Shown: positions 1-64,000 of the stretch, one piece after another
Layout: the number at the start of each line of letters is the position of its first letter
Numbering within the stretch: position 1 is the first letter of the stretch
Assembly (NCBI GenBank): GCA_963697355.1
Contig: CAVONV010000023.1
Coordinates: 1,362,400 to 1,426,399, forward strand
Direction of reading: 5' to 3'
DNA: 64,000 bases
Source: an uncultured Acidobacteriota bacterium
Lineage (GTDB): Bacteria; Acidobacteriota; Vicinamibacteria; Marinacidobacterales; DATDRI01
Position numbers and translations under genes: made by a program
The notes under the pieces: model-generated
Databases searched by the model: none
What the model was told of the DNA's origin: nothing
The model's input: only the letters and a program-made list of their open reading frames with translations

Positions 1-2610
1 CGTCGGTGCCGCATCCGACTCGCTGGGCATCGTTAACACGAAGCGTTGTCCGTCGCGAGAGATGTCGTAACCACGACCGTAGGGTGGGGCGATGTCGTAA
101 GTACCTTCAAAGAGCACCCGAGGCCTCCCCGGAAGGAGCTCGGGCTGGGTCACGATGTCCACGGCCATCATTCGCTCATCGTCACGATAGAAGAGCTCCC
201 CCCCTTTCGGATTCCACGCCGGCTCTCTTCCCCCGTCGGTCGAAATCCGCCATTTGCCGCCCGGTCCGGGAAACGGCGTCACATAGATTTCGTCGCTACC
301 GGATTCGTTCGAGACGTAGGCAAGCCAGCGGCCGTTCGGTGAAAGCGCCGGCTGAAACTCGTTGGAAGGTGTTTTGAGGAATGGCTCGGGGTTGCGTTCA
401 CCTTCCATGGGAAGCACCCAGATGTCCCACCCCGACTCGGGATCGAGGCTCTGGTGAAAGACGAGGTTCTTGCTGTCGGGAGACCACCCAAAAGGCTGCT
501 GAGCATATTCACTTGTGGTGAGGCGCTCGGCGGAACCGCTGCCATCGGCGGCTTTCCAGAACAAGTTCACGGCACCGCCCGAGCGCATGGAAGGAAAGGC
601 CAACCGTTTCCCGTCGGGACTCCAGACCGGCCAGAAATTCTGACCTTCCGAGGTCAGTGGTGTCAGTATGCCGCGTTCCATCTCATACACCCAGACCTGA
701 GAATCGCCTCCTGCTATCCACATGGCGATTCGATCGCCCTCGGGGGACAACTTTGGTCCTTGGAAGTAACGTTGCTGCAGGTCGGTCATGGGCTGAGCAC
801 TACCGTTGCGATCCACCCAAACGAGTGTCCTGCCGATCCACTGCTGCGCGCCGCTCGGCACATAAATGAGGGTGCCGTTTCTGGAGAGACTGAAATGAGC
901 GTCGCCACATCTGGTGATAGCCACCTCCTCGACGACCGGGACGGGGGCGCCGGTGAGTTCGAGCCGTTCGAGATCAAAAGGCACGGCCAGGATGGAACCC
1001 GCTTCGGCGTAAAGCAAGTGGCCGCTGAGGGCATAACGAGTGTGACTACCGCCCTCGATGAGAGTTTTTCGCTCGCCCGTTTCGAGAGACATCACCTCCA
1101 CTCGAAGCGTGCTACAAGAGCCGTCCAGGGTGCTGAAAACAGCTTCTTTCCCGCCAGGAAGAAGTTCAGGATAGGCAATATCCCACTCACCCTCTTCTAA
1201 ACGTGGGCTGATCAAAGGTTCGGGCGTCCCTCCTATCGATGAGATTCGCCAGATGCCCATACCGGATGTTTCAGCGAAAGTGTGAAAAAGAACGGTGTCG
1301 TCAGATCCCCAGCTTGCCCCTTTCATACTTTCTGGAGCGTTGCAAAGAGGCAGCGGTGGCCCGCCGGTGAGCGAAATCTTCTTGAGCTTTCCATCGGCAT
1401 GAAAGCCGAGCCATTGACTATCCGGGGAGAAGAAAGGGAACTCCCCGTTCTCCGTGCCTTCAATCGGCCGCGCTTTGAGCTCTCCTATTTCTTGCAGGTA
1501 GAGCTGAGTCTTTCCGTCCTGTTGAGCGGGGTACACCATGCGCGTTCCATTCGGCGCAATGGCAATGGAGGAGGTTTTGGCACCGGATAGTAGATACGGG
1601 ATATCTAAAGCAAACCGCATGGGAGCTCCTGAGCCAGGTTCGGTTCTTTGAATCGAAAGCCAGATGGCGAGTCCGCTTGCGAGCGCCACGATCAACCACG
1701 GTACTACGGCCCGCCACCTGCGAGCTTCCGAAACGGGCGTTGCCCCTGCCGATAGCGGTGGTTCCGTCATCGCTTCTTCGATCTCGATGCGCGCATCCGC
1801 TATGTCGTGGAGACGGCCTTGGACATCCTTGCGGAGACATCGGCGCAGCAAACTGCGGACTATCGCGGGTGTAATATGGGGCATCATCTCCCAGACCGGC
1901 TCACGCTCCACGATCTTCGCAATCGTGTCTGTGACTGTCTCGCCCAAGAAAGCTGCCTTGCCTGTCAGAGCCTCATACAGACAACACCCGAAAGCCCAGA
2001 TATCCGTCCGCTTGTCCACCGCCTTCCCACGTGCCTGCTCAGGACTCATGTAAGGAGCGGTGCCAAGAAGAACTCCGGTTTCCGTGTCATCTCTAGTGAT
2101 GGTTGGGGACTCCGACAACCCTTGGGAAGTCGTCTCTCCCGCCATTGCCTTGGCAAGACCAAAATCCAGAACCTTAACCTTCCCCTCGGGTGTCACCTTG
2201 ATATTGGCCGGTTTGAGGTCCCGATGAATCACGCCTTTCTCATGTGCCGCTTCGAGACCTTCAGCGATTTGCTTGAAGAGCGGAAGGGCTTCATCGATAG
2301 GTATGGGACCGCGCTTTATTCGCTCCGCCAGCGTTTCTCCCGGTACGTACTCCAGCGCCAGGAAGTGCACGCCATCGGACTCCTCGAGCTCGTGAATGGC
2401 GGCAATATTCGGGTGGTTCAGTGATGCGAGGAGGCGGGCTTCACGCTCGAATCGGGCTAGGCGCTCCCTGTTCTCAGAGAAAGTTGCGGGTAGGACTTTG
2501 ACTGCGACTTCACGATCCAGCTTGGTGTCCCTGGCAAGATACACCTCTCCCATTCCACCTTCGCCGATCTTCTCTAGGACCTTGTAGTGGGAGAGCGTCC
2601 GGCCAATCAT
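1..2610 (-). CDS. Hanks-type Ser/Thr protein kinase (type B) with TM segment and C-terminal TolB/WD40-like beta-propeller; 3' end runs off the window
   Basis: Absent from the ORF track because there is no stop inside the window. Manual reverse-complement translation from ATG at 2608-2610 gives [26 protein letters not shown]...VAVKVLP...HRDLKPANI...DFGLAK...SPEQ, then a hydrophobic segment and SPDG-type propeller repeats down to position 1 (...ISRDGQRFVLTMPSESDAAPT). A GGAGG SD lies 6 nt upstream. Confidence 0.8.
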   Translation of the reverse strand, partial: MIGRTLSHYKVLEKIGEGGMGEVYLARDTKLDREVAVKVLPATFSENRERLARFEREARLLASLNHPNIAAIHELEESDGVHFLALEYVPGETLAERIKRGPIPIDEALPLFKQIAEGLEAAHEKGVIHRDLKPANIKVTPEGKVKVLDFGLAKAMAGETTSQGLSESPTITRDDTETGVLLGTAPYMSPEQARGKAVDKRTDIWAFGCCLYEALTGKAAFLGETVTDTIAKIVEREPVWEMMPHITPAIVRSLLRRCLRKDVQGRLHDIADARIEIEEAMTEPPLSAGATPVSEARRWRAVVPWLIVALASGLAIWLSIQRTEPGSGAPMRFALDIPYLLSGAKTSSIAIAPNGTRMVYPAQQDGKTQLYLQEIGELKARPIEGTENGEFPFFSPDSQWLGFHADGKLKKISLTGGPPLPLCNAPESMKGASWGSDDTVLFHTFAETSGMGIWRISSIGGTPEPLISPRLEEGEWDIAYPELLPGGKEAVFSTLDGSCSTLRVEVMSLETGERKTLIEGGSHTRYALSGHLLYAEAGSILAVPFDLERLELTGAPVPVVEEVAITRCGDAHFSLSRNGTLIYVPSGAQQWIGRTLVWVDRNGSAQPMTDLQQRYFQGPKLSPEGDRIAMWIAGGDSQVWVYEMERGILTPLTSEGQNFWPVWSPDGKRLAFPSMRSGGAVNLFWKAADGSGSAERLTTSEYAQQPFGWSPDSKNLVFHQSLDPESGWDIWVLPMEGERNPEPFLKTPSNEFQPALSPNGRWLAYVSNESGSDEIYVTPFPGPGGKWRISTDGGREPAWNPKGGELFYRDDERMMAVDIVTQPELLPGRPRVLFEGTYDIAPPYGRGYDISRDGQRFVLTMPSESDAAPT

Positions 2611-2632
2611 GGAGGACCTCCACGTTGGGGTG

Positions 2633-2662
2633 AGGATAGTTCTTTGCCCCGTGAAAAGTCAA
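2633..2662 (-). promoter_or_regulatory. Conserved kinase promoter cassette (-35 TTGACT, 18-nt spacer, -10 TATCCT on the coding strand), copy 1
   Basis: Reverse complement reads TTGACTtttcacggggcaaagaacTATCCTcaccccaaCGTGGAGGTCCTCCATG. The same architecture recurs upstream of four more kinase starts. Confidence 0.5.
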
Positions 2663-2708
2663 AGGTGAGTGCAGGTAGGGAGATTTTGGGATTGTTTCTC
2701 TTTGGGTT

Positions 2709-4538
2709 TCATCCTCCATCGGATTCGACAAACTCCAACCACCGGAACCAGATCGGATGATGCTCCTTGTACCATCGCAGCACCTCGAGCAAGATGGTTT
2801 GGTGCTCCGGCGAGATAACTTCATCCGGTATCCGGTCGAAATGCACGCGGAGATGTTCCTTCGTGTGCTCCAAGGCTTCGGCACAAAGTGTTTGCAGCTC
2901 GTTGCGGATGCGGCCCGAGTCCGAGATCTTGACGGCACGGCCGCGGTAGTCTTCGCCGTAGAAGAACCGGATGAGAAGCGGATTGAAAACCAGCCGGCTC
3001 TCTTCCATGCGTTCCATGAGACGCAATGTGAATGTGATCCGTTTATCGCCAAGCGGCGTGGCGAACCTCACCGTGGTGCGATAGATATTCGGTGAGATCT
3101 CGAGGACTCCGGGTGTGCCCGAATAAGGGTCTGGCTGCATGTAGCCGCAAAGGGCGAGAACGTCCCAACGTTTCTCCGGAAAGAAGTCGTCCACCACCAT
3201 GAGCGGATGATCCAGTGGCAGACCAGCATCTCGTGCTTCGCAGATCATCTTTCGATAATCTTCGACCGTCGTATCGTCCGGCGTCTTATCGAAGAGCCTA
3301 CCCAGCTCACTCGCAAACCCGGCATGCTCGGAATCGAGGTGCATCACGCGCCTCTCCTGCTCGTAGCTGAGCTCGAAACGAGATGTGAAGACGGCCAGCG
3401 AAGCCGTTAGTCCGAGCATGTGCGTCAGGCTCGCCGCCTGCATCGCTTCCGCCGAGGCAGCATATCCATCGATCAAGAAAACGTGGTCTTGATCTTGACT
3501 ATCGTGCCAGGAGCCGACGAGATAGGTCGGAGCGTAAGTTCCAGATTCGGTGAAGGCCGTCATACCGGTAGGCAGTCTCCAGCCATCCTCCACGACATGT
3601 GCGCCTGCGCTTCGCCACTCCTCCCATAGCTTTCCAATCCGCGGAGCCCGACTCTTGCCTTGTAGAGTCCAAACATGAACATTTTCCCGACGGATACCGG
3701 GATAGGCAGCCTCGATCGCCTCCATCACCGTCGATCGTGGCGTTCGGTAGTCGAGAAGCACAGAAAGGTCCGCGGCAAGGTCCACCACTTTTTTCGGTAG
3801 AAACAATGTTCCCATGTAGCCTTCATAGGGACGGTAGATCCGAAGTGGTTGCTCGAACAGGTGAAGAATGGTCATCGGACCGGTCGAGCACTTTTTAGCG
3901 AACCGCGATGTGTTCTCCAGCGTATCCACTGCAGCGCCCCACACGGTGATTCCCGCCTTCTTGATCTCCTCGTAGAACTGGTCCCATTCGTAATCCCGAT
4001 CGTTCAGCATTCGGGCCACCCGCTCCTCGAGCCATTGCGCTACGAGCGGGCGAGCATAGATCCGGCCGAAGCCGAGCTGGGGATTCGAGCCCATCTCCGG
4101 AGTCTCACCTGCTTTGGGCATCAGTCCCTCGCCGAGGCTCACCATGATGGCGTGGTTCTCCGGCAGTTGACGCGAGGCATACCACAGACTCTCGGCTAGG
4201 ACGTATGCGGAGATGGCGTCCGCATCCTTCTTGACCTGGTTGAGCTCGGCCTTGTCTTTACCTTCACCCTCGCCGAACCGACCGAAGAGCTGGGTTCCAA
4301 ATGCCGTGGCTCCGACGGCCATGGCCATCAGTCGCTCCATTTGAGGGTTCATGAAGGAGATTTGGTTGGTGAGGCCTGGTTTCGGAACGCCCCTCAACCA
4401 CTCGATCTCGACGTCCTCGAGCCAAAGATGAAGGCGAGAGAGGATGGGGCGGGTGTCGAAGGCCCACTGGGCAATCCGGTCGCGTCCTTCGGGGTCTTTG
4501 GCGTCTGCGACCTTCGTTTCGTCGTTTTTGGACTTCAT
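2709..4538 (-). CDS. Conserved hypothetical protein (609 aa), no family recognised
   Basis: Long uninterrupted ORF with genome-typical codon usage, sitting between a kinase gene and a kinase remnant. No convincing match to FBPase (GlpX or class 3) or any other family I can name. Confidence 0.6.
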   Translation of the reverse strand: MKSKNDETKVADAKDPEGRDRIAQWAFDTRPILSRLHLWLEDVEIEWLRGVPKPGLTNQISFMNPQMERLMAMAVGATAFGTQLFGRFGEGEGKDKAELNQVKKDADAISAYVLAESLWYASRQLPENHAIMVSLGEGLMPKAGETPEMGSNPQLGFGRIYARPLVAQWLEERVARMLNDRDYEWDQFYEEIKKAGITVWGAAVDTLENTSRFAKKCSTGPMTILHLFEQPLRIYRPYEGYMGTLFLPKKVVDLAADLSVLLDYRTPRSTVMEAIEAAYPGIRRENVHVWTLQGKSRAPRIGKLWEEWRSAGAHVVEDGWRLPTGMTAFTESGTYAPTYLVGSWHDSQDQDHVFLIDGYAASAEAMQAASLTHMLGLTASLAVFTSRFELSYEQERRVMHLDSEHAGFASELGRLFDKTPDDTTVEDYRKMICEARDAGLPLDHPLMVVDDFFPEKRWDVLALCGYMQPDPYSGTPGVLEISPNIYRTTVRFATPLGDKRITFTLRLMERMEESRLVFNPLLIRFFYGEDYRGRAVKISDSGRIRNELQTLCAEALEHTKEHLRVHFDRIPDEVISPEHQTILLEVLRWYKEHHPIWFRWLEFVESDGG

Positions 4539-4589
4539 TATATGGCTGACCTCGAGAATTCCTCTTACAAGTAAGCGCCTCGAACAAAC

Positions 4590-4800
4590 GGTACCCGAAC
4601 GCCCAGAGATCGGTTCGTCCCGAGCATGACGTCCGATTCCGTAGCGTCTCTAGTCATTATCGGGGACTCTGACAAACCCTGGGAAAACGTTTCTCCTAAT
4701 ATCGCCTTCTCTCGCCCACGGTCCAACGCCTTGACATTACCTTCGGGTGTGACCTTGATGCAGGCCTGAGGTCTCGGTGAACGACGCCTTTCTCATGCGA
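4590..4800 (-). pseudogene. Internal fragment of a type-B Ser/Thr kinase (catalytic-loop/activation-segment region only)
   Basis: Nucleotide similarity to positions 2040-2260 of the kinase at 1..2610 (e.g. tctcggtgaacgacgcctttctcatg vs cccgatgaatcacgcctttctcatg). No start, no N-lobe, no intact frame. Confidence 0.45.
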
Positions 4801-4840
4801 ACCAACTACCGATTGGTTGCTCACCCTCAACTAGGTCACC

Positions 4841-5296
4841 TCACTCCTTAGCATATGCGCCGAAATCCCACTCGATGGGATGAAGGAAACTCTGGAACTC
4901 GATGGATCGGCCTTCGGGATCTTGGGCATAGAAATGATAGATCCGATACTTCGTATTTTCCTTCGGCGCCGAACGCGCGCTCGCTTCCAGCTCGTCGTAA
5001 AGCTCATCCACATCTTCCTTCTTCTCATAAAAAAACGTGATAAGTGTGTCGAGGTCGGCCTCTTGACTTTGGCAGAACCCAACGAGGAGATTCCCATACC
5101 TCAGGATCGCGCAGGTACCTTGGTCGAGCCACAGATCACACCCTATGGGTTGGATGTAGAAGTCTTTCAACTCCTCGAGCATCGTCGTCTTGAAGAAGAC
5201 CAGCCCACTGCCCTTTGCCTCGACCTCCCGACGATTCTCGGCATGCAGAATGCCAGATAGACAAACGAGTGAGACGAGAACCCACACCGGTTTCAT
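4841..5296 (-). CDS. Secreted VOC/glyoxalase-like protein (151 aa) with N-terminal signal peptide
   Basis: MKPVWVLVSLVCLSGILHA signal. The C-terminal half (YRIYHFYAQDPEGRSIEFQ) resembles the glyoxalase/bleomycin-resistance fold. Confidence 0.5.
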   Translation of the reverse strand: MKPVWVLVSLVCLSGILHAENRREVEAKGSGLVFFKTTMLEELKDFYIQPIGCDLWLDQGTCAILRYGNLLVGFCQSQEADLDTLITFFYEKKEDVDELYDELEASARSAPKENTKYRIYHFYAQDPEGRSIEFQSFLHPIEWDFGAYAKE

Positions 5297-5326
5297 ATCA
5301 ACCTCCGAGCCTTTTATTTGGGCGGA

Positions 5327-5566
5327 TCACATACTCCAGGATCTTGAAACACGTATAAATCGAATCAGCATGAGGAACGCCTCTTTTGCTTCCGTTTCCG
5401 CATCCGGACGGATGTCTCCCTGGAGATAGACGACCGGCTTTCCAGAAGCCTTGGCCTCTTCAGGAGAGGTCACGCGTGGGTTGGCCAGGACGATGGCGGA
5501 TCCCACGTTGCGCAAAGTGGTGATGAACATATGGATCACGTGGACATTCTCGCTGTTCGGCTTCAT
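5327..5566 (-). CDS. Small hypothetical protein (79 aa), possibly a gene fragment
   Basis: ORF only; no motif recognised. Confidence 0.25.
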   Translation of the reverse strand: MKPNSENVHVIHMFITTLRNVGSAIVLANPRVTSPEEAKASGKPVVYLQGDIRPDAETEAKEAFLMLIRFIRVSRSWSM

Positions 5567-5774
5567 AAGATCTCCGCCACCTGACTACTGGGTCAGGCCA
5601 GCGAGGCCCCAATGTGCCGTGGCTCGTCAGCTTCAACCCGCTAAGCGTTCGACTTCGCTCTTGGTCTGAATCCCGGTAGAAACATCGGAGTCCGCCTTCG
5701 ATATTCGATGTTTCGGCTGTCCGTTCACTTCGACGATCGTCTGGCGACGCTGGCATTCAAACGCTAAAGCGGTT

Positions 5775-6791
5775 TCATTGCCTAATCCAGGCCGGTCCTC
5801 CTAGGGCCGACATCGCCCGCAATTCGGCAGGTGGATTCAATTGAAGCCTGATGGTCTTGTCCAACGACGCTGCAAGCCATTTCTTGGTATCTGTGGGTTC
5901 CCCGAGTAAGGCCAGCATCTGCTCGTCCAGTCCCTCGTCGGCCGGCGCGTCAATATAAAAGGCTCTTAGTGTTTTGGAAAAGGTTTCCATGCGTCCACGG
6001 TTGGAGGCCAGATGGATGTTTCTACCACAGGCTGCGAATGGTTGTTCTGGATGGAGATTTCCGCCGATCGCATCCAGAACGACTTGTAGGTTCTCGACGA
6101 ATCTCGAATGACAGGGCCACAGCATGTCGATGGCAAGGCCCAAAGAAAGCTCGGCATCATCCCCGTTCTCGGTATCGTGAATAAAGGTTCGAACGGTTGT
6201 TCGCCAGAACGCTTCATGTTCTTTGTAGCGTACCGGACATTCGTCACGATAGGCGACGTCGTATTCACCTCCACTCAAGAGTAACCAGGCGTAGTGAGCC
6301 GATGGGTCATCCACCGGTCGCTGCCAATGGATCACACTACGGATTTTGTCAACGACCCTTTGGAGCTGCCACTCTTTCAGCGGCGAGCGTTCACCAAGGC
6401 GTTCGAGGATTTGAAAGGCTGGTACATGACCGATGGACCAGTCGATTTGAGAGCTTGGACATCCAGCACACCATGCCGATAGAGCGGCGCACGTGTTCTG
6501 CCAAACCGTTTCGACAGGGTGTCGCTCCCCGGGCCGACGGGTGCCCAGCCCCTTTCGGGTCTCTCCGGAGCCGATCGCTTCGAGAATATTCACGACCCAT
6601 TGATCAGCCTTGTGATGGCACAATTCGAGACCAGAAATGAGCTCACGAATTTTCGACAGGTTTGGATCGATGGGTGCGAAAGCGTCTTCCATGCGATCAA
6701 TCTGCAGGATTTCGGAATCTACGCTAAGGGCACAATTACGCCACCATGTTCTCAACGATGTCGACATCGGATCTGCTCCAAAAAAAAGCAA
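5775..6791 (-). CDS. Hypothetical protein (338 aa), no family recognised
   Basis: Long ORF with typical codon usage, located between the VOC-like gene and a kinase stub. Confidence 0.5.
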
Positions 6792-7081
6792 TCTCGAAGA
6801 ACTTGTTGAGCGCCATGCCCCCTGTCCGCCGTAGCCTTGGCGAAGGCGGATGTCGTGGATGGCAATGATGTTGGGTGGTTGAGCGCGGATGCAGACCTGG
6901 CCTCCTGCTCAAAGCGCCGCAGTCGTTCGGGACCGGTGGCAAGCTCCTCCCGAAGCACCTTGATGGTCACATCCCGTCCCCGCTTGTGGTCCTTCGCCCG
7001 GTAGACTTCTCTTATCCCACCCGAGCCGAGAAGGGAAGTGATGTCGTAATGGCCGAGTCGGGTGCCGGGTTCGAGGCTCAT
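6752..7081 (-). pseudogene. N-terminal stub of a type-B Ser/Thr kinase (subdomains I-IV, then out-of-frame sequence)
   Basis: [29 protein letters not shown]...VTIKVL...[15 protein letters not shown], then a non-kinase tail. It starts immediately after the stop of the deleted type-A gene at 7092. Confidence 0.6.
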
Positions 7082-7091
7082 GTTCTGACCC

Positions 7092-7555
7092 TCACATCAT
7101 GCCGAGCTTCCTCTTTGCTTCTTCCACTCGCTCGCGGTCCATGTCGCCGTCTTTCCAGTACTCGTGGAAGCGGCGGTAGTACTCGCGGGCTCTGCCCATA
7201 TCGCCCCGGTTCTCGTGGATCGTGCCCAGGAAGTAGAAGCTGCGGACATAGGGGAGGGGCGACCAAAAGCGCTCAGTGGTGCTTTCGATGATACGCTCAA
7301 ACCATATGACTGGGACAGGTCCGTCATCAATATGTCCGTGATGCCGGTGCGGAGCCAATCGAGCTCCGGGTCTCCCTTTGTAGTCTCGAAGAGAGCACGG
7401 CGATGGACGGTTTTGCCACACGACCTTTCTGGAGGGAGAACTTTGAGAGCTACTTCGCGGTCAAGCTTTAGTTTAACGGCACGGTAGACGATGCCCATGC
7501 CGCCTCGGCTGATCTCAGAGAGGATTTTGTAATGCGAGAGAGTTCGACCCATCAC
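7092..7555 (-). pseudogene. Internally deleted derivative of a type-A kinase-TPR gene (N-terminus, one middle block and C-terminus retained)
   Basis: Frame 1: [41 protein letters not shown], then DPELDWLRTGITDILMTDLSQS (matches [22 protein letters not shown] of the 10462..13441 gene). Frame 2 ends [57 protein letters not shown], matching the C-terminus of the 989-aa paralog. Confidence 0.65.
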
Positions 7556-7577
7556 GGAGGACCTCCACGCTGGAGTG

Positions 7578-7607
7578 AGAATAGTGGCTTTCCGATGGGA
7601 AAGTCAA
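7578..7607 (-). promoter_or_regulatory. Conserved kinase promoter cassette, copy 2 (TTGACT, 18-nt spacer, TATTCT)
   Basis: Reverse complement reads TTGACTttcccatcggaaagccacTATTCTcactccagCGTGGAGGTCCTCCGTGATGGGTCG. Confidence 0.45.
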
Positions 7608-7755
7608 AAGAGGGAATACGAGCGAAGAGGAACGTCATGTGAGCGTTCACGTGGTCAGTCAGTTGGTGGCACCTAACTTTTCAACCTGACCAACCGGGTC
7701 AACGTGGGCGAGCCCTCGGCTAACGTTTGATTCGAGTCAGTACTACCTGGACGGC

Positions 7756-9045
7756 TCATGAGGGGTGAGGTCGCGGACACCTCGACCTCCGATTCCGCTC
7801 CAGGCGCAAATCGGAGTCCGCCCCAACTTCTAGTCCGCTCGAGCTAGCCGCCGATTTGAACAACTCTTGCCACGCGGTACAAATCGTCATCGAGAGAGGA
7901 AGGGTTGAAGGCCGCTTCGGTCGATTTACTGACAATACGTCAGCAGGCGAAATGCTCCTCAACCGCGCGATCGCGCTTTCGAGCGTCGATTCCTGCTTGC
8001 AGAAGCAAAACCGTGCGAATCCTGTAGCCGGCTGGTTCGCGTAAAACGCACCGAAGGGAACGGCGGACACACCGGCCTCGCTGGTGATGTGACGGCAGAA
8101 CTGTTCGTCCGTGTCGGCGAATCCAAGCGGTCGATAATCTGCGTTCAGAAAGTAGGTCCCCTCGCAGCTCGCGACGCGCATGCCGACGGAGACGAGACCG
8201 TCGCGCAGTAGATCACGTCTCGCCTGCATGTCGCTCTGCAGATCGGCGAAGTAGCCGTCATCCTTGCGCAATCCATAAGCAACGGCCCGTTGGAGGTTAG
8301 GCGGCGTGGCGAAGGTCAGAAACTGATGGGCTCGTCCGATAGCGGTTAGAATCTCCGGCGGCGCCGTGACGTAACCGACCTTCCATCCGGTGAGAGAAAA
8401 GGTCTTGCCGGCGGATCCGATGCGCGCACAGCGTTCGCGCATGCCGGGCAGAGTCATCAACGGCACGTGGGTCCGTCCGTCGAATACGAGATGCTCGTAG
8501 ACCTCGTCGCAAACAGCAAAGGCGTCGTGACGCCGAAGTAGGTCGGCCAACGCCTCGAGCTCTCGGCGCGAGAATACCTTCCCCGATGGATTCATCGGTG
8601 TGTTGAGCAAGACCAGTTTCGTTCGATCCGAAAAGGCACCGGCGAGCGCATCGACCGGTAGCTCCCAGTCCGGCGGTTGAAGTCGAATCGGCACCGCCAC
8701 GGCACCGGCCCGTCGAATGATCGGAACGTAGCAATCGTAAGCCGGCTCGAACACGATCGCCTCGTCTCCGGGATCGAGAAGACCGAAAAGACAAGCGGCC
8801 AGTGCCTCGGTGGCTCCGGACGTGACACCGACTTCGATGCTCCAGTCGACTTCCAGATCGTAGAAGCGGCGGTTGTGCTCGGCCACGGCCTGTCTGAGCT
8901 CCGGGACACCGAGCATGGGCGGATACTGATTCGGCTGGTCTTCGAGCGCTTCGGCGGCGACGCGCCGAACATCGTCGGGACCGTTGCCGTCGGGGAAGCC
9001 TTGCCCCAGGTTGATCGCGTCGTGCTCTCGGGCGAGCCGCGACAT
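7756..9045 (-). CDS. PLP-dependent aminotransferase, class I/II (methionine/kynurenine-aminotransferase-like); N-terminus shortened at a fusion junction
   Basis: MSRLAREHDAINLGQGFPD...SAGKTFSLTGWKVGY. The usual N-terminal ~15 aa are missing: in frame upstream the sequence reads *SHRIKYLAEYGTTVFEV-MSRLA, with a TGA lying inside the kinase remnant. Confidence 0.8.
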   Translation of the reverse strand: MSRLAREHDAINLGQGFPDGNGPDDVRRVAAEALEDQPNQYPPMLGVPELRQAVAEHNRRFYDLEVDWSIEVGVTSGATEALAACLFGLLDPGDEAIVFEPAYDCYVPIIRRAGAVAVPIRLQPPDWELPVDALAGAFSDRTKLVLLNTPMNPSGKVFSRRELEALADLLRRHDAFAVCDEVYEHLVFDGRTHVPLMTLPGMRERCARIGSAGKTFSLTGWKVGYVTAPPEILTAIGRAHQFLTFATPPNLQRAVAYGLRKDDGYFADLQSDMQARRDLLRDGLVSVGMRVASCEGTYFLNADYRPLGFADTDEQFCRHITSEAGVSAVPFGAFYANQPATGFARFCFCKQESTLESAIARLRSISPADVLSVNRPKRPSTLPLSMTICTAWQELFKSAASSSGLEVGADSDLRLERNRRSRCPRPHPS

Positions 9046-9059
9046 GACTTCGAATACGG

Positions 9060-9593
9060 TGGTGCCATACTCTGCCAGATACTTGATTCGGTGGCTTCAT
9101 CGTGCGCGACCTCTGAGATTGAGATGTTGGCAGGCTCAAGGTCTCGATGCTTGACGCCCTTCTCATGAGCTGCTTCGAGACCTTCCGCGATTTGCTTGAA
9201 GAGTGCAAGAGCCTCATCAGTAGGAATGCTTGGCTCGCCGGAGCCTTCCGCCTCCGCCGAGGCTTCGGCGGACGAGCGGCGAAGGCGGCGGCCTCGCTTG
9301 ATGCGCTCTGCCAGAGTCTCTCCCGGCACGAACTCCAGTGCCAAGGAATACACACCATTGGATTCCTCGAGTTCGTGGGTGGCGGCGATGTTGGGATGAT
9401 TGAATGAAGCGAGCAGTGTAGCTTCACGCTCGAATCGGGCAAGACGTTCTTTGTTCTCGGAGAAAGTTGCAGGCAGGACCTTAACAGCGACTTCGCGATC
9501 CAGCTTGGTGTCTTTGGCGAGATACACCTCTCCCATGCCACCTTCGCCGATCTTCTCGAGGACCTTGTAGTGGGAGAGTGTCCGGCCAATCAT
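9060..9593 (-). pseudogene. Truncated type-B Ser/Thr kinase (N-lobe plus catalytic loop only); catalytic-loop Lys replaced by Glu
   Basis: [41 protein letters not shown]...NHPNIAA...HRDLEPANISIS, then the kinase sequence stops at ~9065 where the aminotransferase gene begins. It also carries an RRLRRSSAEASAEAEGSGEPS insertion. Confidence 0.7.
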
Positions 9594-9614
9594 GGAGGAC
9601 CTCCACGTTGGGTG

Positions 9615-9644
9615 AGGATATGACCTTTCGGAACGGAAAGTCAA
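9615..9644 (-). promoter_or_regulatory. Conserved kinase promoter cassette, copy 3
   Basis: Reverse complement reads TTGACTttccgttccgaaaggtcaTATCCTcacccaaCGTGGAGGTCCTCCATGATTGG. Confidence 0.5.
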
Positions 9645-9789
9645 TGAGGGCGTAGAGCGAGAGACCTTTGTCGATGTTTCAGACCCAGCGTCCTCTGCTT
9701 GGCGAATTCAGACCCTTCGACATCCTTCCTTTCATCGGTGGCCGGACGGAGCTATCGCGCTGTTCGCCTAGGGATTCTCCGACCGGGTC

Positions 9790-10131
9790 TCAGGCCTCGT
9801 GCGCAACGGTGAAGATCGCTGTGGGATCGATATACACGCTCCATGAACCGACGAATTCCTTGCCTGCATCGGTTCCGATGAAACCCAACATGGCGTCCAA
9901 GTCCGATACTTCAATCTTGGCGACGTACTGGTAGGGCGGTCGAACCGGCATTTCCCCCTCGGGTTCGGAAACCGCAGGCCCCAGAACGTTGTCGATCTTC
10001 CATGTCTGGAACGACGTACACCACGGTGCACCCCTGATCCCGGGAATTTTCGTTTTGGTGAGATAAGCATCGTACTCCTCAGACTTCTGGCCTTCCTTCA
10101 GACTGTAAACGGCAAAAAGAGTTGGCATCAC
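9790..10131 (-). CDS. Small hypothetical protein (113 aa), possibly an EthD-like dimeric alpha/beta-barrel
   Basis: AGGAGG SD upstream. N-terminus MMPTLFAVYSLKEGQKSEEYDAYL...IPGIRG loosely matches the EthD-family pattern; this is a weak call. Confidence 0.45.
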   Translation of the reverse strand: MMPTLFAVYSLKEGQKSEEYDAYLTKTKIPGIRGAPWCTSFQTWKIDNVLGPAVSEPEGEMPVRPPYQYVAKIEVSDLDAMLGFIGTDAGKEFVGSWSVYIDPTAIFTVAHEA

Positions 10132-10196
10132 ACACCTCCTTTATTTGACGCGATTTGCCCAGTGAGACCCTGTACGATATTTGTCCATTCCATGGC

Positions 10197-10328
10197 CTAT
10201 TTTTCTTGTTCCTCTCGCCGTTGTTCTTCATCAATCGGCCTTTCGGCTCTGCGCTTGTTCGCGAAGTGAAGATAGGCCGGCAGGATGACACACGCGAAGA
10301 TTGCGATGAGGATCAATGCAATCTCCAT
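10197..10328 (-). CDS. Predicted 43-aa single-pass membrane peptide (below the ORF-track size cutoff)
   Basis: AAGGAG SD 5-6 nt upstream of ATG at 10326-10328. It encodes MEIALILIAIFACVILPAYLHFANKRRAERPIDEEQRREEQEK: a hydrophobic helix followed by a charged tail. Confidence 0.35.
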   Translation of the reverse strand: MEIALILIAIFACVILPAYLHFANKRRAERPIDEEQRREEQEK

Positions 10329-10387
10329 CTGACTCCTTTCGACACAACACGGTTATGCCCTTCAAGTCTCGTGTCCTGGGGCCGGTT

Positions 10388-10465
10388 GGCGAGATAAATC
10401 TCTCCCTTTCCACCTTCGCCGATCTTCTCTAGGACCTTGTAGTGGGAGAGTGTCCGGCCAATCAT
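10388..10465 (-). pseudogene. 26-codon N-terminal stub of a type-B kinase fused to unrelated sequence
   Basis: ATGATTGGCCGG... encodes [26 protein letters not shown], then non-kinase sequence. Its ATG overlaps the TGA of the upstream type-A gene (ATGA). Confidence 0.6.
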
Positions 10466-13441
10466 AACTCTAGCTTCCTTCCTGCTTCTTCCACTCGCTC
10501 GCGATCCATGTCGCCGTCTTTCCAGTACTCGTAGAAGCGACGGTAGTACTCGCGGGCTTTTTCCATCTCGCCGCGGTTCTCGTGGATCTTGCCCAGGAAG
10601 TAGAAGCTGCGGACGTAAGGGATGGGCCACGGGATGCGTTCATTCGTGCTTTCGGTGACGCGCTGGAACCAGTGCGCTGCATTATCTTCATCTCCGCGAT
10701 TCCAGGTAGGCCTTGGCGAGAGAGAACCAGATGGGGACGTGTTGAGGGATGCGGAGGTCGTGATGAACGCGAAGAAAGCCTCGTGGGTGAAGCATTGATT
10801 GAGCAATTTCAAGTTCGTCAACAGCCTTAGTGATGTCGCCACGGATCATGGCTAGCTCCCCCAGAAGACGGTGATAGCGTCTTTTCTCTTTTTCGGTGGG
10901 AAGCGATGCTGTCCTTTGTCGGAGCTCTTGCAGGGTTTTCTCCGTCTCCTCCCATTGACCCAGCTTCGCGTACGCGAGTGAAACGAGAAAAAGGCCTTCC
11001 CACTCCGGAAAATTACCTTTCCCTTCTCGTTGTGCTTCCCGGGCTTGTTCCAGCGCACGAGCTTCATTGCCTTGCTCGAGAAGAACGTCCGCCGCCATAA
11101 TCCGGGCCTCAGCAGTGGTGAGTTGTGGATCTTCGTAAGCATTCACCGCCTGATCGATTTGAGTTAAAGCCTCGTGGGACCGACCGTGGTAAAGGTGAAG
11201 TCTGGCGAGGCAGCGCGATCCCGACCACTTTAGTCTTGGGTCGTTCGAATCGACTGCCTGTTTCGCCGCGCTCTCGGCCAGTTCCCACTTCTCGCGCAGA
11301 ACGAAAACGTGCCATCGGCCAAGCTGAACCTGAGGGTCAGGGAGAATGGACTCTGATGTCTGAAAGGCTTCCAGTGCCTGGTCGAGTTTTCCCCAGCGGA
11401 TGAAATGCTGGCCGAGTCTCTGATAGCCGGCGGCACCGTCTGGGTGTTGTGCCAAGTAGCCTTGAAGGATCTCGTATCCCTTTTCGAATTGCCCTATGCA
11501 AGAGTAGCAAATCGCGAGGTTATCGTATGCGCCAACGAATGCGAATTTTCGCCGTATGGCTTCCTCATAGTGGTCGATAGCATCGTCGTAGCGTTCAAAG
11601 TGGCGATAACGTAAAGCTAAGTTGTTGCGCACAACATTGTCGTCCGGATAAATCTCCAACGATTCTTCCAAAGTCTTAAAGGCGCGCTCGTATGTTTCTT
11701 CCTTCAATGCATAGTAGCTGCCCTCGACATAATAGCGATCGCGTAATGGCAGACGATCTGCGTCCTCGACAGCTTGCCGGCGATATTCTTCGCGTAACTT
11801 GTATTGGCCTATGTTGCCGTACATAGAGGAGAGATTGATGCGGGCCCGGGCAAAGTGAGGGTCCACTTCCAGAGCTTTCTCGAAAAGAGGGATGGCCTCC
11901 CTGAACTGCCCACGAGAATCTAGTTTCACCCCCTCCACATAGTACCGGTAGGCCTCGAGAGAGGAGGTGGTCACATCCTGTATGTATCTATCAAAATCGG
12001 CTTCCGCAGCCTCAGGGATCTCGAAATCTGTCTTGATGCGTCGGGTCAGATCATCCACCATTGAGAAGATGCTCGATTCACCGATCCCTTCGGCTTTCTC
12101 CGTGGTTAGAATCTCCCCGCTGGTCACGTCCTGGACGCGGATGTTGATCCGAACATTGTCTCCGGCTTTCATGAAGCTTCCGAGAATCACCGTATCGGTG
12201 TTTGCTTCTCGAGCCACTTCCTGTACGACCTTGAGCGAAGTGATCCGTTCGTCCAGCCGGTTCATGTCGCTTAGGATTTGATAAAGACGATCCGTACTAA
12301 GCACGGTCAGGTTCGGCGACTGGGAGAGGTCCGTCACCAACATGTCGGTCAAACCGGTACGGAGCCAGTCGAGTTTCGGATCTCCAGAGGCGTTTTCAAA
12401 ATAGAGCACGGCAATCGAGGGTTTAGAGCCAGGAGAAGGCACTGGCTCCAGAGGTGAAGTTTGGGGTCGCGAAACGAGCCATCCAATGATCAACACAGCT
12501 ATGACCCCAGCCACAGCGGCGAGGAGACCGAACTTACGACGGGGCCCGTAGACGACCGGAGAGACAGAGCCTGATTCAAGGTGGCGTCGCGCGGACCGAA
12601 GATCGATCACAGTATCGTGGATAGTCTGATATCGCTCCCCTGGCTCTTTGGATAGGCACTTGTCGACTATGTGTTGGAGTTCGAAGCGTGTGTCGTCCGG
12701 TACGTTCGATCCCAAATCGGACAGTCTTGGAGCCGCATCGTTCAAGATAGCATGGAGCGTATCCAACCCACTCTTGCCCTCAAAAGGAAGCCGACCGTTC
12801 ACCATCTCGTGCAGCACAATCCCGAAGCTGAAGATGTCGCTCCTATGATCGACCTTTTGTCCTCGCGCCTGTTCAGGCGACATGTAGGAAACGGTCCCCA
12901 TAACCTTGCCCGGATCCGTTTCGCCGTTCCGCGTGAGGGTCTCGATGTCGCTCCCTTCCCCGGCTAAAGGCTCTATGAGTTTGGCTAGGCCAAAATCGAT
13001 GATCTTGGTATGACCGTCCTCGGTCACCATGACGTTGGCCGGTTTCAGATCCCGATGGACGATGCCTTCATCATGAGCTTTGGCAAGGCCTTCAGCGATG
13101 TCAGTGGAGATTTCGAGAGCACGGCGAAGAGGCACGGGGCCTTTGGCAATCGTGTCACGGAGTTGCTCTCCCCGGATCAGCTCCATCGCAATGAACGTGA
13201 CGCCGTCGGTCTCGTCTATCTCGTAAACCACCCCGATGTGAGGATGCTCGAGCTTCGCCGCAGCCTTGGCTTCCTGGACGAAGCGTCGCTTGCGTTCGGA
13301 ATCGGCAACGAGATCGGGCGGAAGAACTTTGAGGGCAACCTCGCGGTCGAGCTTCAGATCGAGGGCACGGTAAACGATACCCATGCCGCCTCGACTGATC
13401 TCAGAGAGAATTTTGTAATGCGAGAGGGTGCGCCCGATCAT
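10462..13441 (-). CDS. Hanks-type Ser/Thr kinase (type A) with TM segment and TPR repeats; apparent single-nt frameshift near 10695
   Basis: The 917-aa ORF (10688..13441) begins [42 protein letters not shown] and carries [15 protein letters not shown] and TPR repeats. The conserved C-terminus ([55 protein letters not shown]) continues in another frame in ORF 10462..10842. The shift occurs at CTGGAATCGCGGAGATGAAG. Confidence 0.75.
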
Positions 13442-13463
13442 TGGGGACCTCCGCTTGGATGGA

Positions 13464-13493
13464 AGGATATGGCTTTTCGGAGAGCAAAGTCAA
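13464..13493 (-). promoter_or_regulatory. Conserved kinase promoter cassette, copy 4
   Basis: Reverse complement reads TTGACTttgctctccgaaaagccaTATCCTtccatccaagcGGAGGTCCCCAATGATCGG. Confidence 0.5.
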
Positions 13494-13646
13494 AGCTGGA
13501 CAGGGACGCTCCGATCCACGTCGTTCAAGCTACCGCCGGATGCTCGAGCCTGACGACAACGTGTGCGAAGGCCCGCGCCGGTCGTGACGACAGCTCTTCG
13601 CTATATCTCGGAGTATGAGCCATGCCGAGGAAGGAAGCGGAGCTGC

Positions 13647-16470
13647 TTATTTGGGTTCTTGCGCCTCCTCAAGGCGAGCGCGGTACTCGGCGGCCTGTTC
13701 GGGCTTTCCCCAGGCTTCGTAGAGCGTTATGACATAGTCGATGACTACTCGAGTGCGGTCGTTTCCCTTGCCCAACGAGGTCTCGAGCGCCGAGAGCGTG
13801 TCGAGGAGCAGTCGCTCGGCTTGCTCGAATCTGTCCATCCGAGCAAGACAGTGACCATAGTGACCTCGGGAGATCAATAGAATGGGGCTATTCTCGGGCA
13901 GAGCCTTGCCAGCCGTATCATCGAATTCCTTGAAGTTTGTTTCCGCTTCGGCGTACTTGCCCTGCTCACAAAGTGCCTGGGCCAGCCCGCCGAGCGCATA
14001 GAGGGTGTCCGGGTGCTCGCGGCCCAAGACGCGCCGTTCCACCTCCAGGGTGTCACGTAGCAATTCTTCAGCCGCGCCATACTTTTCAATGCGGTTGAGC
14101 ATTGCGGCAAGAATACTTGCGGTGAATAGTGTATTGGGGTGCTCCGCACCTAGGACACGGCGCCGGATCTCCCAGAGCTTCGACAAGTAAGCTTTCCGAG
14201 TCGGCATACTGTTCCTGGCGCGCATACAACACAGCCAAGTTGGTCATGGACGTCAATGTCTTCGAGTGCTCTACTCCCAGCACGCGACGCTGGATCTTCA
14301 GCGCCTCATTGTATAGGTTCCCCGCGTCGGCGTACTGACCTTGGTCACTATACAACCCGGCGAGGTTACTCATCGTAGTCAAGGTGTGCGGGTGTTCCTC
14401 CCCGAGTAGGCGGCGGCAGATCTCGAGCGCCGTCACGTACAACGACTCCGCCTCTTGGTAGCGTCCCAACATTGTGTAGAGGGAAGCCAGATTGCTCATT
14501 GAGGGGAGCGTGTCGGGATGCTCGTCCCCCAGAACACGGCGATGGATCTCCACGGTCTTCGCCAAGAGCGCCTCTGCCTCGTCGTAGCGGCCCAACTCCT
14601 TGTACAACGAGCCAAGGTTGTTCATGTTCGTTAGTGTGCTGTCGTGCTCCTCACCCATGGCCTCGCGGCGAAGTTCCAAGGATTCGACGAAGAGCGCTTC
14701 CGCCTCCTGCAATCGGCCTTGTGCAACATAGAGAGCGGCGAGATTGCCCATGGCGTTCAGCGTTTGCGGGTCGTCCTCGCCCAGCGCGCGACGGCTAAGA
14801 TCCAATGTTTTTACGATCAACGGCTCGGCCTCGTCGAGACGCCCCTGCTTCCGGTACAGTATCGCCAGGTCTTGAGTGGCCATCAGCCTGTCCGGATGCT
14901 CTTCTGGGTGGAGCGCTCTTTGGATCTCGAGCTGCCTGCGGGCGTGCTCCTCTGCCTCTTTGTAGAGCCCGAGTGCGTGGTACGTCTCACCGATGGTGCC
15001 ACGCAAACGGGCTTCGATGAGTGGTTGGCCACCGAATTCTTCGCCGATCGAGCCTGCTGCCTGATCGAGCACCTGACGCACCGTGACGTCTTTGCCCAGC
15101 TCAGCAGGGTCCGCCGCCGCCAGCATGCTGGCCAAAAACTCCGTCACCGCTTCGGACTCATCGCGGGCCCTTTCGGCGGCGTCGCGCTCCTGACTCGCGT
15201 GGAAAAAACCCACCGCGGCGGCCGTTAAGCCGACGACGAGGGCAGCAAGGACCAGACCCGCAGCGGTGACGATGACTCGGTTGCGTCTGACGAACTTGCC
15301 CAAGGTGTAGGTCATGCTGGGGGGCCGGGCACGGACTGGCTGGTTACTCAGGTAACGCTGAACGTCCGTTGTCAACTCGTTGGCACTTCCGTACCGACGA
15401 GTTCGATCCTTCTCGAGTGCCTTCATCGTGACCCAGTCGAGGTCGCCTTGGAGTATCTTCTCCAGAGCTCTGACCTCGATTTGACGATTGGAGGCCGACG
15501 TCGTGGAAGCTTCGCCGAGACTACCCACCCTGGTGCTGGGACGCGGAGGTTCCTCTTCTCGAAGCTTTCTTTGAATCTCGACCAGGCCCGCCTTCCGGAG
15601 TTCCCGAGGATCGAACGGCTGGGCGCCCACGAGTAGCTCGTAGAGAACGACACCGAGGGAGTAAACGTCTGTGCGCGTGTCGATATCGAGGTTGGTCATC
15701 TCCGCCTGTTCCGGGCTCATGTACTCCGGAGTTCCGATGAGCTGCCCCAGCTCGGTGTCGACGGTGCGCTCCGTAAGCCTCCGCGACGTAGCCTTCGCCA
15801 CCCCGAAGTCGATGACCTTCGGGACAGGCCGGTTGTCCTGGATTGCGACGAGCACATTCGATGGCTTGAGGTCTCGATGGATGATCCCTTTCTGGTGCGC
15901 GTGCTGGACACCCTCGGCGACTTGGATGAACAGCTCCAGACGCTCCTTGATGGTCAAGCGGTGCTTGTCACAGTACTCAGTGATCGGAATCCCCTGGACG
16001 TACTCCATCGCAAAGTACGGACGCCCCTCTTCTGTTGATCCTGCATCGTAGACACTGGCAATGTTGGGATGATTCATCAGTGCCAGAGCCTGCCGTTCAG
16101 ACTCGAACCTTGCAATGACCGCCCTGGTGTCCATCCCCCACTTGATTAGCTTGAGGGCCACTCGGCGCTGAACCGGCTTTACTTGCTCAGCCTCATACAC
16201 CACACCCATACCCCCGTGGCCGATTTCACCGAGGACGCGGTAGGGGCCGATTTGACGATCGTCCACATCAACATCGTTATGGATTGTGATGGTCACGGCA
16301 TCTACGGGAGGTGGCTCTTCGAGAAAGCTGTCTGCTTCATCATGAGAAGCAAGAAGCGATTCGACTTCCTGCCGCACGGGAAGCTCAAGTTCACCTAGGA
16401 AGAGTTCCCGTTGTTCAGCGGGAATACCGAGAGCTAATTCGAAAAGCCTCTTAACACGGTCGGTAACCAT
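13647..16470 (-). CDS. Ser/Thr kinase with ECF-sigma-like N-terminal region, TM segment and TPR_10/12-type repeats; apparent +1 G frameshift near 14200
   Basis: The 794-aa ORF has the kinase motifs (GHGGMGVVYEA, HRDLKPSNV, DFGVAK), a TM helix and RRxLGxEHPDTL TPR repeats. The repeats continue in ORF 13647..14225 in another frame. At GAAGCTCTGGGAGATCC one extra G in a G-run breaks EAL-EIRRRVLGAEHPNTL. Confidence 0.75.
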
Positions 16471-16818
16471 TCAGACACCACCGTTAGCGGGTTTGGTGAG
16501 AAGCTGCGACGATCTACAGCCTGCGTCCGATGGATGATAATGGAGTCAGCTTGTCGGGGCAAACCATTCACCTGTTCTCCCTCCAACTTGGAAAGAGGGA
16601 GGAAATGTGGGCCTTTTGTCTATTGACTCTTATGAGCGACCTTCAGAGAGACGGCCACCTCAGCCATGAGGACATCGCCGCCCTCATCCTGGGCGAGCTC
16701 GAGTCAGAATAGGAAGAACGTGTTTCTGAGCATTTGGAACAATGCTCGATCTGGGTGGCTTGGCTGGCTGACGTTGGCATAGCAGACAGCTCCGAGTCAG
16801 AGCTTGCTATGCTGTTCA

Positions 16819-17577
16819 CTACTCGAGCCATTTCTCGACCAAGGCTCTACGCTTGTCCGTAATTCCGTAGAGGGCCGTCACTTCAATTTCGGAATCACTC
16901 GGTCCGTACTTCATCTGGTATTTGGCATGTTGCAGGAGCAGATCGTAGTCTCGGTGGCCGATGCCGTACACGGCTGTCGGCTCGGAGACTCGGCCTGCAG
17001 AACGTCGATACCGCTTCATCACTTCCTTAGTGTAGTCTTGCTCGGCGAGATAACTGTTCTGACAACGACATACCAAGTGAACGTTATCAACGCTATGGTC
17101 GCCACCACGACCGTAGGGTTGGTGATGGTGGAACTCGAGCCCCTCTCGTTCGCTACATCGCCGGCCCTCTTCGGTAACGAAAGTGCACTGATGATGGTCA
17201 CGTTCGCAGACGGCTCGTTTGACCGCAGCCGGGATATAACGTGACGACGGTGATGGATTCGTCTCTTCGAGTCTTTTTCTTGGAGCCTTCGTCTTGGCAA
17301 AGCGCTTCGCTTCGAGCCTCTCGAGCTTCTCGGTGACGGCCTCCTCGATGATCGTTGCTAGATCCCCATCCGGGACAGACGAGCGCATGAGATCGCGAAG
17401 TCGATCGAGCTTGTCGCGAAGCTCGGCGCCCGCTGTGAATTCAATCTTGTACCTTGCCGGCGATAGAGGCACCACCACCGCAGGACGGGCTCGAGCAGGA
17501 GCCGGCAGACTGTTACCTATGTACCCGGTCTGTTTTGTTGCCGATGTAGCCGGTTGCACCATGGGTTTCTTTTCCAA
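16819..17577 (-). CDS. HNH endonuclease-domain protein (252 aa)
   Basis: Cys/His-rich motif CERDHHQCTFV...CSEREGLEFHHHQPYGRGGDHSVDNVHLVCRCQN. Confidence 0.7.
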   Translation of the reverse strand: MEKKPMVQPATSATKQTGYIGNSLPAPARARPAVVVPLSPARYKIEFTAGAELRDKLDRLRDLMRSSVPDGDLATIIEEAVTEKLERLEAKRFAKTKAPRKRLEETNPSPSSRYIPAAVKRAVCERDHHQCTFVTEEGRRCSEREGLEFHHHQPYGRGGDHSVDNVHLVCRCQNSYLAEQDYTKEVMKRYRRSAGRVSEPTAVYGIGHRDYDLLLQHAKYQMKYGPSDSEIEVTALYGITDKRRALVEKWLE

Positions 17578-17700
17578 CTTGGACCCGACGAACTCAAAAG
17601 GAATTGGACACCATGGGAGGGCAATGCCGGCAGGGGCCTTGCTTCAATCTCGGACCGCCAATGGCAATCTGCTGCTTGTTCCATAGACCGACACCTCATG

Positions 17701-17862
17701 GCCCCTAACCAACACGCTGTTCCTTGTTCTCGGCCATCTCGCGGGGCAGGACTTTCAGTGCCATTTTGCGACTGAGTTTCGTGTCATCGGCGACGTAGAC
17801 TTCCATTCCACCTTCGCCGATCTTCTCGAAGACCTTGTAGTGGGAGAGAGTCCGGTCAATCA
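17701..17862 (-). pseudogene. 53-codon N-terminal stub of a type-B kinase directly after the type-A gene
   Basis: [52 protein letters not shown]. Its ATG overlaps the TGA of the 989-aa gene (GTCATGATTGACCGG). Confidence 0.6.
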
Positions 17863-20829
17863 TGACGCTAGCTTCTTTCTCGCTTCATCCACCCGCTCGC
17901 GATCCATATCGCCGTCTTTCCAGTACTCGTAGAAGCGGCGGTAGTACTCACGGGCTTTTTCCATCTCGTCGCGGTTCTCGTGGATCTTGCCCAGGAAGTA
18001 GAAGCTGCGGACGTAGGGGATGGGCCACCAAAGGCGCTCGGTGGTGCTTTCGGTTATGCGCTGTAGCCACTCTGTGGCTTCTTCGTCATCGCCTGCCGCT
18101 AGGTTGGCCTTCGCGAGGGAGAACCAGATGGGAACGTGCCTGGGGAACACTCCTCCAAGCTGGGACGGGATGCCCCGTTCCGGAAGGAAAGAAATTGCCT
18201 GATGTAGCTCGTCTATCGCCAGCGGAATATTCCCCTGAAGTAGAGCAAGCTCACCGGCAAGATGGTGGTGGAGCCTCAACCCGATGACTGTGCTTGGTGA
18301 CTGAGATGTATGCAGTAGTCGTTCTGCGGTTTTTTCCGCATCAACCATGCGTCCGCTTATTCCCTGGACGAGTGCAACGTAAAACAGGCCCTCCCACTCC
18401 GCGACGTGTCCTTCGCGCTCTTCCGAGTCCTTTTTGGCCTGCTCCAGGGCTTGCGCCACATCGCCTTTCTCGAGAAGGACGTGAGCGGCGAAGCTGTGGA
18501 CACCCAGATCCTCAGCTTTGGGTTTGTAGTCTGATTGATTGGCTTTCTCGATGTGCCCGACCGCTTCTCGAGATTGACCGTGATAAAGTCGTGTGACAGC
18601 TCGTTGGAGAAGACCTGACCATCTCGGGTACGGTTCATTGGAGTCCAATATCCTTCCGGTTGCCGCATCGGCCAACTCCCAGTTCCCACGAAGCATGGAT
18701 ACCTGCCATCGGCCAACGCTGGCGTATATATATTCGGGCCATAGCGCTTCCGCTTTTTGAAAGGCTTGGAGTGCGTCGTCGAGCTTCCCCCAAGTGATCA
18801 GGTGGTGTCCCATATCGTAATGATTGCCGGCAATATCAGGTCTTCGGCGGAGCAGTTCTTGGAGAGCCCGGTAGGCCCTCTCGGGCCTCCCCTGAGTGTC
18901 GTAGCACTCGGCGAGGATCCAAAAAGAATTGTCGTTCATTTGTCCTATCTCGATAGCGTCCTCGATGAGCTCGATGGCCTCGTCGTAACGTTCCAGCAGC
19001 CAATAGCCTAAGGCGAGGTTTTGCCGTGCTGATTTGTGGTCCGGATAATGCCGTAGCGCTTCTCTGTAAGCGTCTATCGACCGGTCCATGGTTGGCCAGG
19101 GGAAGTAGAAATTACCCTCCACGTAGTAGCGCTCGCGAGGGGGAAGCCGGTCTGCATGCTCTAGCGCTAGCCGTGCATATTTGTGGAATAGCTCCGTGTT
19201 GCCCAGGTTGCTGTGGATCGCCCAGAGCTTGGACAAGGCCATGGCGAAGCCAGGGTCCACCTCGATGGCCTTTTCAAAAAGAGCAACGGCCTCCTTTCCC
19301 TTCTGGCTATTCTGTAGCTTCCTACCCTCCACGTAGTATCGGAAGGCCTCGATCGAATCCGTGGTCACGTTTGCTATGTTCATATCCCAGTAGATTGCAT
19401 CCGCTTGGCCCCCGAGGCTCGTGCTGACTCGCCGAGTGAGGTCGTTGACCATGGGAAAAATGCTCGAGTCTCCTTCGCCTTCCACTTTTTCTGTGGTTAG
19501 GATTTTGCCGCTTGAAGCATCCTGGACACGGACGTTGATGCGGATGCTGCTGCCCGACTTCATAAAACTGCCGAGAATTACAGTATTGGCGCCGATCTTG
19601 TCGGCAACCTCCTGGACGACCTCGAGTGATGTGATGCGCTGGTCCAGCCGGTTCATGTCCTCGAGGATCTGGTAGAGCCGATCGGTGCTGAAGACCTCCA
19701 GGTTGGGTGACTGCGAGAGGTCCGTGACCAGCATTTCGGCCAATCCAAGTCGCAACCAGTCGAGTGAGGGATCCCCGCTGATATTGTCGAAGAGCAATAT
19801 GGCAACCGATGGCCTGGTGGTTGGGGATGGAGTTAGTTCATCTTGGACGGGCGGTCGCAAGACAAGCAACGTGCCCACCAGTGTCAGTGCGGCGATTGCA
19901 CCCGTTGCTGTGTAAAGCAATGGTTTGCGACGGCCTGTTGCTACGGTAGTTGTGATAGGCCCAGATTCCAGACGCTTGCTTACATCGTGCAAGTCGATGA
20001 CCGCATCCTTGATTGTTTGGTAGCGTTTGTTCGGCTCCTTGTTGAGGCACTTTTCCAGCACATGCTGTAACTCGAATGCGGCTTGGTCGGAGACATCAGC
20101 TCCGAGAGACGGAAGCTGTGGGGTGGGTCCGCTCAGTATCGCGTTCAAAGTGTCAGCACCCGTCGGTCCACGGAAAGGCGCCTCGCCCGTGACCATCTCA
20201 TGAAGAACGATCCCAAAAGAGAAGACGTCGGTTCGGTGGTCGATGTTTTGCCCTCGGGCCTGCTCGGGTGACATGTACGAAACGGTTCCAAGGATCTTTC
20301 CGTCGGATGTTTCGTCACGCAGAGCGGTCGTTTCCTCTGTGTCGTCCGCGAACCGTGACTCCACTAATTTGGCGAGACCGAAGTCGATGATCTTCGCATG
20401 CCCCTCCTCGGTCACCATGATATTGGCGGGCTTGAGGTCGCGATGAGCGATTCCTTCATCATGAGCCTTGGCGAGGCCCTCTGCTACGTCAGTGGCGATT
20501 TCCAGTGCGCGACGAAGAGGCACAGGACCCCTGGCTATCGTGTCCCGGAGCTGCTCGCCACGGATCAACTCCATGGCAATGAATGAGACGCCGTCGGTCT
20601 CGTCTATCTCGTAAACCACCCCGATGTGAGGATGTTCGAGCTTCGCCGCCGCCTTGCCTTCCTGAACGAATCGACGCTTGCGCTCTGGGTCAGCAACGAG
20701 ATCAGGAGGTAGAACTTTGAGGGCAACCTCGCGGTCGAGCTTCACATCAACCGCACGGTAAACGATGCCCATGCCGCCTCGGCTGATCTCAGAGAGGATT
20801 TTGTAATGCGAGAGGGTTCGACCAATCAC
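17860..20829 (-). CDS. Hanks-type Ser/Thr kinase (type A, intact, 989 aa) with TM segment and TPR repeats
   Basis: GTG start. [61 protein letters not shown], then a TM helix, TPR repeats and the conserved C-terminal [47 protein letters not shown]. Confidence 0.9.
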
Positions 20830-20851
20830 GGAGGACCTCCACGCTGGGGTG

Positions 20852-20881
20852 AGGATAGTGGTTTTCGGATAGCGAAGTCAA
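20852..20881 (-). promoter_or_regulatory. Conserved kinase promoter cassette, copy 5
   Basis: Reverse complement reads TTGACTtcgctatccgaaaaccacTATCCTcaccccagCGTGGAGGTCCTCCGTGATTGG. Confidence 0.5.
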
Positions 20882-21032
20882 AAGGAGGTGAGAGTTGAGA
20901 GGAGCGGACTGAGACGGCAGATCCGTGGGTCCAGCGAAGACGGCTCTACACAAGAAACAGGTGAGCAGGCGGTGAGGTCATGCGATTCAGCTTCGTGTCA
21001 TCCGGGCAACGACAGGCTTGTGAGATGAGAAC

Positions 21033-22532
21033 CTAGCGGACTCCTTCGCGGTTCAACCACTCTACGGTATCGGGGTGCATGTCTTTGTAGTTGTCCCTGA
21101 TGTACTGTTTCATCCGGTCCGTCAACGCCACGGTTTGGTCGTAGCCTTGTGCCTTGATGAAGTTGTCGATCTCGTCCTTCGTCTTCCGCTGGGGATTCCA
21201 GTTTTCCTCGTTGGCGACCCTGAACAAGAACCTCGTGTAGTTGGCGGCAGCCAGGTGCAGGTACTGCATCTCCACCTTATCGATGGTGTCGTACCTGGTG
21301 TGCCCATAGCCTCTGCCGGTTCTAACCGCTGTCGGGTCGGCTCCGCCTGCAGAGGGGACGGATTTGAGGAAGAAGGGCCAATGGTCACTGTAGGGACCGA
21401 CCCCTTGAGTGGTCGGCATCTCGGCCACCATATCCTTCGCCCACTGCTGAGCAAGTTTCTCGAGGGACGGGAAGTTGTGGAAGGCTAGGCCCTTCTTTCC
21501 CGCTCCACCTGCGCTGTCCAGGTTCAGCATGAACCTGCACCTGTCAAGCTCGTCCTCATGCGCGGCGACGTAGGCGTAGCTGCCATTGAGACCGATCTCC
21601 TCCGCGCCGAAGGTGATGACCCTGACGCGGCGTTCGAGCTTGCCCTTGACCATGCCCAGATTCCGTGCGATCTCCATGACCGTCACGGCGCCGGAAGCAG
21701 GGTCCACAGCGCCTTGGCTTATGTCGTGGCCGTCCAGGTGACTTCCAACGATGACGTAGTCGTCGTCCACGGGATGGTCTGGAACCACGTCGCCGACGAC
21801 GTTCCACGTGACAACGTCATGGTTCCTGTCGGTGGTCTTGATCCTGACTACGACCTCCTTTTCGCGCTCGAGCAGCCGTGTGAGGAACGCCCCGTCTTCG
21901 TAGCCGATGCCGATCGCGGGGATCACGGGATCGATACCGCCCGTAGGCGGGCCGTAGGCCGGGTAGTGGTTCATGAATATCCAGCCCGTGGCGCCGGCCA
22001 TGACACTGCGCCTGTACTTCTCGCTGCGGTGCAGAGATCGGGTCATGCCCGCAGGTGTGGCGCTCGTGACCATTACTATGTTGCCCTCTACCTCGGCCTT
22101 GCGTGTGTCATAGCTGTCGATCGCGCCGGCGCCGAGGAAAACCAGTTTGCCCTCGACCTCCGCCCCGATGCTGTGGGGAAGACTGATCACGTCGAAGCTT
22201 CTCTTGATGGGGCTGATGATCTCGAGCGTGGCCGGGCCGCGTGTCCAACCCGCTATGGTGAGCTCCTCGGCATGGACGTTCTGGCAACCGTACTCTTTGA
22301 ACTTCTCGATGATGTAATCCACCGCCCCCCGGTCACCAGGGAGCCCGGGAAACCTGCTTCCGTAGACGTCGCATAATTCCTTCAAGTTGTCCATAGGCTC
22401 GGAGCTCGTGTAGACCTCCGCCATGATCTTCTTGTCGACTTCCATGTATGGGTTGATCCGTGCTTGTGCTCCGGCGGGAGGCGCGAGGGCGAGTGCGAAA
22501 ACGACGGTTACAAAGCACAGACACTTCTTCAT
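21033..22532 (-). CDS. Secreted M28-family peptidase (aminopeptidase-like, with PA domain)
   Basis: Likely start MKKCLCFVTVVFALALAPPAGAQA (signal peptide; AAGGAG SD). Zn-ligand-type blocks: VVGSHLDGHD, FGAEEIGLNGS, NLDS. Confidence 0.8.
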   Translation of the reverse strand: MKKCLCFVTVVFALALAPPAGAQARINPYMEVDKKIMAEVYTSSEPMDNLKELCDVYGSRFPGLPGDRGAVDYIIEKFKEYGCQNVHAEELTIAGWTRGPATLEIISPIKRSFDVISLPHSIGAEVEGKLVFLGAGAIDSYDTRKAEVEGNIVMVTSATPAGMTRSLHRSEKYRRSVMAGATGWIFMNHYPAYGPPTGGIDPVIPAIGIGYEDGAFLTRLLEREKEVVVRIKTTDRNHDVVTWNVVGDVVPDHPVDDDYVIVGSHLDGHDISQGAVDPASGAVTVMEIARNLGMVKGKLERRVRVITFGAEEIGLNGSYAYVAAHEDELDRCRFMLNLDSAGGAGKKGLAFHNFPSLEKLAQQWAKDMVAEMPTTQGVGPYSDHWPFFLKSVPSAGGADPTAVRTGRGYGHTRYDTIDKVEMQYLHLAAANYTRFLFRVANEENWNPQRKTKDEIDNFIKAQGYDQTVALTDRMKQYIRDNYKDMHPDTVEWLNREGVR

Positions 22533-23132
22533 TGGAAGCTCCTTTCCTGATGGGTAGCAGGTATCATCTATCGAACGGCCGAAACTTGACGGCATGGATT
22601 GTCGCACGCGGCTCTCGTGATTGGCTCAGAGTGCACATAACGAAGAAGGATTATAACGCATAGGTCGGCTGTCAACATGTCATGGCGTCGCCGTCAACAT
22701 CGATGCCACAGCCGCCATTCCTTGCACGAGACGTCCCGTGTGCAACTTTTTGTAGTCATGCAGCTTGTGCCTCGGTTGAGTTTTGGCACATCAGGGTCAC
22801 CGTGGCGAGCCTCGAATCCGGGGCTTAAGGATTTATGACCTGGCGTCGGGCCGTTTTTCCTGGAGGGGCATGAAAACACGGGGATGAATAGTTTTTAGGA
22901 GGCAATGGCCATATCGCGGGCCGAGATGACTAGGCAGCGTTCGCCGTCTTGTGAATGAAAAAGACGACCAAGGGTCTACCCACCTCGGTCCGTCCCAAAG
23001 CAGCATAAACATTCCAACTCACGAGCTTTTCCTTAGCTCCGACGACGGCTTCGTCATGCCGCCCATCATCGATATATGTTGGAGCGTATACGCTATGGGC
23101 TTCGTATCCTGTTCCCGACCAAGTGGTGATTG

Positions 23133-24632
23133 TCACCAAGAGCTCGGAAATCGTGCTAGGAAGGCTATCACGGGGTCCAGCTCTCTCTCGTCGACGCACT
23201 CGCCGATCTTGTGGGTGTTTTGTTCGATGCCGGGGCCGATTCCGAACATGGCAGGATGGCGGAAACGGCCGGAGCGGACCCAACCTTTTTTGGGGGGTAC
23301 GGACAGTTTCGTGTCCTCTTCATGTAGACAGAATCCGACGCCGTCGGTGGAGAAGATCCAGCGCGCCACACGGGGTTTGCTGCGCAGGAGCGCGGATGTC
23401 TTCTCGGATGCGATGAGGGGCGTTACCACGCGCCGGTAGACTTCAGTTGCCGTTTGGATGGCGGGATGATCTTCGGGAGTCACCCAACCGGGGTAGATCT
23501 GGTCGTTTCCGAGAACAAATCCCTTCCATGTGGGCTGGTTGTAGTAGGGAGGGCGCACGGTGACTTTCAGTCCTCCTTGGCGTGCACGGGTCACGGAGGC
23601 CATTTGCTCGATGTCTTCGAGAGCCTTTTGTGGGTCTTCACCCGGAGCCAGGCGCCGGTCGAAGCGGAATGTGAAGCGCTCCGGAACGGCGCAATCGCTC
23701 GGGGTGTCGAGGGTCGCGAAGCTCGCGGTTCGCGTTCCTTTGCCCAGGAACGGATCGTCGGCAAATCCCTTGCCTAGCGCGTGGCGTTCGGCGGCTTCGA
23801 CAATGATGGCAGCTCCGTACTCGAGAGGATTGCGACCTTCCCACGGCATGGAGCCGTGGCAGCTCTTTCCGGTCACTTCGACCTCGATTTGCATGCGGCC
23901 TCGTTGGCCGCGATAGATGCCCACGGCGCCTTTGTCCGCATCGCCGGTGCCTTCGGTAAGGATCACGACATCGGGGATTCGCTCGGCACCGGCGCGGGGC
24001 AACTCCTCACGCAGAATATAGGCCGGCCCTCCGCCGTCGTTATCTTCTTCGGTGACCGAGCCATAGCTCATCACGATGACGCCACTTAGAGCACCGTCGG
24101 CAACGAGCTCCTGCATGATCCTGCATGCGACGATTTGACAGACGACGCCACCGAGCTGATCGGCCGCGCCTCTTCCGAAAACGAGATGGTGTCGTTCGTC
24201 GTCGGGAGGCAAGTAACCTAGCTCTTCGGCGAGGAAATCCCAATTGACTTTGGAGGGGTCGGTTAAGCCGAGGTAGGGGTCGATGCCACCGCCGATAGCT
24301 TCGTGCCAACGGGGACGGAGCGCCTGCACCGTGTCCGTGTGCCCATCCATATAGATGACCGACTTTTCTTCGGGTGAAATGCCGTCATTCGGATCGTACG
24401 CTTTCCAGAAGAGATTGCCGTAGGCATCGAATCCGACATCATTCGAGTCGCGAACGGCGCCGATCTCGATGATCTTCCGACGGAGGTACTCGAGCCGTGG
24501 TCCTTCGTGATTGGATAAGCCGCATTGCGGATCGTGGTCGATGTGATCCGCAGGGATGCGGATCGCTTCCTTCAGGATTTCGACGGCAAGAGGTCGGTAC
24601 TTTTTCGCAAGCTCTTGGATCTTCTCATCCAT
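23133..24632 (-). CDS. ygeY: M20-family metallopeptidase, YgeY-like
   Basis: Start MDEKIQELAKKY (AAAGGA SD). M20 blocks: YMDGHTDTV, GRGAADQLGG, YGSVTEEDNDGGG. It is adjacent to a YgeW-like gene. Confidence 0.75.
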   Translation of the reverse strand: MDEKIQELAKKYRPLAVEILKEAIRIPADHIDHDPQCGLSNHEGPRLEYLRRKIIEIGAVRDSNDVGFDAYGNLFWKAYDPNDGISPEEKSVIYMDGHTDTVQALRPRWHEAIGGGIDPYLGLTDPSKVNWDFLAEELGYLPPDDERHHLVFGRGAADQLGGVVCQIVACRIMQELVADGALSGVIVMSYGSVTEEDNDGGGPAYILREELPRAGAERIPDVVILTEGTGDADKGAVGIYRGQRGRMQIEVEVTGKSCHGSMPWEGRNPLEYGAAIIVEAAERHALGKGFADDPFLGKGTRTASFATLDTPSDCAVPERFTFRFDRRLAPGEDPQKALEDIEQMASVTRARQGGLKVTVRPPYYNQPTWKGFVLGNDQIYPGWVTPEDHPAIQTATEVYRRVVTPLIASEKTSALLRSKPRVARWIFSTDGVGFCLHEEDTKLSVPPKKGWVRSGRFRHPAMFGIGPGIEQNTHKIGECVDERELDPVIAFLARFPSSW

Positions 24633-24643
24633 TCGTTGTCCTT

Positions 24644-25804
24644 TTAGGTGGCGGTGTTCGCCGCGCATGCAAGAAGGCGCTTTTTCAGATCTCGACATTT
24701 AGCAGCGGCGAGTAGCGACATGATGACGTAGACCTTCTTGTTGGCTTGCCGAGCGAGGTCGGTGCGAAAGCGCTCCATGACGCCGGCGCTGACCTCCGCA
24801 CCGATGTCGGCAGGAAGACAGTGGAGATACTTGGCTTTGCCTTTCGCGGTCAGCTCCATGCGTCGCTCATCACAGATCCAGTCTCGATACCGGCTGTTGC
24901 GATCCAATGCAGCCTCTTCGATACGTTGCATCTTTGTTAGATCGCGTTGCCGGTTGGCTTCGACACGCTCGAGCATCAAATCGTAGGGTCCCCAGCTTTT
25001 GGGATAGACGATGTCGGCGCCCTCGAAAGCCTCGTCCATGCCCGCGGTCTGAGTGAAGCTTCCGCCGGAGGCGGTCGGATATTTCTTGGCGTCGGTGATC
25101 GATTCGGGCATCAAGCCGTAGCCGTCCGGATGGGCAAGACGGACGTGCATCCCCATACGGGTCATCAGGCGGATGAGGCCTTGGGGTACGGAGAGTGGTT
25201 TCGCGTAGCTCAAAGAGTAGGCCCAAGTGATGGCCATGGTCTTGCCGGCCAGGCCCTCGGGGAAACACTCTCGCAGCCAAATCAGGTCGGCCAGGGTTTG
25301 CGTGGGATGGTCCACGTCACATTGGAGATTGACGACGGGGACGGACCGGAGGTCTCCGGTCTCCTCGAGATAGGCGTCGATCCCCTTCTTCGCCGAACGC
25401 ATGAAAGTTTGTCCTTCGCCGAGAATCAGATCGTGGCGTATACCCAGGGCGTGGGCGTTCATTCCCAACATGGCTCCCGTTTCTTCCGCAGTCTCGCCGT
25501 GGGCGACTTGAGTTGTTGATCCGTCGACGATAACCGGATGGGCACCGAGTCGCGCCGCTGCTCCGGCCCAGCTCGATTTCGTGCGCGTCGAGCTATCGAA
25601 AAAAAGTGCGTAGTTGAGCTCGTTGGGAAAGAGCGCCATCGATTGGCCTTGACGATCGAGCCTCTCGAAGGCTTCACTGAGGCGACAGATGGTCTCGATG
25701 TCTTGGTTCGATCCGTCATCGGTTTGGAGCAAGCTGCGGCCGACAAGCTCCTTCAGTGCGCCTTCGTCCAACGTGTCAATGAGGTCGGGAGCGTTTCGCG
25801 TCAT
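24644..25804 (-). CDS. ygeW: Carbamoyltransferase of the OTC/ATC superfamily, YgeW-like
   Basis: STRTK/STRTR-type carbamoyl-phosphate motif (FFDSSTRTKSS) and HCLP motif (YLHCLPA). 386 aa and paired with the YgeY-like peptidase, as in ygeW-ygeY loci. Confidence 0.75.
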   Translation of the reverse strand: MTRNAPDLIDTLDEGALKELVGRSLLQTDDGSNQDIETICRLSEAFERLDRQGQSMALFPNELNYALFFDSSTRTKSSWAGAAARLGAHPVIVDGSTTQVAHGETAEETGAMLGMNAHALGIRHDLILGEGQTFMRSAKKGIDAYLEETGDLRSVPVVNLQCDVDHPTQTLADLIWLRECFPEGLAGKTMAITWAYSLSYAKPLSVPQGLIRLMTRMGMHVRLAHPDGYGLMPESITDAKKYPTASGGSFTQTAGMDEAFEGADIVYPKSWGPYDLMLERVEANRQRDLTKMQRIEEAALDRNSRYRDWICDERRMELTAKGKAKYLHCLPADIGAEVSAGVMERFRTDLARQANKKVYVIMSLLAAAKCRDLKKRLLACAANTAT

Positions 25805-27867
25805 GAGATATTCCCTTCAGCGGCACAAAGACTATGGATGAAGCTCGTTTGCGACCCACCCAGCACGGCTCGGCGCAAACAGTCCATGATGAGTGCGGGA
25901 GTGACGTCGACTTCGTCGAGCCCGCGAGCGGTCACGGTGCCTGCCGGATCAGCCATGGAGAAAACCACGAGGGTGGAAGGGGCCGTGAAGCGTAGCTCTC
26001 CATCCGAGACGTCGAGATGGTATTCCACACCCTGCAATCGGCCGAGAACGATGTCCCTGTCCCCTCGGCGTTCCATGAAGAAACCGTCGAGCTCGGGAAG
26101 GGATTGCCAGTGTTCGGAGCTACCGAAAAACCGAGGCTTGATGACGTAAGGCGCACCTTCCTCGGGGCAAAAGATGTCGCAGTTTCCACAATCGTTACAG
26201 AAGTCGGCGAAATTACCGATTTGGTGGCGGCGGGTCAGTGCGATCTTTCCTGACTCTTCCCAAGTCCATTCCTTGCCGCGACGATGGATCGTGACGACGG
26301 GGATCTCGTCTTCCGCCGGATAGAACGTGAAGTTTGCAGCGTTCGGGCAAGCGGGTACGCAGAGGTCACAGGTGATGCAATCGAAGAGATCGAGTTTTCG
26401 GTCGACGCTTTTGGGTGGTCGAGCATTCTGGGACAGCTGGTACCGAGGATCCCCGATGACCGTTTCGGCATAGTGCTCTGTGTTGAGCATCTTCGACTCC
26501 GAGACCCATCGCTCGTAAACCTCGTCGCCCACGGCGGGCCGCAGGGCTACGCCCGAATTTAACGCTTCCCGCGCTTGGCCCCACGGCGGTTCGCCCGGGG
26601 TCAAACCGGTCCGTGCGAGCGCCTTTTCGCTTTGGCCGTAAGCGCGAATGATGAAATCGCCCGTTGTCGCTGCTTTCACCTCGTCCATGCGGCGAACCAG
26701 CTCTTTGTAGTATCCGGGCATGCGTCCGTAGCCGCCTTTTTTGAGGAGATCGGTGCAGGCGGTGACGGGCACCAGGCCCAAGGCGACGGCGTCGGGTGAG
26801 TTGACTCGGTCGATGCCGGCGGAGAAGGAGACCGGATAGGTATCTCCAAAGTGTTCGCGGAATCGCCGTACGAGCTGGATCGCCAGAACGTGAAGAGGCG
26901 GGCCGGAAAGATAGGCTTCTTCGGCGCTCGGCGGGATGAAGTCTCCGCGGTTCTTTACGACGAGCGTATTGGTGAACTTCACACCGAGACGGCGTCCGGT
27001 TTGTGTTGCCGTTTTTTCGAGTCGATCGATGATGTCGATGGCTTGTTCCCACTTCGTGTCGTTGGCGAAAGCGCTTACGGGAACCACGATATCCTCGTAG
27101 CCGAGGACGTCGTGGAGTAGTCGGTCCACCTCGGCTTGTCCCAGCAGCATGGGGTTGAACTTGATGGTGCAGTCGAGGCCCACTTCGCGCATGAGAAACT
27201 CACACATCTCGGCGATTTCGTTCGGAGGGCAACCATGAAAGGTGCTCAGCGTCACACTCTTGGAGATCCGACGAGGATAGTCCAGGTCGTAGAGCTCTCG
27301 ATGTTCGCTCGGAATCTCCTTTCGAAGTCGGTCGATGATAGGACCGGCGTTGAGTATGCCCGCGACGAAGGCCTGCATCCGGTCACTTCGCATCCCGGCG
27401 AGGTCGTACCCCAAGCTCATGTCGTAGCAGACCGGCTCGAAGCGAGATTCCAAATGGGTCGTAGCGCGGAGCATCTCGACGAGCATGACTCCCTTGACGT
27501 ACTCTTCCAGGGACTCCTCCAATTTCAGCTCTTGGGACCACTCGGCGTTGTAGCCGACGGTCCGCATGTCGATGCAAGGGCGGGGCAGATCGAGCTCATC
27601 CAGGATTTGGACGGTCTTGAGCTCCAAGATCCGGGAGCCGGCGAGCCACGATAAGACGATGTTCTGGGCCATTTGGGTCTGCGGACCCGCGGCGGGCCCA
27701 AGAGGGCTTCCAGCCGGCGAGCCGTGAAACGTGACGGAGAAATCCTTGTCGGCGTCACCGGAATAGAAGCGACGCGAAGGCAGGCCGAAAACCGCCCGTT
27801 CGTGCTCGAGCTCGCCGAACATGTGGGAGACGAGTGCGGCGAAGGGATAGGGCGTCAGTTTCGGCAT
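25801..27867 (-). CDS. DHODH/dihydropyrimidine-dehydrogenase-like TIM-barrel oxidoreductase with C-terminal 2x[4Fe-4S] ferredoxin domain (PreA/YgfK-like)
   Basis: Two Cys clusters (CITCDLCVPACP, CNDCGNCDIFCPEEG) C-terminal to a DHODH-like core. The family call is tentative. Confidence 0.55.
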   Translation of the reverse strand: MPKLTPYPFAALVSHMFGELEHERAVFGLPSRRFYSGDADKDFSVTFHGSPAGSPLGPAAGPQTQMAQNIVLSWLAGSRILELKTVQILDELDLPRPCIDMRTVGYNAEWSQELKLEESLEEYVKGVMLVEMLRATTHLESRFEPVCYDMSLGYDLAGMRSDRMQAFVAGILNAGPIIDRLRKEIPSEHRELYDLDYPRRISKSVTLSTFHGCPPNEIAEMCEFLMREVGLDCTIKFNPMLLGQAEVDRLLHDVLGYEDIVVPVSAFANDTKWEQAIDIIDRLEKTATQTGRRLGVKFTNTLVVKNRGDFIPPSAEEAYLSGPPLHVLAIQLVRRFREHFGDTYPVSFSAGIDRVNSPDAVALGLVPVTACTDLLKKGGYGRMPGYYKELVRRMDEVKAATTGDFIIRAYGQSEKALARTGLTPGEPPWGQAREALNSGVALRPAVGDEVYERWVSESKMLNTEHYAETVIGDPRYQLSQNARPPKSVDRKLDLFDCITCDLCVPACPNAANFTFYPAEDEIPVVTIHRRGKEWTWEESGKIALTRRHQIGNFADFCNDCGNCDIFCPEEGAPYVIKPRFFGSSEHWQSLPELDGFFMERRGDRDIVLGRLQGVEYHLDVSDGELRFTAPSTLVVFSMADPAGTVTARGLDEVDVTPALIMDCLRRAVLGGSQTSFIHSLCAAEGNIS

Positions 27868-28208
27868 GGCCGTATTGTTGCAAAATTGAGTGGAGAAAGG
27901 GAAGACCTGTTTTGTATTTCGGGGACAGTGTTCGATGAATCAGAGGATTCACCTGAAACCATGAAGATGCCGAAGAAGAACCGACGAACCGATTCTGCTA
28001 TCGACCAAGGCGAAGGGTTCTCCCGCGCCCGGTTTGCCCCGATCTACGACCATAAACCCGCGTAGACGCTTCGAGCAGGGGCACGGGCACGGGCTGGGGC
28101 AGAGAGTATTGTTGCAGAGGACGATGGCGAAAGGGAAGACCTGTTTCAAATTTAGGCCGACAAGGTCCATAATTCGAGACCTGGCAACGTGATAGTAGGG
28201 AGGTAGTC

Positions 28209-29678
28209 ATGCAAACGGGCTCATATATCGACGGTAAGTGGTTTCATCCCCGCTCGGACAAGCGCGTCATCAATGTCAACCCCGCAGACAAAACCGACAC
28301 CATTTCGGAGTTTCCTATGGCCTCTGCCGAAGATGCCGAAAAGGCCATCGAGGCGGCCAAGACCGCTTTTCCCAAATGGAAGAAGGTGCCTGCCCCGGAG
28401 CGCGGCCGAGTGCTTTGGCGTGCTGTGGACATCGCGAGGCGGCGGGCGGATGAGATTGCCGAGGTGATGACGCGTGAAGAAGGAAAGATTCTAAAGGAAG
28501 CCAAAGGCGAAGTTCTGAAAGGAATCTCCCTCATTGAGTACTACGCCGGGGCGGGATATCGGATCAGTGGCAAAACCTTACCTTCCGAAGCGCGTAGCAC
28601 ATTCACCTACACCATGCGTCAACCCCTCGGTGTCGTGGGGCTCATATCTCCTTGGAACTTCCCTTGGGCGATCCCGGTGTGGAAGACGGCACCGGCCATC
28701 GTTACGGGCAACACCGTGGTCTTCAAGCCCGCGACATTGACACCCGCCACCGCCTCCATTCTTGCCGAAATTTACGAAGAGGCGGGTCTCCCGCCTGGTG
28801 TCTTCAATATCGTCGTCGGCTCGGGCTCAGAAGTCGGCGAGGCCATCGTCAACAGTTCCGCGATCCCTGCCGTCTCCTTTACGGGCTCCAATGCCATTGG
28901 AAGCGACCTCTATGTGAAGGCGGCCGCGCGCGGGGCTAAGGTGACCTGCGAGATGGGAGGCAAAAACGCGGTCATCGTGATGCCGGATGCCGATCTCGAA
29001 AAAGCGGCCGTGGCCATTCGTGACGGTGCCTTTGGGTCGACGGGGCAGCGTTGCACCGCGACTTCGAGAGTCATTGCTCACGAATCGACGAAAGACGAGC
29101 TCGTCGAGCGTTTGGTCGAGTTCGCTAAGAAGATCAAAATCGGACCCGGACTCGACGAGACCGTGGATATGGGACCTGCCGTCGACGAAAGCCAGTGGAA
29201 GACGGACTTCGACTACATCAATGTGGGGAAGAGCGAAGGTGCGCGATTGGTCGTGGGCGGCGGGAAGCCCAAGGACGTGCCCGATGGCTACTACGTCGAG
29301 CCTACGATTTTCGACCAGGTCGATCCCGGAATGCGCATCTTTCGCGAGGAGATCTTCGGCCCCGTTTTGTCGGTTGCGACGGCGACATCATTTGAAGAAG
29401 CCCTGCAATCGGCTAATTCCGTCGAGTATGGTCTGACGACATCCATCTTCACCAAAGACATCGATCACATTATGCATTTTATCGATGAAGTCGAAACGGG
29501 GATGGTCCATATCAACGAGCCCACCATTGGCGGCGAAGCTCAGCTTCCCTTTGGTGGCATCAAAGCCACGGGAGTAGGGGACCGCGAGATGTCCGAGGAG
29601 GGCCTGAATTTCTTCACGGAGCTCAAGACCGTCTTCATCAATTACTCGGGCGAAGCGGGACGCTTGATGATTCGGTGA
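28209..29678 (+). CDS. NAD(P)+-dependent aldehyde dehydrogenase
   Basis: ALDH hallmarks [41 protein letters not shown]. Confidence 0.9.
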
Positions 29679-30002
29679 GTGGACGTTTCAAGTCCAATCC
29701 CCGGTGCCTCTTTGGCCACCGGGGAGCTCGAGTCATAAGACCGAGAAGTAGATGCGGACGCCGAAGCGGAGGAGGCGTGCCGACAGGGTGAAGTTGATCT
29801 GGTTCGCATTCGACGGGTTCTGGCGTCGATGCCTCCTTAGAAATGTTGCAGTGTTCGTCAAATTGAAGATGTCCCTCATCCCGCTCCAGCGTGTTCTTCC
29901 AATATTGAAGCTTTTCTCTACGGGGAGGTCGGCATACCAAAGGTTCGGCAGACGTTTGTCTTCGAGCGTATCCTAGTTTTGACTACCTGTCCTTCCACAA
30001 CG

Positions 30003-30083
30003 TGGCGCGATAAAATTGAAAATCGCGCCATTACTGTTTCATAATATTATAAATAAAAGGTTTATTCCATTGAAATCGCGCCA
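30003..30083 (+). promoter_or_regulatory. AT-rich promoter/operator region: palindrome TGGCGCGAT-N10-ATCGCGCCA plus a second direct copy of ATTGAAA(A)TCGCGCCA
   Basis: 30003-30030 is a 9-bp inverted repeat; 30069-30083 repeats ATTGAAATCGCGCCA. TCTAGTCTAGA palindrome at 30086-30096. The only strongly AT-rich stretch in the window, directly upstream of the Fic-like gene. Confidence 0.4.
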
Positions 30084-30108
30084 CGTCTAGTCTAGAATTA
30101 AGCCACAT

Positions 30109-31518
30109 ATGGCTCAGAGTGCAAGAGAAAAGCAAGATGCGGCTATCCTTGAAGCCGTTTCCAGGTACCCCCATGGAGCCAGCTTCGCCGAGGTTCATCG
30201 TGAGCTAAAGAGTATTACCCGGCGAACCCTTACTAGACGGTTTGCCAATCTCGTCAAAGCAAAAAGACTGCTGCGCCGAGGCAAAGCACGCGCGACTCGG
30301 TACTTTCTTGCATCTGAGTCGTCTTCTCAGGTTGTCCAGCCGCGAGCAATGCACTCCGAGGTGCCGCTGAGGACACCAGGGTTCGAAGCTTCGATTCCAG
30401 GATCCACAGAGGGGAGGGCCATACGAGATTACCTTCGCAAACCCATCGAAGAACGTCGTCCAGTAGGATATCAGCGCGAATTCCTGGACGAATATAGGCC
30501 CAACGAGACCGCCTATTTGCCCGAAAGCGTTCGCAAACATCTGCTCCACATCGGACGTAGCCCTATTGGCAGCGAACGACCTGCAGGTACCTACGCGCGG
30601 CAAATTCTGAATCGTTTACTCATAGACCTTTCTTGGGCATCCTCACGACTAGAAGGGAACACATACAGTCGCCTCGATACGGAGCGATTGATACTGTTCG
30701 GCCAGTCAGCGCAGGGAAAGGATGTCACTGAAACACAGATGATCCTCAACCATAAAGCAGCGATTGAGTTCCTCGCAGATCAGGCTGAGGAGTTGTCGTT
30801 CAACCGATATACATTTTTGAACCTCCACGCGTTGCTTTCCGAAAACCTTCTCGTGAATCCAGACGCCGCCGGTCGTCTACGGCAAATACCGGTCGAAGTT
30901 TCGAGCACTGTTTTCCATCCGCTGGCTATTCCTCAGGTGATCGACGAGTGCTTCCAGCAGATACTGGACACGGCAGCGGCCATCCAAGACCCATTCGAGC
31001 AATCGTTGTTCATCATGGTTCATGTCCCGTACCTCCAGCCATTCGAGGACATGAACAAGCGCGTCTCTCGTCTCGGTGCCAATATCTCACTGATCCTGCG
31101 AAATCTCTGCCCTCTTTCGTTCGTCGATGTTCCAGAGAGCGCCTACGTCGACGGGATACTCGGCGTTTACGAGCTCAACCGGGTCGAGCTGTTGCGCGAG
31201 ACTTTCATCTGGGCATACGAGCGCTCCTGCCAAAGATATCTTGCGGTTCGTCAGTCGACAGCGGAGCCCGACCCCTTCCGTCTTCGCTATCGGAACGCAC
31301 TCGTAGAGGCGGTCGGTCTCGTGGTACGCAATCCTGTCGAAACCGCAGATACCGTGCTGAGCGAATACGCTGCTGGGGAAATTGATCCAAGCGATCGCGG
31401 ACATTTTGTTGAACTGGGGCTCAAGGAAATAGAGAGATTGCACGAAGGGACCATAGCGCGGTACCGGATCCGGCCCTCCGAATACCATGATTGGAAGAAA
31501 CTCAGACGGAGTGATTAG
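30109..31518 (+). CDS. HTH-Fic-like protein (N-terminal winged-helix region, Fic-fold core) with degenerate active-site motif
   Basis: N-terminus LKSITRRTLTRRFANLVKAKRLLRRGKARATRYFL (wHTH-like). Core FIMVHVPYLQPFEDMNKRVSRL aligns with FHxxLxxIHPFxDGNGRxxRL but reads QPFEDMNKR (His to Gln, both Gly replaced). GC content lower than flanking genes. Confidence 0.6.
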   Translation: MAQSAREKQDAAILEAVSRYPHGASFAEVHRELKSITRRTLTRRFANLVKAKRLLRRGKARATRYFLASESSSQVVQPRAMHSEVPLRTPGFEASIPGSTEGRAIRDYLRKPIEERRPVGYQREFLDEYRPNETAYLPESVRKHLLHIGRSPIGSERPAGTYARQILNRLLIDLSWASSRLEGNTYSRLDTERLILFGQSAQGKDVTETQMILNHKAAIEFLADQAEELSFNRYTFLNLHALLSENLLVNPDAAGRLRQIPVEVSSTVFHPLAIPQVIDECFQQILDTAAAIQDPFEQSLFIMVHVPYLQPFEDMNKRVSRLGANISLILRNLCPLSFVDVPESAYVDGILGVYELNRVELLRETFIWAYERSCQRYLAVRQSTAEPDPFRLRYRNALVEAVGLVVRNPVETADTVLSEYAAGEIDPSDRGHFVELGLKEIERLHEGTIARYRIRPSEYHDWKKLRRSD

Positions 31519-31571
31519 ACGGAAAAACAGAAGAAGCACCAGGTCTGTCTTGTCACAATTCTCGGCAGCGG

Positions 31572-34283
31572 CTACTCGGAGCGCAACGCTTCGATGGGGT
31601 CGATCCGGGAGGCGCGTCGGGCGGGAAGGTAGGTGGCAAGCAGGGCGACGCTCAGTAAGATGCAGGAAACTCCACCATAAACCAGCGGGTCCGTGGGACT
31701 CACATCAAAAAGGAGAGCCTGTAGGATCTGATTGAGTCCAAGCGCGCCTAAGATACCAATGGCCCACCCCATGCAAGCGAGCCCAGCACCTCGGCGAATC
31801 ACCATGGTGAGCACGTCGCCGGCCCTCGCACCTAGAGCCATGCGCAGTCCGATCTCTCCCGTTCGCAGGTCTACCAGGTAAGAGATGGTTCCGTACAAGC
31901 CGAGGGCTCCCAGGAACAGTGCGACCACAGCCGCGACGCTCAATAGGAGCATGGTGAATTCCCGACCCACCAAGGATCTGATCAGAACATCCTGCATGGG
32001 TTGGACGTTAGCCACGGGTAGCTCGCTATCCACAGACATAATTGCCTGACGGACCGGCTCGACCAGCATGAGTGGATCCGCATCTGTTCGCACAACGACC
32101 ACCATGTTGTGTGTCTCTGAATAATTCCGTTCGTCGATACCGACCATGGGAAGGTACATGACCTCCGCCGGTTCGTCGCTGAGGTCGTCTTGCCTTATGC
32201 TGCCGACGACTCCGACGATGGTGTACCAGGGCGCATCACCTCTCAGGCCGGGGTAGATTCGTTTACCGATGGCGTCTCCGTCTGGCCAGAACCGCTCGGC
32301 CACCGCGTGGCTCACCACCATGGCGCCAGTGCGCTCGTCGTGGTCGCGACGCTCGAAGGTTCTTCCCGCCACAAGTGGAATGCCCATGGCACGGAAGTAT
32401 CCCGGCCCGGCCGTACTCATCGCCATGCGGGGAGGCAGTTCATTCGGCGCGAGCGGAAGTTCCTCCACCTCCATGGTGTTCGCATTGGTGCAGCCTTGGA
32501 GCGGCAAGCAGTCGGCGACACCGACGGCCCGGACGCCCGGAAGTGAACGGATCTCATCCGACAGTCGTTGTAGCGTCGCCGCCGCGTCAGCCTGTTCGGG
32601 ATAACGGTTTTCGGGCAGCGCGATCCGAAGTGTTAAGACTCCTTGCGGATCGAAACCCGGATCAATGCGATGCAGTTTCACAAAGCTTCTCACCAAGAGA
32701 CCGGACCCTACGAGCAGTATGAGTGCCAAAGCCATCTGTGCCACCGCTAGGGCATGGCGCGTCAGCACACGAGGAGCTCCGGCCGTCGTGCCGCGACTTC
32801 CGTCCCTCAAGAGCGAGGTCCGTTGGGTGGCGACGATGCGAAGGTGAGTGATGAGCCCAAAGATCAGTCCTGCACCCAAAGCGATGGCGCCGGAGAAGAG
32901 GAGCGCCGCCCCATCGATCCTCACTTCGTCGAGTCGAGGGATGTTCGAATCGCCGTAAACGGCGACGACCCGAAGGGCACCGTAGGTGAGCGCCAAGCCG
33001 GTGATGGCGGCGAGAATCGTGAGGAGCATGCCCTCCGCGAGTAGATACTGCAGTATTCTCGAAGGACTTGCCCCCAATGCGGCCCGCAGCGCCACCTCGC
33101 GTTGCTTACCTTCGGCACGGACCAGGAAAAGGTTCGCCACGTTGGCACAGGCGATGAGGAGCACGAAACCCACGGCTCCAAAAATGAGCCAGAGTGTCGG
33201 CCGAATGTCCTCCACGATGTTGTCGCGGAGAGGGGTCACCAATGTAGCCAAGCCGATGTTCTCGAGAAGCTCGTCGGTAAGGCCTGGAAACTTCGCTTTC
33301 ATCGCGGGAACCACTGCGTCCAGGTTGGCTCGTGCTATCTCGGGATCGGCACTAGCCTCGAGCCGGGCGATGGAGTGGAATCCCGACAATTGGAATTGGG
33401 TGTCGTGAGGATCGATCTCGAGGGCAATCCACATCTGAGTTTCCCGCGATGGATAGTGGAACGACGGAGGCATCACACCCACGATCTGGTGGGTGACGTC
33501 GTCGAGCTCAATCATCTGCCCGATAACCGCTTCGCTGCCGCCGAATCGTCGATGCCAGAGACCGTTGCTCAGCAAAACTACCGGTGAAGCGCCAGGTGTT
33601 TCATCCGATTCGAGAAAACCTCGGCCCATCATAGGCCCGACTCGAAGAGCTTGGAAGAGGCCGGCCGTGGCTTCGGTGGCGATGATGCGTTCCGGCTCGC
33701 CCATCCCGGTCAAATTGAATCCTCTGCGGCGATAGAGCCCCATGCTGGCGAAGACACGATTGGTTTTCCGATAGTGAGCGTAGGTGCCCTGCGAGATGTT
33801 GAGGGAGGGGAAACCTGCCCCCGGTGCCGTATGCTGCACTCGGACGAGTCGCTCCGATTCGGCATAAGGAAGGGGGCGGAACAAGACGCCGTTGACCACA
33901 CAAAAGATAGTCGTGGTGGCGCCCAGGCCCAGAGCTAGGGTGATCACGGCTACGAGCGTGAAGCCCGGATCGGCGGCGAGTCGCCTTGCTGCTGGGCGGA
34001 GCTCTTCGAAAAACGACGGCTTCAGCCCCCTGGGCTTCGGGCTTCTCGCCTGGGCAAAGGCCACCGATAGCAGGTTCCACCATTGCTTCCCGGCGACGAA
34101 GACCAATCCTGCAATCTCTCGGATGGCGAACCAGCAGCGGCCGAGGACAGATTTGTGCTTCCGATGATCAATCTCGCGTGCGGCGTAAGTTTCTGCCATT
34201 GCGAGCCCATAGGACCCCCTAAATTGGGGTGGCAGGAGCACCAGCAATCGGCGGTATAAGCGGGACGTCAGAGTCTGGGGCAT
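31572..34283 (-). CDS. ADOP-type duplicated FtsX/MacB-like ABC transporter permease (903 aa)
   Basis: Two FtsX-like 4-TM modules with large extracytoplasmic domains, immediately downstream of a PadR regulator. Confidence 0.85.
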   Translation of the reverse strand: MPQTLTSRLYRRLLVLLPPQFRGSYGLAMAETYAAREIDHRKHKSVLGRCWFAIREIAGLVFVAGKQWWNLLSVAFAQARSPKPRGLKPSFFEELRPAARRLAADPGFTLVAVITLALGLGATTTIFCVVNGVLFRPLPYAESERLVRVQHTAPGAGFPSLNISQGTYAHYRKTNRVFASMGLYRRRGFNLTGMGEPERIIATEATAGLFQALRVGPMMGRGFLESDETPGASPVVLLSNGLWHRRFGGSEAVIGQMIELDDVTHQIVGVMPPSFHYPSRETQMWIALEIDPHDTQFQLSGFHSIARLEASADPEIARANLDAVVPAMKAKFPGLTDELLENIGLATLVTPLRDNIVEDIRPTLWLIFGAVGFVLLIACANVANLFLVRAEGKQREVALRAALGASPSRILQYLLAEGMLLTILAAITGLALTYGALRVVAVYGDSNIPRLDEVRIDGAALLFSGAIALGAGLIFGLITHLRIVATQRTSLLRDGSRGTTAGAPRVLTRHALAVAQMALALILLVGSGLLVRSFVKLHRIDPGFDPQGVLTLRIALPENRYPEQADAAATLQRLSDEIRSLPGVRAVGVADCLPLQGCTNANTMEVEELPLAPNELPPRMAMSTAGPGYFRAMGIPLVAGRTFERRDHDERTGAMVVSHAVAERFWPDGDAIGKRIYPGLRGDAPWYTIVGVVGSIRQDDLSDEPAEVMYLPMVGIDERNYSETHNMVVVVRTDADPLMLVEPVRQAIMSVDSELPVANVQPMQDVLIRSLVGREFTMLLLSVAAVVALFLGALGLYGTISYLVDLRTGEIGLRMALGARAGDVLTMVIRRGAGLACMGWAIGILGALGLNQILQALLFDVSPTDPLVYGGVSCILLSVALLATYLPARRASRIDPIEALRSE

Positions 34284-34293
34284 AGGTTGCCTA

Positions 34294-34644
34294 TCACGCT
34301 GATCCGGAGTAAATCTTCTTCGCGCGCGCGGCCGCCACCAGCTCGTCGAGGCGGCGTGACTCGAGGGCTGCGACTTTACGGCCGAGACGTGTCAACTGGA
34401 AGTAATGACGGCGCGCATCGACTCCCATCGCTGCAACGGCAGGCTCGATGAAACCATCGTCCTGCAGTCGCTTCAAGGTCTGGTACAGGCTACCTGTCGT
34501 CGGGTTCAGCTTGCCACCGGAACGCTCTTCGATTTCCTTTCCAATGGCATATCCGTGTGCCGACCCGCTGCCGAGAGCAAGGAGGATATGGAATGACAGA
34601 TTGCTCAATGGCAAGTGATCTTTGGTATCGTTTTTCCCTGGCAT
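34294..34644 (-). CDS. PadR-family transcriptional regulator
   Basis: HILLALGSGSAHGYAIGKEIEERSGGKLNPTTGSLYQTLKRLQDDGFIE is the canonical PadR wHTH. Confidence 0.85.
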   Translation of the reverse strand: MPGKNDTKDHLPLSNLSFHILLALGSGSAHGYAIGKEIEERSGGKLNPTTGSLYQTLKRLQDDGFIEPAVAAMGVDARRHYFQLTRLGRKVAALESRRLDELVAAARAKKIYSGSA

Positions 34645-35147
34645 AGCCTATCGAAGCTCCTGATAGGTTTGACGACACTATAGTAGTCACAACTATAGTT
34701 GAATGTCAAGATTTCGTGTCGCACGGGACTGTTGAACGGGCGGAACGCATGTCAAAAATCTCGGCTAACGTCTCAGCCCGAACCCGAGCCTGAGCCCCTG
34801 CCCGAGCCCGCATTCATAAAGCGAGAACAACAGATATCAAAACTGGCGCTGCTGCTTTGTATCGTGCGTTTTTTCAAACGAATGGTCTTTTGTCGGAGTG
34901 AATCGGGCTCGGGCGGGGGAACGGCAACGGGCAAGGGACCAGGTTCTCGCTCCTCGTTGTTGGTAGAACCAGCATGTTCTTTTTGCGCTGTTCAAGGAGT
35001 TCTAAGCCCTGGAAGAAATGACATGCGGATTTTGAGCATGAGCTGCAGATCTGGAACTATGAGTTGCGGATTTTGAGCACGCGCAGATAGCTCACCGAAC
35101 ATTCCCTACCGGCATATGACGGACCTTTTGCTGCCTAAGTACCCCGA

Positions 35148-35299
35148 TTCATAATTACGGTCACGAAACGAACCGAGAACGCCGATCCATCCCGCCTGGC
35201 TGCGTTGCTCGTCGGTCATATATCCCAGATATTATTCACTCCTCGCGCCTTGCCACCCGGGCGCCTCGACGTTCTCGGTTCGTGACCGTAGTTATGAAC
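35148..35299. repeat. Approx. 150-bp element bounded by 34-38-bp imperfect inverted repeats (MITE-like or structured regulatory element)
   Basis: 35148-35185 ttcataattacggtcacgaaacgaaccgagaacgccga against the reverse complement of 35266-35299 (ggttcataactacggtcacgaaccgagaacgtcga): 2 mismatches and one 5-nt indel. Confidence 0.4.
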
Positions 35300-35377
35300 C
35301 AGGGCACTAAGTCATGATCCGAGCTCGGACAGTTCGCGCGCGTTGTCGAGACACGCTGAGATTCCCAAGGCCATTCT

Positions 35378-36319
35378 GTGCGGCTTTTGTTTTCGACGAT
35401 GGAAGCCGGGATACTGGGCTCAATGTGTCCACCACCCGCCATCTCACGACGTCTCGAGACGCCGAGGGATTACAGCCTTCGCCTCACGATGATCGGTTAT
35501 CGGATGGGCTTCTTCGATCCAACGCTTCGGATTGAAGAAGGGAGAGTGCAGCTCGCGATTCGGACGCCGGAGGGACCCGCGAGTCTCGCGATCGAACAGC
35601 AAGAGTCGATAGTGGAAGCTCGGGGATGGGGGACGGGAGCCGAGTGGATTTCTGAGCGCCTCGAAGGGCTTCTTGGTTTCCAGGACGAGCCCCATCGCTT
35701 TCAGCCCTCCGATCGAGTCGTGAGGTCGCTGTGGCAGCAGTTCTCGGGAATGCATCTTCCGAGGCTTCCCCAGGTCTTCGAGCGCGTCATTCAAATCATA
35801 TTGCTCCAGAGGGTGTCGTGGCGAGACGGCTGCACTGCGTGGAAACACCTCGCCTCTCGGTTGGGTGAGGATGCGCCGGGTCCGGTTGACTTGATGGTTC
35901 CTCCCTCTCCGAGAAAGCTCGCCTCGACACCTTATTACGAAATGGTGGACTGTGGTGTGCCTCCTCGGCAGGCTCGGACGATTCAACAAGTTGCCTTTCA
36001 CTCCCGCCGCATCGAAACGGCCGCGGGCCAGGGAGCGGAATCGCTGAGTGAACATCTTTCCGCTATTCCAGGGATCGGCCCTTGGACGATCGGCTACGTT
36101 CGCGGAAGCGCGCTTGGAGATGCGGATGCCATCCTACCCGGTGACTACAACCTTCCCCACACCGTGGCCTGGGTCCTTGCCCGAGAAGCTCGAGCCGACG
36201 AAGAGCGTATGCTGGAACTGCTCGAGCCGTATCGTGGCCACCGCTTCCGGGTCATCCGGCTTGTTTGGATGAAGGGCGCGCGTGCACCACGGCGTGGACC
36301 GAGACGTGGTGGTGCGTGA
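35378..36319 (+). CDS. HhH-GPD base-excision DNA glycosylase (AlkA / 3-methyladenine glycosylase II-like)
   Basis: LLQRVSWRDGCTAWKHL and IPGIGPWTIGYVRGSALGDADAILPGDYNL (helix-hairpin-helix with Gly/Pro loop and catalytic Asp). The exact start is uncertain. Confidence 0.7.
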   Translation: MRLLFSTMEAGILGSMCPPPAISRRLETPRDYSLRLTMIGYRMGFFDPTLRIEEGRVQLAIRTPEGPASLAIEQQESIVEARGWGTGAEWISERLEGLLGFQDEPHRFQPSDRVVRSLWQQFSGMHLPRLPQVFERVIQIILLQRVSWRDGCTAWKHLASRLGEDAPGPVDLMVPPSPRKLASTPYYEMVDCGVPPRQARTIQQVAFHSRRIETAAGQGAESLSEHLSAIPGIGPWTIGYVRGSALGDADAILPGDYNLPHTVAWVLAREARADEERMLELLEPYRGHRFRVIRLVWMKGARAPRRGPRRGGA

Positions 36320-36724
36320 CTACCGCATGCGGTTTTGTTGCCAGTGGGTTTTGACCGGGTACGACTGAATCTTCTCATCCGATGTGACCAACAGGAGATC
36401 ATGTTCAATTGCCTGGCATATGAGCATGCGATCGAACGGATCTCGATGGATCGGAGGCAATTTCGGCAGATGAACCGTTGCGGTCTCTTCCAGCGGTAGC
36501 GTGTCAATTCTGTGGCGTTCGCGCTGCTTGGACACATAGAAGTATGGTGCTTCTGGTAAGTCGAGTCGACCGAGCTGGTGCTTGACGAAGACCTCCCACA
36601 CGGAAATGACGCTCAACCATACACTGTTGTCCGGGGAACGTATGTCATCAGCCGTTGTGTCGGGAAGCCTGGCATCTGCTGTGATAAACCAGAGGAAAGT
36701 GGACGTGTCGAGAAGCAGTCTCAA
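36320..36724 (-). CDS. vapC: PIN-domain toxin VapC
   Basis: MRLLLDTSTFLW...DPFDRMLICQAIEHDLLLVTSD. Its ATG overlaps the stop of the upstream antitoxin (ATGA). Confidence 0.8.
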   Translation of the reverse strand: MRLLLDTSTFLWFITADARLPDTTADDIRSPDNSVWLSVISVWEVFVKHQLGRLDLPEAPYFYVSKQRERHRIDTLPLEETATVHLPKLPPIHRDPFDRMLICQAIEHDLLLVTSDEKIQSYPVKTHWQQNRMR

Positions 36725-36957
36725 CCTTCGAAATCCTTGAGTACGGTTTCTGGAAGAGGCTCATCGAAATCGTGCGGAACCTCAAAGTCTCCAGCACATA
36801 GTCCCATCGGTCGGGGTGAGTCTAGCTTTCTGGAAATGGGCCGGAGCTCGGCCACCGGCTGGTTCCGGCGCGCCAAAATGACCGTTTCTCCGGCCTCAAC
36901 CCGCTTGATGTATTCGGTCAACCGAGCCTTTGCGTCCGCGATATTAACGATCGTCAT
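36721..36957 (-). CDS. vapB: Phd/YefM-type antitoxin (78 aa) cognate to VapC
   Basis: MTIVNIADAKARLTEYIKRVEAGETVILARRNQPVAELRPI. A 4-nt overlap with vapC is the classic type II TA arrangement. Confidence 0.8.
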   Translation of the reverse strand: MTIVNIADAKARLTEYIKRVEAGETVILARRNQPVAELRPISRKLDSPRPMGLCAGDFEVPHDFDEPLPETVLKDFEG

Positions 36958-37046
36958 GATTTTATTATAGTCATATTTATAGTCATGTCAATGACCATAT
37001 TGGGGGGGCGATGATTGGATGTTCTTCTGTTCGGGCACGAGGGAGC

Positions 37047-37207
37047 ACACCGTGGCCCGGGACCTGGCTCGAGAAGCTCGAGCCGACGAGGAGTGTCTGC
37101 TGGAGTTGCTCGAGCCTTATCGCGCACACCGTTTCCGGGTCATCCGCCTCGTTTGGATGACGGGAGCGCGTGCGCCACGGCGTGGACCGCGACGTAACGG
37201 CCCGTGA
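37047..37207 (+). pseudogene. Duplicated 3' tail (~160 bp) of the AlkA-like gene
   Basis: About 85% nt identity to 36157-36319. It encodes ...HTVARDLAREARADEECLLELLEPYRAHRFRVIRLVWMTGARAPRRGPRRNGP against AlkA ...HTVAWVLAREARADEERMLELLEPYRGHRFRVIRLVWMKGARAPRRGPRRGGA. Confidence 0.65.
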
Positions 37208-37209
37208 TG

Positions 37210-37644
37210 TTAGTTTCCGCCTTTTCCGAAATGCCTCTCAAATAGATCGGCTTGATCAGGTCCAAGTATTTCAGCTCTTTCCGTGGCGCGACGTTCCGCT
37301 GCCCGTTCGTGACTAACGAGCCTCCGAATCAAGGCATTGTATTGCCCGTGCGCGGTATCGGTGTTCGACCGGCTGAGCAGTTGATAGAGCCGATGTTCAG
37401 GAGAGAGAATCAGGTTGTCGGGAATCGACACGGCCTCGGGAAGCGGTTCATCGAAATCGTGAGGGACCTTGAATTCCCCAGCGCACAGTCCCATCGGTAG
37501 AGGTGAGGTTGTCTTTCGCGAAATGGGCTGTAGCTTGGCAACTGGCTGGTTCCGGCGCGCGAGAACGAACGTCTCTCCGGTTTCCACGCGCTTGATGTAC
37601 ACGCTCAGGCGAGCTTTGGCGTCCGCGATATTGACGATCTTCAT
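37210..37644 (-). CDS. Paralogous Phd/YefM-type antitoxin with 70-aa C-terminal extension that looks like a decayed, fused VapC remnant (orphan antitoxin)
   Basis: First ~70 codons are ~80% nt-identical to vapB at 36721..36957. After PEAV it continues SIPDNLILSPEHRLYQLL... (compare VapC ...RSPDNSVWLSVISVWEV...). No intact PIN gene follows. Confidence 0.55.
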   Translation of the reverse strand: MKIVNIADAKARLSVYIKRVETGETFVLARRNQPVAKLQPISRKTTSPLPMGLCAGEFKVPHDFDEPLPEAVSIPDNLILSPEHRLYQLLSRSNTDTAHGQYNALIRRLVSHERAAERRATERAEILGPDQADLFERHFGKGGN

Positions 37645-37667
37645 AGTTGTATTGTAGTCATACCAAA

Positions 37668-39902
37668 TCAGACTAGAAGCGGAATAGGCGGGTGAACTTC
37701 AACACAAGGCTCCGGTTCTCGAGTTGTGGGGGTCGCCCGAGCGCGGTGTTGCGCCCATCGGTGTAGACCACGTAGAGATCGCTTCCGGGCTGGTACTCCC
37801 AGCGGAAACGGATGTTGGTGGAGAAGGCCGAGCTCTCCGAGTTGTATTGGACGAGAGCGGCGATGAAGGCGCGGGGCGAGAACGTATAGTTGGCGCGAAT
37901 GCGGTACACCTGCGCGACGAAACTCCCTTCTTCCAAATCCACCCAGTTGACGGAAAAGCCGGGCTCGAGTGAAAGCTGTGGTGTCACCTCGATCCGGCCC
38001 ATCTCGTAACCCACCTCGGCCCGATTGCCGCTGTAGAAGCTGCCGTATCCGGCGCTCAGACCACCGGAAACCCGGCGTTGCGGTCCCAAACGGTAGGAAA
38101 GCTTCCACGGATTGATAGGTGTAACCTCCTGTCGGGATGATGATGCCGTCCGTGATCTCGAACTCCTCGTCCAAGAAGTCGAAACTGTGGCGGTAGGTCA
38201 ATTCCAGATTGTCACCACTCTCGAAATCGGGCCCCGTCTCGACCTCGATCTCGCGGGTCTCCAGCACACCTCCGTTGTTGGTGTAGTAGTCGATGCTTCC
38301 CTCGAGGCTGTACCTCCGGATCGCCTCGACGGAGGGGACTCTCGGGCTGAAGCGAAGTCGTGCCGCACTTTTTTGGAAATCATCCCGTCTCAAAAAGCCG
38401 ACTTCGGGATTGAAGTTTTCCTCGACCACGAGCCTCTCGACCTCGACGCCATAGCGGTCTCCGCCGTACTCGAAGCTGGCCCTATAACTCGAGTCGTTCC
38501 CCTCGTAGTCGGATGTCGAGCTTCGCGCCCAGTAGGCGTTGATATTCACGTTTTGAAAGAAAGTGAAATTACCGTCGATACCGAACACATTATTGGAGCC
38601 GGATGTCTCAACGGACTCGGACCGGTAGGTCCCGACAAAGCCGATGTTGCTGCGGCGGAAAACGTCGCGCTTGACGCGTAACACACCAAAATTGGTGGTC
38701 GGAATCTGCGAACCCACAGAATCGGTCTGCATGGCGAGAGCGCCGATCGAATAAGCTCCGGCGCGGCCCGTTATCCTACCGCCGGCATTGATCGGCACGG
38801 CCACATTTACATCATCGGCCTCATCGAGCCCGATACGACGGCTGAAGAACATGATGGGAGTGTCGGAGTGTCCACCCCAGGCACCGGTCTCCCGTCCACC
38901 GAAGTTGAAGATGCCTTGGCCTTCGAGAAAGAAATCGCGCTTTTCCGGGAAGAAGAGACTGAATCGAGTGAGGTTGACTTGCTCCTCGTCGTTCTCGACC
39001 TGAGCGAAATCGGTGTTGTAGGTGAAATCGGTGGTAAGACTCCGCGTCAGCCCATACTTGACGTCGAAGCCCAGGTCGGCGTCGAAGTCGTTCTCGTAGG
39101 GCTCGTCTGCCGTGAGGTCCGTGCGGAGGCCGGAGGTCACGTAAGGTTTGAGCTCGAGGTTGAGCGATCGAGAAGGAGGCTCGATGCCCTCCAGCGTAGC
39201 CGCTTGCGATAGCTTCAGAAGTCCATCGTGACGGAAAGCCGCGGCAATGGGTGCCAAATGGCTCGTCTCGTTCTTCCACTGCACGATGCGCTGAAAATTC
39301 ACCCCCCACGTCTGGGTACCACCCGGAAGGTAACGTAAAGACTTGAAAGGGATTTCCATTTCCACCGTCCACCCTTGGGCGAATCGTCCGGTCTTGACTT
39401 TCCATACGGTGTTCCAGTCGCTGTTGGTGTTGGACTCGTCGGTTACCTGCGCGTCATAGAGCGCACCCAAAGGATTGGTGTGAAACAGAAACCCGTTCCG
39501 CCGGTCGTGAAAGGTGTCGAGGATGATCGCGAAGTTCTCGTTGTGATCGATGTTGTGAGAGTCCCGGCGCATCTCGTTGGCCACCATCCGTTCCGGGTGG
39601 CTGTCCCAGCAGCGGGCCGAGACGTAGAGACTGTCCTGACTATAGAAAAACCAAACGTCCGTATCTTCGGTCGCGGGTTGGCCTTCCAGCGGCTCCTGCT
39701 GAACGAAACCGTTGGCCGGATCGAATTTCGCGTAGATCTCATCATCGAGCTTACCGTCGAGATCCAAAGGTTCATCGATGCGAAACGCGGTCATCGTGAT
39801 TCGGCCGGTCTCGTCCCGAGAGAGTAGATCTCGCGCCTCATCCGCCCAAACCGCTCGACAGAGTGTGAGCACCACCAGAATTGCAGCATACCGGGCAATC
39901 AT
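37668..39902 (-). CDS. DUF5916 / carbohydrate-binding-family-9-like outer-membrane protein; frameshift near 38100 separates the last ~135 codons
   Basis: N-terminal signal peptide and ...DGKLDDEIYAKFDP...HNENFAIILDTFHDRRNGFLF... The true C-terminus (…YRIRANYTF…LKFTRLFRF) is in ORF 37673..38089 in another frame. The tail of the 744-aa ORF is out-of-frame sequence. Confidence 0.65.
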   Translation of the reverse strand: MIARYAAILVVLTLCRAVWADEARDLLSRDETGRITMTAFRIDEPLDLDGKLDDEIYAKFDPANGFVQQEPLEGQPATEDTDVWFFYSQDSLYVSARCWDSHPERMVANEMRRDSHNIDHNENFAIILDTFHDRRNGFLFHTNPLGALYDAQVTDESNTNSDWNTVWKVKTGRFAQGWTVEMEIPFKSLRYLPGGTQTWGVNFQRIVQWKNETSHLAPIAAAFRHDGLLKLSQAATLEGIEPPSRSLNLELKPYVTSGLRTDLTADEPYENDFDADLGFDVKYGLTRSLTTDFTYNTDFAQVENDEEQVNLTRFSLFFPEKRDFFLEGQGIFNFGGRETGAWGGHSDTPIMFFSRRIGLDEADDVNVAVPINAGGRITGRAGAYSIGALAMQTDSVGSQIPTTNFGVLRVKRDVFRRSNIGFVGTYRSESVETSGSNNVFGIDGNFTFFQNVNINAYWARSSTSDYEGNDSSYRASFEYGGDRYGVEVERLVVEENFNPEVGFLRRDDFQKSAARLRFSPRVPSVEAIRRYSLEGSIDYYTNNGGVLETREIEVETGPDFESGDNLELTYRHSFDFLDEEFEITDGIIIPTGGYTYQSVEAFLPFGTATPGFRWSERRIRQLLQRQSGRGGLRDGPDRGDTTAFTRARLFRQLGGFGRREFRRAGVPHSRQLYVLAPRLHRRSRPIQLGELGLLHQHPFPLGVPARKRSLRGLHRWAQHRARATPTTREPEPCVEVHPPIPLLV

Positions 39903-40074
39903 GTCGTTTGTTCGACCTCCACCTGGAATTGTCGGAGATGAGGCGCCCGGTGTGGTTAAGAGAACGTAAAATCTTGGTACGGATAGAATAGGTAATCTCC
40001 ATCTTCAGCGGCGGGTCGAAGGTGAAGGGTTTCAATTCGGCGATTCGTTCTGATTTGACGAAGTGCCCCCACGG

Positions 40075-40804
40075 TTAGCGGCGGAGAATGCGCCGAGGGA
40101 ATGAGGATGTGCCAACTTCTCCTACGAATTTGTATCCGAGTCCCCGTACCGTCAGGATGAATCGCGGATTGTGGGGATCGGGCTCGAGCTTCTGCCGCAG
40201 CCATGCGATGTGAACGTCGACCGTCCGGGTCGACGGCATGGCATCGACACCCCAGACTGCGTCTAGGAGATCGTTTCGCGACAGGAGGACGTCCTGGTTC
40301 TCGATGAGATGCCGCAGGAGCTGATACTCGAGCGCGGAGAGCTTCACGGCTACACCGTTTCGAACAACATTCGCACTCACGAAGTTCACCTCCACCTCGC
40401 CGAAGCGAAACTCCATTATGCGCGGTTCAGGTGAAGACCGCCTCAGCAAGGCCTTGATACGTGCCAAGAGCTCGATGAACTCGAACGGTTTGGTTAGATA
40501 GTCGTCCGCTCCGAGGTCGAGTCCTTCCACCTTGTCCGTCACCTGAGCGCGTGCGGTGAGCATCAGGATAGGTGTGTCGATGCCGCCGTGACGAAGCGCC
40601 AGGCACACGTCGAAGCCGCTTTTCTTCGGCAGCATGACGTCGAGGAGGATCAGATCGTAAGTGTGATCCTTGGCCCGTCGGAGACCAGCGTCTCCGTCTC
40701 GTTCACAATCGACCCGGTACCCTTCGCTGCCCAAACGGTCGGATAGGGCAAGGACCAGGGACGCGGTCGTCCTCGACGAGGAGAATCCGTTCCCTACGTG
40801 TCAT
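40075..40804 (-). pseudogene. OmpR-family response regulator with frameshift near its 5' end (~40760)
   Basis: ATG at 40802-40804 gives MTRRERILLVEDDR, then the frame is lost. The remainder (..ASLVLALSDRLGSEGYRVDCERDGDAGL...LTARAQVTDKVEGLDLGADDYLTKPF...wHTH) is in the 219-aa ORF in another frame. Confidence 0.6.
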
Positions 40805-42457
40805 TCGCGGACTCCGCCCTGGGCAAGCGAACGGTGATCATCGTTCCCTTGCCGAGCTCGCTCTCCGCGGTCACCCGACCGCCTTGTGCCTCGAGAATTC
40901 TCTTCACGATGCTCAACCCCAACCCGCTTCCTTCGATTTGTTGTTCTCGGGCATTACTCCCCCGATAGAAAGGCTCGAAGATACGGGGGAGCTCCGAGGC
41001 ATGGATTCCGCACCCCTCGTCTTCCACGGCGACTTGCACGTGCTTGTCTCCGTGTGTGGCGCGGATCCGGATGGTGCTTTTCTCGGGAGAGAACTTCACC
41101 GCGTTGGTGAGGATGTTCTTAATGGTCATCTTCAGCGAACGTGGATTTCCGAGGACCGGCGGCAGACCTTCCGAAAAGTCCATCTCCACCTCGGTCGCTC
41201 GGTTGGTGGTCCAGGCTTTTGTCGACTCGATGGCGTCCTCGATTGCCTCCACGACGTCCAGCGAGCGCATCTCGTAAGGATTGGCCCGACTCCATTCGAG
41301 AAAAGAGCAGGACCCGCTCGAGCATGTCGCCGAGACGACGCGTCTCCCCGTGTATGGCTCTTCCGTACTCGCGTGCGCGCTCTGAGATCCTGGATGACCC
41401 CATCCGCCAGGTTCTCGCTCAGGGATGAGATCCCGGCTAGAGGCGTCCTAATCTCGTGAGAGACCCCGGCCACGAACTCCACCTGCTGGCGCGCGAGAGC
41501 GTTTGCGCGTCGTGTTGTCGCGACCAACATGGCCATGCTAACGCCCAATAAGACCAACGCACCGAATGCCACTGCGATGTTGCGGAAACGCGTGGTCGCA
41601 ACGGCCTCTCTCCAGAGAACCGGCTCGGTGCCGGATGAGAAATTTCCATCTTTGTGTATTGTCGCGCCGACTGCGAAGACGCAGTCCGAACAAACCCCCC
41701 TCCTCGTCGGGCTCAGTGAAGTCTTTCGGCGTCAGTCCAGGTTCGGAGCGGTAAATGACCACATCCGGGCGGGTTGCGTCGACGATGAGAACGTCGTAGT
41801 CCAGTTCGTCGCCGGTCGCGAAGTACTCTCGGATGCGCTCCGGAAGGATTCTGCTCCGCAAGGCGTCACGGTCGAGCGTCACGGCTACGCAGCCGTCTCC
41901 CAAGACGAGCAGCGCCGGCGCATCCGGTTGCAGTTCGAGGCCACTGGCCGAAGGCTCGGAATACCGGCCTCCCCGTTCGTCCTCGTCTCGTCTTCTCTCG
42001 GAGTTGGATCGATGGTCTCGCCGGTCGAAATACGCAAGTAAATCGTCTTCGATGGGGCTCAGCCAATCCGGCTGTTTCACGGTTTCGAGGCCTTGGCCCG
42101 CTGGATCGAGCCTCTGGATGCTGAGTTTTCTTCGGTGCCCCCCCGGAATGATCCAGTAGATACTGTCAACGAGCTCGGGATGAGACGCTGCACTTGCCCA
42201 TTCCTCGTACGCTTCGGTGAGCCTATCCTCTTCGGAACCGTTGCCAGAAAGGCGTGCAGCGGAACTCGTCGTAGAGGCGCGTGAGATCGCGGTCGAAGTC
42301 GCTGCAGAACCGTTCGGTGGACCAATGCAACGTCGAGCGCATCCGATTGTGCTCCAATTCGCTCAGCGTCCCCAACCACCGATATTGAAGCGAATGCCAG
42401 CGCCGGCAATAGGGCGGCCGTCAAAAAAACGGCAAAGACCGTTGCGCGCGATTTCAC
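40794..42457 (-). pseudogene. Sensor histidine kinase split across at least five frame segments (TM/sensor, HisKA, HATPase_c)
   Basis: HATPase_c is in ORF 40794..41270. The linker is in 41119..41403. TM2 plus HisKA (FVAGVSHEIRTPLAGI) is in 41132..41572. Putative sensor domain and TM1 are in 41538..42080 and 42077..42457. The frame goes 1 to 2 to 1 to 0 to 2. Confidence 0.5.
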
Positions 42458-42575
42458 GCATCAAGCATAGATCATTCGAGCGGGCAAATCGTTAAGAGAA
42501 CGTTAAGGAGAGAACAAACTCTCATTCAGGTGTTGATGATGTGCCAAACGACCAACCCTGACGGAATGCGGTTCG

Positions 42576-43181
42576 TTACTCGATGAAGCCGTACTTCTTC
42601 ATCACCTTTCGGACCTCTTTTGCCGTATTCGCAACGGTTTTTGCCGCGTCTTTGGGATTTTTGTGTTGGGTGAGACCGGACCACACGAGTTTTCCGTCGC
42701 TGGCGTCATAAATCGTCGTCTCGACACCAACGAACCGATCCTCTCGGTAGTAGCCGGGAGAATAGACGACCGGGTAGGCCCAGGAGTAGTACCCCCAAAA
42801 AGAGTAGTAGGGCGCAGGGTAGCTCCCCGAAACGTAGCTGACCTCTTTCTGGTCGTAGACGGGTCGCATGACAATGACACCGTTCACACCCGAGTCGGCG
42901 ACGGCTTTTTTGAGCTCGCTCTCGCTCACGAGCTGTTCGGAGGGTATCACCCTGTAGGCGGCGATCGCCTCGGCTTTCTTGATTTGCTTCACCATCTCAT
43001 CTTCGCCGGCCTGACGAACGAATTTATCTTGGACGAGAACGAGGGCCATGACTTTGTCGAACTTGAGGGGTCCCCTCTCGGGGTAAACCCAGTTCTTGAC
43101 CATTTGGGTCGATGCACAACCAAAAGTGACGAGGACGAGTAATGACAGTGAGGTTAGACGCAACATGTTTGTTTTCATCAA
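42576..43181 (-). CDS. Putative lipoprotein (201 aa) of unknown function
   Basis: Signal peptide with Cys (LLVLVTFGCAST). Confidence 0.55.
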   Translation of the reverse strand: MMKTNMLRLTSLSLLVLVTFGCASTQMVKNWVYPERGPLKFDKVMALVLVQDKFVRQAGEDEMVKQIKKAEAIAAYRVIPSEQLVSESELKKAVADSGVNGVIVMRPVYDQKEVSYVSGSYPAPYYSFWGYYSWAYPVVYSPGYYREDRFVGVETTIYDASDGKLVWSGLTQHKNPKDAAKTVANTAKEVRKVMKKYGFIE

Positions 43182-43218
43182 TGCTCCTTGTGTTTGCCGG
43201 CGTCACCCGACAGCGGGT

Positions 43219-44607
43219 CTAGAGCGATCCGCCTCTTGTTCGTTTGACGAATCGGCCATGACCAAGCTTTCCCACGAACTTGCCGTTCTCGGCAACAACG
43301 GCGCCGCGACTGAGTGTCACGTCGGGAAAACCGTACATCTCGATGCCCTGGTAGGGTGACCAGTCACAATTTGTTTCCATCTGTCGGTAGTCGATGGTCC
43401 GGCTCTTTTCGGGATCGATGATAGCGAGGTCCGCATCGGCGCCTACAGCAATGGTGCCTTTTTGGGGGTAGAGGCCGAAGAGCTTGGCAGGGTGCGTAGC
43501 GATCAACGAAACGAGATGGTTCAAGCTGAACTTCTTCTCTCGGTATCCGAAGGTAAAGATGCTCGGCAGCAAGGTCTCGACTCCGGGCATCCCAAAAGGT
43601 ATGCGGGTGAAATCTCCTTCCCACATGGCCTTCTGAGTCTTGTCGAACGTGCAGGTATCGGTGGCGACGATGGGGACCTCGCCGTCGACGAGTCCTTTCC
43701 AGAGCCGCTCGCTGTCGTAAGGTTTCTTGACCTGAGGGCAGGTCGCGAAAAGATGCCCCTCGGAACCCTTGAACACCTCGTCGTTGAGCAAGAGGTATTG
43801 TGGACAGGTCTCGCAGTCGACCGGGACGCCATTCTCCTTGGCCGCTTTAACCAAGTCGGCGCCTTCCCCCGTGGACATGTGCACGATGTAGAGGTGACCG
43901 CCGGTGACCTCGGACCACTTGATGGCTCGCTGGATGGCTTCCGACTCGGTGAACGAGGGCCGGGAGAGCGTGTGTGCGTAGGCGCCCCATTTTTCTTTGT
44001 CTTTGAGGTATTTATCGATCAGGACGTTGAGCACGCCTTCGCTTTCGGCATGCACCATGATCATGCCGTCGTAGTCTTTAGCGGTAGCAAGAGCGGAATA
44101 AAGAGCCGCATCATCCGATTGCCAGCCCTCGCGTTTATAGATCATGAACATTTTGAACGACGGGATCCCGAAATCGATGACGTCCGGTAGCTCGGCGGCA
44201 ATCTCGTCACTCCACTTGGTAATGATGCTATGCAGAGAGTAATCCACACAGACTTTCGGCTCGGCTGCCGCCATCCGATTCTGGATCCCTTCCATCAGGC
44301 CTTTGTCCGCATCCTGGGTGGCGAAGTCGATGAGCGTCGTGACACCGCCTGCAGCCGCGGCTTTGGTGCCGGTGGTGAAGTCATCGGCGGAGACGGTGCC
44401 GCAGAAAGGTAGCTCGAGGTGAACATGGACGTCGATACAGCCGGGGAGAACGAATTTGCCCTTCGCATCGATGAATCTGGTGCCGTTGAGTGGAGTTAGG
44501 TTCTGGCCCAAGGCGACGATCTTCTCTCCCGTGATCCCAACGTCAGCGACAAAGGAATCCGATGCTGTAACGACCGTTCCGCCTTTCACGACCGTGTCAA
44601 AACTCAT
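43219..44607 (-). CDS. Dihydropyrimidinase / D-hydantoinase (cyclic amidohydrolase)
   Basis: GCIDVHVHLE metal-binding start, carboxylated-Lys region (FKMFMIYK), and HAE...DTCTFD blocks. 462 aa. Confidence 0.85.
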   Translation of the reverse strand: MSFDTVVKGGTVVTASDSFVADVGITGEKIVALGQNLTPLNGTRFIDAKGKFVLPGCIDVHVHLELPFCGTVSADDFTTGTKAAAAGGVTTLIDFATQDADKGLMEGIQNRMAAAEPKVCVDYSLHSIITKWSDEIAAELPDVIDFGIPSFKMFMIYKREGWQSDDAALYSALATAKDYDGMIMVHAESEGVLNVLIDKYLKDKEKWGAYAHTLSRPSFTESEAIQRAIKWSEVTGGHLYIVHMSTGEGADLVKAAKENGVPVDCETCPQYLLLNDEVFKGSEGHLFATCPQVKKPYDSERLWKGLVDGEVPIVATDTCTFDKTQKAMWEGDFTRIPFGMPGVETLLPSIFTFGYREKKFSLNHLVSLIATHPAKLFGLYPQKGTIAVGADADLAIIDPEKSRTIDYRQMETNCDWSPYQGIEMYGFPDVTLSRGAVVAENGKFVGKLGHGRFVKRTRGGSL

Positions 44608-44844
44608 GGCGTGGGCCTCCCTTCACTTTTCTGCCAAGCCGAAGTCGAATTAAAGGGATGATAGTGAAAGGTCTCACACGATGCAACCCATCGGGGCATC
44701 CATCGGCAGGAGGGGCGGCGTGAGCCAGAGAATCGGGTTGATTTCCTGCCCGAGGTGAGAAAGACTGGTGTCACGTTGTTCTTGCCGACCGTTCCATTTG
44801 AGGGGGCGGCAGAGGACCCTTCCACTCTTACAAGTGAGGTTGTC

Positions 44845-45849
44845 ATGAGCAAACCGCCATTGGAGTTTGCAATCACCTTTAAGGGCGACATGACCCCCGA
44901 GCGGACCGTCGCTCTCGCAAAAAAGGCTGAGGATTTGGGCTTCACCTCTGTTTGGACCTTCGACTCCCACGTACTGTGGAAGGATCCCTATCCGATGCTG
45001 ACGTTGCTCGCGGCCAACACGGAGAAAGTCCGCCTCGGTACACTGGTGACCAATCCCGGGGTTCGCGACTGGACGGTGACGGCCAGTACGTTGGCCACCA
45101 TGAACATCATCTCGGGCGGGCGCATGGACATGGGAATCGGGCGCGGAGATAGCTCGCGGCGAGTGCTCGGTCGACGTCCGAACAACGTCGCCACCCTCAA
45201 GGAGTCCGTGGAGGTCATCAGAAATCTGGTCGCCGGCGAAGAGGTCGATTTCGAAGATGGAAAGGTTCAGCTCAAGTGGGCCAGCGGCAAGCTGCCGGTG
45301 TGGGTGGCGGGGTACGGACCGAAAGCACTCCGCGTCATCGGCGAGGTCGGCGACGGTGCCGTCCTACAGATTGCCGACACCTTCTTGATCAAATGGTTCA
45401 CCGAGACGATTCGAGAAAATGCCGAACGAGTGGGCAGGAAAGGCTCCGACGTCAAGATCATGTCTGCGGCACCGGTCTGGGTGTCCGATGACATTGCTAA
45501 GTGTCGAGAACAGGTCCGATGGTTTCCCGCCATGGTGGGAAACCACGTGGCGGATTTGGTCGAGCGCTATCATTCGGGAGAGCTCCCGGTTGAGCTCACG
45601 ACCTACATCAAAGGGCGCAAAGGGTACGACTATCAGGAGCATGCCGACAAAGATGCCGAGCATCTCGACTTCATCACCGACGATGTGATCGATCGGTTCA
45701 CTATCGTCGGGCCTCCTGACGCCCACCGGCGAAAGCTCGAGGAGTTGATCGAGGTCGGAGTCGATCAGTTCAACATCTATTTGATGAGCGGAGACGAGGA
45801 GCGCACGCTCGACGTCTACGGTGAGGAGATCATCCCCGCGTTCCGTTGA
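44845..45849 (+). CDS. LLM-class (luciferase-like) flavin/F420-dependent oxidoreductase
   Basis: Start MSKPPLEF (GAGGT SD). TIM-barrel LLM pattern ...FTSVWTFDSHVLW...GRMDMGIGRGDS... Confidence 0.7.
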   Translation: MSKPPLEFAITFKGDMTPERTVALAKKAEDLGFTSVWTFDSHVLWKDPYPMLTLLAANTEKVRLGTLVTNPGVRDWTVTASTLATMNIISGGRMDMGIGRGDSSRRVLGRRPNNVATLKESVEVIRNLVAGEEVDFEDGKVQLKWASGKLPVWVAGYGPKALRVIGEVGDGAVLQIADTFLIKWFTETIRENAERVGRKGSDVKIMSAAPVWVSDDIAKCREQVRWFPAMVGNHVADLVERYHSGELPVELTTYIKGRKGYDYQEHADKDAEHLDFITDDVIDRFTIVGPPDAHRRKLEELIEVGVDQFNIYLMSGDEERTLDVYGEEIIPAFR

Positions 45850-45861
45850 TCGACGATCCGA

Positions 45862-47178
45862 CTAATCCCGCAGGTCCACCTCGCTGAAGGCCTGATCGAA
45901 TTTCTTCAGTGCGTCATCGACATCAGCCTTGGTGATGTTGAGCGCTGGGCTGATACGTAAGGCATTGCCGAAAAGGCCGCCTTTGCCGACGATGAGACCG
46001 TTGTCCTTGGCTTTTTCCATGAACATGGCCGTCGCCTTGGTTGCGGGAGCCTTCCCCTCTCCGACGAGCTCCAAAGCTTGCATGAGTCCCTTACCCCGCA
46101 CATCTCCGATGAGGGGATACTTCTTCGCCAGCTCCTCGAGCCCTGCTCTCAGATAGTCGCCAACGACGCGGGCGTTTTCTCTGAGATTCTCCTTTTCGAT
46201 GACGTCGATGACGGCTCGCGCCGCGGTCATGCTGACCGGGTTGCCGCCAAAGGTGGAGATGTGATTCCCCTTGATGCTCTCGGCGATGTCGGAACGCGTG
46301 ACGGTAGCTCCAATCGGAGCCCCGTTAGCCATACCTTTGGCAAACGTCATGATGTCCGGTTCGACGCCCCAGTGCTCGATCCCGAACCAATAGTCTCCGG
46401 TTCTGCCCCAGCCGGTTTGAACTTCGTCGCCAATGAAGAAGCCACCGTACTTCTTGACGATTTCCACGGCGATTTTGAAGTACTCCGGAGGTGGAGTGAT
46501 GAAGCCTCCTACACCTTGGATCGGCTCGGCAATGAACGCTGCAAGCCGGCCCGAGGTGGTGGTCTGTATCACCTCTTCGATGTCGCGAGCGCAGCGGATA
46601 TCGCACGATGGGTACGTCTGGCCGAACGGGCATCTGTAGCAGTAGGCGTTGGCGACATGTTTGATACCCGCCACGTGGGTGCCGCCCAGGCGCCAGCTCG
46701 CGTGGCCGGTCATGGACATGGCCAGGAGCGACCTGCCGCTGTAGCTATGGCGCAGCGCCAGAATCTCTCCGGACCCGCCGTAGAGCTGAGCCATCAAGAT
46801 GGCGGTCTCGTTGGCCTCCGTTCCCGAGTTGGTGAAAAAGCTCTTATCGAGGTCGCCGGGCGTGATTTGAGCCAGCTTCTCCGCCACCGAGACCATGGGC
46901 TCGTTGGGATAAAGCGTGGACACGTGCTGGAGTGTGTCCAGCTGTTCCTTCATCCGTGAGGTCACTTCGGGGTGGCAATGGCCCACACTGACGGTGAGGA
47001 TGCCGCCAAAAAAGTCGAGGTACTCCCGACCCTCGGCATCATACAGGTAGTTTCCCTTGGCTCGGACGAACGGCAGAGGGTGAGAGAAGTAGTTGGCAAC
47101 CGAGGGGAAAACGTACCGGCGATGCTTGTCGACGATTTCTTCACCTTTCATGGGAACGCGTTTCGTATCTGTACTCAT
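45862..47178 (-). CDS. Class-III (omega) PLP aminotransferase (beta-alanine/GABA aminotransferase-like)
   Basis: TNSGTEANETAI, IGDEVQTGWGRTGDYW, TFAKGMANG are class-III AT signatures. Confidence 0.85.
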   Translation of the reverse strand: MSTDTKRVPMKGEEIVDKHRRYVFPSVANYFSHPLPFVRAKGNYLYDAEGREYLDFFGGILTVSVGHCHPEVTSRMKEQLDTLQHVSTLYPNEPMVSVAEKLAQITPGDLDKSFFTNSGTEANETAILMAQLYGGSGEILALRHSYSGRSLLAMSMTGHASWRLGGTHVAGIKHVANAYCYRCPFGQTYPSCDIRCARDIEEVIQTTTSGRLAAFIAEPIQGVGGFITPPPEYFKIAVEIVKKYGGFFIGDEVQTGWGRTGDYWFGIEHWGVEPDIMTFAKGMANGAPIGATVTRSDIAESIKGNHISTFGGNPVSMTAARAVIDVIEKENLRENARVVGDYLRAGLEELAKKYPLIGDVRGKGLMQALELVGEGKAPATKATAMFMEKAKDNGLIVGKGGLFGNALRISPALNITKADVDDALKKFDQAFSEVDLRD

Positions 47179-47180
47179 GA

Positions 47181-48050
47181 TTACACCTCTGTCATGGGAT
47201 CGTAACTCTCGGGACGGCGATCACGGAAGAACTGCCAAACGTGTCGTACCTCCGCGATCTCGTCCAGATCGAGATCGGCCACGACCACTTCATCCTTGTC
47301 ACGACTTGCTTCGGCGATGATCTTGCCGCGGGGACTACAAAAGTAGCTCGTACCGTAGAACTCGCCGATGTCCCAGGGCTTCTCGCGACCGACACGATTG
47401 ATGGCCCCCACGAAGTACTGATTGGCGACGGCATGAGCGGGTTGTTCGAGCTTCCATAGGTACTCTGAGAGGCCGGCCACCGTGGCCGAGGGGTTGAAGA
47501 CGATCTCCGCGCCGTTCAAACCTAGGATGCGCGCTCCCTCCGGAAAGTGGCGGTCGTAACAAATGTAGACTCCCACGCGACCCACGGCGGTCTCGAAGAC
47601 CGGATAGCCCAGGTTGCCTGGTTTGAAATAGAACTTCTCCCAGAATCCCGGCTCACAGTGCGGTATGTGGTGCTTGCGGTACTTGCCTAGGTAGCTACCG
47701 TCGGCATCGATCACGGCGGCCGTGTTGTAGAAGACCCCCGTCATGTCCTCTTCGTAGATCGGCACTACGAGGACGATACCGAACTTTTTCGCCTGATCTT
47801 GCATGAGCTTGATCGTCGGTCCGTCGGGGACTCGTTCGACGAGCTCATACCAACGGGTCTTCTGCTCGGCACAAAAGTAGGGCCCGTAGAAGAGCTCCTG
47901 AAGACAGAGTACCTGGACATCTTTGCCGGCCGCTTCTTCGATGAGGTCCAGGTGTTTGTCGATCATGCGTTTTCTGATCTGGTCGGTGGGGTCAGTTCCC
48001 GGCCCCGAGGTCGAGGCTTGAATGAGTCCTCCACGTACGATACGAGCCAT
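47181..48050 (-). CDS. Carbon-nitrogen hydrolase (beta-ureidopropionase / N-carbamoyl-amino-acid amidohydrolase-like)
   Basis: Nitrilase-superfamily E-K-C triad context: LQELF, KYRKHHIP, VGVYICYDRHFPE. Confidence 0.8.
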   Translation of the reverse strand: MARIVRGGLIQASTSGPGTDPTDQIRKRMIDKHLDLIEEAAGKDVQVLCLQELFYGPYFCAEQKTRWYELVERVPDGPTIKLMQDQAKKFGIVLVVPIYEEDMTGVFYNTAAVIDADGSYLGKYRKHHIPHCEPGFWEKFYFKPGNLGYPVFETAVGRVGVYICYDRHFPEGARILGLNGAEIVFNPSATVAGLSEYLWKLEQPAHAVANQYFVGAINRVGREKPWDIGEFYGTSYFCSPRGKIIAEASRDKDEVVVADLDLDEIAEVRHVWQFFRDRRPESYDPMTEV

Positions 48051-48245
48051 CGCGATACTCCTTTCTCGAACGCGGGTCCAATTTCACGGAGGTTACCACC
48101 AGCTCTCAGAAAATAAAACCTTCGTCAAGTGACTCTCCCGATGTCCAACCGGAGGGATTTCAGTGCCGTGCGTTCTCGTCACTGCGAGCGATTTCGGTTG
48201 CTCCCGTGACGCACCTTCGGAGCTCATCGGGTGAGAGACAAAGCT

Positions 48246-49721
48246 TCAACTGGGCCGGATCGCCTTCCAAACGCTTCGGTGCTCACCTTCGGCACCCTCG
48301 GGCGGTTGGGTGGCAAGACTCACGACGATCGTAACGAGGAATCCAGCCGCGAAACCCGGCAGCATCTCGTAGAGGTCGTAGAAGTGTTCCTTGACGAATA
48401 AGACCCAAAGAACCGCAGTCAAGAATCCCGCGAGCATACCCGAGATGGCACCGGCCTTGGTTGTTCGTTTCCAGAAGAGCGAGCACAAGACGACTGGAGC
48501 AAACGCCGAGGCCAGACCGGACCAGGCGAAGAGTACGAACCAGAAGATCATCCTGCTCTCGCCCAGCGCAAAGGACAAGGCGCCCGCACCAATGACGATG
48601 GTGACCATCTTTCCATAGAAAGAAAGGCGGCGATCGGACACATCGGGATTGAAGACTTTCTGGATGACGTCCCGAACGACAGCGGAAGAAGCCAAAATCA
48701 GAAGCGAGTCAACGGTGGACATGATGGCGGCAAGGACGATGACCAAGAAAATGCCCGTAAAGACCGCGGGGAACAGCTCCGTGGCCATCGTGGGAAGGAT
48801 GGTCTCGTGATCGACGAGGCTAGGAAAAAGCACTCGGCCCGCCATGCCGCTCAAGACGGCTCCGACGTCGAACACGATGATACAAATGACGGCAATGACA
48901 CTGGCGTTGACGATCTCCTTGCGATCTCGAGCTGCGATGAATCGCGTGAGTAACTGCGGGGCCCCGAGAAAAGCCAACCCGATGCCGAGGAAGCTGGCGA
49001 TGGCGGCCACTCCTTGCGCGGACATCCCATGGGATCCCATAGGAAGGAGAAGGTTGGGATCGGTCGCCTCGAGCTGCGACATGAGCGACCCCCAGCCGCC
49101 GGCAGCCGTCACTCCAACGATGGGGAGCACAAAAAGCGCGCAAAACATGAGAACGCCGTGGAATAGATCGCAATAAGCTACCGCTTTGAATCCACCAATG
49201 GTCGTGTAGTAGAGGATCACGGCGGCCCCAATTAGGACGCCGGCGACATAGCTCGTGCCGAGAAACGAACCGAAAGCCTTGCCGGATGCCGTGAGTTGAG
49301 CGGCGATGTAAGCCGTCACCATTGTAATAATGATGACGAAAGAGATGAGACGGACGGCGTGACTCGAGTCCCGAAACCGTGATTCGAGGTAATCGGCGAC
49401 GGTGATCGAGTCGTAGCGGTCGGTGTACTCTTTGAAAGGCAGTGCCACGAGCGCCCAGCCCAAAGCCACTCCGAGCACCTCCCCCATGACGATCCAAAGG
49501 GCGTGGACCCCCACGAGATAGCCCATGCCGGTAAGGCCCAAGAGAAGCCAAGCGCTCTCACCCGTCGCATTGGAACTAAATGCGATCACCCAAGAAGGCA
49601 GTTTCTTGCCGGCCACGTAGTACCCGGCCACCGTTTTGGTCGTTCGATGACCCCAGGCGCCAATGACGAGGAGGACCAGGAGGTAGGCGAACAGGACAAC
49701 AATGATGGTCGTAGAAGCCAT
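48246..49721 (-). CDS. Sodium:solute symporter (SSS family)
   Basis: 13-TM topology. N-terminal YYVAGKKLPSWVIAFSSNATGESAWLLLGLTGMGY matches SSS-family proteins. Confidence 0.85.
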   Translation of the reverse strand: MASTTIIVVLFAYLLVLLVIGAWGHRTTKTVAGYYVAGKKLPSWVIAFSSNATGESAWLLLGLTGMGYLVGVHALWIVMGEVLGVALGWALVALPFKEYTDRYDSITVADYLESRFRDSSHAVRLISFVIIITMVTAYIAAQLTASGKAFGSFLGTSYVAGVLIGAAVILYYTTIGGFKAVAYCDLFHGVLMFCALFVLPIVGVTAAGGWGSLMSQLEATDPNLLLPMGSHGMSAQGVAAIASFLGIGLAFLGAPQLLTRFIAARDRKEIVNASVIAVICIIVFDVGAVLSGMAGRVLFPSLVDHETILPTMATELFPAVFTGIFLVIVLAAIMSTVDSLLILASSAVVRDVIQKVFNPDVSDRRLSFYGKMVTIVIGAGALSFALGESRMIFWFVLFAWSGLASAFAPVVLCSLFWKRTTKAGAISGMLAGFLTAVLWVLFVKEHFYDLYEMLPGFAAGFLVTIVVSLATQPPEGAEGEHRSVWKAIRPS

Positions 49722-49750
49722 GGTCTCAATCGTTTGCGAATCGTTCTCAG

Positions 49751-49819
49751 AAAGGTGCCAGGCACGTTATTCCGTTATTCTGTTGTTGGGAACAACGGAA
49801 TAACGTGCCTGGCACCTTT
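49751..49819. repeat. Perfect 26-bp inverted repeat with 17-nt loop (strong hairpin), followed by CCTTTAA direct repeats
   Basis: aaaggtgccaggcacgttattccgtt [attctgttgttgggaac] aacggaataacgtgcctggcaccttt, then aacctttaaccttttaggg. Confidence 0.7.
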
Positions 49820-49942
49820 AACCTTTAACCTTTTAGGGACGGCGGCGTTGACTCCAGTAAAAGAAGACCACGATAGCCAGGCCGAGTCCCACCGAGGCCA
49901 TCAACAACAGCCATGCCGTCCACGGGAGACCGGCGATCGGGC

Positions 49943-50239
49943 TCACAGTTGAAAATCCTCCCCGGTCTCCTTCCGTTTCCAATGGACTCGATTCTTAGGC
50001 ATCGGAATCATATCGATGGCCCCTTCTACCGGGCAGGCATCCACGCAGTCCCCGCAATGCCAACACTCTCCCGGGTAAGCCAAGACTGGAGGGTCGCCCA
50101 GTTCAGCAGCGGGAAGGAACACATCGACCTGGCAGACTTCGACACAGTCGTTGCAGCCGGTACATTGCTCGTCGTCGATGGCGATGGCCGTGAATGTCGA
50201 CTCATCGATCCTTGCGCAAACCTTTCTTTCTGGATTCAT
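49943..50239 (-). CDS. 4Fe-4S dicluster ferredoxin (98 aa)
   Basis: CTGCNDCVEVC and CWHCGDCVDACP motifs. Confidence 0.75.
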   Translation of the reverse strand: MNPERKVCARIDESTFTAIAIDDEQCTGCNDCVEVCQVDVFLPAAELGDPPVLAYPGECWHCGDCVDACPVEGAIDMIPMPKNRVHWKRKETGEDFQL

Positions 50240-50248
50240 CTTTGTCGC

Positions 50249-52189
50249 TCAGCGCCGCTCGCTCAGATAGTCGCCGTTGGTTGCTTCGTACTCTTCCCGG
50301 AGAGGGCCGTAGTAGTCGATAGCTTTCTCGCCCACCATCGTTCCTTTCTGGCTCTTCCGGACGGTCACGAACTTGTGCCACTCGGGTGGGTCGAGATCAG
50401 GGTAGTCGGTTCGGATGAAATGTAGCTGATTCGAGCTCGCCCGTCGAGCCAAGCATGCGTGAATCACCAATTCAGCATTTGTCAGTACGTTCAAGGTTTC
50501 CAGCGAGCGTATGAGCTCGTGCGGATCCGCGGCGCTCAGCTCGGTGGCCACACCGGCTTCAATCTCTTTGATCTGCTCCAGACCGGCGCTGAGAAGCGCC
50601 TCGCTCTTGGTCGCTCCACAGTACTGCTGCATCGTGCGGGCGATCTGAAGCGCCAAGTCCTTCCAATGCACCCCGCTGCTGCGGTGGATAGGCGAGAAAA
50701 CTCGCGCTCTTTCTTCTTCCACTTGGGATAAAGCGATCGTTGGCTCGGAGGCGTCCCGTGCGTAACGGGCGGCATGGCGGCCGGCGTAATGTCCGGTGGC
50801 GGCGGCGTGACCGTGGCAGTTCGAGGCAAACAGCTGGTCCCCGGCGGCGTAGAGTCCCTCCAGGTTGGTTCCGAGATGCCAGTTGTTCATGATGCCACCG
50901 GGAAGGCCAAAGAGCTGACGCTCTTCGGGAAGAAACGTCGCCGACTTCCATCCGTCTCCGTAGCTTTGAAGAAGATCGCGATCGGGGTCGAATCCTGACT
51001 CCTTGTATTTCTTCAAGATGGGTATCTTGGTTTTGCCCTCTTCTCCCACCATGAGACCCCAGATGGCGCGTCTTTCGTGAACCGGCATGGCGGGAAGATC
51101 GGCGTAGAAGGGTAACTTGTACCCCTGCTTCAGCAGTTCCTCGACCGGAGGGGTGTCGGGGCCTCTGAATTCGTAAGACGGAAAATCGGATTCTCCTCCG
51201 CCCTTGATGAAAAACTTCTGTCCCTCAGCCGGGCGGTACCGTTCGGATATCGTGGAGAGCACTTTGCCGTCACGGTCCGACCAGGGAAGCTCTCGTCCTT
51301 CGGCATCGACCATGGAGCAGGCGAACCAGGTATTGTGGTTGTTGCCGGTGCCATAGGGAGGGAACGAACGGTCTCCGGACCACTCGGCTTTGACGGATTT
51401 CTCCATCATCGCGAACTCGACGCCTGCGTTCCAGCCCATGGCATGTCCATCCCCGGTGCATTGGGGAGGTCGGAACTCGGAAATACCGGGATGCTCGGGG
51501 GAGAACAGCCAGATTCTAGTGGGGCGAGACATACAAAGCACCGTGGACTTAGCTTTGAATCGAAAGAGCTCGCCCGTTCGTCCCTCCACCGCGACGGCTC
51601 CGACGATTCGTGAGCCCATCTCTCCATGTGCCGTGAGCAGGCCTGTCGCCATCGTTCGGTCGAAAATCTGCACACCCAAACGCCGGCACTCTCGATAGAG
51701 CGCAGGTTTGAACGTGCTTCCCCACACACGAAGCGTGAATCGGTTCTCGTAGTCGTAAGCAAAAAGAAGCTTCGTCGCTTCGTCTCTGAACTCGGCGCCG
51801 ACGAACTCGTCATCGGTATCCCGGATCTTGGCCCCCATCCTTTCCATATCGAGAAGGCGGTCGTAGCCTTCGCGGCATTCGATGTAGTGGGATATGCCGT
51901 TGTTGTAGCCGTGATTATCATCGATCATGGCTCGCGTAAGCTCTTCGGGTGTCACTTTCGAGCACGGGTTCGTCGCCGCGGATTCCCAGTGATCGCAACC
52001 GGATCCGGAGGCCCCGCTACGAATCGTGGCACCCTTTTCGACAAGGGTCACTCTCGCACCCTGTTCCGCCGCGCTAATGGCTGCCCAGCAACCTGCAACA
52101 CCCCCTCCGAGAACGAGAACGTCGATTCCATCGACCTCTGTTTTTTCGTTCCACCGAATGGGGTAGGGCCACGCGAGTTGGTTCTTCAT
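50249..52189 (-). CDS. FAD-dependent oxidoreductase, AprA/SdhA/FrdA-like flavoprotein
   Basis: N-terminal DVLVLGGGVAGCWAAISAAEQGARVTLVEK (FAD Rossmann). 646 aa and paired with the downstream small ferredoxin, as in AprAB or flavoprotein/Fe-S pairs. Confidence 0.6.
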   Translation of the reverse strand: MKNQLAWPYPIRWNEKTEVDGIDVLVLGGGVAGCWAAISAAEQGARVTLVEKGATIRSGASGSGCDHWESAATNPCSKVTPEELTRAMIDDNHGYNNGISHYIECREGYDRLLDMERMGAKIRDTDDEFVGAEFRDEATKLLFAYDYENRFTLRVWGSTFKPALYRECRRLGVQIFDRTMATGLLTAHGEMGSRIVGAVAVEGRTGELFRFKAKSTVLCMSRPTRIWLFSPEHPGISEFRPPQCTGDGHAMGWNAGVEFAMMEKSVKAEWSGDRSFPPYGTGNNHNTWFACSMVDAEGRELPWSDRDGKVLSTISERYRPAEGQKFFIKGGGESDFPSYEFRGPDTPPVEELLKQGYKLPFYADLPAMPVHERRAIWGLMVGEEGKTKIPILKKYKESGFDPDRDLLQSYGDGWKSATFLPEERQLFGLPGGIMNNWHLGTNLEGLYAAGDQLFASNCHGHAAATGHYAGRHAARYARDASEPTIALSQVEEERARVFSPIHRSSGVHWKDLALQIARTMQQYCGATKSEALLSAGLEQIKEIEAGVATELSAADPHELIRSLETLNVLTNAELVIHACLARRASSNQLHFIRTDYPDLDPPEWHKFVTVRKSQKGTMVGEKAIDYYGPLREEYEATNGDYLSERR

Positions 52190-52192
52190 TGC

Positions 52193-53590
52193 TTATTTGC
52201 TTCCAGATGAAACGAGGCTAACCACGACGAAGGCACAAGCGGAAGCGACGTAGGCAGCGAGGAGGCCCAGCTCGACGTTGAACATACCCTGGAATGGACC
52301 CGGTATCCCGGCCAGGAACGAGACGACGCCCACCGTGCCACCGGCAATCATGGCGGCAATAGCACCCTGAGGTGTGGCCCCACGCCAAAGGACTCCGCCG
52401 AGTAGAGGTACGAGCATGCTTCCCATATAAGGATAGTTAAAGATGATCATCGTATAGAGGATCCCCTTGGCGTGCAACGCGATGGCAATCCCGGCGAGTA
52501 CGGCTCCAACAATCACGACTCTCGAGATGAGTTGGGAGTGTTTCAACTCGTCGATCTCTTGAGAGGGATGGAGCACTTTGTTGTAGAGATCCCTCGTGAA
52601 GCAACCGGAGAGTGAAATGAGCAGGCAGTTACCACTGGACATGGCGGCCGCCAGCAACGCGGATATGACGAGCCCGCCGAGGAGGGGAGATAGCGTCGAT
52701 TGGATCATGTGGGGGAAGACCGCGGCGTTATCGAGCTGAGGGTAGAGGTTCCGTCCGACTGCACCCAGAAGGCCGACGCAGAGGCTGATCCCAACGACCA
52801 GTATTCCTGCGAGGATTGCGCCCCACTTGGCGACCGTCTCTGACTTCGCCGATTGGAACCTCATATAAGCGTCATACGAAACGGAAATGCTGAGGAAGAA
52901 GGGAAGTGTGAGAAAGATTGCTCGCGAGGCCATGCCTTCGGGAATGAAATCGGTTGACAGGATCTCCATGAGAGGAGCCGGGGCGCCGATGTCCCCGAGT
53001 CGGTTTGCGACCGTGAATGTGAGGAGTGGAATGCCGATCAGGATGATGCCGAGTTGGAGGAAGTCGGTGACGACGGCACCCCACATGCCGGCCATGACGC
53101 TATAGACCATGATGACGATGCCACTCAGCCAGATCCCTTGCCGGAAGCTCCCTCCGAAAAGGGTGAAGATGCTCCCTGAGGCCATGAGCTGAGCGGCAAA
53201 AACGCCCAGCAAGCTGGGTATATTGGACAGCCAGGCCCAGAACCGGACCCACTTTCTCTCGCCGTAGCGTTCGGAAAAAAAATCCATGGGTACGTAGGAG
53301 CCGCGTCTTCGAAGTCTCGACGCGACCAACCAACCGGCCAAGATCAATCCTCCGCCACAGCCCAAGCCATACCATGTCCCGGGCCACATGCCGCTTTCGG
53401 CCGCCGTTTCGGCACCGCCGAGGATCACCCCTGCTCCGAGCTGTACCGCGGCCAAGGTGGCTGTTGTAAGGATGAGACCGAGTTTCCGGCCCGCTACGAG
53501 AAAATCCGTTGTCGATTGGACACGGGACCGCAGATGGATGCCTACAACGACCATGCTCACCAGGTAGACACCCACGATTGCAGCGATCAT
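52193..53590 (-). CDS. Sodium:solute symporter (SSS family), second copy
   Basis: Multi-TM protein; TDFLVAGRKLG and repeated Gly-rich TM helices are typical of SSS transporters. Confidence 0.8.
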   Translation of the reverse strand: MIAAIVGVYLVSMVVVGIHLRSRVQSTTDFLVAGRKLGLILTTATLAAVQLGAGVILGGAETAAESGMWPGTWYGLGCGGGLILAGWLVASRLRRRGSYVPMDFFSERYGERKWVRFWAWLSNIPSLLGVFAAQLMASGSIFTLFGGSFRQGIWLSGIVIMVYSVMAGMWGAVVTDFLQLGIILIGIPLLTFTVANRLGDIGAPAPLMEILSTDFIPEGMASRAIFLTLPFFLSISVSYDAYMRFQSAKSETVAKWGAILAGILVVGISLCVGLLGAVGRNLYPQLDNAAVFPHMIQSTLSPLLGGLVISALLAAAMSSGNCLLISLSGCFTRDLYNKVLHPSQEIDELKHSQLISRVVIVGAVLAGIAIALHAKGILYTMIIFNYPYMGSMLVPLLGGVLWRGATPQGAIAAMIAGGTVGVVSFLAGIPGPFQGMFNVELGLLAAYVASACAFVVVSLVSSGSK

Positions 53591-53707
53591 GCTTCGGCCA
53601 TTCTAAATGCCCGTGTCGTTGGACGCCATCGTGCCCCGCGAGTGCATTCTTCAACTGGATCTGGTAGTTTCAGACCAAGAGAAACCATGGCCGGCAGGAG
53701 ATGACCG

Positions 53708-54187
53708 ATGAAGCGAAGAGTTCGATTCAGGCTCAACCACGAGCCGGTGGACTTGAATGTGGATCCGGAACGCTTGCTCTTATGGGTCCTACGGAGCGAC
53801 CTCGAGCTTACCGGCACAAAATGCGGTTGTGAGTTGGGTGTTTGCAGCGCCTGCACCGTCCTAGTCGACGACAAGGCGCTTCTGGCCTGCCAAATGAAAG
53901 TCGAGGAGATTGAAGGAAAGGACGTCGTGACGATCGAAGGCTTGGCCCGCAATGGTGAGCTCCACCCGGTGCAAAAGGCCTTTATAGAGCACGACGCACT
54001 TCAATGCGGCTTCTGTACGCCGGGCATGATCCTGAACGCCTGCAGTCTATTGAACGAGAATCCCAACCCCAGTCGAGAGGACATCATACGAAGTATGGAT
54101 GATAATCTTTGCCGCTGCGGAGCCCATACCCGCATCATCCTCGCCATACAAACGGCAGCAAAGGAAATGAAGGGAGCCCAGTCATGA
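53708..54187 (+). CDS. [2Fe-2S]-binding small subunit of a molybdenum hydroxylase (CoxS/IorA-like)
   Basis: CGCELGVCSACTV plus QCGFCTPG...CRCGAH: the two 2Fe-2S cluster motifs. Confidence 0.9.
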   Translation: MKRRVRFRLNHEPVDLNVDPERLLLWVLRSDLELTGTKCGCELGVCSACTVLVDDKALLACQMKVEEIEGKDVVTIEGLARNGELHPVQKAFIEHDALQCGFCTPGMILNACSLLNENPNPSREDIIRSMDDNLCRCGAHTRIILAIQTAAKEMKGAQS

Positions 54188-56349
54188 AAAACAAAGACGA
54201 GCACCCGAAACTCGATGCTGCCCAAAGATCCGAGTGGTCCATCTGGAGCCGCCGGGAGTTCCTTTCACGGGTGGGTGGCGGCATCGTCGTTGTCTTCACC
54301 TGTGGTGAGTCCTTTGCTTTTTTGGAAGGACAACGATCCGGCCAACGAGCCCCCGAGGATTTCAACGCTTATCTTCTCATTGGGGAGGACGGCCGAGTGA
54401 CGTGCTTCACGGGGAAGATCGAGATGGGCCAAGGCGTCATCACGTCGCTTCCTCAGATGCTGGCCGACGAGCTAGGTGTGGCTCTGGACACCGTGGACAT
54501 GATCATGGGTGATACGGATCTGTGCCCGTGGGACATGGGAACGTTCGGGTCGCTGACCACTCGTGTGTTCGGACCTCAACTGAGGGCTGCCGCCGCGGAA
54601 GCTCGGGAAGTCCTCATCGAGTTGGCAGCCGAGAATCTCCAGGTTCCGACGGATCGGTTGGCGGTGACGAACGGTGTCGTTTTCGACCGCAACAGCCCAG
54701 AGACCAAAGTGACTTACGCTCAATTGACCAAGGGGAAGAAAATCGAAAGGCACCTCGAGGGAGAGTCGGCGGTCAAGCCGGTGTCGGAGCTCGAGATCAT
54801 CGGAAAGGGGTTTTTGCGAAGGGACTCGCTCGAGAAAGTGACGGGTAAAGCCAAGTACGCCGGCGACATGCGCCTGCCGGGGATGTTGTATGCGGCAATC
54901 CTGAGACCGCCGGCGCATGGCGCGACGAGAACCCAAGTCGACACAAGCGCTGCCGAGGCCATGGAGGATGTCGTTGTGATCAAGGACGGTGACCTCATTG
55001 CCGTCCTTCACGAACATCCTGACGGTGCCAAGAAAGCTCTGGATCAAATCAAGGCGGAGTTCGATGTTCCCGAGGCCGAAGTGGATGACCGCTCGATCTT
55101 CGATCATTTGCTGAAAGTCGCTCCAGAGCCGAGGGCGGTTGAAGAAGGTGGAGACCTTGCAGCGGGTGAAAAGGAATCAACGGAAATCTTCGAAGAGACC
55201 TACACCGACGGTTACGTGTCTCATGCCCCCATCGAGCCTCATACCGCCGTCGCAAATTTTGAAGGAGACAAGGTCACCGTTTGGGCGTCGACCCAAGCGC
55301 CCTTCCGTGTCAAAGAGGATGTGGCGGAGGCCTTGGGTATGCCCCCGGAAAATGTCCGCGTCGTCACACCCTTTGTTGGTGGAGGATTCGGCGGGAAGGT
55401 ACAGGGTCGACAGGCCGTCGAAGCGGCCCGTTTGGCGAAGGCGAGCGGGAAACCGGTTCAGGTTGCCTGGAGTCGCGCGGAGGAGTTCTTCTACGATACC
55501 TTCCGACCGGCGGCGGTCGTCAAAGTCAAATCAGGGGCCGACGGTAACGGTCGGATCCATCTTTGGGACTATAAAGTTTATTTCGCTGGAAGAAGAGGTT
55601 CGGAACATATCTACGACATACCGAACCACAGCACGCTCGCCTACGGCGAGTGGGGCGGAGCGCCACCGGGCGCCCATCCCTTTGCCGTCGGGGCCTGGAG
55701 GGCTCCGGCGTGCAATACGAATGCCTTTGCCCGAGAATCCCACATCGACATCATGGCCTCGAAACTTGGACGCGACCCGGTCGAGTTTCGTCTCGAGAAC
55801 CTAAAGGACGAGCGAATGCGGCGTGTGCTGAAGGCGGCCGCGGACAAGTTCGGCTGGACGCCGGCGAAATCACCGAGTGGCAGGGGATTGGGCGTTGCCT
55901 GTGGTATCGATGCCGATACTTACGTGGCGTTCATCGCGGAGGCCGGCGTGGATCGGGAAACGGGAAAGGTCCAGGTCAAGCGCGTCGTATGTGCTCAAGA
56001 CATGGGTCTCGTCGTCAACCCCGACGGAGCAAAGATACAAATGGAAGGCTGCATAACGATGGGCATGGGCTATGCATTGAGCGAAGAGATCCATTTCAAG
56101 GGTGGGACGATCCACGAGGAAAACTTCGACACTTACGAGATACCTCGTTTCTCCTGGTTGCCCCGTATCGAGACCGTGATCCTCGACATCAAAGATGCGC
56201 CGCCTCATGGGGGTGGTGAGCCGGCGATCATCGGTATGGGCGCCGTGATCGCCAACTCAATTTTCGACGCGACGGGTGCCCGTTTGACCATGATGCCGAT
56301 GACACCCGAGCGGGTTCGGGAGGCTTTAGCGAAAGCGGAGTCGGTTTGA
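54184..56349 (+). CDS. Molybdopterin-dependent hydroxylase large subunit (IorB / aldehyde-oxidase-like) with Tat signal
   Basis: ATGA overlap with the small subunit. SRREFLSRVGGGIVVVF Tat motif. Xanthine-dehydrogenase-family Mo-binding domains. No FAD subunit is present, which suggests IorAB-type. Confidence 0.8.
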   Translation: MKNKDEHPKLDAAQRSEWSIWSRREFLSRVGGGIVVVFTCGESFAFLEGQRSGQRAPEDFNAYLLIGEDGRVTCFTGKIEMGQGVITSLPQMLADELGVALDTVDMIMGDTDLCPWDMGTFGSLTTRVFGPQLRAAAAEAREVLIELAAENLQVPTDRLAVTNGVVFDRNSPETKVTYAQLTKGKKIERHLEGESAVKPVSELEIIGKGFLRRDSLEKVTGKAKYAGDMRLPGMLYAAILRPPAHGATRTQVDTSAAEAMEDVVVIKDGDLIAVLHEHPDGAKKALDQIKAEFDVPEAEVDDRSIFDHLLKVAPEPRAVEEGGDLAAGEKESTEIFEETYTDGYVSHAPIEPHTAVANFEGDKVTVWASTQAPFRVKEDVAEALGMPPENVRVVTPFVGGGFGGKVQGRQAVEAARLAKASGKPVQVAWSRAEEFFYDTFRPAAVVKVKSGADGNGRIHLWDYKVYFAGRRGSEHIYDIPNHSTLAYGEWGGAPPGAHPFAVGAWRAPACNTNAFARESHIDIMASKLGRDPVEFRLENLKDERMRRVLKAAADKFGWTPAKSPSGRGLGVACGIDADTYVAFIAEAGVDRETGKVQVKRVVCAQDMGLVVNPDGAKIQMEGCITMGMGYALSEEIHFKGGTIHEENFDTYEIPRFSWLPRIETVILDIKDAPPHGGGEPAIIGMGAVIANSIFDATGARLTMMPMTPERVREALAKAESV

Positions 56350-56491
56350 GCGGAACCTTGCCTTGGGCTTTCCGGTGCCGGGGTCGGAATGTTACACTTT
56401 GGCATCGGAATTGGGCCGTTTTGGGGAGCGATGGCTCAGTTGTCGTTGTCCTTCGATGCAGCACATTGGTCCCTGAATCAAGGGTGGCTTC

Positions 56492-58945
56492 ATGAAGAAA
56501 CAAGCTCGTTGCCGCTTCCCAATCCTCCTTTTAGCATGCCTTTTTTTCCCATCCCTCTCCTTAGCTGATTCGACAAGACTGAGCAAATCGGACAGACGCT
56601 GGTTGGAAGAAGAGGTCGGCGCGCTTCTCACCGAGGAAGAGATCAACATCTTCATGGAGCTCGACACCAAAGAGGACCGGAAGCTGTTCAAAGAGCTCTT
56701 TTGGACCCGTCGCGATCCGGATTTGATGAGTCCCGAGAACGAGTTCAAAGAGGAGTTCGAGGATAGGTTGAAGTTTGCCAACCGCAATTTCATGTTCAGG
56801 GGGAAGAAAGGTGCCACGACGGACCGCGGGAGAGCCTTCTTGTTGTTGGGAGCTCCCGACTATTCGGAACAAGGCTATGAGGGAGATCTTGCCGAAGTCG
56901 ATGCGGGATTGGATCCGCGACAGGCCCGGGAAGTCGCTCAATCGAATGATTTCTTGAACGATCAGAGTGACACTGACAGCCTCCAACGCCCCGTGCACGG
57001 AATACTACGGATGCTGTGGCGCTACGATCCCAGTCCTGAGGAGGGAATCCCTTCCGGCTTGAAGATCCTGCTCGATTCAAGTCCGGGTTTCGGATACCGC
57101 TTTGTCCAACCCGACCAAGTGGGGAAAGCACTGGAAGGTGTCAAGGCTACCTATATTTTCCACCCTGAGATCGACTACGCCCGGGACTCCCAGGGACATT
57201 TGATGCCGCTTCCGGCACGACTCGACCCCAACAGCCCGGGAAAGAAAGCTCTCCGGGAGATGCTGGAAACGAAGGCCCAGGCTTCCGATGTCGCCTTCGA
57301 GACCCAGATGGCCTTCTATAAGTCGACCGAAGGTGCTTACGTACCGTTGTTCTTCGAGATCCCTGCTGAGCACTTGAAATGGAAACGTTCCGTTGCGAAC
57401 GTCACCTTTTTCGGTTACATCGAAACCGTGGATGGCCAGCCGGTCCGCCAGTTCGAGGAACAGTCGACGTTTACGCGGACGGAGGACGGGCGTGCCGTCT
57501 GCGAAGTGCCGGTTCAACTCGAGCCCGGGAGCTACACGTTTCATCTCGGCGTCATGGACCTCGAGACAAAGAAGCTGGGAACGAAGCGCACCCCCGTCTT
57601 TGTGCCGACCTTCAAGCAGGATGAGCTCGATAAGTCATCCGTTCTTTTGTTCGCGGATTCGCGCCGAGTCGAAGAGCCGCCGGGCACCAGCGGCCATGCG
57701 TTCCAGTTTGGACAGGTGAAGTTCACCCCTCGAGGTGCCAGGCCCTTCAGGCCAAAGGATGACTTGGGGATATTGTTCTTCCTCTACGGGTTCGGTGTGG
57801 ACGGTGAGGGACAAGCCCATCTTACGAGTGATTACACCCTGTATAGGGATGGAGAAAAGGCGGTCGAGATTCCGACCCAAACTCTTCAGGCGGGATCGAC
57901 TCAGGCGGTGGCCAACGTGCAAATTCCGCTGGCCAAGTTCGAGCCCGGTAACTACCAGGTCGAAGTGAAGATAACGGATCATGTGACGAGCCGGAACCTC
58001 ACCGACCGGATCGAGTTCGTTCTGGAGCCCGAGCCCTACGCCGTGGGAGAGTATTCGGATTTGGTGGAGAGCTATCGCGATGGTCGTGTGCGGGAAACCA
58101 CCAATGCCTTAGCTGCCGTGCCTCGGGCCTCGCTAAGAGGGGCCACCAAGAAGTACCGAAAGGCATTATCCAGTAGTGACCAGTTGAAGTCCGCTGCTTG
58201 CCTTCACACCGAAGCCGCGGTCGCAACCCTCAGCGAAGTCCCATTCCATTTGAAAGAGGCGCGAGAGTATCTGGATCAGATCGCCGATAGTGATCTCCGG
58301 TCGCGCTCGATTCGCGATTGGTTTCTTGCCGTGGCCTATTTCTTCAGGAGCTCGACGGCCGGTTGGGGAGCTTTACCCATCATCAACGAAGCACAGGAGC
58401 GCTATCCGGATGATGTCGAGATCCAGCTCGCTGTGGGCTCGGTATACGAGTCGGCAGGTTGGAGACAGATCAACGGAATGCTGGAACGAGCCGAAGGCAT
58501 TTATCGGAGTGTTGTCGAGACCCACCCCGAAAACGTCGAAGCCCATATGAGATTGGGGAGAGCTCTGCAATTGAAGGAGGATTGGGACGGGGCGATTCGA
58601 GAACTGAAATGGTGTGTCGAACATGCTGACGATCGAACGACTCGTTTTGTAACCTTTATGCTACTGGGCGAAACCTACTACCAGCTTGGAGATTTGACCC
58701 AAACCGTTCAATCGTACCGCAGCGCTTTTGACATCGATCCTCATTGTCAGGTGGCTGCGGTGGCTCTCAGTCATGCTTTGCATCGATCGGGCGACTGGGC
58801 GGCCTCCCGCGAAATCATGAGCGGCTTTCTCGATCGAAACGATACTTCGCCCAACGGGCCGGACGAGTGGAAACGATTTCAGTCCGGCCGACCCGAACAG
58901 TTGCAGCTCGTACTTCAAAAGATGCGGGAGGAAGTGCTTCGATGA
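56492..58945 (+). CDS. Secreted GWxTD-domain protein with C-terminal TPR repeats (817 aa)
   Basis: Signal peptide. GWxTD-like block FWTRRDPD...FRGKKGATTDRGRAFLLLGAPD. TPR repeats in the C-terminal third. Confidence 0.65.
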   Translation: MKKQARCRFPILLLACLFFPSLSLADSTRLSKSDRRWLEEEVGALLTEEEINIFMELDTKEDRKLFKELFWTRRDPDLMSPENEFKEEFEDRLKFANRNFMFRGKKGATTDRGRAFLLLGAPDYSEQGYEGDLAEVDAGLDPRQAREVAQSNDFLNDQSDTDSLQRPVHGILRMLWRYDPSPEEGIPSGLKILLDSSPGFGYRFVQPDQVGKALEGVKATYIFHPEIDYARDSQGHLMPLPARLDPNSPGKKALREMLETKAQASDVAFETQMAFYKSTEGAYVPLFFEIPAEHLKWKRSVANVTFFGYIETVDGQPVRQFEEQSTFTRTEDGRAVCEVPVQLEPGSYTFHLGVMDLETKKLGTKRTPVFVPTFKQDELDKSSVLLFADSRRVEEPPGTSGHAFQFGQVKFTPRGARPFRPKDDLGILFFLYGFGVDGEGQAHLTSDYTLYRDGEKAVEIPTQTLQAGSTQAVANVQIPLAKFEPGNYQVEVKITDHVTSRNLTDRIEFVLEPEPYAVGEYSDLVESYRDGRVRETTNALAAVPRASLRGATKKYRKALSSSDQLKSAACLHTEAAVATLSEVPFHLKEAREYLDQIADSDLRSRSIRDWFLAVAYFFRSSTAGWGALPIINEAQERYPDDVEIQLAVGSVYESAGWRQINGMLERAEGIYRSVVETHPENVEAHMRLGRALQLKEDWDGAIRELKWCVEHADDRTTRFVTFMLLGETYYQLGDLTQTVQSYRSAFDIDPHCQVAAVALSHALHRSGDWAASREIMSGFLDRNDTSPNGPDEWKRFQSGRPEQLQLVLQKMREEVLR

Positions 58946-59877
58946 TGTGGCTGACGTTGGCGCTTGCGTGTCTTGGCATCCTTCCTCAAGAAGCGGAGCA
59001 AGAGGAGACGTTCCGGTTCGCGGTCGAAGTCCGAACGGTCTATACAGATGTCTTCGTGACCAAAGAAGGTGAACCGGTAACGGGGCTGACGGCGTGGAAT
59101 TTCGAGTTGCTGGACAACGGAGTGCCGCAAGAAGTCAAGTTGCTGGATGCCAGTGCCCTGCCGCTATCTACCATACTCCTTCTCGATGTGAGTGGAAGCG
59201 TTCTTGGTGATCGAGCGGAGCAACTCCGGGCCGCCGCCCATGCTTTCATCGAAGGGCTAGAGCCGGAAGACGAAGTCGGCCTCCTCACCTTCACCACGGA
59301 TATGCATCTGAGGAAGGGACTGAGCACTGATTTCGACACGCTCCATCGTGTTCTCGAGGAGGCGACGGTCCAAGCTGATACGAGTCTCCATGATGCCCTT
59401 TTTGCAGGGATCAAGATGGTGGAAGCGCGCGGCGGAAGGCCTCTCATCGTTGTCTTTTCCGATGGGTTGGACAACATGAGTTGGCTCACCGATGTGGAAG
59501 TGCTCGAGGTCCTCAAGGAGTCGGATGCCGTCGTCTATGCCGTTGCCGTCGAGCCGTTGTGGAGGGCCGGCCTCAGTCGCAGTGGGCGCGCGCTCCGTGA
59601 AAAGACGGAAATGAGTGCAACCGAGTTCTTGCAAGGAATCACCAGCGCGACGGGAGGCAAAGTTTGGCACATTGACGCGGCCACGAATATCAAGGATGTC
59701 TTCTTGAGAATCCTGACAGAAATGGAAAGCCGTTACCTGGTGAGCTACGAGCCGGCTGGAGTCCCTCGTGATGGGTGGCACAGGCTCGAGATCAAGCTCA
59801 GGGGTAAGTTGGTGGATGAGGTCCGTTCCCGCCCAGGTTATCTGGTGAGCTCGAAGTATAAAGAGAGTGATCCGTAA
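58942..59877 (+). CDS. VWA-domain protein (acidobacterial VWFA-type), translationally coupled to the GWxTD gene
   Basis: Start ATGATG overlaps the upstream TGA. MIDAS-like LLDVSGS...FSDGLDN. Signal/TM at the N-terminus. Confidence 0.7.
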   Translation: MMWLTLALACLGILPQEAEQEETFRFAVEVRTVYTDVFVTKEGEPVTGLTAWNFELLDNGVPQEVKLLDASALPLSTILLLDVSGSVLGDRAEQLRAAAHAFIEGLEPEDEVGLLTFTTDMHLRKGLSTDFDTLHRVLEEATVQADTSLHDALFAGIKMVEARGGRPLIVVFSDGLDNMSWLTDVEVLEVLKESDAVVYAVAVEPLWRAGLSRSGRALREKTEMSATEFLQGITSATGGKVWHIDAATNIKDVFLRILTEMESRYLVSYEPAGVPRDGWHRLEIKLRGKLVDEVRSRPGYLVSSKYKESDP

Positions 59878-59896
59878 GACAGGCACGACATCCACT

Positions 59897-59957
59897 GTAG
59901 TAGAAAGTAGGAAGTAGGAAGTGGGAAGTAGGAAGTAGGAAGTAGGAAGTAGAGAAG
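59897..59957. repeat. Heptamer tandem repeat (GGAAGTA)~8, followed by a pyrimidine-rich imperfect mirror tract
   Basis: gtagtagaaagtaggaagtaggaagtgggaagtaggaagtaggaagtaggaagtagagaag, then ttgcttccttccatctgccactttgttctttctaccttctccttcctccttcacc. Confidence 0.8.
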
Positions 59958-60485
59958 AATTGCTTCCTTCCATCTGCCACTTTGTTCTTTCTACCTTCTC
60001 CTTCCTCCTTCACCATTTTTTTGCTCAAAAAAAGGTGAGCGAAAGAGCTACCCTAGATGGTGCAGGGGAGTGGTCCGTCCATGGTGTATTAGCTCAATCG
60101 CTCACGCCATTTATCTACTGCAACCGGTATGCCAAGTTGGCTGATAACAAGACAGCTTCCGGTAAACAGTGACCAGTGAACAAGTAGCAGTGAACAGTTG
60201 ATAGTAAACCGTGTCCTTTCGGACTCTGGGGAGTTGACCGTCAAGCAGATGCTCTATCCGCTCAGATAGTCCGTCAATCCTCGTCGATAGTCTGTTCGGT
60301 CGCTCGGCCCTGCGGTTGTCAAACACTTGAGAAGGAGGCGATGTTCACTGTTGACTGGTCACTGACTTCTGGCCTCTTCTTCTGGTCACCCGCTTTCGCT
60401 GACGTAATTGAAAGCGTAGCTTCGGCGGGTCCGCCGATGCACCGAAGGCGTTCATCTTTCGAAGAGAGGGCGGACTGCCCATTCT

Positions 60486-61493
60486 CTACCGTTCACTCTT
60501 CCCTGGCGTGATGCGGTAAGCGATGAGAGCGGCAACGACCGCCATCAAGAAACCTGCAGGTATGTCAACCGCATGGTGGTATCGCGTGTAGATACAGGCG
60601 AAGCTCATTCCGGCGGCGAAGATTCCCAGAATGAGTGCCGGTCGCCGATGGAATCGGGCGAGACCCAGGACCATCCCCCAAGCGCCCGACACATGGGAGC
60701 TTGGGAAACACCCGCCGGAAACGGCACCTTTGCCGATGATCCATTCCATTAGAGGGGTAAAAACAACCCCTTGGAAAGGAGTCAAACCTGCCATGACCTC
60801 CGGATTCTCCCATGGTCCCCTCGCTGGAAGCAGCGGGTACCAGATGAAAGAAAAGAAGTAGGCCAATACCGTGGTGGTCATGGCGGTCTCGATTCCTGGA
60901 CCGGGTTGGCTCTTTCCGGTTCCATTGATTCCGAACCAGGCAATCACCGCACCACCCACGACGATGAGGTAATAAGAAAAATAGAAAAAGTGAATCAGCT
61001 CGTCCTGGACGAGGCCGGTCCAGCCCGCCAGGAGCAAGGTGGGAAGCTCACCAAACAACCATCGATCCGCCGCGTACAAATACGGTTCGAACCAGTACGG
61101 AGCTGCCGGCGCCACGACGTTGACGGTATGGGCGACCTCCTCGAAGAAATAGATGACAAGAGCCAATGGATAGGTGTAGCGAAGAAAGCGAGCTATGTCC
61201 CTGCCCGTTTTCTTCCACGAGACTCGAGGCGTTGACTCCCATCGAGCGCCCCGCGGTGGCAAGGTCGCAACAACAAAGAGCACCAACGCGTGGAAGACTA
61301 AGAGGGTGTTGGCTTCGGGAATCAGAGAATGCCGGAACGAGATGAGAATCGCCGTGAGTGTGGTGTAGACAGCGATCGCGATGTCAACGGCAGTCCAGCG
61401 TCTCATGGTCTCTACGATTCCGTCTCGTGCCGATGTCATGGTATTCGGATCGAGTGCCGTTTTGTCATGATGTTGTATCGATGGGTTCAGCAT
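60486..61493 (-). CDS. PAP2-superfamily membrane phosphatase / phosphotransferase-like protein
   Basis: Multi-TM. PAP2 motifs PSSHVSGAWG and YTRYHHAVDIPAG. The start codon is uncertain. Confidence 0.65.
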   Translation of the reverse strand: MLNPSIQHHDKTALDPNTMTSARDGIVETMRRWTAVDIAIAVYTTLTAILISFRHSLIPEANTLLVFHALVLFVVATLPPRGARWESTPRVSWKKTGRDIARFLRYTYPLALVIYFFEEVAHTVNVVAPAAPYWFEPYLYAADRWLFGELPTLLLAGWTGLVQDELIHFFYFSYYLIVVGGAVIAWFGINGTGKSQPGPGIETAMTTTVLAYFFSFIWYPLLPARGPWENPEVMAGLTPFQGVVFTPLMEWIIGKGAVSGGCFPSSHVSGAWGMVLGLARFHRRPALILGIFAAGMSFACIYTRYHHAVDIPAGFLMAVVAALIAYRITPGKSER

Positions 61494-61952
61494 ATTCTTT
61501 CTCTTGCCTATCTAAATGTATAGTCGCTATCTTTTAAGTGAGTGTTTCTTTGTTTTGAGCAAGGTGGTTTCGGTCGCTACGGCGAGCTGTTGACCGATGA
61601 AAAGTGCTTGTTTTGTCGTCCATAACACTCCGAACCATCTTTTCGGCCATGGCTAGGCATGCCTGCTGCAATGCTTGTGCCGTGGTAGGCGGCGGATAAC
61701 CCTCCTTTAACATCCCTGCCCCCCCAATCGAGCTTCGCGGGGTGATTGGATGTTGGCAAGAGACTTGCTAAGGGATTAGGACAGTAGGTGAGCGGGCACG
61801 AACAAGTAGGGTTTCTCGGGCTCCAACCTTTTGGCCCCTCGCCTGCTACTCAAAGAGGGCAGGAGACAGATTACAGCGGAGCATCAATCAACTTGCTGTC
61901 TCCTGCACTCTTCTTCATTCGTATCCTAAAAAAGAGCAGAGCGTGAAGAAAA

Positions 61953-61981
61953 GGGGACGGGTCTGGACAGGTCCCTTTTTT
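61953..61981. terminator. Bidirectional intrinsic terminator-like hairpin (GGGGAC...GTCCC followed by T6; complementary strand followed by CCCCTTTTCTTC)
   Basis: aaaaggggacgggtctggacaggtcccttttttgc. A second weaker copy is at 62004-62020 (aaagggaccagtcccctttt). Confidence 0.5.
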
Positions 61982-62040
61982 GCTTTGCCTTCTGCAGAAA
62001 AAAGGGACCAGTCCCCTTTTCTTCTCCTGTTATTCTTCTT

Positions 62041-62088
62041 GAGTTCTTGAGTTCTTGAGTTCTTGAGTTCTTGAGTTCTTGAGTTCTG
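62041..62088. repeat. Octamer tandem repeat (GAGTTCTT)x6
   Basis: gagttcttgagttcttgagttcttgagttcttgagttcttgagttctg, immediately downstream of the DUF481 gene stop. Confidence 0.85.
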
Positions 62089-62101
62089 ACTATCTTACTT
62101 A

Positions 62102-63154
62102 CTAGAATGTCCAGCCAAATGATGTTCCTACCCCGAGGTCGTTTCTAGGCGCCGTTTCTGTTGGGGGATCGCTGTCAAAGTTGTCCCAGATATAGGCACT
62201 CCAGAAAAAGTCCTTGAAGATCTCGACCTTGAGACGGCTGTCCAAGTCGAGTCGCACACGACCAAACGCCGTCACATTGGGGAAGACGAGAAACCTCGTG
62301 GTGAAATCCAATTTGGGAGAATCGTAGCGGAAGGCCTCGAAACTGATGCCGGAGATGATCTCAGCGTTCTGCGTCATGTCTTCACCGGAGTACCGCTCAT
62401 TACTCATTGCCAATCCGCCAACGGCTCCAAAGATGAGGTTGTTGGTTTGGATGAAATAGCGCCCCACGCCGCCTCCGATGAGAGCGCGGAAATCGAGCTC
62501 CGTTGATTGGTTTTGCTGTAATTGCCCGAGTCCAAGGTAGAACCACTTCTTGCCAAAGGGACGACTGATCGTCAAGTTCAAAGCGTTCGTGACGACATCC
62601 TCTGCGCCGTCCTGCCTCTTGAACTGCGACCGAAAGTCGCCGGAGGTCAGGTAGTTCTTGGTCTTGTAGGTCGCATTGGTATGGGCGTTCCACTCCGTCG
62701 CGTTTTGCGCTTGCGTGAAGGAGTAACCTATATCCAATGAGCCTTTGATCCGTGACCAGAAGCTCTCGTCGATGGGTGCTATTCTGACCACTCGGTCATA
62801 GTCAGCAGCCACGCTCTCCGACATGCCCGTGACCACCAACTTTTTTTCGTCTTCCAGCCTTGCAAGAGCCCCAAAAAGCCGGACACCGGATTGGAGCTCC
62901 ACTTCGTAGAAGTAGTTGCTTTCTACATGTTCGATTTTGTTCCATTCGATCTCTATCTTGCCCATGCCGGTTGTGCTGACGAGCAATTTGCCGCGCTGCA
63001 GACTCTTGATCTCGACCGTCAATCGGTCGCCATTTTTGAAATGGACGATGTCGGTCTTTGCATGCGCGTAGAGGTATGGGCTCCACATGTGAAGGGCGAC
63101 GGCAAGAACGAGGCCTTTCCACAACATACGGCGCCGTTGACGGTTGCGGGTCAT
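62102..63154 (-). CDS. DUF481-type outer-membrane beta-barrel protein
   Basis: Probable start MTRNRQRRRMLWKGLVLAVALHMWSPYLYA (signal peptide); the ORF track extends to 63202. Alternating beta-strand pattern. C-terminal ...GVGTSFGWTF with terminal Phe. Confidence 0.65.
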   Translation of the reverse strand: MTRNRQRRRMLWKGLVLAVALHMWSPYLYAHAKTDIVHFKNGDRLTVEIKSLQRGKLLVSTTGMGKIEIEWNKIEHVESNYFYEVELQSGVRLFGALARLEDEKKLVVTGMSESVAADYDRVVRIAPIDESFWSRIKGSLDIGYSFTQAQNATEWNAHTNATYKTKNYLTSGDFRSQFKRQDGAEDVVTNALNLTISRPFGKKWFYLGLGQLQQNQSTELDFRALIGGGVGRYFIQTNNLIFGAVGGLAMSNERYSGEDMTQNAEIISGISFEAFRYDSPKLDFTTRFLVFPNVTAFGRVRLDLDSRLKVEIFKDFFWSAYIWDNFDSDPPTETAPRNDLGVGTSFGWTF

Positions 63155-63185
63155 CGTTTCCAACTCCATCGGAAATGGGTAGCGG

Positions 63186-64000
63186 CTAGGAAGAGCTTTC
63201 ATGGCCGTTACCTTCGAATGCTTCCTCGATAGGACCTTCGGCTTCCGGATTGAAGCGGTCTACCTCCAATCCGTAGAAACGGAGGATGGTCGCAGCGATA
63301 TGACTTTGTGTGTAAGTGGGAATGTTCTGGAGCTCACCCCGATGAGGTGTGTCGGGACCAAAGACGGCAATCCAAGTCTCGTCGGAACCGGGAACCTCAG
63401 AGCCGTGAGAGGTCCAGTCGTCCATTCCTCGCCCTCTGCCGTGATCCGTCGTTACGACCAGCGTCGTCCGGCCGCGGTAGGGCTCCATGGACTGAAGAGC
63501 TGACCACAGATCGCGAAGGGCGTCGTCGAAGAGACCGATCATTTGGACCATGCGGTCATAGCGCCGTTCGTGAGCCCAATCGTCGGTTTCTCCCAACGCG
63601 AGATAGAGAAAATTGGGCTTGTATTGCTTGATATAGGCGATGGCCAATCCAAGGGTGACGGCATCATGGCGCACGGTGTCCCAAGGGGTCTTCATGTCGA
63701 ACTGGAGGCGGCTGAGTCTTTCTAGCTCGGGCGAATTCATTTCCAGTGGCGGCGGTTCGTACCCGGCGTTACAGTAGATGTTGCCCTCAGTGTGCATCGC
63801 GATCCAGTTGAAAACGTCCCAGGAGGCGAAAGCCGCGGATTTGTAGGGACTCCCGCCAAGCTCGTCACGCAGGTACTCGAGAATCGTGGGGCGAGGACTA
63901 AAAATACGGTCGTTGCTATCCACCACGCTTTGCGGTTGGCCGTTGAGGATCTCGGCATAGCTGGGATAAGAGAAACGGTGAGGATTCTTTAGGTGAACGG
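63186..64000 (-). CDS. Alkaline-phosphatase-superfamily metalloenzyme (sulfatase/phosphatase-like); 5' end off window
   Basis: The track ORF begins at a GTG, but the frame stays open to the window edge (…FSYPSYAEILNGQPQSVVDSNDRIF...). Metal/active-site-like blocks TTDHGRG and WTSHGS. Confidence 0.55.
   Translation of the reverse strand, partial: VHLKNPHRFSYPSYAEILNGQPQSVVDSNDRIFSPRPTILEYLRDELGGSPYKSAAFASWDVFNWIAMHTEGNIYCNAGYEPPPLEMNSPELERLSRLQFDMKTPWDTVRHDAVTLGLAIAYIKQYKPNFLYLALGETDDWAHERRYDRMVQMIGLFDDALRDLWSALQSMEPYRGRTTLVVTTDHGRGRGMDDWTSHGSEVPGSDETWIAVFGPDTPHRGELQNIPTYTQSHIAATILRFYGLEVDRFNPEAEGPIEEAFEGNGHESSS

Follow-up and report, generated by a model that had tools for sequence, protein, structure and literature searches.

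Lineage-specific tandem expansions of eukaryotic-like Ser/Thr kinases have been described in Myxobacteria and in Planctomycetota (Perez et al. 2008, summarised in PMC11032199). The cluster described here lies in a 64-kb window, i.e., the whole stretch of DNA that we analysed, and resembles these expansions both in its paralogous membrane kinases, which join a Pkinase domain in the cytoplasm to a periplasmic TPR or beta-propeller domain, and in the adjacency of the duplicated genes, which indicates tandem duplication (PMC11032199). Unlike the expansions outlined there, it is mostly dead, it alternates heterotypic kinases (a TPR kinase, type A, and a PD40-propeller kinase, type B) joined by a stop/start overlap, it carries a measurable gene-conversion mosaic, and its host belongs to an uncultured Acidobacteriota lineage. 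The nearest genomes are 'Ca. Marinacidobacterales' MAGs, and our literature search found no paper on Acidobacteriota kinase arrays of such kind or on 'Marinacidobacterales'.

Other known systems share single traits with the cluster. The co-transcribed Hanks-type kinase genes pknA and pknB of Mycobacterium tuberculosis lie within a conserved cell-division operon and are not amplified. The window likewise has two Hanks-type kinase genes side by side on one strand, here presumably co-transcribed, but its pair is lineage-restricted, duplicated and largely degraded. In birth-and-death families (the model of Nei and Rooney), genes duplicate, after which some copies are kept and others are pseudogenised or deleted; the window paralogues were also duplicated and in part pseudogenised or deleted, yet their ends are homogenised, so that the copies do not diverge independently, and there is no evidence of recent births. 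The homogenised ends therefore call for a mixed model of birth-and-death and gene conversion. The antigenic variation loci pilE/pilS and vlsE combine a single expression site with silent cassettes, i.e., promoterless partial copies with variable segments. Partial promoterless copies near full-length paralogues and signs of gene conversion occur here as well, but the partial copies consist of the invariant N-terminal kinase segment and several copies bear promoters. No dedicated recombination signals were seen in the window. With stubs limited to the conserved segment and five promoter-bearing copies, we do not assign the locus to the pilS/vls type.

The reading that we favour, with a probability of roughly 0.78, is an old tandem cluster of paralogous Hanks-type Ser/Thr kinases that span the membrane, a cluster that is mostly in decay and arose from duplicated A-B units. 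The cluster is a clear, unsurprising case of gene-family turnover and reveals no new molecular mechanism. Its value is that of a well-resolved natural example of turnover in a bacterial Ser/Thr kinase family, which combines operon-like pairs of unlike kinases, duplicated segments, deletions that have also cut into the neighbours, and gene conversion that would homogenise promoters, catalytic N-termini and gene junctions as the sensor domains diverge.

Composition of the kinase cluster

Kinase-like sequence occupies only positions 1-20829 of the window, on the minus strand throughout, and tblastn found no kinase homology in the remaining 21-64 kb. The kinase genes, their relics and the promoter-like sites (the latter from a consensus scan) are as follows.

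17860..20829, minus strand: A1, intact type-A kinase of 989 aa, a single ORF (P0001)
20852..20881, minus strand: promoter-like site of A1, TTGACT-18-TATCCT
17705..17863, minus strand: stub s1, a 52-codon ORF, N-terminal relic of a B-like kinase
13647..16470, minus strand: type-C kinase with Pkinase and TPR_12/TPR_10 repeats (ORFs, Pfam), frameshifted
10462..13441, minus strand: A2, type-A kinase with a +1 nt frameshift (ORFs 10688-13441 and 10462-10842)
13464-13493, minus strand: promoter-like site of A2
10313..10465, minus strand: stub s2, its ATG overlapping the A2 TGA
9100..9644, minus strand: B2, promoter and truncated type-B kinase with start at 9593
9615-9644, minus strand: promoter-like site of B2
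7092..7607, minus strand: A3, promoter and heavily deleted type-A relic
7578-7607, minus strand: promoter-like site of A3
6752..7081, minus strand: D stub, a 109-codon ORF with ATG at 7081, 10 nt past the A3 stop (7094-7092)
4546..4815, minus strand: internal B-type kinase-domain fragment, residues ~117-224, with unrelated ORFs on either side
1..2662, minus strand: B1, intact type-B kinase (gene 1-2610; Pfam) with its promoter-like site
2633-2662, minus strand: promoter-like site of B1

The initial annotation had counted five kinases and at least five remnants on one strand within 21 kb. Strand and span were right, but only A1 and B1 are intact and two more genes are frameshifted; the census is thus two intact kinase genes, two frameshifted ones and six relics. 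A1 consists of a cytoplasmic Pkinase domain, one hydrophobic segment, a TolB-N/CsgG-like domain and a TPR domain (numerous TPR families and a weak CsgG match in Pfam), and B1 of a Pkinase domain, one hydrophobic segment and a PD40/TolB-like beta-propeller (PD40 91.5 bits); the full B1 protein of the source genome (P0121) has 889 aa, its final 19 codons lying outside the window. The Pkinase profile (PF00069, cut-off 31.7 bits) is passed by A1 (160.6), B1 (174.3) and C (146.1). The Gly-rich loop, the VAxK lysine, HRDLKPxN, DFG and SPE are present in the translations of A1, A2 and B1, and the relics have broken catalytic motifs: HRDLEPAN and no DFG in B2, a missing loop residue in s1 and GGKG in s2. 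As the two demonstrably intact copies, A1 and B1 are presumed to be working sensors that couple a kinase in the cytoplasm to a ligand- or protein-binding domain in the periplasm.

The type-A genes ending at 17860 and 10462 had both been called intact, which holds for A1 but not for A2. In the deposited assembly, A2 has one extra base relative to A1 near 10694-10699, which leaves a 917-aa ORF (10688-13441, P0021); when the base is removed, no other stop is met. The type-C kinase is frameshifted by +1 at a GGG run (14171-14173, again as deposited), and TPR_12 repeats occur in both of its ORFs (14086-16470 and 13647-14225). With one frameshift each, A2 and C are probably young pseudogenes. A GC3-based frameshift scan was noisy and unusable by itself.

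A promoter of their own had been proposed for the type-B genes lying apart from type A; predicted sites indeed precede B1 and B2, and likewise A1, A2 and A3. When these five upstream regions are aligned, similarity starts exactly at the -35 hexamer, and a 52-nt promoter/leader is common to types A and B (63-87% identical). At A1, the site is followed by the conserved leader with a GGAGG Shine-Dalgarno sequence. A simple consensus scan detected a promoter-like site at all five free-standing copies but none upstream of the stubs. Neither Rfam families nor tRNAs occur within the 64-kb window, so the leader is not a known RNA element. An anti-phage defence role was considered and is not adopted here, because in A1, B1 and C the PADLOC models PD-T4-6 and mad6 reach no further than the ~280-aa kinase domain, i.e., they match a generic kinase domain, and the neighbouring ORFs have no PADLOC match.

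Stubs, junctions and arrays in relatives

At the ends of A1 and A2 in the deposited assembly, the stop codon is shared with the stub start as ATGA, at 17863-17860 for s1 (GTCATGATTGACCGG) and at 10465-10462 for s2 (TTATGATTGGCCGG), so this double overlap was noted correctly in the initial annotation. An all-vs-all nucleotide comparison (self-blastn) aligned both stubs to the 5' ends of B1 and B2, over 124-150 nt with 77-78% identity (E 1e-21 to 1e-24) for s1 and over 79-80 nt with 93.7% identity (E 1e-27) for s2. The part homologous to type B covers 26-52 codons. In s2, only codons 1-26 (10386-10465) are of type B and the remainder is unrelated; s1 has a 3-nt deletion in the Gly-rich loop and shares 70% of its amino acids with B1 residues 1-50 (tblastn). 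The first 78 nt of s1 are 88% identical to B1, and the following 78 nt are nearest (76%) to the B'' subtype of a related locus, L081. The B-type 5' ends are 94-97% identical within a genome versus 86-90% between genomes, in a 78-nt sample that is too short for significance.

The third junction is different. A B-type stub with a GTG 4 nt downstream had been reported behind A3; the actual start is the ATG at 7081, and the stub has no nucleotide similarity to B. About 70 of its codons match kinase type D (kinase, TolB-N-like domain and short TPR), with a 1-nt frameshift near 6870; it is 77.7% identical at the nucleotide level to L081 6471-6600 and 15771-15900, and 56% identical in amino acids to residues 1-71 of the L081 D kinase, with a weak Pkinase match. 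A remnant of a B 3' end was sought at the A3/D junction, where homology to L081 begins just 2 nt before the D ATG. The 5-nt 'ATGAT' alone hints there at a lost B. Hence a B stub follows two of the three type-A genes, and of the claimed amplification of the A-B module to at least three copies, two B-stub junctions remain.

The other relics are decayed to different degrees. B2 (84.5% identical to B1 over 330 nt in self-blastn) has a ~20-aa insertion, and its kinase similarity ends in translation near the catalytic loop at ~9100, with a weaker tblastn alignment to 8970. A3 (86-88.5% nucleotide identity to A1 in self-blastn) is left as three patches in two frames, i.e., the N-terminal 57 aa, a mid-domain motif and the C-terminal 68 aa. 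The internal B fragment (4637-4797 in self-blastn) is 72.7% identical to B1 over 165 nt and shares 70% of amino acids over 50 residues (tblastn).

At the A/B junctions of the window, the two cistrons are never both intact. A search of relatives for an intact overlapping pair returned one, in JGI metagenome 3300042731, on a contig of 6,749 bp represented by gene coordinates and protein sequences only: an A-type gene at 1086..3998 (P0008) and a B-type gene at 3995..6655 (P0126) overlap by 4 nt, their proteins agree with the C-terminal end of A and the N-terminal end of B, and the P0126 kinase domain is 90% identical to that of B1. This supports the view that s1 and s2 are the remains of type-B partners that once stood in a stop/start-overlapping A-B pair. 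We infer co-transcription of A and B from just two features: the genes overlap, and no internal promoter is predicted.

No tight A->B pair was present at any of 79 further genomic loci, and of the four closest A homologues looked up, three stand alone; the A->B module is therefore lineage-restricted. The proposal of an ancestral, putatively coupled A-B module is supported for this lineage, through the JGI pair and the alignment across the junction, but not as a general feature of the family. The tandems commonly seen instead are A->A, B->D and propeller->propeller, all tight, and related contigs with B->D and A->A arrays carry relics too. In L081, B->D occurs two times, the genes of the intact pair lying 1 nt apart (B stop 6471, D start 6473), and a B' copy is interrupted by an in-frame stop; a 26.9-kb JGI contig reads B->TPR-kinase->B->TPR-kinase plus fragments. 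On other Acidobacteriota contigs (L084, L119, L133), tandem kinases commonly overlap by 4 nt, and the spacers in L001 are 3 nt. A metagenome scan with a B alignment listed soil and sediment relatives of 35-50% identity; among the matches listed, overlapping tandem kinases are common and the close JGI contig is absent. For annotators, the warning is that short kinase 'genes' behind large kinases in Acidobacteriota MAGs should be read as relics.

Neighbouring genes

The genes between the kinases are the following.

16819..17577, minus strand: predicted HNH endonuclease gene, 5'-truncated, 252-aa ORF, adjoining s1
7756..9045, minus strand: aminotransferase gene adjoining B2 (PRK08912, E 9e-181; Pfam Aminotran_1_2)
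5775-6791, minus strand: 338-aa ORF, bystander
4841-5296, minus strand: 151-aa ORF, bystander
2709..4538, minus strand: 609-aa ORF, bystander between B1 and the internal B fragment

The initial annotation had described them as unrelated cargo, which fits the aminotransferase and the 609-aa and 338-aa ORFs; the HNH gene is present but truncated, and the 151-aa ORF, named there a VOC protein, has no Pfam or PDB sequence support for that name. The HNH ORF corresponds to the C-terminal ~190 aa of homologues of ~380-430 aa (80% amino acid identity to residues 221-411 of the 430-aa L081 protein), and the N-terminal ~220 aa are nowhere in the window. Its Pfam HNH score is 19.6 bits against a cut-off of 21.4, compared with 21.8 and 23.6 bits for the homologues in L081 and L069; among the homologues, a DUF222 N-terminal domain like that of REP13E12-like endonucleases appeared only in L062 and below threshold (16.8 vs 24.4 bits). 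An IscB identity is out, with about 23-26 bits against a cut-off of 175. In the window as well as in L050, L062/L065, L069 and L081, members of the HNH family lie directly beside kinase genes, and another family copy (L165) lies in an unrelated context. Identical HNH copies (P0286) on seven contigs are not multiple copies per genome but the same locus in different assemblies, and this locus has no kinase.

Residues 1-365 of the aminotransferase align to positions 19-383 of the NCBIfam profile, so that the first ~18 positions are missing. The 609-aa ORF has no Pfam, NCBIfam, PADLOC or PDB sequence match and belongs to a small family (300 cluster representatives at E<=1e-3); searches including Pfam, NCBIfam and PADLOC gave no family matches for the 151-aa and 338-aa ORFs. 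A homologue of the 151-aa ORF in L164 is 82% identical and lies 900 nt downstream of a B-type kinase.

Proposed gene conversion and probable origin of the stubs

A1 and A2 align over 701 nt at their 5' ends (79%, E 1e-171) and over 340 nt at their 3' ends and junction (85%; both self-blastn), continuously across the A stop into the stubs. Their synonymous third-position identity is 70% in codons 1-120 and 80% in codons 906-989 but 42% between (Fisher p = 5e-7 and 5e-8 for the ends against the middle); the values are 39% for the TolB-N-like domain, which is well conserved, and 40% for the C-lobe of the kinase. The triple array of L001 has the same conserved-ends pattern. High identity at the ends and ~40% in the middle suggest gene conversion across the junctions; the pattern is observed directly and conversion between paralogues is the mechanism we infer from it, and selection on mRNA ends could in principle also raise synonymous identity. 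Since s1 and s2 belong to different B subtypes beyond codon 26 (identity matrix), a single simple amplification history does not fit. Given this difference and the unusually low synonymous divergence at the junction, gene conversion may have transferred one junction to the other, as opposed to both being kept from separate amplifications. The ongoing recombination and turnover proposed in the initial annotation is supported by the synonymous mosaic and by the relic-rich arrays of relatives, but recent births are not seen: no long stretch above ~88% identity was found among the copies.

The original units were tightly packed kinase operons, each led by a promoter, in which a TPR-sensor kinase A was followed through an ATGA overlap by a beta-propeller-sensor kinase B; in close relatives, B followed by the short TPR kinase D occurs as well. 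According to the favoured reading, these units would have been duplicated at least twice, and later deletions would have removed most downstream partners together with parts of adjacent genes, leaving s1, s2, the D stub, the gutted A3, B2 fused to the aminotransferase gene and the internal B fragment. Conversion would have kept the promoter with the first ~120 codons and the last ~85 codons with the junction alike, and the sensor-encoding middle would have diverged. Deletion best explains the stubs because the HNH gene beside s1 and the aminotransferase gene beside B2 are truncated too. Alternatively, segments reaching from an A promoter a short way into B could have been inserted elsewhere, so that the stubs were never full-length in place. 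The copy similarity does begin sharply at the -35 box and end 80-150 nt into B, like the boundary of a duplicated segment, and tblastn found no B propeller fragments near the stubs. However, one deletion across both genes better fits the truncated HNH gene, whose 5' part is absent from the window, s1 and s2 differ in end position and B subtype and would require two donors, and an intact A->B pair is known on the JGI contig; we thus regard such partial duplication as unlikely.

More active roles for the shared ends appear less probable still. It is quite doubtful that A and B are an obligate co-translated receptor-kinase pair in arrays actively reshuffled via the shared ends, possibly triggered by HNH breaks; if true, the stubs would be scars of recurrent, semi-programmed sensor swapping and not of random decay. 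We consider very improbable a functional recombination cassette, in which the conserved ends would serve as homology arms for sensor-domain exchange, perhaps stimulated by HNH, with the stubs as by-products or landing pads. Conserved ends around a highly diverged sensor middle, the leader common to both kinase types and the recurrent HNH neighbours would suit it, but the stubs hold only the conserved segment and cannot donate diversity, five copies with promoters leave no single expression site, the HNH gene is truncated here and has a relative in an unrelated context, and ordinary homologous recombination between tandem paralogues explains the conversion signal equally well.

There is only a slim chance that the stubs, ATGA junctions and frameshifts stem from wrongly joined or collapsed repeats together with indel errors. 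The sequence comes from a MAG-type contig (1.59 Mb) with repeats of 79-94% identity and up to 700 nt, the type-C frameshift falls within a GGG run, and beyond the cluster at least three more genes look frameshifted. Nevertheless, the copies are too diverged to collapse (at most ~88% over long stretches), every junction has unique flanks, and independent assemblies (L081, JGI contigs, L048, L079) contain stubs and broken kinases of a similar kind. Moreover, ~30 kb of long housekeeping ORFs in the 21-64 kb part are intact and one histidine kinase gene is split over several frames, unlike random indels, which argues that the frameshifts are real and gene-specific. With decay of tandem A-B units as the preferred explanation, the kinase losses are part of a wider erosion of nearby signalling genes: a two-component system elsewhere in the window is degraded too, so that erosion is not confined to the cluster kinases, and the several signalling pseudogenes here point to an eroding sensory capacity.

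Gene content of the kinase region

Kinase-related sequence is confined to positions 1-20829, and a tblastn search of the whole window with the local kinase, TPR and propeller segments found no such sequence in the other 43 kb. All candidate genes of this region are carried by the minus strand, and the kinases amount to two intact genes, two with a single frameshift and six relics. Type A denotes the TPR-sensor kinases (A1 to A3), type B the beta-propeller kinases (B1, B2), and s1 and s2 the type-B N-terminal stubs that follow A1 and A2.

Features of the kinase region, in minus-strand order
20829-17860, minus: A1, intact, 989 aa
17863-17705, minus: stub s1
17577-16819, minus: truncated HNH gene
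16470-13647, minus: type-C kinase with TPR_12 repeats
13441-10462, minus: A2
10465-10313, minus: stub s2
Between s2 and B2: 113-aa ORF
Start at 9593, minus: B2, truncated type-B gene, kinase similarity ending at ~9100 near the catalytic loop
9045-7756, minus: aminotransferase
7555-7092, minus: A3, gutted type-A copy
7081-6752, minus: third stub
Between the third stub and the internal B fragment, minus: 338-aa and 151-aa ORFs of unknown function
4815-4546, minus: internal B kinase fragment
2709-4538, minus, between the internal B fragment and B1: 609-aa ORF of unknown function
2610-1, minus: B1

Pfam assigned Pkinase and TPR domains with a weak CsgG/TolB-N-like match to A1, Pkinase and a PD40 beta-propeller to B1, and Pkinase with TPR_12/TPR_10 to the type-C kinase. 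Because a single hydrophobic stretch follows the kinase domain in the translations of both A1 and B1, they are predicted to act as receptors that cross the membrane once, with the kinase in the cytoplasm and the sensor facing outward. B1 is intact: the protein collection contains its complete product of 889 aa, encoded on the 1.59-Mb contig that also carries A1 and A2. The GTDB genomes nearest to A1 belong to 'Candidatus Marinacidobacterales' and other Acidobacteriota/Vicinamibacteria MAGs, with protein identity of at most 54%.

The initial annotation proved largely right in its observations, and its interpretation, an amplified A-B kinase module with truncated B partners, right in its core, with corrections. 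A2, which had been taken as intact, is broken into two ORFs by one surplus base near 10694-10699, without which it is open throughout and free of stops; the type-C gene has a +1 shift inside the GGG run at 14171-14173. The HNH endonuclease reported among the cargo is present but comprises merely the C-terminal half of its family, and neither Pfam nor PDB sequences support the "VOC" label.

The 609-aa ORF matched nothing in Pfam, NCBIfam, PADLOC or the PDB sequences. It belongs to a small family: out of 1.84 billion, 300 cluster representatives matched at E<=1e-3, and about 10 members are full-length (580-670 aa). The 151-aa ORF (4841-5296) has a signal-peptide-like N-terminus and no family match. 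Its homologue at locus L164 (11561-12013, 82% identical) lies ~900 nt downstream of a type-B kinase, thus placing this ORF near a propeller kinase a second time.

The A-B pair and tandem kinase arrays

The claimed nucleotide homology of the stubs to type-B genes was borne out by self-blastn, which aligned s2 to the 5' ends of B1 and B2 with 93.7% identity over 79-80 nt and s1 to the B 5' ends with 77-78% over 124-150 nt; the A copies resemble each other at both ends (79-88%). The two ATGA stop/start overlaps were found precisely as described. The third stub had been read as a type-B start with a GTG codon; it actually starts with ATG, 10 nt past the A3 stop, and is not of type B.

An intact counterpart comes from JGI metagenome 3300042731, in which, on a contig of 6,749 bp, a type-A gene (1086..3998, protein P0008) and a type-B gene (3995..6655, protein P0126) overlap by 4 nt. 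P0008 ends with ...RERVEEARKKLES and P0126 starts with 24 residues not reproduced here; the A/B junction is expected to read ...TCATGATTGG... P0126 shares 90% identity with B1 in the kinase domain but only 45% in the propeller. This intact pair therefore identifies the stubs as relics of a genuine, though lineage-restricted, overlapping A-B pair. The proposed module thus stands in that pair, but not as a widespread arrangement: none of the 79 genomic loci holding A homologues has an A gene tightly followed by a propeller kinase. Three of the close homologues of A (P0003, P0006 and P0007) stand alone, and tight A-A tandems are frequent (L001 with 3-nt spacers, L016, L055, L051, L054 and L038).

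Parallel arrays occur in relatives. On the 18-kb ENA contig L081 (B gene 69% identical to B1), an A-like gene and a toxin-antitoxin pair come first, then B with its promoter and, after a spacer of 1 nt, a "D" kinase. Next are B'', which is degenerate, an HNH gene of 430 aa, B', which is frameshifted and interrupted by an in-frame stop, and a second D. The D product combines a kinase with a TolB-N-like domain and short TPR, and the starts of both D genes share 77.7% nucleotide identity with the third stub. A 26,941-bp contig from the JGI 3300042731 sample contains fragments of B, kinase and PD40 and, after these, two successive rounds of B and TPR-kinase with tight junctions, and 4-nt overlaps between tandem kinases are common in soil and sediment contigs (L084, L119, L133). 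These arrays show that tight tandem kinase arrays, homotypic and heterotypic, are a general habit of Acidobacteriota, of which the A-B pair is one variant. The toxin-antitoxin-like pair of L081 (DUF4258/DUF2283, 2996-3542), located between the A-like kinase and the B-gene promoter, is another small selfish module lodged within a kinase array.

Over 3,300 relatives exist of the conserved HNH-endonuclease gene family (~380-430 aa), many on contigs hardly exceeding gene size.

Copies of the HNH family
Window, 16819-17577
L081, 11740-13032
L069, 12490-13557
L062, 8819-9880
L065, 9262-9885
L050, 13015-14070

In every kinase-centred locus having it, the HNH gene directly adjoins a Ser/Thr kinase gene at 15-160 nt; a rough neighbour-slot estimate (~10% per locus) gives p of ~1e-4 to 1e-5 for 4-5 independent cases. 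The copy at L165 has no kinase nearby. A complete version, P0245, is also encoded in the source genome.

Probable deletion and gene conversion, and a shared promoter

The HNH ORF beside s1 matches residues 221-411 of the L081 protein (80%), the N-terminal ~220 residues being absent from the entire window, and the aminotransferase fused to B2 begins at position 19 of its NCBIfam profile. Because both neighbours are 5'-truncated, a single deletion at each junction, which would have removed the 3' part of the kinase together with the 5' part of the adjoining gene, is favoured; stubs arising as ends of partial duplications would be a less economical explanation. A3 retains just three pieces of a type-A gene, which fall in two reading frames.

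The A copies also bear probable marks of recombination. Third-position identity between A1 and A2 was calculated only for codons encoding the same amino acid in both.

Third-position identity between A1 and A2
Codons 1-120: 70%
Codons 121-905: 42%
TolB-N-like domain (well conserved): 39%
Kinase C-lobe: 40%
Codons 906-989: 80%

The middle differs from the 5' end (Fisher p = 5e-7) and from the 3' end (5e-8). That the 5' tract stops midway through the kinase domain, away from a domain border, favours a recombination breakpoint over domain-specific constraint. The tandem trio of L001 behaves likewise (ends 65-81%, middle 48-55%), and identity is much more even along the gene in the inter-genome comparison of B1 with the L081 B gene. 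The 3' tract continues across the ATGA junction into the stubs. Past codon 26, the L081 B'' subtype is the best match to s1 (76%), while s2 is of the B1 subtype (94%) and loses kinase similarity there; the two junctions may therefore have been copied from one another by gene conversion.

The free-standing genes A1, A2, A3, B1 and B2 have a common 52-nt promoter/leader (TTGACT-18-TATCCT, then a GGAGG Shine-Dalgarno), 63-87% identical across both types, with similarity ceasing at the -35 box. No promoter-like site was found upstream of the stubs.

Promoter-like sites (start codons 22-24 nt further)
2633-2662
7578-7607
9615-9644
13464-13493
20852-20881

In four of the five leaders the Shine-Dalgarno lies within GGAGGTCCTCC, which could fold into a short hairpin and so occlude the ribosome-binding site immediately ahead of the start codon; in A2 the complementary half has been lost.

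Co-transcribed kinase pairs and tandem paralogues evolving in concert are both familiar. For Myxobacteria and Planctomycetota it is established that eukaryotic-like kinases have duplicated in tandem and in a lineage-specific manner, and that membrane kinases can bear periplasmic TPR or WD40 arrays (PMC11032199). What is new is the set of local details in an unstudied lineage: a TPR-kinase gene overlapping a propeller-kinase gene, the relics of this pair, the mosaic of conversion and a promoter cassette common to the copies. A silent-cassette variation system is ruled out, because invariant sequence is all that the stubs contain and promoters precede several of the copies. Past generic kinase-domain matches, nothing was found that links the region to phage defence.

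Probable gene erosion beyond the Ser/Thr kinases

A degraded two-component system occupies 40075-42460 on the minus strand. Its histidine kinase (~40.8-42.4 kb) is scattered over at least three frames, as a sensor, a TM segment with the H-box SHEIRTPL, the rest of HisKA, and HATPase_c, and its response regulator lacks the first ~19 receiver-profile positions, starting at 20. The DUF5916/CBM9-like outer-membrane-type gene (37668-39902, minus) has an apparent frameshift near 38090, so that its last 138 aa, beta-barrel-looking, lie in another frame (37673-38089) and the long ORF ends in an Arg-rich, out-of-frame tail. The erosion is thus not specific to Ser/Thr kinases. The disruptions cluster in particular genes, and long housekeeping ORFs in 21-64 kb are unbroken, a pattern better matched by real pseudogenes than by random indel error.

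At 36158-37662, a segmental duplication surrounds a PIN/Phd-YefM toxin-antitoxin pair. The 3' end of an HhH-GPD glycosylase gene is doubled (36158-36307 and 37046-37195, 87%), as is the antitoxin gene (36743-36975 and 37430-37662, 79%), the second copy without its toxin. A 69-nt imperfect palindrome (49751-49819, 84% self-complementary) lies between the divergent genes at 48246-49721 (minus) and 49913-50425 (plus).

Follow-up and report, generated by a model that had tools for sequence, protein, structure and literature searches.

A predicted sigma70-type promoter and Shine-Dalgarno block at the head of tandem Hanks-type kinase genes in an uncultured Acidobacteriota bacterium

Sequence analysis of the window, the 64-kb stretch of uncultured Acidobacteriota DNA under study, demonstrated that a block of approximately 55 bases is repeated immediately upstream of the start codons of five kinase genes or kinase gene remnants. 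The block is probably a sigma70-type promoter combined with a strong Shine-Dalgarno (SD) sequence, and it would stand at the head of every transcription unit in a family of Hanks-type Ser/Thr kinases that is lineage-specific and has expanded in tandem. Selection has kept the block, and paralogs exchange their 5' parts at it. Acidobacteriota-like genomes are marked by large families of such kinases carrying TPR or beta-propeller sensors. To our knowledge, the expression and diversification of these kinases are largely unstudied, and a literature search turned up no account of an upstream motif common to them.

All five copies are on the minus strand and conform to TTGACT-N18-TAT(C/T)CT-N10/11-GGAGGTCC(T/C)C(C/A)-(A/G)TG. 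They end at 2610, 7555, 9593, 13441 and 20829, the same starts at which a preliminary description of this DNA had reported them, and a pattern search recovered the described geometry of TTGACT, an 18-nt spacer and TAT(C/T)CT in 5/5 copies. The start codons are ATG or GTG, followed by ATTGG or ATCGG. GGAGG(T)-N6-ATG/GTG is present in every copy, which places a purine tract within the 5–9 nt before the start that are expected of an SD sequence. The copies are as follows.

2608..2665, minus strand: module copy 1; -35 TTGACT at 2662-2657, spacer core variant GGGGCAAAG, -10 TATCCT at 2638-2633, GGAGG at 2621-2617, ATG at 2610-2608; nhmmer E=2.6e-15; heads type-A kinase k2610.
7553..7610, minus strand: module copy 2; -35 at 7607-7602, -10 TATTCT at 7583-7578, GGAGG at 7566-7562, GTG at 7555-7553; E=1.1e-15; heads a decayed type-B kinase.
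9591..9647, minus strand: module copy 3; -35 at 9644-9639, -10 TATCCT at 9620-9615, GGAGG at 9604-9600, ATG at 9593-9591; leader 1 nt shorter; E=5.8e-14; heads a truncated type-A kinase remnant.
13439..13496, minus strand: module copy 4; -35 at 13493-13488, -10 TATCCT at 13469-13464, GGAGG at 13452-13448 followed by TCCCCA, ATG at 13441-13439; E=1.2e-14; heads type-B kinase k13441.
20827..20884, minus strand: module copy 5; -35 at 20881-20876, -10 TATCCT at 20857-20852, GGAGG at 20840-20836, GTG at 20829-20827; E=2.1e-16; heads type-B kinase k20829.

Within the window, the repetition is specific to these sites. A pattern for the promoter half (TTGACTT-N7-SRRAAR-N4-TATYCT, up to three mismatches allowed) matched the five copies and one further site in the window, a chance match with three mismatches, against 0.22 matches expected from shuffled sequence. 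Exact matches to the SD-to-start half, GGAGGTCCYCMRTGAT, were found in the window at the five block sites only, and an nhmmer profile of the block, run over the 64 kb, added no copy to these five. Multiple alignment of the five upstream regions bore out the shared block and gave it an abrupt edge: in the pairwise identity profiles, similarity sets in sharply at about -58 relative to the start codon, with identities of 0.32–0.48 upstream of -58 versus 0.62–0.84 within the block. The spacer was more variable than had been described. A conserved CCGAAA core does not hold for k2610, which carries GGGGCAAAG instead, and the wider sample of copies presented below gives the core as C-N3-C-N-GAAA.

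Two protein architectures were identified behind the block by Pfam analysis. Type A consists of a Pkinase domain and a PD40/TolB-like propeller, and type B consists of a Pkinase domain and TPR repeats; the block is thus common to kinases with unrelated C-terminal halves, as the preliminary description had noted. Its count of five kinase genes, by comparison, was partly correct. Three of them look intact, namely k2610, which reaches the window edge, k13441, which is C-terminally truncated, and k20829, whereas k9593 and k7555 are decayed remnants.

1..2610, minus strand: type-A kinase k2610; Pkinase and PD40/TolB-like beta-propeller; at least 870 aa, running off the window.
7097..7555, minus strand: type-B kinase remnant k7555; its pieces correspond only to aa 1-57, 346-381 and 921-988 of k20829, and the kinase domain is deleted.
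9063..9593, minus strand: type-A kinase remnant k9593; aa 1-157 only, with an insertion.
10688..13441, minus strand: type-B kinase k13441; Pkinase and TPR, 917 aa; an early stop, with homology to the k20829 C-terminus going on in 10737-10471.
17860..20829, minus strand: type-B kinase k20829; Pkinase and TPR, 989 aa, intact.

The k20829 protein matches P0001, a database protein encoded on a 1.59-Mb contig, at 100% identity, and its kinase homologs in the database are labelled Vicinamibacteria and Acidobacteriia. A class I/II aminotransferase gene (7756-9045) begins approximately 18 nt past the end of the kinase homology of k9593.

Three additional kinase N-termini, detected by tblastn, lack the module.

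17714..17863, minus strand: type-A kinase N-terminus remnant; its ATG overlaps the k20829 stop codon (ATGA).
10361..10465, minus strand: type-A kinase N-terminus remnant; its ATG overlaps, as ATGA, the point where the decayed k13441 C-terminus ends.
6869..7081, minus strand: N-terminus remnant of a third kinase type, approximately 20 nt past the k7555 remnant.

The block precedes every kinase N-terminus in the window that does not directly follow another kinase. The one exception is a distinct TPR_12/TPR_10 kinase at 14086-16470, with its N-terminus at 16470, which indeed has no block, as had been reported. This distribution suggests that a gene with the block is the first of its kinase unit. 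In the proposed arrangement, each transcription unit would carry one block at its head, and kinases lying directly behind another kinase would be coupled to it through the ATGA stop/start overlap, with no block of their own. Because the type-A remnants at 17863 and 10465 overlap the ends of type-B kinases as ATGA, the ancestral unit looks like a block followed by a type-B kinase and a translationally coupled type-A kinase.

The genes around the kinases are those of ordinary metabolism and transport, and an ADOP-family permease is also encoded in the window. This permease and the labels of related sequences hint at a lineage that is probably Acidobacteriota-like and from sediment; a search with an aldehyde dehydrogenase returned mixed phyla and did not help to place the DNA taxonomically. 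An HNH-motif ORF lies nearby in the window, as it does in three related contigs. A defence-system role was considered for the neighbouring ORFs of unknown function and was rejected, as PADLOC gave no matches.

Further copies of the block were sought in two database scans. A strict non-coding pattern was run against 185,579 species genomes and returned three matches, of which two were true (L001 and L002) and one was a chance match (L003). The first true match, on a Gemmatimonadota-labelled MAG contig, is a complete block before MIGQTLAHYKILEKIGSGGMG... The second is on an Acidobacteriota-labelled MAG contig, where a tandem array of kinases ends; here 115 nt separate the block from the kinase downstream, which has the third type of N-terminus. 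With only two true matches in this strict scan, the exact module is therefore either restricted to a lineage or variable. The metagenome scan fixed TTGACTT, a gap of 30–37 nt and GGAGGTCCNCNRTGAT, leaving the spacer and the -10 hexamer free, and it returned 11 matches (nine true and two by chance). Most of the true matches came from samples Ga0316192, Ga0316194 and Ga0316198, on contigs of coastal-sediment type. In 9/9 of them, the spacer was exactly 18 nt and the -10 hexamer was TAT(C/T)CT or TACTCT, and all of them then encode MIGRTLSH(Y/F/H)K. Taken over both scans, 11/11 true database copies precede kinase N-termini or remnants of these, and contig L012 holds an additional half-copy that keeps the promoter half only. 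Seven or eight of the 17 known copies, this half-copy included, head truncated or decayed kinases. The database copies were found with patterns derived from the block itself, and the diversity of the module is undersampled accordingly.

The features of the block were compared with those of known promoters. A canonical sigma70 promoter has a -35 hexamer TTGACA and a -10 hexamer TATAAT, separated by a spacer of 16–19 nt with an optimum of 17 nt, and an SD sequence downstream. The block resembles such a promoter in TTGACT (5/6), in TATCCT (4/6, including A2 and T6), in its rigid spacing and in its flexible distance downstream. TTGACT was observed in the five window copies and in 11 database copies, although the search patterns forced it in the latter. 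The -10 hexamers TATCCT, TATTCT and TACTCT are TATAAT-like with A2 and T6 in place, and this hexamer was left free by the search in the nine copies from the metagenome scan. The spacer is exactly 18 nt in 16/16 copies, while the distance from the -10 hexamer to the SD sequence floats between 9 and 11 nt. On this basis, the predicted promoter would consist of TTGACT, a fixed 18-nt spacer and TATCCT; RNA polymerase would probably start approximately 7 nt after TATCCT, giving a leader of just 15 nt or so with the strong SD sequence GGAGGT 6 nt before the start codon. A simple sigma70 scan of positions 1-20000 scored the four block copies located there at 9/12, a moderate value relative to a consensus that may not be that of the host.

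Distant orthologs of the kinases provided an assessment that does not depend on the search patterns, since they were fetched without reference to the block, at protein identities of 53–56%. The ortholog L021 is preceded by TTGACA-N18-TATGCT-N12-GGAGG-N6-start, and both L015 and L016 are preceded by TTGAAC-N18-TAGAAT, with a leader beginning CACCC in L016; in L017, TAGAAT is located 16 nt before ATGATCGG. Thus, a promoter-like signal lies near the start in four distant orthologs, with hexamers nearer to the consensus, and three of these (L015, L016 and L021) share the 18-nt geometry and carry -35-like hexamers that no pattern had forced. No clear match to the block geometry was found in L018/L019 (53%, one gene on two contigs) or L020 (47%), and none of the distant orthologs examined contained the GAAA core. 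Such a pattern would be expected if the promoter is real and its exact sequence differs from lineage to lineage.

Some features of the block differ from those of a plain sigma70 promoter. The spacer contains near-invariant bases, the SD sequence is followed by its own complement, and the block, whose promoter activity is here predicted, is repeated almost verbatim before many paralogs and also in related genomes. A plain promoter leaves the spacer's near-invariant C13, C17, G19, A20 and A21 unexplained, along with the TCC(T/C)C behind the SD sequence. Other sigma factors were also considered. GAAA(A/C)-N17/18-CGT can be read in some block copies, but an ECF-sigma promoter (GGAAC-like -35, N16-17, CGT-like -10) was rejected: CGT is present in 9/16 copies only, with column identities of 0.4–0.7 versus 0.90 for TATCCT. 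A sigma32-type reading, made by eye, was likewise rejected, the -10-like bases that it needs being poorly conserved compared with TATCCT.

To determine whether selection or recency accounts for the conservation, codon alignments of the type-A and type-B kinase domains were analyzed. The two types share a protein identity of 0.47–0.48, and their identity at four-fold synonymous sites is 0.33–0.35 versus 0.28 for random sequence, which is essentially saturated; within codons 1-40, synonymous sites agree at 2/17. Over the 55 nt upstream of the start, the same comparison gives 0.69–0.78 identity. Block identity is about equal within types (0.62–0.84) and between types (0.74). The saturation of synonymous sites between types, together with a block identity that is no higher within types, therefore shows that purifying selection, and not recency or hitch-hiking, keeps the block, whose conservation greatly exceeds the neutral expectation. 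In an alignment of 16 copies (five from the window and 11 from the databases), with conservation expressed as mean pairwise identity, the -10 hexamer reached 0.90. The spacer reached 0.62 overall, with the five near-invariant positions named above, and the leader between the -10 hexamer and the SD sequence reached 0.54, no better than third codon positions (0.50). TCC(T/C)C between the SD sequence and the start is conserved, the CCTCC right after the SD sequence unusually so. The conserved parts of the block are thus the -35 and -10 hexamers, the surroundings of the SD sequence and a short core in the spacer, and purifying selection has acted on the two hexamers, the SD sequence and a few spacer bases since types A and B diverged.

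It is conceivable that the block is a passive relic of duplication, still undiverged since tandem kinases were recently copied together with their upstream DNA. The kinase genes do form a tandem array on one strand, and their first 60–120 coding nt are 0.87–0.97 identical for k2610/k9593 and k13441/k20829 and 0.80–0.97 identical in pairs with the k7555 remnant. However, duplications would carry more flanking sequence than a similarity ending at -58, and the conservation is patterned on the -35 hexamer, the -10 hexamer and the SD sequence. The MAG-labelled contigs keep the block at approximately 75–82% identity with kinases that are just 45–50% identical in protein, and the 69–78% block identity between types with saturated synonymous sites already contradicts a relic, which we consider highly improbable. 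An origin as a MITE- or IS-like mobile promoter or as a dedicated recombination site of the shufflon or integron kind, with programmed insertion or swapping, is equally remote. The copies are numerous, junctions of mosaic genes fall inside the module (see below), in L002, 115 nt lie between the block and a downstream kinase whose N-terminus differs, the L012 copy is a promoter half only, and the HNH-motif ORF is located nearby. Against such an element, no inverted repeats were found beside any of the five window copies, all of which are in direct orientation, and no recombinase or integrase family was present among the 30 larger window ORFs scanned. Moreover, every copy is joined to kinase coding sequence or a remnant of it and never to an unrelated gene start, and the junctions lie at differing sites (-13, +17 and +36).

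Under the promoter and SD reading, recombination would occur at the module through ordinary homology. The block and the first 12–40 or so codons (kinase subdomain I) remain almost the same from paralog to paralog and so would provide a homology patch of approximately 100–180 nt. Gene conversion and unequal recombination at this patch would generate 5' mosaics, domain-swapped chimeras and the many truncated remnants, with deletions leaving remnants that still bear the promoter. Mosaics were analyzed with three-sequence informative sites and a max-chi-square test with permutation. Contig L005, orthologous to the k20829 locus with 91% identity through the upstream flank, contains a patch identical to k13441 from approximately -25 to +15 (p=0.0005). 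In L006, the promoter and leader are k13441-like to -14, and the sequence is of type A from -12; L009 is of type B to +35 and of type A from +36 (p=0.0005 for each, with two parent sets). L010 is of type B to +14 and of type A from +20, with p=0.0005 against k20829/k9593, but the signal was not significant with k7555/k2610 as parents (p=0.29). In L011, a type-A 5' end is apparently joined to the third kinase type. The junctions are therefore located at about -13, +17 and +36, in addition to the conversion patch at -25..+15, and such differing positions are expected of homologous rather than site-specific recombination. In codons 1-40, the window genes k13441 and k20829 agree at 16/21 synonymous sites, against 35/84 beyond (Fisher p=0.007), a difference indicating that 5' gene conversion took place inside a single genome. 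Chimeric assembly could, in principle, account for the metagenome mosaics; the stretches common to both types at the junctions look short when read by eye, which makes assembly artefacts less likely.

These data bear on the description of the block as a portable, recombination-competent 5' cassette. The recombination part is supported by the significant mosaics with junctions in the module and by the L002 block before a different N-terminal type, while independent movement is not. The block has no terminal repeats, no copy precedes a non-kinase gene, and homology continues into the kinase coding sequence; since the block was never found detached from kinase sequence, portability was overstated. 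Recombination at the block is more plausibly a by-product of homology than a function.

The loci can also be compared with polymorphic-toxin or Rhs-type loci, which combine a constant N-terminal part with variable C-terminal modules and orphan fragments. Like these loci and other gene-converting paralog families, the kinase genes have a constant 5' part (promoter, SD sequence and first codons) joined to unrelated C-terminal sensor modules, and they show tandem arrays, truncated fragments beside intact genes, and chimeras. Unlike Rhs-type loci, each block-headed kinase copy has its own promoter, as predicted here, and there are no silent cassettes; the kinase fragments are N-terminal remnants and not displaced C-terminal tips. 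The kinases give no sign of toxin/immunity functions or antigenic variation, and their recombination looks incidental.

The conserved bases that a plain promoter leaves unexplained could reflect a regulatory layer shared by the family, and two forms of it were weighed. The spacer core C-N3-C-N-GAAA, or the palindrome GGAGGTCCTCC at about +10, may be the operator of a shared transcription factor and the key feature of the promoter, so that the paralogs would constitute one regulon; this is possible but unlikely. It would explain why spacer bases that RNA polymerase normally does not read, and that the search pattern left free, are near-invariant in 16 copies. The palindrome is present in 11/16 copies, and the 6-bp dyad of k7555 (CTTTCC-CATC-GGAAAG), which overlaps the -35 hexamer, is perfect, with 5-bp versions in L009 and L010. 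This dyad is lost in most copies, however, and only its GAAA half is conserved; CTTTCC-N4-GGAAAG as a maintained hairpin or dyad element was rejected, being perfect only in k7555 and lacking covariation. The core is also absent from distant orthologs of the same geometry, and no candidate regulator gene is linked to the block within the window. MerR-family promoters, in which the operator lies inside a -35/-10 spacer of 19–20 nt with a well-kept central dyad, offer a parallel in the conserved sequence (a dyad in some copies) between a good -35 hexamer (TTGACT) and the -10 hexamer and in a spacer longer than 17 nt. The block differs from them in its 18-nt spacer, in the dyad being restricted to a few copies and in having no MerR-type gene nearby. 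An operator overlaps the promoter explanation and would supplement rather than replace it.

Alternatively, control may be translational, with a modelled leader hairpin, CCAACGUGGAG-GUC-CUCCAUG-A-UUGG, masking the SD sequence and start codon and keeping kinase synthesis low or conditional, as an RNA thermometer or an anti-SD sequence does. We regard this as improbable. For both k2610 and k9593, RNAfold returned the hairpin as its MFE or centroid structure (with k2610 at -12.7 kcal/mol for the centroid), the CCTCC directly behind the SD sequence is unusually conserved, and 83.5% of the proposed-pair cells are pairable over 16 copies versus 33–54% in slid registers, although this control is biased by a structure taken from one of the sequences. 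Covariation is absent, with one double change over 15 pairs and 16 sequences and a score below the shuffled mean. The folding z-scores of the hairpin are only -0.5 to -1.5, the fold overall is no more stable than shuffled sequence (z-scores from +0.88 to -1.51), and B-type copies, including k13441, fold otherwise as MFE. Rfam gave nothing at the gathering threshold in the 64 kb, and copies 1 and 5, each searched within a 201-nt stretch, gave nothing even at E<=1. Compared with the ROSE and fourU RNA thermometers, whose leader hairpins mask the SD sequence, the block shares a leader pyrimidine stretch complementary to the SD sequence that could occlude it together with the start codon; it differs in having no Rfam match or covariation, a 3-nt loop, marginal stability and a leader of about 15 nt. 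A structured RNA is thus not supported, and masking of the SD sequence by CCTCC is possible. The spacer core and CCTCC probably contribute a shared layer of regulation, as operator or as SD-masking hairpin, although this is a conjecture. A broader version of it, which we think quite unlikely, casts the module as a socket for the whole family, regulatory as well as evolutionary: the spacer core and/or GGAGGTCCTCC would be read by a factor or an SD-masking fold that switches dozens of sensor kinases together, and an invariant 5' patch of approximately 100 nt would be kept so that new sensor domains plug in by homologous recombination. If this were true, it would represent a selected mechanism that diversifies the kinase repertoire in sediment Acidobacteriota/Gemmatimonadota-like bacteria.

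As it stands, the block is a solid and fairly ordinary example of a predicted promoter conserved among paralogs, and its novelty is modest. It provides a concrete, testable candidate promoter and ribosome-binding site for an uncultured lineage, and it documents a recombination hotspot, which explains why these loci contain chimeric and truncated kinases. A kinase regulon would be defined if the spacer core is an operator. In addition, a profile of the block, as an nhmmer or covariance model, may serve as a tag for counting first-in-operon kinase genes in metagenomes.

Two junctions in the window, both on the minus strand, join a type-B kinase to the N-terminus of a type-A kinase that has since decayed. 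The features at and between the kinase units are as follows.

17860-17866, minus strand: ATGA stop/start overlap, type-B kinase to decayed type-A N-terminus
10462-10468, minus strand: ATGA stop/start overlap, again type-B kinase to decayed type-A N-terminus
13647-16470, minus strand: distinct kinase (Pkinase plus TPR_12/TPR_10) without the block
16562-16534: promoter-like site near this kinase, unlike the block
7756-9045, minus strand: class I/II aminotransferase gene
4616-4765: 50-aa type-A kinase fragment (aa 135-184)
2709-4538, minus strand: 609-aa ORF
5775-6791, minus strand: 338-aa ORF
16819-17577, minus strand: 252-aa ORF with an HNH-nuclease-like motif

The ATGA overlaps imply an ancestral B-A kinase operon that would have been translationally coupled. 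On the related contig L015, three full-length type-B kinases stand in tandem, separated by 3-nt gaps. Another tandem array, with at least four kinases, occupies positions 1-8000 of L002 (CAVROO010000037, a MAG labelled Acidobacteriota). These kinases belong to the M(S/T)L..G.KLGPYEI type, the gaps between their genes are short or absent, and the block occurs only at the one whose coding sequence starts near 246; it lies 115 nt upstream of that start and is followed by a decayed ATGATCG... stub. The related contig L012 carries a full block on its plus strand (4848-4902), heading a kinase whose kinase domain has been deleted. About 2.3 kb upstream, a second plus-strand copy (2564-2600) retains the promoter half only, its leader and N-terminus having decayed.

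The aminotransferase gene starts approximately 18 nt beyond the k9593 kinase remnant and may now be transcribed from the putative promoter block of that remnant. The block-less kinase possesses an N-terminal extension of 76 aa, and its TPR region continues in a different frame (13647-14225), which suggests a frameshift.

Neither the 609-aa nor the 338-aa ORF, both situated between kinase units, had a match in Pfam, NCBIfam, or PADLOC. The HNH-motif ORF had no match in the Pfam search; the HNH part of NCBIfam IscB gave a sub-threshold match of 26 bits. DNA homologs of this ORF (70-81% identity) were found close to block-bearing kinases on three related contigs (L008, L009, and L014), an association that may be mere synteny.

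Two genes were annotated outside the kinase array.

30109-31518, plus strand: Fic/DOC-domain protein
31572-34283, minus strand: ADOP-family duplicated permease (870 bits; cut-off, 622)

The Fic/DOC protein matched PDC-S04 and SoFic, which are candidate defence families in PADLOC. The ADOP permease provides the best clue to the taxonomy of the window; the name of its family refers to Acidobacteria.

Follow-up and report, generated by a model that had tools for sequence, protein, structure and literature searches.

A winged-helix Fic-fold protein with a conserved Gln-for-His motif and a predicted operator at its own promoter

Can a Fic-fold protein that lacks the catalytic histidine still act as an effector, and is the repeat-bearing DNA ahead of its gene the operator through which it controls its own expression? 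These questions are raised by a gene in a 64-kb stretch of DNA from an uncultured Acidobacteriota bacterium (the whole stretch is referred to below as the window). A sequence-only reading had described the product as a 469-residue winged-helix protein with a degenerate Fic motif, encoded on an AT-rich, possibly horizontally acquired insert, and had suggested a DNA-binding regulator, a pseudo-enzyme or an antitoxin-like partner. From comparative sequence analysis and structure prediction we tentatively propose that the protein is a self-repressed, self-inhibited Fic effector, encoded by a single-gene mobile module, whose remodelled nucleotide site is still under selection, a reading that we would back almost but not quite evenly. 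The features on which the argument draws are collected in Table 1.

Table 1. Positions of predicted elements of the wHTH-Fic(Q) locus, numbered from the first nucleotide of the window.
Feature	Position	Strand	Basis or remark
Distal predicted operator, (ACG)TGGCGCGAT, 10-nt gap, ATCGCGCCA	30000..30030	+	Sequence; repeats of homologues alike
Promoter-like P1: TTGAAA, 18-nt spacer, CATAAT	30016..30045	+	10 of 12 consensus matches
Proximal half-site, ATTGAAATCGCGCCA(CGT)	30069..30086	+	ATTGAAATCGCGCCA itself at 30069-30083
Promoter-like P2: TTGAAA, 17-nt spacer, TAGAAT	30070..30098	+	Consensus match
TCTAGTCTAGA palindrome	30086..30096	.	Overlaps -10 of P2
wHTH-Fic(Q) gene	30109..31518	+	469 aa; intact ORF
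N-terminal winged helix-turn-helix (wHTH), residues 1-67	30109..30309	+	AlphaFold2 secondary structure, pLDDT 89-98
Linker, residues 71-91	30319..30381	+	Disordered, pLDDT <50; poorly conserved
Inhibitory-helix motif S178-S-R-L-E182-G183-N184	30640..30660	+	Fits class II (S/T)xxxE(G/N)
Fic core, residues 232-326, including flap pattern G255-R-L-R258...P271	30802..31086	+	Pfam match
Variant motif Q310-P-F-E-D-M-N-K-R-V-S-R321	31036..31071	+	PDB and family-profile alignment
C-terminal all-helical extension, residues 386-469	31264..31515	+	Helices 389-467, high pLDDT

Domain organization and fold

The 469-residue ORF is present as described, and its product keeps 55 of the 56 family alignment columns that are conserved at 90% or more. 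The Fic-fold core likewise stands. Pfam Fic (PF02661) matches the protein with an E-value of 6.8e-7 and a score of 30.5 bits, above its cut-off of 24, and recognises 65 of 66 family members as well; the AlphaFold2 model has high confidence, at pLDDT 92.4; and Foldseek with this model retrieves FICD structures at an E-value of 8e-8, with a probability of 1.0 for structures of FICD, BT_2513 and SoFic. With PF02661 above threshold and a helical core, the protein belongs to the Fic/Fido fold. NCBIfam holds no model specific for it.

At the N-terminus the model has the helix-helix-helix-strand-strand topology of a winged helix, with the recognition helix at residues 38-50 (RRTLTRRFANLVK). In some homologues this segment is recognised by HTH_20, MarR_2 or Penicillinase_R, and weak PDB matches are to BlaI, HlyU and ArsR, in agreement with the winged helix read from the sequence. 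The region around the linker (residues 68-98) has a mean column identity of 0.17. The C-terminal extension is without a counterpart in FICD and lies outside the PDB matches.

Class II Fic proteins carry an (S/T)xxxE(G/N) motif on a helix N-terminal to the core (Engel et al. 2012, summarised in PMC9755527 and PMC5651007). In the window protein S178-S-R-L-E182-G183, located in the same chain and N-terminal to the core, aligns with TVAIEGN of FICD, which places the protein in this class. FICD/HYPE and C. elegans FIC-1 are its best sequence and structure matches, and a family-profile search also finds FICD-type class II proteins closest (E = 9e-18), with no Doc chain at E ≤ 10. Shared with FICD and FIC-1 are the TVAIEGN-type helix, the flap GR(F/L)R..V.(V/I).G...P and the second motif Arg. 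Unlike the window protein, FICD and FIC-1 are eukaryotic ER proteins with TPR domains, the canonical HPFxDGNGRxxR and no DNA-binding domain. The SxxxEGN helix and the GRLR..V.I.G...P flap pattern that the window protein has kept argue against its being a mere DNA-binding scaffold.

The variant Fic motif

Residues 301-322 read FIMVHVPYLQPFEDMNKRVSRL, and within them QPFEDMNKRVSR aligns exactly on HPFxDGNGRxxR, with Gln for His, Met for the first Gly and Lys for the second, the very replacements that the sequence-only reading had listed. This register is confirmed by the Pfam Fic alignment, by phmmer against the PDB, which places QPFEDMNKRVSRL opposite HPFTDGNGRTARL of FICD/FIC-1, and by the 66-sequence family profile (E = 9e-18), in which it is unchanged.

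To call the motif degenerate is nevertheless misleading, since Q..(V/G)NKR..R is a strictly conserved signature of the family, lies in its most conserved part, the core, and was catalogued in 2015. Gln-type variants are widespread in the databases: among 98 representatives Q310 is present in 95, F312 in 98, D314 in 90, N316 in 95, K317 in 86, R318 in 90 and R321 in 98, giving the consensus QPFxD(V/G)NKR(T/V)(S/A)R. At the [G/V] position the window protein carries Met, which is found in 2 of the 98. The motif pattern used is matched by 113 of the 120 closest homologues, and all but one of them have Gln at the His position. Outside the motif, E182, G183, N184, G255 and P271 are conserved at 90% or more in the family alignment and R258 is invariant; N214 and H215 are family-specific residues. 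Mean column identity is 0.73 in the inhibitory helix and 0.65 in the Fic core, as against 0.43 in the wHTH and 0.44 in the C-terminal extension.

The window protein thus departs from the canonical AMPylase motif HxFx(D/E)GNGRxxR with its invariant His. To our knowledge the motif His is used by every characterised Fic or Doc enzyme, and Gln is unable to serve as a general base. Because His is replaced by Gln in nearly all members, a mechanism like that of the known Fic AMPylases appears to be ruled out, and canonical, His-driven AMPylation by the Gln-variant family is not expected. No alternative catalytic residue was identified, and no experimental study of the Gln variant came up in literature searches.

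Missing canonical catalytic residues are also what a decaying, non-functional Fic pseudogene would display. That reading is contradicted by the full-length ORF, by the highly conserved family columns that are kept, by a variant motif that is the family consensus and by the confident AlphaFold2 model, and we find it hardly credible.

Predicted operator upstream of the gene

The segment 30012-30071, with a GC content of 0.23, is the lowest of any 60 nt in the window, so that the DNA ahead of the gene is indeed its most AT-rich stretch. The earlier statement that it is the only such stretch is overstated, because 36941-37000 is a close second at 0.25.

The pair TGGCGCGAT-N10-ATCGCGCCA and a further copy were read as described, at 30003-30030 and 30069-30083. 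The distal arms are TGGCGCGAT at 30003-30011 and ATCGCGCCA at 30022-30030, and a -35-like TTGAAA lies inside the gap between them. The proximal half-site repeats 30020-30030 in direct orientation, and the outer pair 30000-30011 and 30075-30086 forms a perfect 12-nt inverted repeat. Exact TGGCGCGAT sites occur three times in the 64 kb, all within 30003-30083, and paired predicted operator sites are found only at the gene's own promoter. In transcripts from P2 the leader would be just a few nucleotides long, and no Shine-Dalgarno sequence is visible ahead of the ATG at 30109. The TCTAGTCTAGA palindrome also pointed out earlier exists, one base away from the position implied, and was not seen in the homologue upstream regions examined; it is probably incidental.

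Comparative evidence on these repeats comes from the family. The WWTYGCGMCA half-sites recur in homologues from distant phyla, arranged as inverted repeats no more than about 120 bp from the start, and inverted repeats of the same type as the distal one lie at about -70 to -100. In distant homologues the inverted repeats are alike, with both arms changed in step. An unbiased 7-mer count finds CGCGACA enriched 24-fold. The half-site density is 12.3 per kb upstream compared with 1.14 per kb elsewhere (about 11-fold), with a peak zone from -125 to 0. A perfect inverted repeat is present in 55 of 82 loci as opposed to 5.2% of control segments, and two or more are present in 25 of the 82 as opposed to 0.4% of controls. 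Promoter-like hexamers abut or overlap the half-sites. With these comparative data the autoregulatory operator, at first a guess, becomes a strong inference, namely that the upstream repeats are in all likelihood operators of the family's own promoters.

The protein positions most informative on half-site type are 37 and 30, both in the HTH, and the operator and the HTH-coding segment are exchanged as one unit, having switched at least 10 times on the core tree. This covariation is confounded, because the operator adjoins the 5' end that encodes the HTH and both recombine together. It is consistent with the operator assignment but is not proof.

Repeats of this kind could instead be RNA structures of the 5' leader, or could stem from a mobile element as its ends or remnants. 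The two arms of the outer 12-nt inverted repeat are able to pair, folding of 29995-30125 as RNA gives a z-score of -2.4, and the arms co-vary between loci in a manner that resembles RNA covariation. However, the distal and proximal repeats are identical in sequence within a locus, and homologues also have half-sites that stand alone, are directly repeated or are everted. Since promoter-like hexamers lie next to the repeats or overlap them, the distal repeat would not be transcribed. No matching repeat lies downstream, where DNA conservation between taxa ends at the stop codon, and a search of 29500-31700 against Rfam returned no family. Taken together, these observations make an RNA or element origin very unlikely. 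The single Rfam match, to P26 and below threshold, sits on an apparent terminator hairpin of the neighbouring aldehyde dehydrogenase gene.

Family distribution and mobility

The gene of the window is intact and belongs to a family that is both very large and horizontally mobile. Clustered at 50% identity, the family numbers at least 771 clusters with E ≤ 1e-30, and members occur in at least 593 species genomes from many phyla. Forty plasmid records carry members, and some loci adjoin integrases. Cultured hosts of homologues include Pseudomonas cuatrocienegasensis, Thauera terpenica and Aromatoleum EbN1, the last with the gene on plasmid 2. No member is present in a phage collection or in BFVD, where the matches are to generic Fic proteins and to one canonical Fic of a Helicobacter phage, a result that neither helps nor hurts a role in defence.

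In the window the gene is flanked upstream by an aldehyde dehydrogenase gene and on the other side by MacB/PadR. Its GC content (0.541) is lower than that of its neighbours (0.574 and 0.605), as the sequence-only reading had noted, and so is its GC3 (0.57 compared with 0.64-0.71), consistent with horizontal acquisition. No tRNA gene that might serve as an integration site lies within 20000-42000. Of 80 metagenomic loci whose aldehyde dehydrogenase is 74-80% identical to the upstream one, none has the window's other neighbours or the Fic gene, and the boundaries of an insertion are therefore not definable by comparison with empty sites. Across taxa DNA conservation begins only about 120 bp upstream of the start and, to judge from such alignments, the gene travels alone with a promoter of about 115 bp.

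Genomic context and the question of a partner

No neighbouring gene is conserved in 85 non-redundant loci, and no conserved small ORF was found in the locus flanks. The arrangement of a type II toxin-antitoxin system, with an adjacent cognate antitoxin in the same operon, is accordingly not seen in these 85 loci. A small regulatory ORF has been reported adjoining Sofic; 45-aa ORFs upstream of the gene in two loci (L003 and L005) were considered in this light and rejected, being unrelated to each other.

An antitoxin-like partner, one of the roles first suggested, is without genomic support because no partner gene is conserved. A related possibility is that the protein is an antitoxin or decoy that neutralises a canonical Fic toxin encoded elsewhere, or that shields or reads the modified target of such a toxin. 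Campylobacter Fic1, which neutralises Fic2, sets a Fic-Fic precedent, the protein keeps its own inhibitory helix, and another Fic protein is the immediate neighbour in 2 of 138 cases. Against this, the gene shows no conserved association with a second Fic or with anything else and moves alone with its own promoter, and we regard the possibility as quite unlikely.

Models of defence or restriction-modification (R-M) systems match some 10% of the immediate neighbours. About 10% of loci sit within cargo slots of type I R-M or defence systems, and about 90%, including the window, lie outside recognisable defence islands. Three loci have the gene directly ahead of hsdR, in the orders hsdS-RhuM-Fic(Q)-hsdR (L022), hsdS-SIR2-HerA-Fic(Q)-hsdR (L039) and YhcG-Fic(Q)-hsdR (L031). 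In all three the Fic(Q) stop overlaps the hsdR start, so that the operator could gate the downstream gene.

This overlap bears on an alternative in which the protein is purely a transcription factor, with the Fic-like part as a non-catalytic sensor (a pseudoenzyme) whose nucleotide or other phosphorylated ligand tunes DNA binding by the wHTH, a view not far from that of the sequence-only reading. The absence of the catalytic His from 95 of 98 representatives would fit such a protein, ligand binding alone could explain the conserved Asp, Asn, Lys and Arg, and the operator evidence is strong. Most loci, however, have no conserved downstream gene, the paired sites of the window occur only at the gene's own promoter, and a regulator of itself only would be without obvious selective value. 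The docking flap and the intramolecular inhibitory Glu are, moreover, traits of Fic enzymes that engage protein substrates. We judge the sensor doubtful on balance, though a serious contender.

Comparison with characterized systems

The motif class was catalogued by Khater and Mohanty (2015, Sci Rep, PMC4454073) as clade D2, with the motif Qx[F/Y]x[D/E][G/V]NKR; it comprised 45 sequences, mostly single-domain, placed in the Doc clade and found in bacteria only. The present family likewise combines His-to-Gln with Asn-Lys-Arg and is confined to bacteria, an equivalence that is drawn by motif alone. Its consensus fits the D2 motif, with Met at the [G/V] position in the window copy. In contrast to the single-domain, Doc-clustering members of D2, the window protein consists of a wHTH, linker, inhibitory helix, core and C-terminal helices. 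The present family has at least 771 clusters as against 45 sequences, and adds the N-terminal wHTH, the inhibitory helix and the C-terminal extension.

Among characterised proteins the nearest analogue is CccR (YPK_0951), which in Yersinia pseudotuberculosis is both a toxin and an autorepressor of the class II Fic-HTH type (PMC9755527; PDB 7xux). As a dimer CccR exerts negative autoregulation through palindromes at its own -35/-10, as demonstrated experimentally, and with its canonical H192PFGNGNGRTVR it AMPylates FtsZ as a T6SS effector (PMC9755527). Both CccR and the window protein combine a Fic fold, an N-terminal inhibitory motif (S59ARIEG and S178SRLEG, respectively) and an HTH, both are encoded by solo genes, and 7xux is matched by the family profile (E = 5e-6) and by Foldseek. 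The window locus appears to have the same layout, an HTH, a class II Fic and palindromes at its own predicted -35/-10, with the domain order reversed. It differs from CccR in having Gln for His, an altered anion hole, an N-terminal instead of a C-terminal HTH and no secretion context.

Doc, of the P1 Phd-Doc pair, is a Fic-fold kinase with the motif HxFx(D/N)(A/G)NKR, and it illustrates that an altered anion hole can turn AMPylation into phosphorylation. Like the window protein it has Lys in place of the second motif Gly (..NKR). With a length of about 126 aa, Doc differs from the window protein in keeping the catalytic His, in having no last Arg, flap or inhibitory helix, and in being neutralised by Phd acting in trans.

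SoFic (SO_4266; anti-phage) and the PADLOC candidate PDC-S04 are also solo class II Fic proteins with a winged helix, acting or proposed to act in defence. Their PADLOC models match the window protein weakly and in the Fic core only (SoFic, E = 9.4e-8, over profile positions 53-212 of 361; PDC-S04, E = 5e-11). SoFic differs from the window protein in its canonical motif, and its wHTH is C-terminal (structure 3eqx). It is reported to AMPylate EF-Tu.

Proposed mechanism and implications

For the self-repressed, self-inhibited effector that we favour, comparative genomics and the analogy with CccR suggest that wHTH dimers would bind the WWTYGCGMCA half-sites at 30003-30030 and 30075-30083. As these half-sites overlap -35/-10 elements, we propose that the gene represses itself. 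According to alignment and model, the class II FICD-like fold retains the inhibitory Glu helix, the docking flap and the Asp, Asn and two Arg residues that bind metal and phosphate; in nearly all members the general-base His is Gln, and the Gly-Asn-Gly anion hole (V/G/M)-Asn-Lys. The remodelled pocket may still work, binding nucleotide and acting on or clamping a conserved cellular target, because the core is the most constrained region, there is no conserved partner, and the gene recurs in R-M or defence slots, on plasmids and beside integrases. The product would then be a toxin-like or defence-type effector with non-canonical chemistry, and the Lys in its anion hole may recall Doc, a kinase rather than an AMPylase.

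A bolder form of this proposal, that the family embodies either an unprecedented chemistry of the Fic fold or a non-catalytic switch gated by nucleotide, and that its single genes could serve for defence or addiction while riding in type I R-M cargo slots, we consider unlikely, if far from negligible. If it is true, the chemistry might be a transfer to a nucleophile for which a general base is not required, or a Doc-like reaction with a flipped nucleotide. A His-less clade that is clearly under selection points to possible unexplored chemistry of the Fic fold or to a nucleotide-sensing pseudoenzyme. The recurrence between hsdS and hsdR, near SIR2-HerA, RhuM and YhcG, nominates the gene as a defence or addiction candidate.

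What is new here, relative to a motif class that was already known, is the DNA-binding domain that the Gln-variant proteins carry themselves, together with a predicted operator of WWTYGCGMCA inverted repeats that is kept across phyla and lends itself directly to EMSA and reporter assays. In the databases, members of the family are labelled only as "Fic family protein". Gene callers often begin the ORF at an internal Met, and the wHTH is therefore lost and the domain architecture hidden.

Fold, domains and motif of the Fic(Q) protein

The sequence-only reading had described the protein encoded here, Fic(Q), as a winged-helix-like segment followed by a Fic core with Gln in place of the catalytic His, and both the fold and the motif register are borne out. 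The Pfam Fic profile matches with a score above threshold, and in a phmmer comparison with PDB sequences QPFEDMNKRVSRL falls opposite HPFTDGNGRTARL of FICD/FIC-1, and SSRLEGNT opposite TVAIEGNT, the inhibitory-helix motif of these proteins. A profile of 66 family members matches FICD/FIC-1 (up to E 9e-18) with the register unchanged. An AlphaFold2 model built from the family alignment is confident (pLDDT 92.4, pTM 0.74), and a Foldseek search with it matched FICD, BT_2513, SoFic, CbFic2 and 7xux with a probability of 1.0. In the predicted structure a winged helix precedes a class II Fic fold in the same chain. Assignment of the N-terminal domain is further supported by matches of HTH_20, MarR_2 and Penicillinase_R to part of the homologues and by weak matches of the family profile to BlaI, HlyU and ArsR structures.

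Public gene calls begin Fic(Q) at the internal M81, losing 30109-30348, so that the entire winged-helix domain is missing from the database protein. Several close homologues of 372-389 aa were probably also called from an internal Met; the entries concerned are L001 (7246-8415), P0001 and P0008-P0011.

Features of the Fic(Q) protein and its surroundings (nucleotide positions in the window unless residues are given)
Feature	Position	Strand or remark
Aldehyde dehydrogenase gene, upstream neighbour	28209-29678	+
Half-site TGGCGCGAT	30003-30011	followed by a 10-nt gap
Sigma-70-like site TTGAAA-N18-CATAAT	30016-30045	consensus match; abuts half-sites
Half-site ATCGCGCCA	30022-30030	other arm of distal repeat
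Further copy, ATTGAAATCGCGCCA	30069-30083	
Sigma-70-like site TTGAAA-N17-TAGAAT	30070-30098	consensus match; abuts half-sites
Palindrome TCTAGTCTAGA	30086-30096	
Fic(Q) ORF, 469 aa	30109-31518	+
MacB/FtsX-type permease and PadR regulator, downstream neighbours	31572-34644	-
Winged helix, three helices and two-stranded wing	residues 1-67	AlphaFold2 model
Disordered segment	residues 71-91	AlphaFold2 model
Inhibitory helix, then Fic core	between disordered segment and helical bundle	AlphaFold2 model
Extra helical bundle	residues 386-469	AlphaFold2 model

The Gln motif as a family signature

In nearly all family members the catalytic His and both anion-hole Gly residues are replaced, and the other active-site, inhibitory and flap residues are conserved. 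The 120 closest database proteins (56-75% identity, mostly 455-475 aa) include 113 that match the motif pattern, all but one of these 113 with Gln at the His position. An exhaustive search of 50%-identity cluster representatives (E<=1e-30) yielded 771 clusters. Among 98 full-length representatives, the motif residues are Gln (95), Phe (98), Asp (90), Asn (95), Lys (86), the first Arg (90) and the last Arg (98), and the first Gly position is occupied by Val in 67 and Gly in 15. Conservation of at least 90%, up to invariance, extends to the inhibitory E-G-N, to the flap pattern G-R-L-R...P and to several family-specific residues (N214, H215). The inhibitory helix (0.73) and Fic core (0.65) have the highest mean column identity, ahead of the C-terminal extension (0.44) and the winged helix (0.43). 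The substitutions that had led to the motif being called degenerate are thus real, but they are a conserved signature rather than decay. The window gene is itself intact, because it retains 55 of 56 highly conserved family columns, which makes a decaying pseudogene exceedingly improbable.

Exactly this motif class, Qx[F|Y]x[D|E][G|V]NKR, was described previously as "clade D2" from 45 bacterial sequences, which were viewed as single-domain, Doc-like proteins and argued to be possibly not catalytically dead (Khater & Mohanty 2015, PMC4454073). In contrast to that description, the present family has several domains; its closest matches by profile search are class II Fic proteins of the FICD type, and Doc structures were not matched even at E<=10. 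The Gln-variant clade had therefore been catalogued bioinformatically, and the window gene is an intact member of it; a literature search for experimental work on Gln-variant Fic proteins found none.

Putative promoter and operator DNA

The upstream elements were found on re-reading at 30003-30096 as first reported. An exact match to TGGCGCGAT occurs three times in the 64 kb, always inside 30003-30083; the outermost pair extends to a perfect inverted repeat of 12 nt, ACGTGGCGCGAT/ATCGCGCCACGT, whose arms are 63 nt apart. The 60-nt segment at 30012-30071 has the lowest GC content in the window (0.23), although calling it the only AT-rich stretch was overstated, since 36941-37000 nearly equals it (0.25). 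The gene (GC 0.541) is, as claimed, GC-poorer than its neighbours, with a GC3 of 0.57 versus 0.64-0.71 in four neighbouring genes.

Homologues from unrelated taxa show the same design in the 220 nt preceding the gene, typically with two inverted repeats whose arms vary in concert between loci: TGGCGCGATT/AATCGCGCCA (gap 6-7 nt), TGGCACGATT/AATCGTGCCA, TGGCGTGATT/AATCACGCCA, TGGCGCAAT/ATTGCGCCA and GCGCGACA/TGTCGCGC (gap 6 nt). Of 82 upstream regions, 55 contain at least one perfect inverted repeat (arms >=8 nt, loop 3-14 nt) and 25 contain two or more; among 1640 control segments the proportions are 5.2% and 0.4%. In an unbiased 7-mer count over the 200 nt upstream, words such as CGCGACA, ATTGCGC and CGCGCCA show 8- to 24-fold enrichment. 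The degenerate half-site YGCGMCA reaches 12.3/kb in the 250 nt upstream versus 1.14/kb elsewhere in 80 loci; its copies cluster at -125 to 0, with at least two in 60 of the 80, and it extends to the consensus WWT(C/T)GCG(C/A)CA followed by AT-rich sequence. Across taxa, DNA similarity begins only about 120 nt before the start codon and ends at the stop codon, so that what is conserved comprises the ORF and a promoter/operator of ~115 bp.

Family promoters thus carry a conserved palindromic element, and the repeats are a putative family-wide operator, in keeping with the autoregulation proposed earlier. The palindrome TCTAGTCTAGA, originally included in that operator, is probably incidental, being absent from the homologue upstream regions examined. 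That the repeats are not operators is very unlikely: a role in RNA structure is conceivable (z = -2.4), but it fits poorly because some half-sites stand alone or in everted orientation and the distal repeat is located 5' of the likely promoter.

Loci can be divided by half-site type, GCGCCA or GCGACA, and the protein positions most informative on this type are 37, at the start of the recognition helix, and 30, in the preceding helix. On the Fic-core tree the operator and the adjacent HTH-coding 5' end switch jointly at least 10 times, exchanged as one 5' block among family members. Because the two are adjacent and switch together, the association between HTH and half-site is only supportive. 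Some Fic cores are 78-81% identical yet have different half-sites (L028 vs L083, L059 vs L022), and in such pairs (loci L012-L091) the recognition-helix starts also differ (PRRTLQRR, PPRMLQRR or NRRTLQRW).

Genomic context and proposed function

No conserved neighbouring gene was found across 85 family loci, which speaks against the suggested antitoxin-like partner; an antitoxin or decoy role is unlikely. The gene most often found directly beside Fic(Q) encodes a type I restriction subunit (HsdR in 5-6 of the 85), with gene orders such as KilA-N, hsdS, RhuM, Fic(Q), hsdR; hsdS, SIR2, HerA, Fic(Q), hsdR; and AAA_21, YhcG, Fic(Q), hsdR. By our own tally about one-tenth of immediate neighbours match a restriction-modification or defence model; other loci, including the one in the window, have housekeeping surroundings. 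The Fic(Q) stop overlaps the hsdR start by ~22 nt in L022 (5341-5362), L031 (5338-5359) and L039 (5392-5413), which suggests translational coupling in type I loci, where the putative operator could also gate expression of the restriction subunit. The L031 hsdR (5338-9081, 1248 aa) contains an IS200-like Y1 transposase domain (residues 369-448) that separates HSDR_N from the SWI2/SNF2 ATPase and reflects either an insertion or an artefact of ORF calling.

CccR, a Yersinia class II Fic-HTH protein, binds palindromes at its own -35/-10 and represses itself (PMC9755527). Following this precedent, a winged-helix dimer of Fic(Q) would bind the half-sites and repress its own promoter, and Fic(Q) is best described, by analogy, as a variant among autoregulated HTH-Fic modules. 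The pocket may still bind nucleotide and the flap dock a target, with a chemistry other than His-driven AMPylation. Doc illustrates that an anion-hole Lys can switch a Fic fold to phosphorylation. We tentatively favour a self-repressed, self-inhibited effector of toxin or defence type. A pure ligand-sensing regulator is less probable, because a regulator of nothing but itself would lack selective value and the gene is found repeatedly as restriction-modification and defence cargo. Overall, the earlier observation was confirmed and its interpretation supported in part; added here are the fused winged helix, the putative operator conserved across phyla and the defence-cargo association.

Distribution and minor features of the locus

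Fic(Q) is a solitary, mobile gene. A scan of one genome per species found at least 593 encoding loci, and the matches listed include Beta- and Gammaproteobacteria, Desulfobacterota, Verrucomicrobiota, Planctomycetota, Chlamydiota, Cyanobacteria, Chlorobiota, Deinococcota and Binatia. Homologues occur in 40 plasmid records, annotated simply as "Fic family protein", with examples adjoining a partial integrase and IS21; phage collections yielded no member. Two near-identical long contigs (L004, 3517-4788; L005, 2026-4488) differ upstream of Fic(Q), one having RVT_1 (reverse transcriptase) only and the other RVT_1 and Transposase_mut, which indicates recent mobile-element activity beside the locus.

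In the window, a GC-rich hairpin, CCCCGGTG...CACCGGGG (29667-29725), directly 3' of the aldehyde dehydrogenase stop is probably the terminator of that gene; its Rfam P26 match is sub-threshold (23.7 bits vs a gathering score of 36). No feature could be assigned to the following 270 nt (29726-29995). The downstream 903-aa MacB_PCD/FtsX permease has duplicated domains and is encoded directly after the PadR-family gene; this pair is convergent with Fic(Q), with stop codons 53 nt apart. The minus strand also carries a paired PIN toxin (36320-36724) and PhdYeFM antitoxin (36721-36957), and the second most AT-rich 60-mer of the window (36941-37000), at the antitoxin 5' end, is probably the antitoxin promoter.

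What the first reader, a model, noticed from the sequence alone, without database searches (positions are those of the whole stretch)
36157..37667. Tandem duplication of an [alkA 3' tail - vapC - vapB] unit; second copy has lost its toxin and fused the remnant to the antitoxin
Unit 1 (36157-37046) is the last ~160 bp of the AlkA-like gene, a convergent PIN toxin (vapC) and a Phd/YefM antitoxin with the classic ATGA overlap. Unit 2 (37047-37667) repeats the alkA tail (~85% identity, encoding ...LEPYRAHRFRVIRLVWMTGARAPRRGPRR) and an antitoxin ~80% nt-identical to vapB. In place of vapC, the antitoxin ORF runs on for 70 extra codons (SIPDNLILSPEHRLY...) that faintly resemble VapC residues ~29 onward (RSPDNSVWLSVISVWEV...). 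This is a snapshot of TA-module duplication followed by toxin decay, leaving an orphan and possibly cross-neutralising antitoxin. Both antitoxin promoters carry TATAGTCAT / TGTAGTCATA-like direct repeats (36962-36990, 37650-37662), candidate operator sites.
Basis: seen in the sequence. Interest (0 to 1): 0.55.

Follow-up and report, generated by a model that had tools for sequence, protein, structure and literature searches.

The report
Intact vapBC beside a toxin-antitoxin wreck
Next to an ordinary, intact vapBC toxin-antitoxin pair lies a 144-codon gene stitched by deletions from three gene fragments (a vapB copy, a small uncharacterised gene "X" and its DUF6036 nucleotidyltransferase partner), so it is not a decayed VapC and this is ordinary gene decay in a variable toxin-antitoxin hotspot.

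Summary
The two repeats are real. The alkA 3' tail (36158-36319 vs 37046-37207) is 85% identical over 162 nt. The antitoxin 5' part plus 18 nt upstream (36743-36975 vs 37430-37662) is 79% identical over 233 nt.

1. The 72-codon extension of antitoxin 2 does not resemble VapC at DNA level or in any of six frames.
- It is the 3' 45 codons of a small uncharacterised gene family, "X" (tblastn E 3e-20). X is always the upstream, overlapping partner of a DUF6036 nucleotidyltransferase gene.
- After that come two scraps of the 3' end of DUF6036 itself.
- A relative (L047) still has DUF6036 stop-to-stop with alkA tail 2.

2. This is not a head-to-tail tandem duplication.
- What lies between and after the repeats is unrelated.
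- In related genomes the two "units" sit at the same site separately: DUF4136-vapBC-alkA in some, DUF4136-X-DUF6036-alkA tail in another.
- The window carries an extra 5.6 kb, with tail 2 at its end.

The best reading is a variable toxin-antitoxin islet beside alkA, holding an intact vapBC with a perfect consensus promoter next to a deletion-riddled vapB2-X-DUF6036 relic. This is ordinary decay. The X-DUF6036 pair itself is unstudied.

The parts
35378..36319 (+). AlkA-like HhH-GPD DNA glycosylase gene (313 codons). Its last 54 codons (36158-36319) are 'tail 1'.
   Evidence: phmmer to solved AlkA structures 2jhj/1diz, E 6e-9 to 1e-6. Pfam HhH-GPD E 5e-5, below the curated cut-off. Orthologues in L033, L034, L043, L046, L049 and L001.
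36320..36724 (-). vapC, an intact PIN-domain toxin gene (134 codons, TTG start). It is convergent with alkA, and the two stop codons abut.
   Evidence: Pfam PIN E 1.1e-11 over residues 4-122. Copies at 90% identity or more in other contexts. The last ~5 codons (36323-36338) lie outside the core shared with relatives.
36721..36957 (-). vapB, a Phd/YefM-type antitoxin gene (78 codons). Its stop overlaps the vapC start as TTGA.
   Evidence: Pfam PhdYeFM_antitox E 8.6e-10. Sequence read.
36964..36991 (-). vapBC promoter: TTGACA-16 nt-TATAAT (12 of 12), ending 6 nt before the ATG, so the transcript is probably leaderless. It is overlapped by two ATGACTATA direct repeats (+ strand TATAGTCAT at 36966-36974 and 36978-36986) and a GTCAT-N4-ATGAC inverted repeat. 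These are candidate operators.
   Evidence: Promoter scan. Sequence. The block is almost invariant in L033, L034, L042, L046, L047 and L048, although the flanks differ.
36999..37045 (.). 47-nt joint of unknown origin between the vapBC cassette and alkA tail 2. It marks the left end of the 5.6 kb that short-form relatives lack.
   Evidence: Homology to L042, L043, L046 and L034 stops at 36998-37002. The joint is present in L047 and L048. It shows no similarity to alkA upstream sequence.
37046..37207 (+). alkA tail 2: a displaced, promoterless copy of the last 54 codons of an alkA gene (85% identical to tail 1). The 62-codon ORF 37019-37207 is probably a spurious gene call.
   Evidence: In L047 the orthologous tail 2 (93%) carries 2-nt and 3-nt insertions.
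37213..37293 (-). Two scraps of the 3' end of a DUF6036 nucleotidyltransferase gene. Codons ~134-150 are read out of frame by the chimera. After a 43-nt deletion come the last ~9 codons (...FGKGGN, stop at 37210-37212). About 405 nt that include the catalytic N-terminal part are gone.
   Evidence: Contiguous 91% homology of window 36651-37231 to L047, whose DUF6036 ORF ends ...EEIFGKGGN*. Piecewise alignment to L049 and L050. Frame-shifted peptide APRKELKYLDLIKP vs P0242 EPRKALEYLSLIEP scores z = 7.0, reached by 0 of 500 shuffles.
37294..37428 (-). The 3' 45 codons (residues ~43-87) of 'family X', the small gene that normally precedes and overlaps DUF6036.
   Evidence: tblastn E 3e-20 at 82% identity to P0003. 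phmmer found 207 hits, best E 2e-10. Full-length X-DUF6036 pairs in L035, L038, L039, L049 and L050.
37429..37644 (-). vapB2: the first 72 codons of a vapB paralogue (81% amino-acid and 79% nucleotide identity to vapB), fused in frame to the X fragment. The whole chimeric ORF is 37210-37644 (144 codons).
   Evidence: dN/dS against vapB is 0.13. A full-length 78-aa version precedes intact X and DUF6036 in a JGI contig. A truncated pseudogene without a start codon is present in L034.
37645..37667 (-). Residual vapB2 upstream region: a TACAAT -10-like box and one ATGACTACA repeat. The -35 box and second repeat are replaced by the end of the DUF5916 gene.
   Evidence: Sequence. The scan finds no promoter-like site here on the - strand.

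Best explanation
The stretch is a variable toxin-antitoxin islet convergent with an alkA-like gene in an Acidobacteriota-type genome. It holds one working module and one wreck.

(a) Working module: vapBC (36320-36991).
- It is a standard type II module: a Phd/YefM antitoxin and a PIN toxin.
- The two genes are translationally coupled by a TTGA overlap.
- They are driven by a perfect sigma-70 consensus promoter that probably gives a leaderless transcript.
- Operator-like repeats overlap the promoter, which suggests the usual autorepression by the antitoxin-toxin complex.

(b) The wreck: the 144-codon 'extended antitoxin' (37210-37644).
- It is a deletion-made chimera of three genes that stood in a row in the ancestor: vapB2 (78 codons), X (~90 codons) and DUF6036 (~175 codons). 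DUF6036 was convergent with an alkA 3' end.
- One ~230-nt deletion joined vapB2 codon 72 in frame to X codon ~43.
- A ~405-nt deletion removed DUF6036 from its start to about codon 134.
- A further 43-nt deletion put the last 9 DUF6036 codons back in frame.
- The putative nucleotidyltransferase partner is therefore destroyed and X is halved.

Origin of the repeats.
- The repeated alkA tail and antitoxin arose because two alternative occupants of the same site were brought side by side. They did not arise from a local head-to-tail duplication of one unit followed by toxin decay.
- The two occupants are a vapBC allele and a vapB2-X-DUF6036 allele, each ending in alkA sequence.
- The likely route is recombination anchored in alkA with an illegitimate joint at 37045/37046.

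Shown versus inferred.
- Shown: the composition of the chimera, the deletions, the variant structures in relatives, the promoter consensus.
- Inferred: the order and mechanism of the rearrangements, autoregulation, and that the chimera is mostly a relic. Its N-terminal 72 residues still carry the DNA-binding fold and almost all of the VapC-binding tail, so some residual antitoxin activity towards VapC cannot be excluded.
For: Chimera composition:
- vapB2 part: tblastn 81% identity over 72 residues, E 3e-35.
- X part: E 3e-20, 207 family hits, alignment A6.
- DUF6036 scraps: (z = 7.0).

X and DUF6036 are obligate neighbours with a 13-nt overlap in every locus read: L035, L037, L038 and L039-41, and L049 and L050.

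Intact gene order Phd (78 aa), X (91), DUF6036 (173), then a convergent gene, in JGI 3300042731.

Tail 2 sits stop-to-stop (2 nt apart) with an intact DUF6036 3' part in L047 and with full-length DUF6036 in L050. In L049 the full-length DUF6036 is stop-to-stop with an alkA that runs on past the tail boundary.

Not a tandem duplication:
- The middles do not align.
- The right flanks are unrelated.
- L042, L043 (95% identical flanks) and L046 (85%) join the DUF4136 gene (window 42577) directly to the vapB promoter (window 36998-37002), so the window has 5.6 kb extra.
- L050 has DUF4136-X-DUF6036-alkA tail instead.

Tail divergence:
- 16 synonymous vs 9 nonsynonymous differences, omega 0.17, binomial p 1.6e-4 against neutrality.
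- The 85% identity falls within the 83-90% seen between orthologous alkA tails of relatives.
- Tail-2-specific changes are 2 synonymous to 6 nonsynonymous, as expected for decay after detachment.

Other points:
- Promoter.
- L034 has lost 36999-37506 and the vapB2 start codon, which shows the relic is dispensable.
- No other vapB2::X fusion was found in 5.8 billion proteins or in JGI metagenomes.
Against: - The ORF stays open for 144 codons through three junctions. By chance alone that is somewhat unlikely and could hint at selection for an expressed product.
- vapB2 against vapB has omega 0.13, so vapB2 was functional for most of its history.
- The order of events (insertion of 5.6 kb versus deletion in the short-form relatives) rests on parsimony over a handful of short metagenomic contigs.
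- Tail 2 is not clearly closer to the DUF6036-adjacent alkA of L049 (84.6%) than to tail 1 (84.6%). An old local duplication of the tail followed by gene conversion or replacement of the middle is therefore not strictly excluded.
- The genome looks like a long-read MAG with frameshifted genes, so single-base details (the 1-nt frame change in the DUF6036 scrap) could be sequencing errors. The large deletions cannot be.
- No expression or activity data exist.
Confidence: 0.75

Rival explanations
1. One reading: a local tandem duplication of [alkA tail - vapC - vapB]. Copy 2 then lost vapC, and the antitoxin ORF now runs into the decayed toxin.
For: Both repeats lie in the same order and orientation, 687-888 nt apart. 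There is no toxin next to vapB2. Tail-2-specific substitutions look neutral, 2 synonymous to 6 nonsynonymous.
Against: - The extension shows no VapC similarity in any frame. It matches X (E 3e-20) and DUF6036 (z 7.0) instead.
- Tail 2 is joined to DUF6036 in L047 and L050.
- The right flanks of the two copies are unrelated.
- Overall tail omega is 0.17. That is too low for a copy that was non-coding from birth, where about 57% nonsynonymous changes are expected and 36% are observed.
Confidence: 0.07
2. An old tandem duplication of tail-vapC-vapB did occur. Later the X-DUF6036 pair inserted into or replaced vapC2 at the alkA/vapC junction, which is demonstrably an insertion hotspot. Deletions followed.
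For: - The alkA/vapC junction carries different inserts in relatives: a PAF-AH gene in L034, its remnant in L042/L043, and an HNH gene in L046.
- A vapB2 gene stands directly upstream of X in two lineages (window), but not in unrelated X-DUF6036 loci.
- The similar divergence of the tails and the antitoxins (dS 0.50 and 0.88, overlapping errors) fits one event.
Against: - It still requires the copy-1 right flank to be unrelated to the copy-2 right flank.
- It requires 5.6 kb to be lost independently, at the same DUF4136 stop codon, in the L042/43, L046 and L050 lineages.
- The low tail omega argues that tail 2 was coding for much of its divergence.
Confidence: 0.15
3. The 144-aa chimera is a selected, functional hybrid antitoxin or regulator. 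Its VapB-type DNA-binding and VapC-binding part is joined to the C-terminal helices of X. It buffers VapC or a DUF6036 toxin encoded elsewhere.
For: - The ORF is open through all junctions.
- Residues 44-72 are nearly identical to the VapC-binding tail of VapB.
- A -10-like box and one operator repeat are retained.
- The X helices 49-86, the best-conserved part of the family, are retained.
Against: - The fusion is unique in 5.8 billion proteins and in JGI metagenomes.
- The sister lineage L034 has inactivated it.
- The -35 box and second operator repeat are lost.
- The last 27 codons are frame-scrambled DUF6036 sequence.
- There is no DUF6036 gene in the 64-kb window.
Confidence: 0.12

Closest known systems
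Type II VapBC toxin-antitoxin modules with Phd/YefM-type antitoxins
   Same: Unit 1 has every sequence hallmark: an upstream antitoxin with a Phd/YefM N-terminal domain, a 4-nt overlap with a PIN-domain toxin gene, and a strong promoter overlapped by repeats. The same cassette occurs at 87-93% nucleotide identity in different neighbourhoods, as is usual for mobile TA modules.
   Different: Nothing notable. The toxin start is TTG, the transcript is probably leaderless, and the last ~5 vapC codons are window-specific because a breakpoint lies inside the gene's 3' end.
Orphan or degenerate antitoxins and TA pseudogenes in genomic islets
   Same: vapB2 lacks a cognate toxin, is truncated and fused, has lost half of its promoter, and is further degraded in a sister lineage.
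   Different: The fusion partner is not its own toxin. It is the antitoxin-position gene (X) of a second, unrelated two-gene module, and the ORF ends in scraps of that module's nucleotidyltransferase gene. This is a three-gene chimera.
Nucleotidyltransferase-fold TA systems (MenA-MenT type VII, AbiEi-AbiEii type IV, MNT-HEPN)
   Same: X-DUF6036 is a small upstream gene that overlaps a ~175-aa nucleotidyltransferase-fold gene. It is scattered in unrelated neighbourhoods. The DUF6036 model's best solved matches include the MenT1 toxin (8an5_B, probability 0.94, TM 0.54).
   Different: There is no sequence match to any solved structure, no PADLOC model and no paper that mentions DUF6036. X has no detectable structural relative. 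Which partner is the toxin, or whether the pair is a TA system at all, is untested. In the window only fragments remain.
Replacement-type flexible genomic islets / homology-facilitated illegitimate recombination
   Same: Conserved flanking genes (alkA, DUF4136) bracket alternative cassettes in related genomes. A composite allele retains a displaced fragment of the anchor gene at an illegitimate joint.
   Different: The mechanism is inferred only from end-point structures. No recombinase, repeats or clear microhomology were identified at the 37045/37046 joint.

Membership tests
Type II VapBC (unit 1, 36320-36991) | Toxin with a PIN domain | tested here: met
   Pfam PF01850 E 1.1e-11, 45.8 bits against a cut-off of 23.6, residues 4-122. 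Acidic residues at D6, E44, D98 and D115 were read from the translation by eye and not aligned formally.
Type II VapBC (unit 1, 36320-36991) | Small antitoxin gene immediately upstream, overlapping the toxin gene | tested here: met
   vapB 36721-36957 and vapC 36320-36724 overlap by 4 nt (TTGA). Pfam PhdYeFM_antitox E 8.6e-10.
Type II VapBC (unit 1, 36320-36991) | Autoregulated promoter with operator repeats | tested here: inconclusive
   A 12-of-12 consensus promoter is overlapped by two 9-nt direct repeats and an inverted repeat, and the block is conserved in six relatives. Binding was not tested.
Type II VapBC (unit 1, 36320-36991) | Toxicity of VapC and neutralisation by VapB | not testable with these tools
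   Needs expression assays.
VapB-type antitoxin (chimera 37210-37644) | Phd/YefM N-terminal domain | tested here: met
   Pfam E 1.5e-9, NCBIfam phd_fam E 2.8e-6. 81% identical to VapB over 72 residues.
VapB-type antitoxin (chimera 37210-37644) | Cognate PIN toxin gene directly downstream, or its recognisable remnant | tested here: not met
   No VapC similarity in six frames. No second PIN hit in the window.
Tandem duplication of one unit | Head-to-tail copies homologous along their whole length up to the junction | tested here: not met
   Only two blocks (162 and 233 nt) are shared. The middles and right flanks are unrelated. Relatives carry the two halves separately.
X-DUF6036 gene pair | Full-length X (~87-91 aa) overlapping the start of a ~175-aa DUF6036 gene | tested here: not met
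   Only X residues ~43-87 and DUF6036 codons ~134-150 plus the last ~9 codons remain. The window therefore holds a wreck, not a member.
MenT/AbiEii-like nucleotidyltransferase toxins (for DUF6036 of relatives) | Nucleotidyltransferase fold close to solved MenT toxins | tested here: inconclusive
   The AF2 model has pLDDT 94. Foldseek gives 8an5_B at E 0.08, probability 0.94, TM 0.54, and 5uvd at E 7e-3. The profile finds no PDB sequence match.

The most novel reading that the evidence does not exclude
The most novel reading has two versions.

1. The vapB2::X fusion is a selected hybrid antitoxin. It would couple a VapB DNA-binding and VapC-binding module to the conserved C-terminal helices of X, and so cross-wire two toxin-antitoxin systems.

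2. More broadly, the 3' end of alkA serves as a recurrent docking point. Integrase-less TA cassettes (vapBC, X-DUF6036) would be swapped and stacked there, each carrying along a piece of alkA.

Either version would make this locus a natural example of modular recombination between TA systems. It would also draw attention to the unstudied, widespread X-DUF6036 pair as a candidate MenT-like toxin system.
Probability: 0.1. Interest if true: 0.6.

Novelty: new member of a known kind. Interest (0 to 1): 0.3.

Why it matters
For annotation:
- The 144-aa 'PhdYeFM antitoxin' and the 62-aa ORF are relics of gene decay. They should not be read as a novel long antitoxin or as a gene.

For biology:
- The locus is a well-resolved example of how TA modules pile up and erode in a small replacement islet between conserved genes.
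- At least five structural variants were recovered from related populations.

The one item of wider interest is indirect. The wreck led to an uncharacterised, widespread two-gene module: X plus a DUF6036 nucleotidyltransferase. The pair has no literature, no defence-system model and only weak structural similarity to the MenT toxins. It would be worth testing as a toxin-antitoxin or defence pair, using an intact copy from another genome.

Tried and rejected
- VapC remnant: global DNA alignment of 36320-36742 against 37208-37429, and six-frame Smith-Waterman against VapC with shuffles, gave nothing above chance.
- 5' end of DUF6036: I first guessed that the last 27 codons came from the 5' end of DUF6036. 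The alignment to L035, L038 and L039 was weak and Pfam found nothing. I rejected the idea once L047, L049 and L050 showed the codons come from the 3' end.
- Family annotation for X: none in Pfam, NCBIfam or PADLOC. No PDB match by sequence or fold. No paper mentions DUF6036.
- Origin of filler sequences: the 47-nt joint 36999-37045, the 57-nt filler in L034 and the divergent last 30 nt of L033 match nothing I hold.
- Second vapB2::X fusion: none in the protein database or in JGI metagenomes.
- Other copies in the window: no intact X, DUF6036 or second PIN gene.
- Base composition: it does not single out the extra 5.6 kb (GC 0.58 against 0.57 for the flanks). Only vapBC is slightly lower, at 0.52.
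- Polarising the tail substitutions with L034 and L001: only partly informative, because synonymous sites are saturated against L001.
Full report
**Observation.** The two repeats are real.
- The repeat finder gives 36158-36319 vs 37046-37207 (162 nt, 85%) and 36743-36975 vs 37430-37662 (233 nt, 79%). An ungapped recount gives 137/162 and 185/233.
- The left edge of the tail repeat is sharp. Identity falls to background just before CACACCGTGG at 36158/37046.
- Gene identities hold. The 313-codon ORF 35378-36319 matches solved AlkA glycosylases (E 6e-9 to 1e-6). 36320-36724(-) is a PIN domain. 36721-36957(-) and the first ~42 residues of 37210-37644(-) are Phd/YefM.
- A separate Logan assembly of run ERR12037370 has the same gene order, with ORFs of 306, 134, 78, 62 and 144 aa.
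- One small correction: the vapB/vapC overlap is TTGA with a TTG start, not ATGA.

**The extension is not VapC.**
- The segments between the repeats, 36320-36742 (423 nt, vapC) and 37208-37429 (222 nt), do not align.
- Smith-Waterman scores of VapC against all six frames of 37195-37445 sit inside the shuffle distribution.
- A full HMMER scan of 1.84 billion representatives with the 74-residue extension found 207 proteins at E up to 0.001, the best at 2e-10. All match through the C-terminal ~50 residues of ~90-115-aa proteins.
- Most hits of the whole-ORF search were in fact to this part.
- The family, which I call X, has the consensus ...LPG.ELI..GL.DL..G.ET..ALLVSIGAPRLRRLG..P....SPEHRLY.LL....D.AHSQYNALIRRLVSFERAAEC.
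- X has no Pfam, NCBIfam or PADLOC model. It has no PDB relative by sequence or fold.
- tblastn places X residues 45-88 of P0003 on window 37425-37294 (82% identity, E 3e-20). VapB residues 1-72 fall on 37644-37429.

**X is the partner of DUF6036.**
- In every locus read, X directly precedes a ~175-aa DUF6036 (PF19502, 'nucleotidyltransferase of unknown function') gene and overlaps it by 13 nt.
- These loci are L035, L037, L038 and L039-41, and L049 and L050. The neighbourhoods are otherwise unrelated.
- No paper in the library mentions DUF6036.
- An AlphaFold model of DUF6036 (pLDDT 94) finds only weak matches. The best are a nucleotidyltransferase-like protein (5uvd) and the MenT1 toxin (8an5_B, probability 0.94, TM 0.54).
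- The pair looks like a TA-type module, but that is unproven.

**The rest of the chimera.**
- L047 is a 902-nt ENA contig. It is 91% identical to window 36651-37231, so it carries vapB, the joint and tail 2. It then continues into the intact 3' part of a DUF6036 gene that ends ...EEIFGKGGN*, 2 nt from the stop of tail 2.
- The window ORF ends ...ERHFGKGGN*.
- Piecewise alignment to the complete modules of L049 and L050 shows that window 37291-37244 corresponds to DUF6036 codons ~134-150. A 43-nt gap follows, and 37235-37205 is the last codons plus the intergenic 2 nt.
- Read in the DUF6036 frame, the first scrap gives APRKELKYLDLIKP against EPRKALEYLSLIEP (z = 7.0, 0 of 500 shuffles as good). 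The chimera reads this scrap out of frame.
- The 144-codon ORF is therefore vapB2(1-72), then X(~43-87), then scrambled DUF6036(134-150), then DUF6036(last 9 codons).
- About 405 nt of DUF6036, including the conserved YFTGG...DVD core, are gone.
- A JGI contig (3300042731, no DNA available) shows the undeleted order: Phd antitoxin 78 aa, an 87-nt gap, X 91 aa, DUF6036 173 aa, then a convergent gene. The vapB2-X fusion is thus a ~230-nt in-frame deletion.
- No second instance of the fusion exists in the protein database or in JGI metagenomes.

**Tandem duplication?** Several results argue against a simple one.
- Only the two blocks are shared. The 70 nt after copy 1 of the antitoxin repeat are unrelated to the sequence after copy 2.
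- Tail 2 belongs with DUF6036, not with a vapC. DUF6036 is stop-to-stop with an alkA fragment in L047 and L050, and with an alkA that runs on past the tail boundary in L049.
- Relatives show the two halves as alternatives at one site.
  - L042 and L043 (95% identical to window 42577-46520) and L046 (85%) join the DUF4136 gene directly to the vapB promoter, with breaks at window 36998-37002 and 42577.
  - L050 has DUF4136, X, DUF6036 and a 34-codon alkA tail.
  - The window, L034, L047 and L048 have the composite, with 5.6 kb extra (36999-42576). That extra stretch holds tail 2, the chimera, a DUF5916/CBM9 gene, a two-component system and two ORFs.
- The tails differ at 16 synonymous and 9 nonsynonymous sites (omega 0.17; p 1.6e-4 against neutrality).
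- Their 85% identity lies within the 83-90% seen between orthologous alkA tails of relatives.
- The six amino-acid changes at positions conserved in all alkA genes are specific to tail 2 (2 synonymous to 6 nonsynonymous), and L047's tail 2 has indels. This fits decay after detachment.
- I therefore favour juxtaposition of two diverged alleles of the islet, each carrying alkA sequence, over in-situ duplication.
- An old duplication later overwritten by X-DUF6036 cannot be excluded. The alkA/vapC junction is itself an insertion hotspot: a PAF-AH gene in L034, its internally deleted remnant in L042/L043, and an HNH gene in L046.

**How it works.**
- vapBC looks fully functional.
- On the minus strand, 36991-36964 is TTGACA-16-TATAAT (12 of 12). 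It ends 6 nt before the vapB ATG, so the mRNA is probably leaderless.
- Two ATGACTATA repeats 12 nt apart and a GTCAT-N4-ATGAC palindrome overlap the promoter. The block is almost invariant in six relatives whose flanks differ.
- vapB2 keeps only a TACAAT box and one repeat. The -35 region is replaced by the end of the DUF5916 gene, and no promoter is predicted.
- In L034 the vapB2 start codon is lost and everything from 36999 to 37506 is deleted. The relic is therefore dispensable.
- The chimera retains residues 44-72, which are nearly identical to VapB's toxin-binding tail. Weak cross-neutralisation of VapC remains possible but untested.

**Caveats.**
- Several genes in the window and in L034 are frameshifted: the DUF5916 gene near 38100, the histidine kinase, and vapBC in L034. 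This suggests long-read indel errors. Single-base features are therefore uncertain, but the deletions of 43-405 nt are not.
- The evolutionary order rests on short metagenomic contigs.

**Verdict.**
- It is refuted on 'VapC remnant' and unsupported on 'tandem duplication of one unit'.
- This is ordinary TA-islet decay and of modest interest.
- The uncharacterised X-DUF6036 pair is the only lead of wider value.

Noticed in passing
L035:3001-3779, L038:3001-3779, L039:3001-3788, L049:~130-923, L050:~95-891 (remnant at window 37213-37428): A widespread, unannotated two-gene module: an ~87-91-aa all-helical protein ('X') whose gene overlaps by 13 nt the start of a ~175-aa DUF6036 nucleotidyltransferase-fold gene. 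It is found in Acidobacteriota, Actinomycetota and others, in unrelated neighbourhoods. There is no literature and no PADLOC model. The DUF6036 model weakly resembles the MenT1 toxin.
   Followed up: partly
window 37668-39902 (-), around 38090-38115: The DUF5916/CBM9 outer-membrane-like gene is frameshifted. The long ORF ends in out-of-frame junk, while ORF 37673-38089 carries the real C-terminus (...LKFTRLFRF). The histidine kinase at 40794-41572 is also split into overlapping ORFs. These are either pseudogenes or long-read indel errors.
   Followed up: no
window 35120-35320: A ~200-nt element with nested inverted repeats (35132-35185 / 35266-35314) lies just upstream of alkA. It is 99-100% conserved in L033 and L034. 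A 45-nt piece (35179-35223) recurs upstream of X in L049. It may be a small mobile or structured element.
   Followed up: partly
window 36964-36991 (-): A perfect sigma-70 consensus promoter (TTGACA-16-TATAAT) ends only 6 nt before the vapB start codon. This implies a leaderless vapBC transcript.
   Followed up: partly
window 36307-36339; L034:5281-6681; L043:2635-3124; L046:1516-2628: The few bases between the alkA stop and the vapC stop are an insertion and deletion hotspot. L034 has a full PAF-AH-family gene, L042/L043 have an internally deleted remnant of it, L046 has an HNH gene, and the window has nothing. A terminator-like hairpin (36313-36331) spans the two stop codons in the window.
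   Followed up: partly
L034:1-3115: Three consecutive genes, two with tyrosine recombinase (Phage_integrase) domains, lie about 1.3 kb upstream of alkA in the 92-94% identical relative. In the window that position is occupied by PadR and a MacB-type ABC permease. The region upstream of alkA is therefore also variable.
   Followed up: no
L033:7607-7636 (window equivalent 37005 onward): A contig that is 99.9% identical to the window over 7.6 kb departs from it at the G-run at 37005 for its last 30 nt, then ends. This is either a further structural variant in that population or an assembly break at the repeat.
   Followed up: no
window 35018-35084: A 26-nt direct repeat (ATGACATGCGGATTTTGAGCATGAGC, 85% identical, 41 nt apart) lies in the intergenic region between the PadR gene and alkA.
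   Followed up: no
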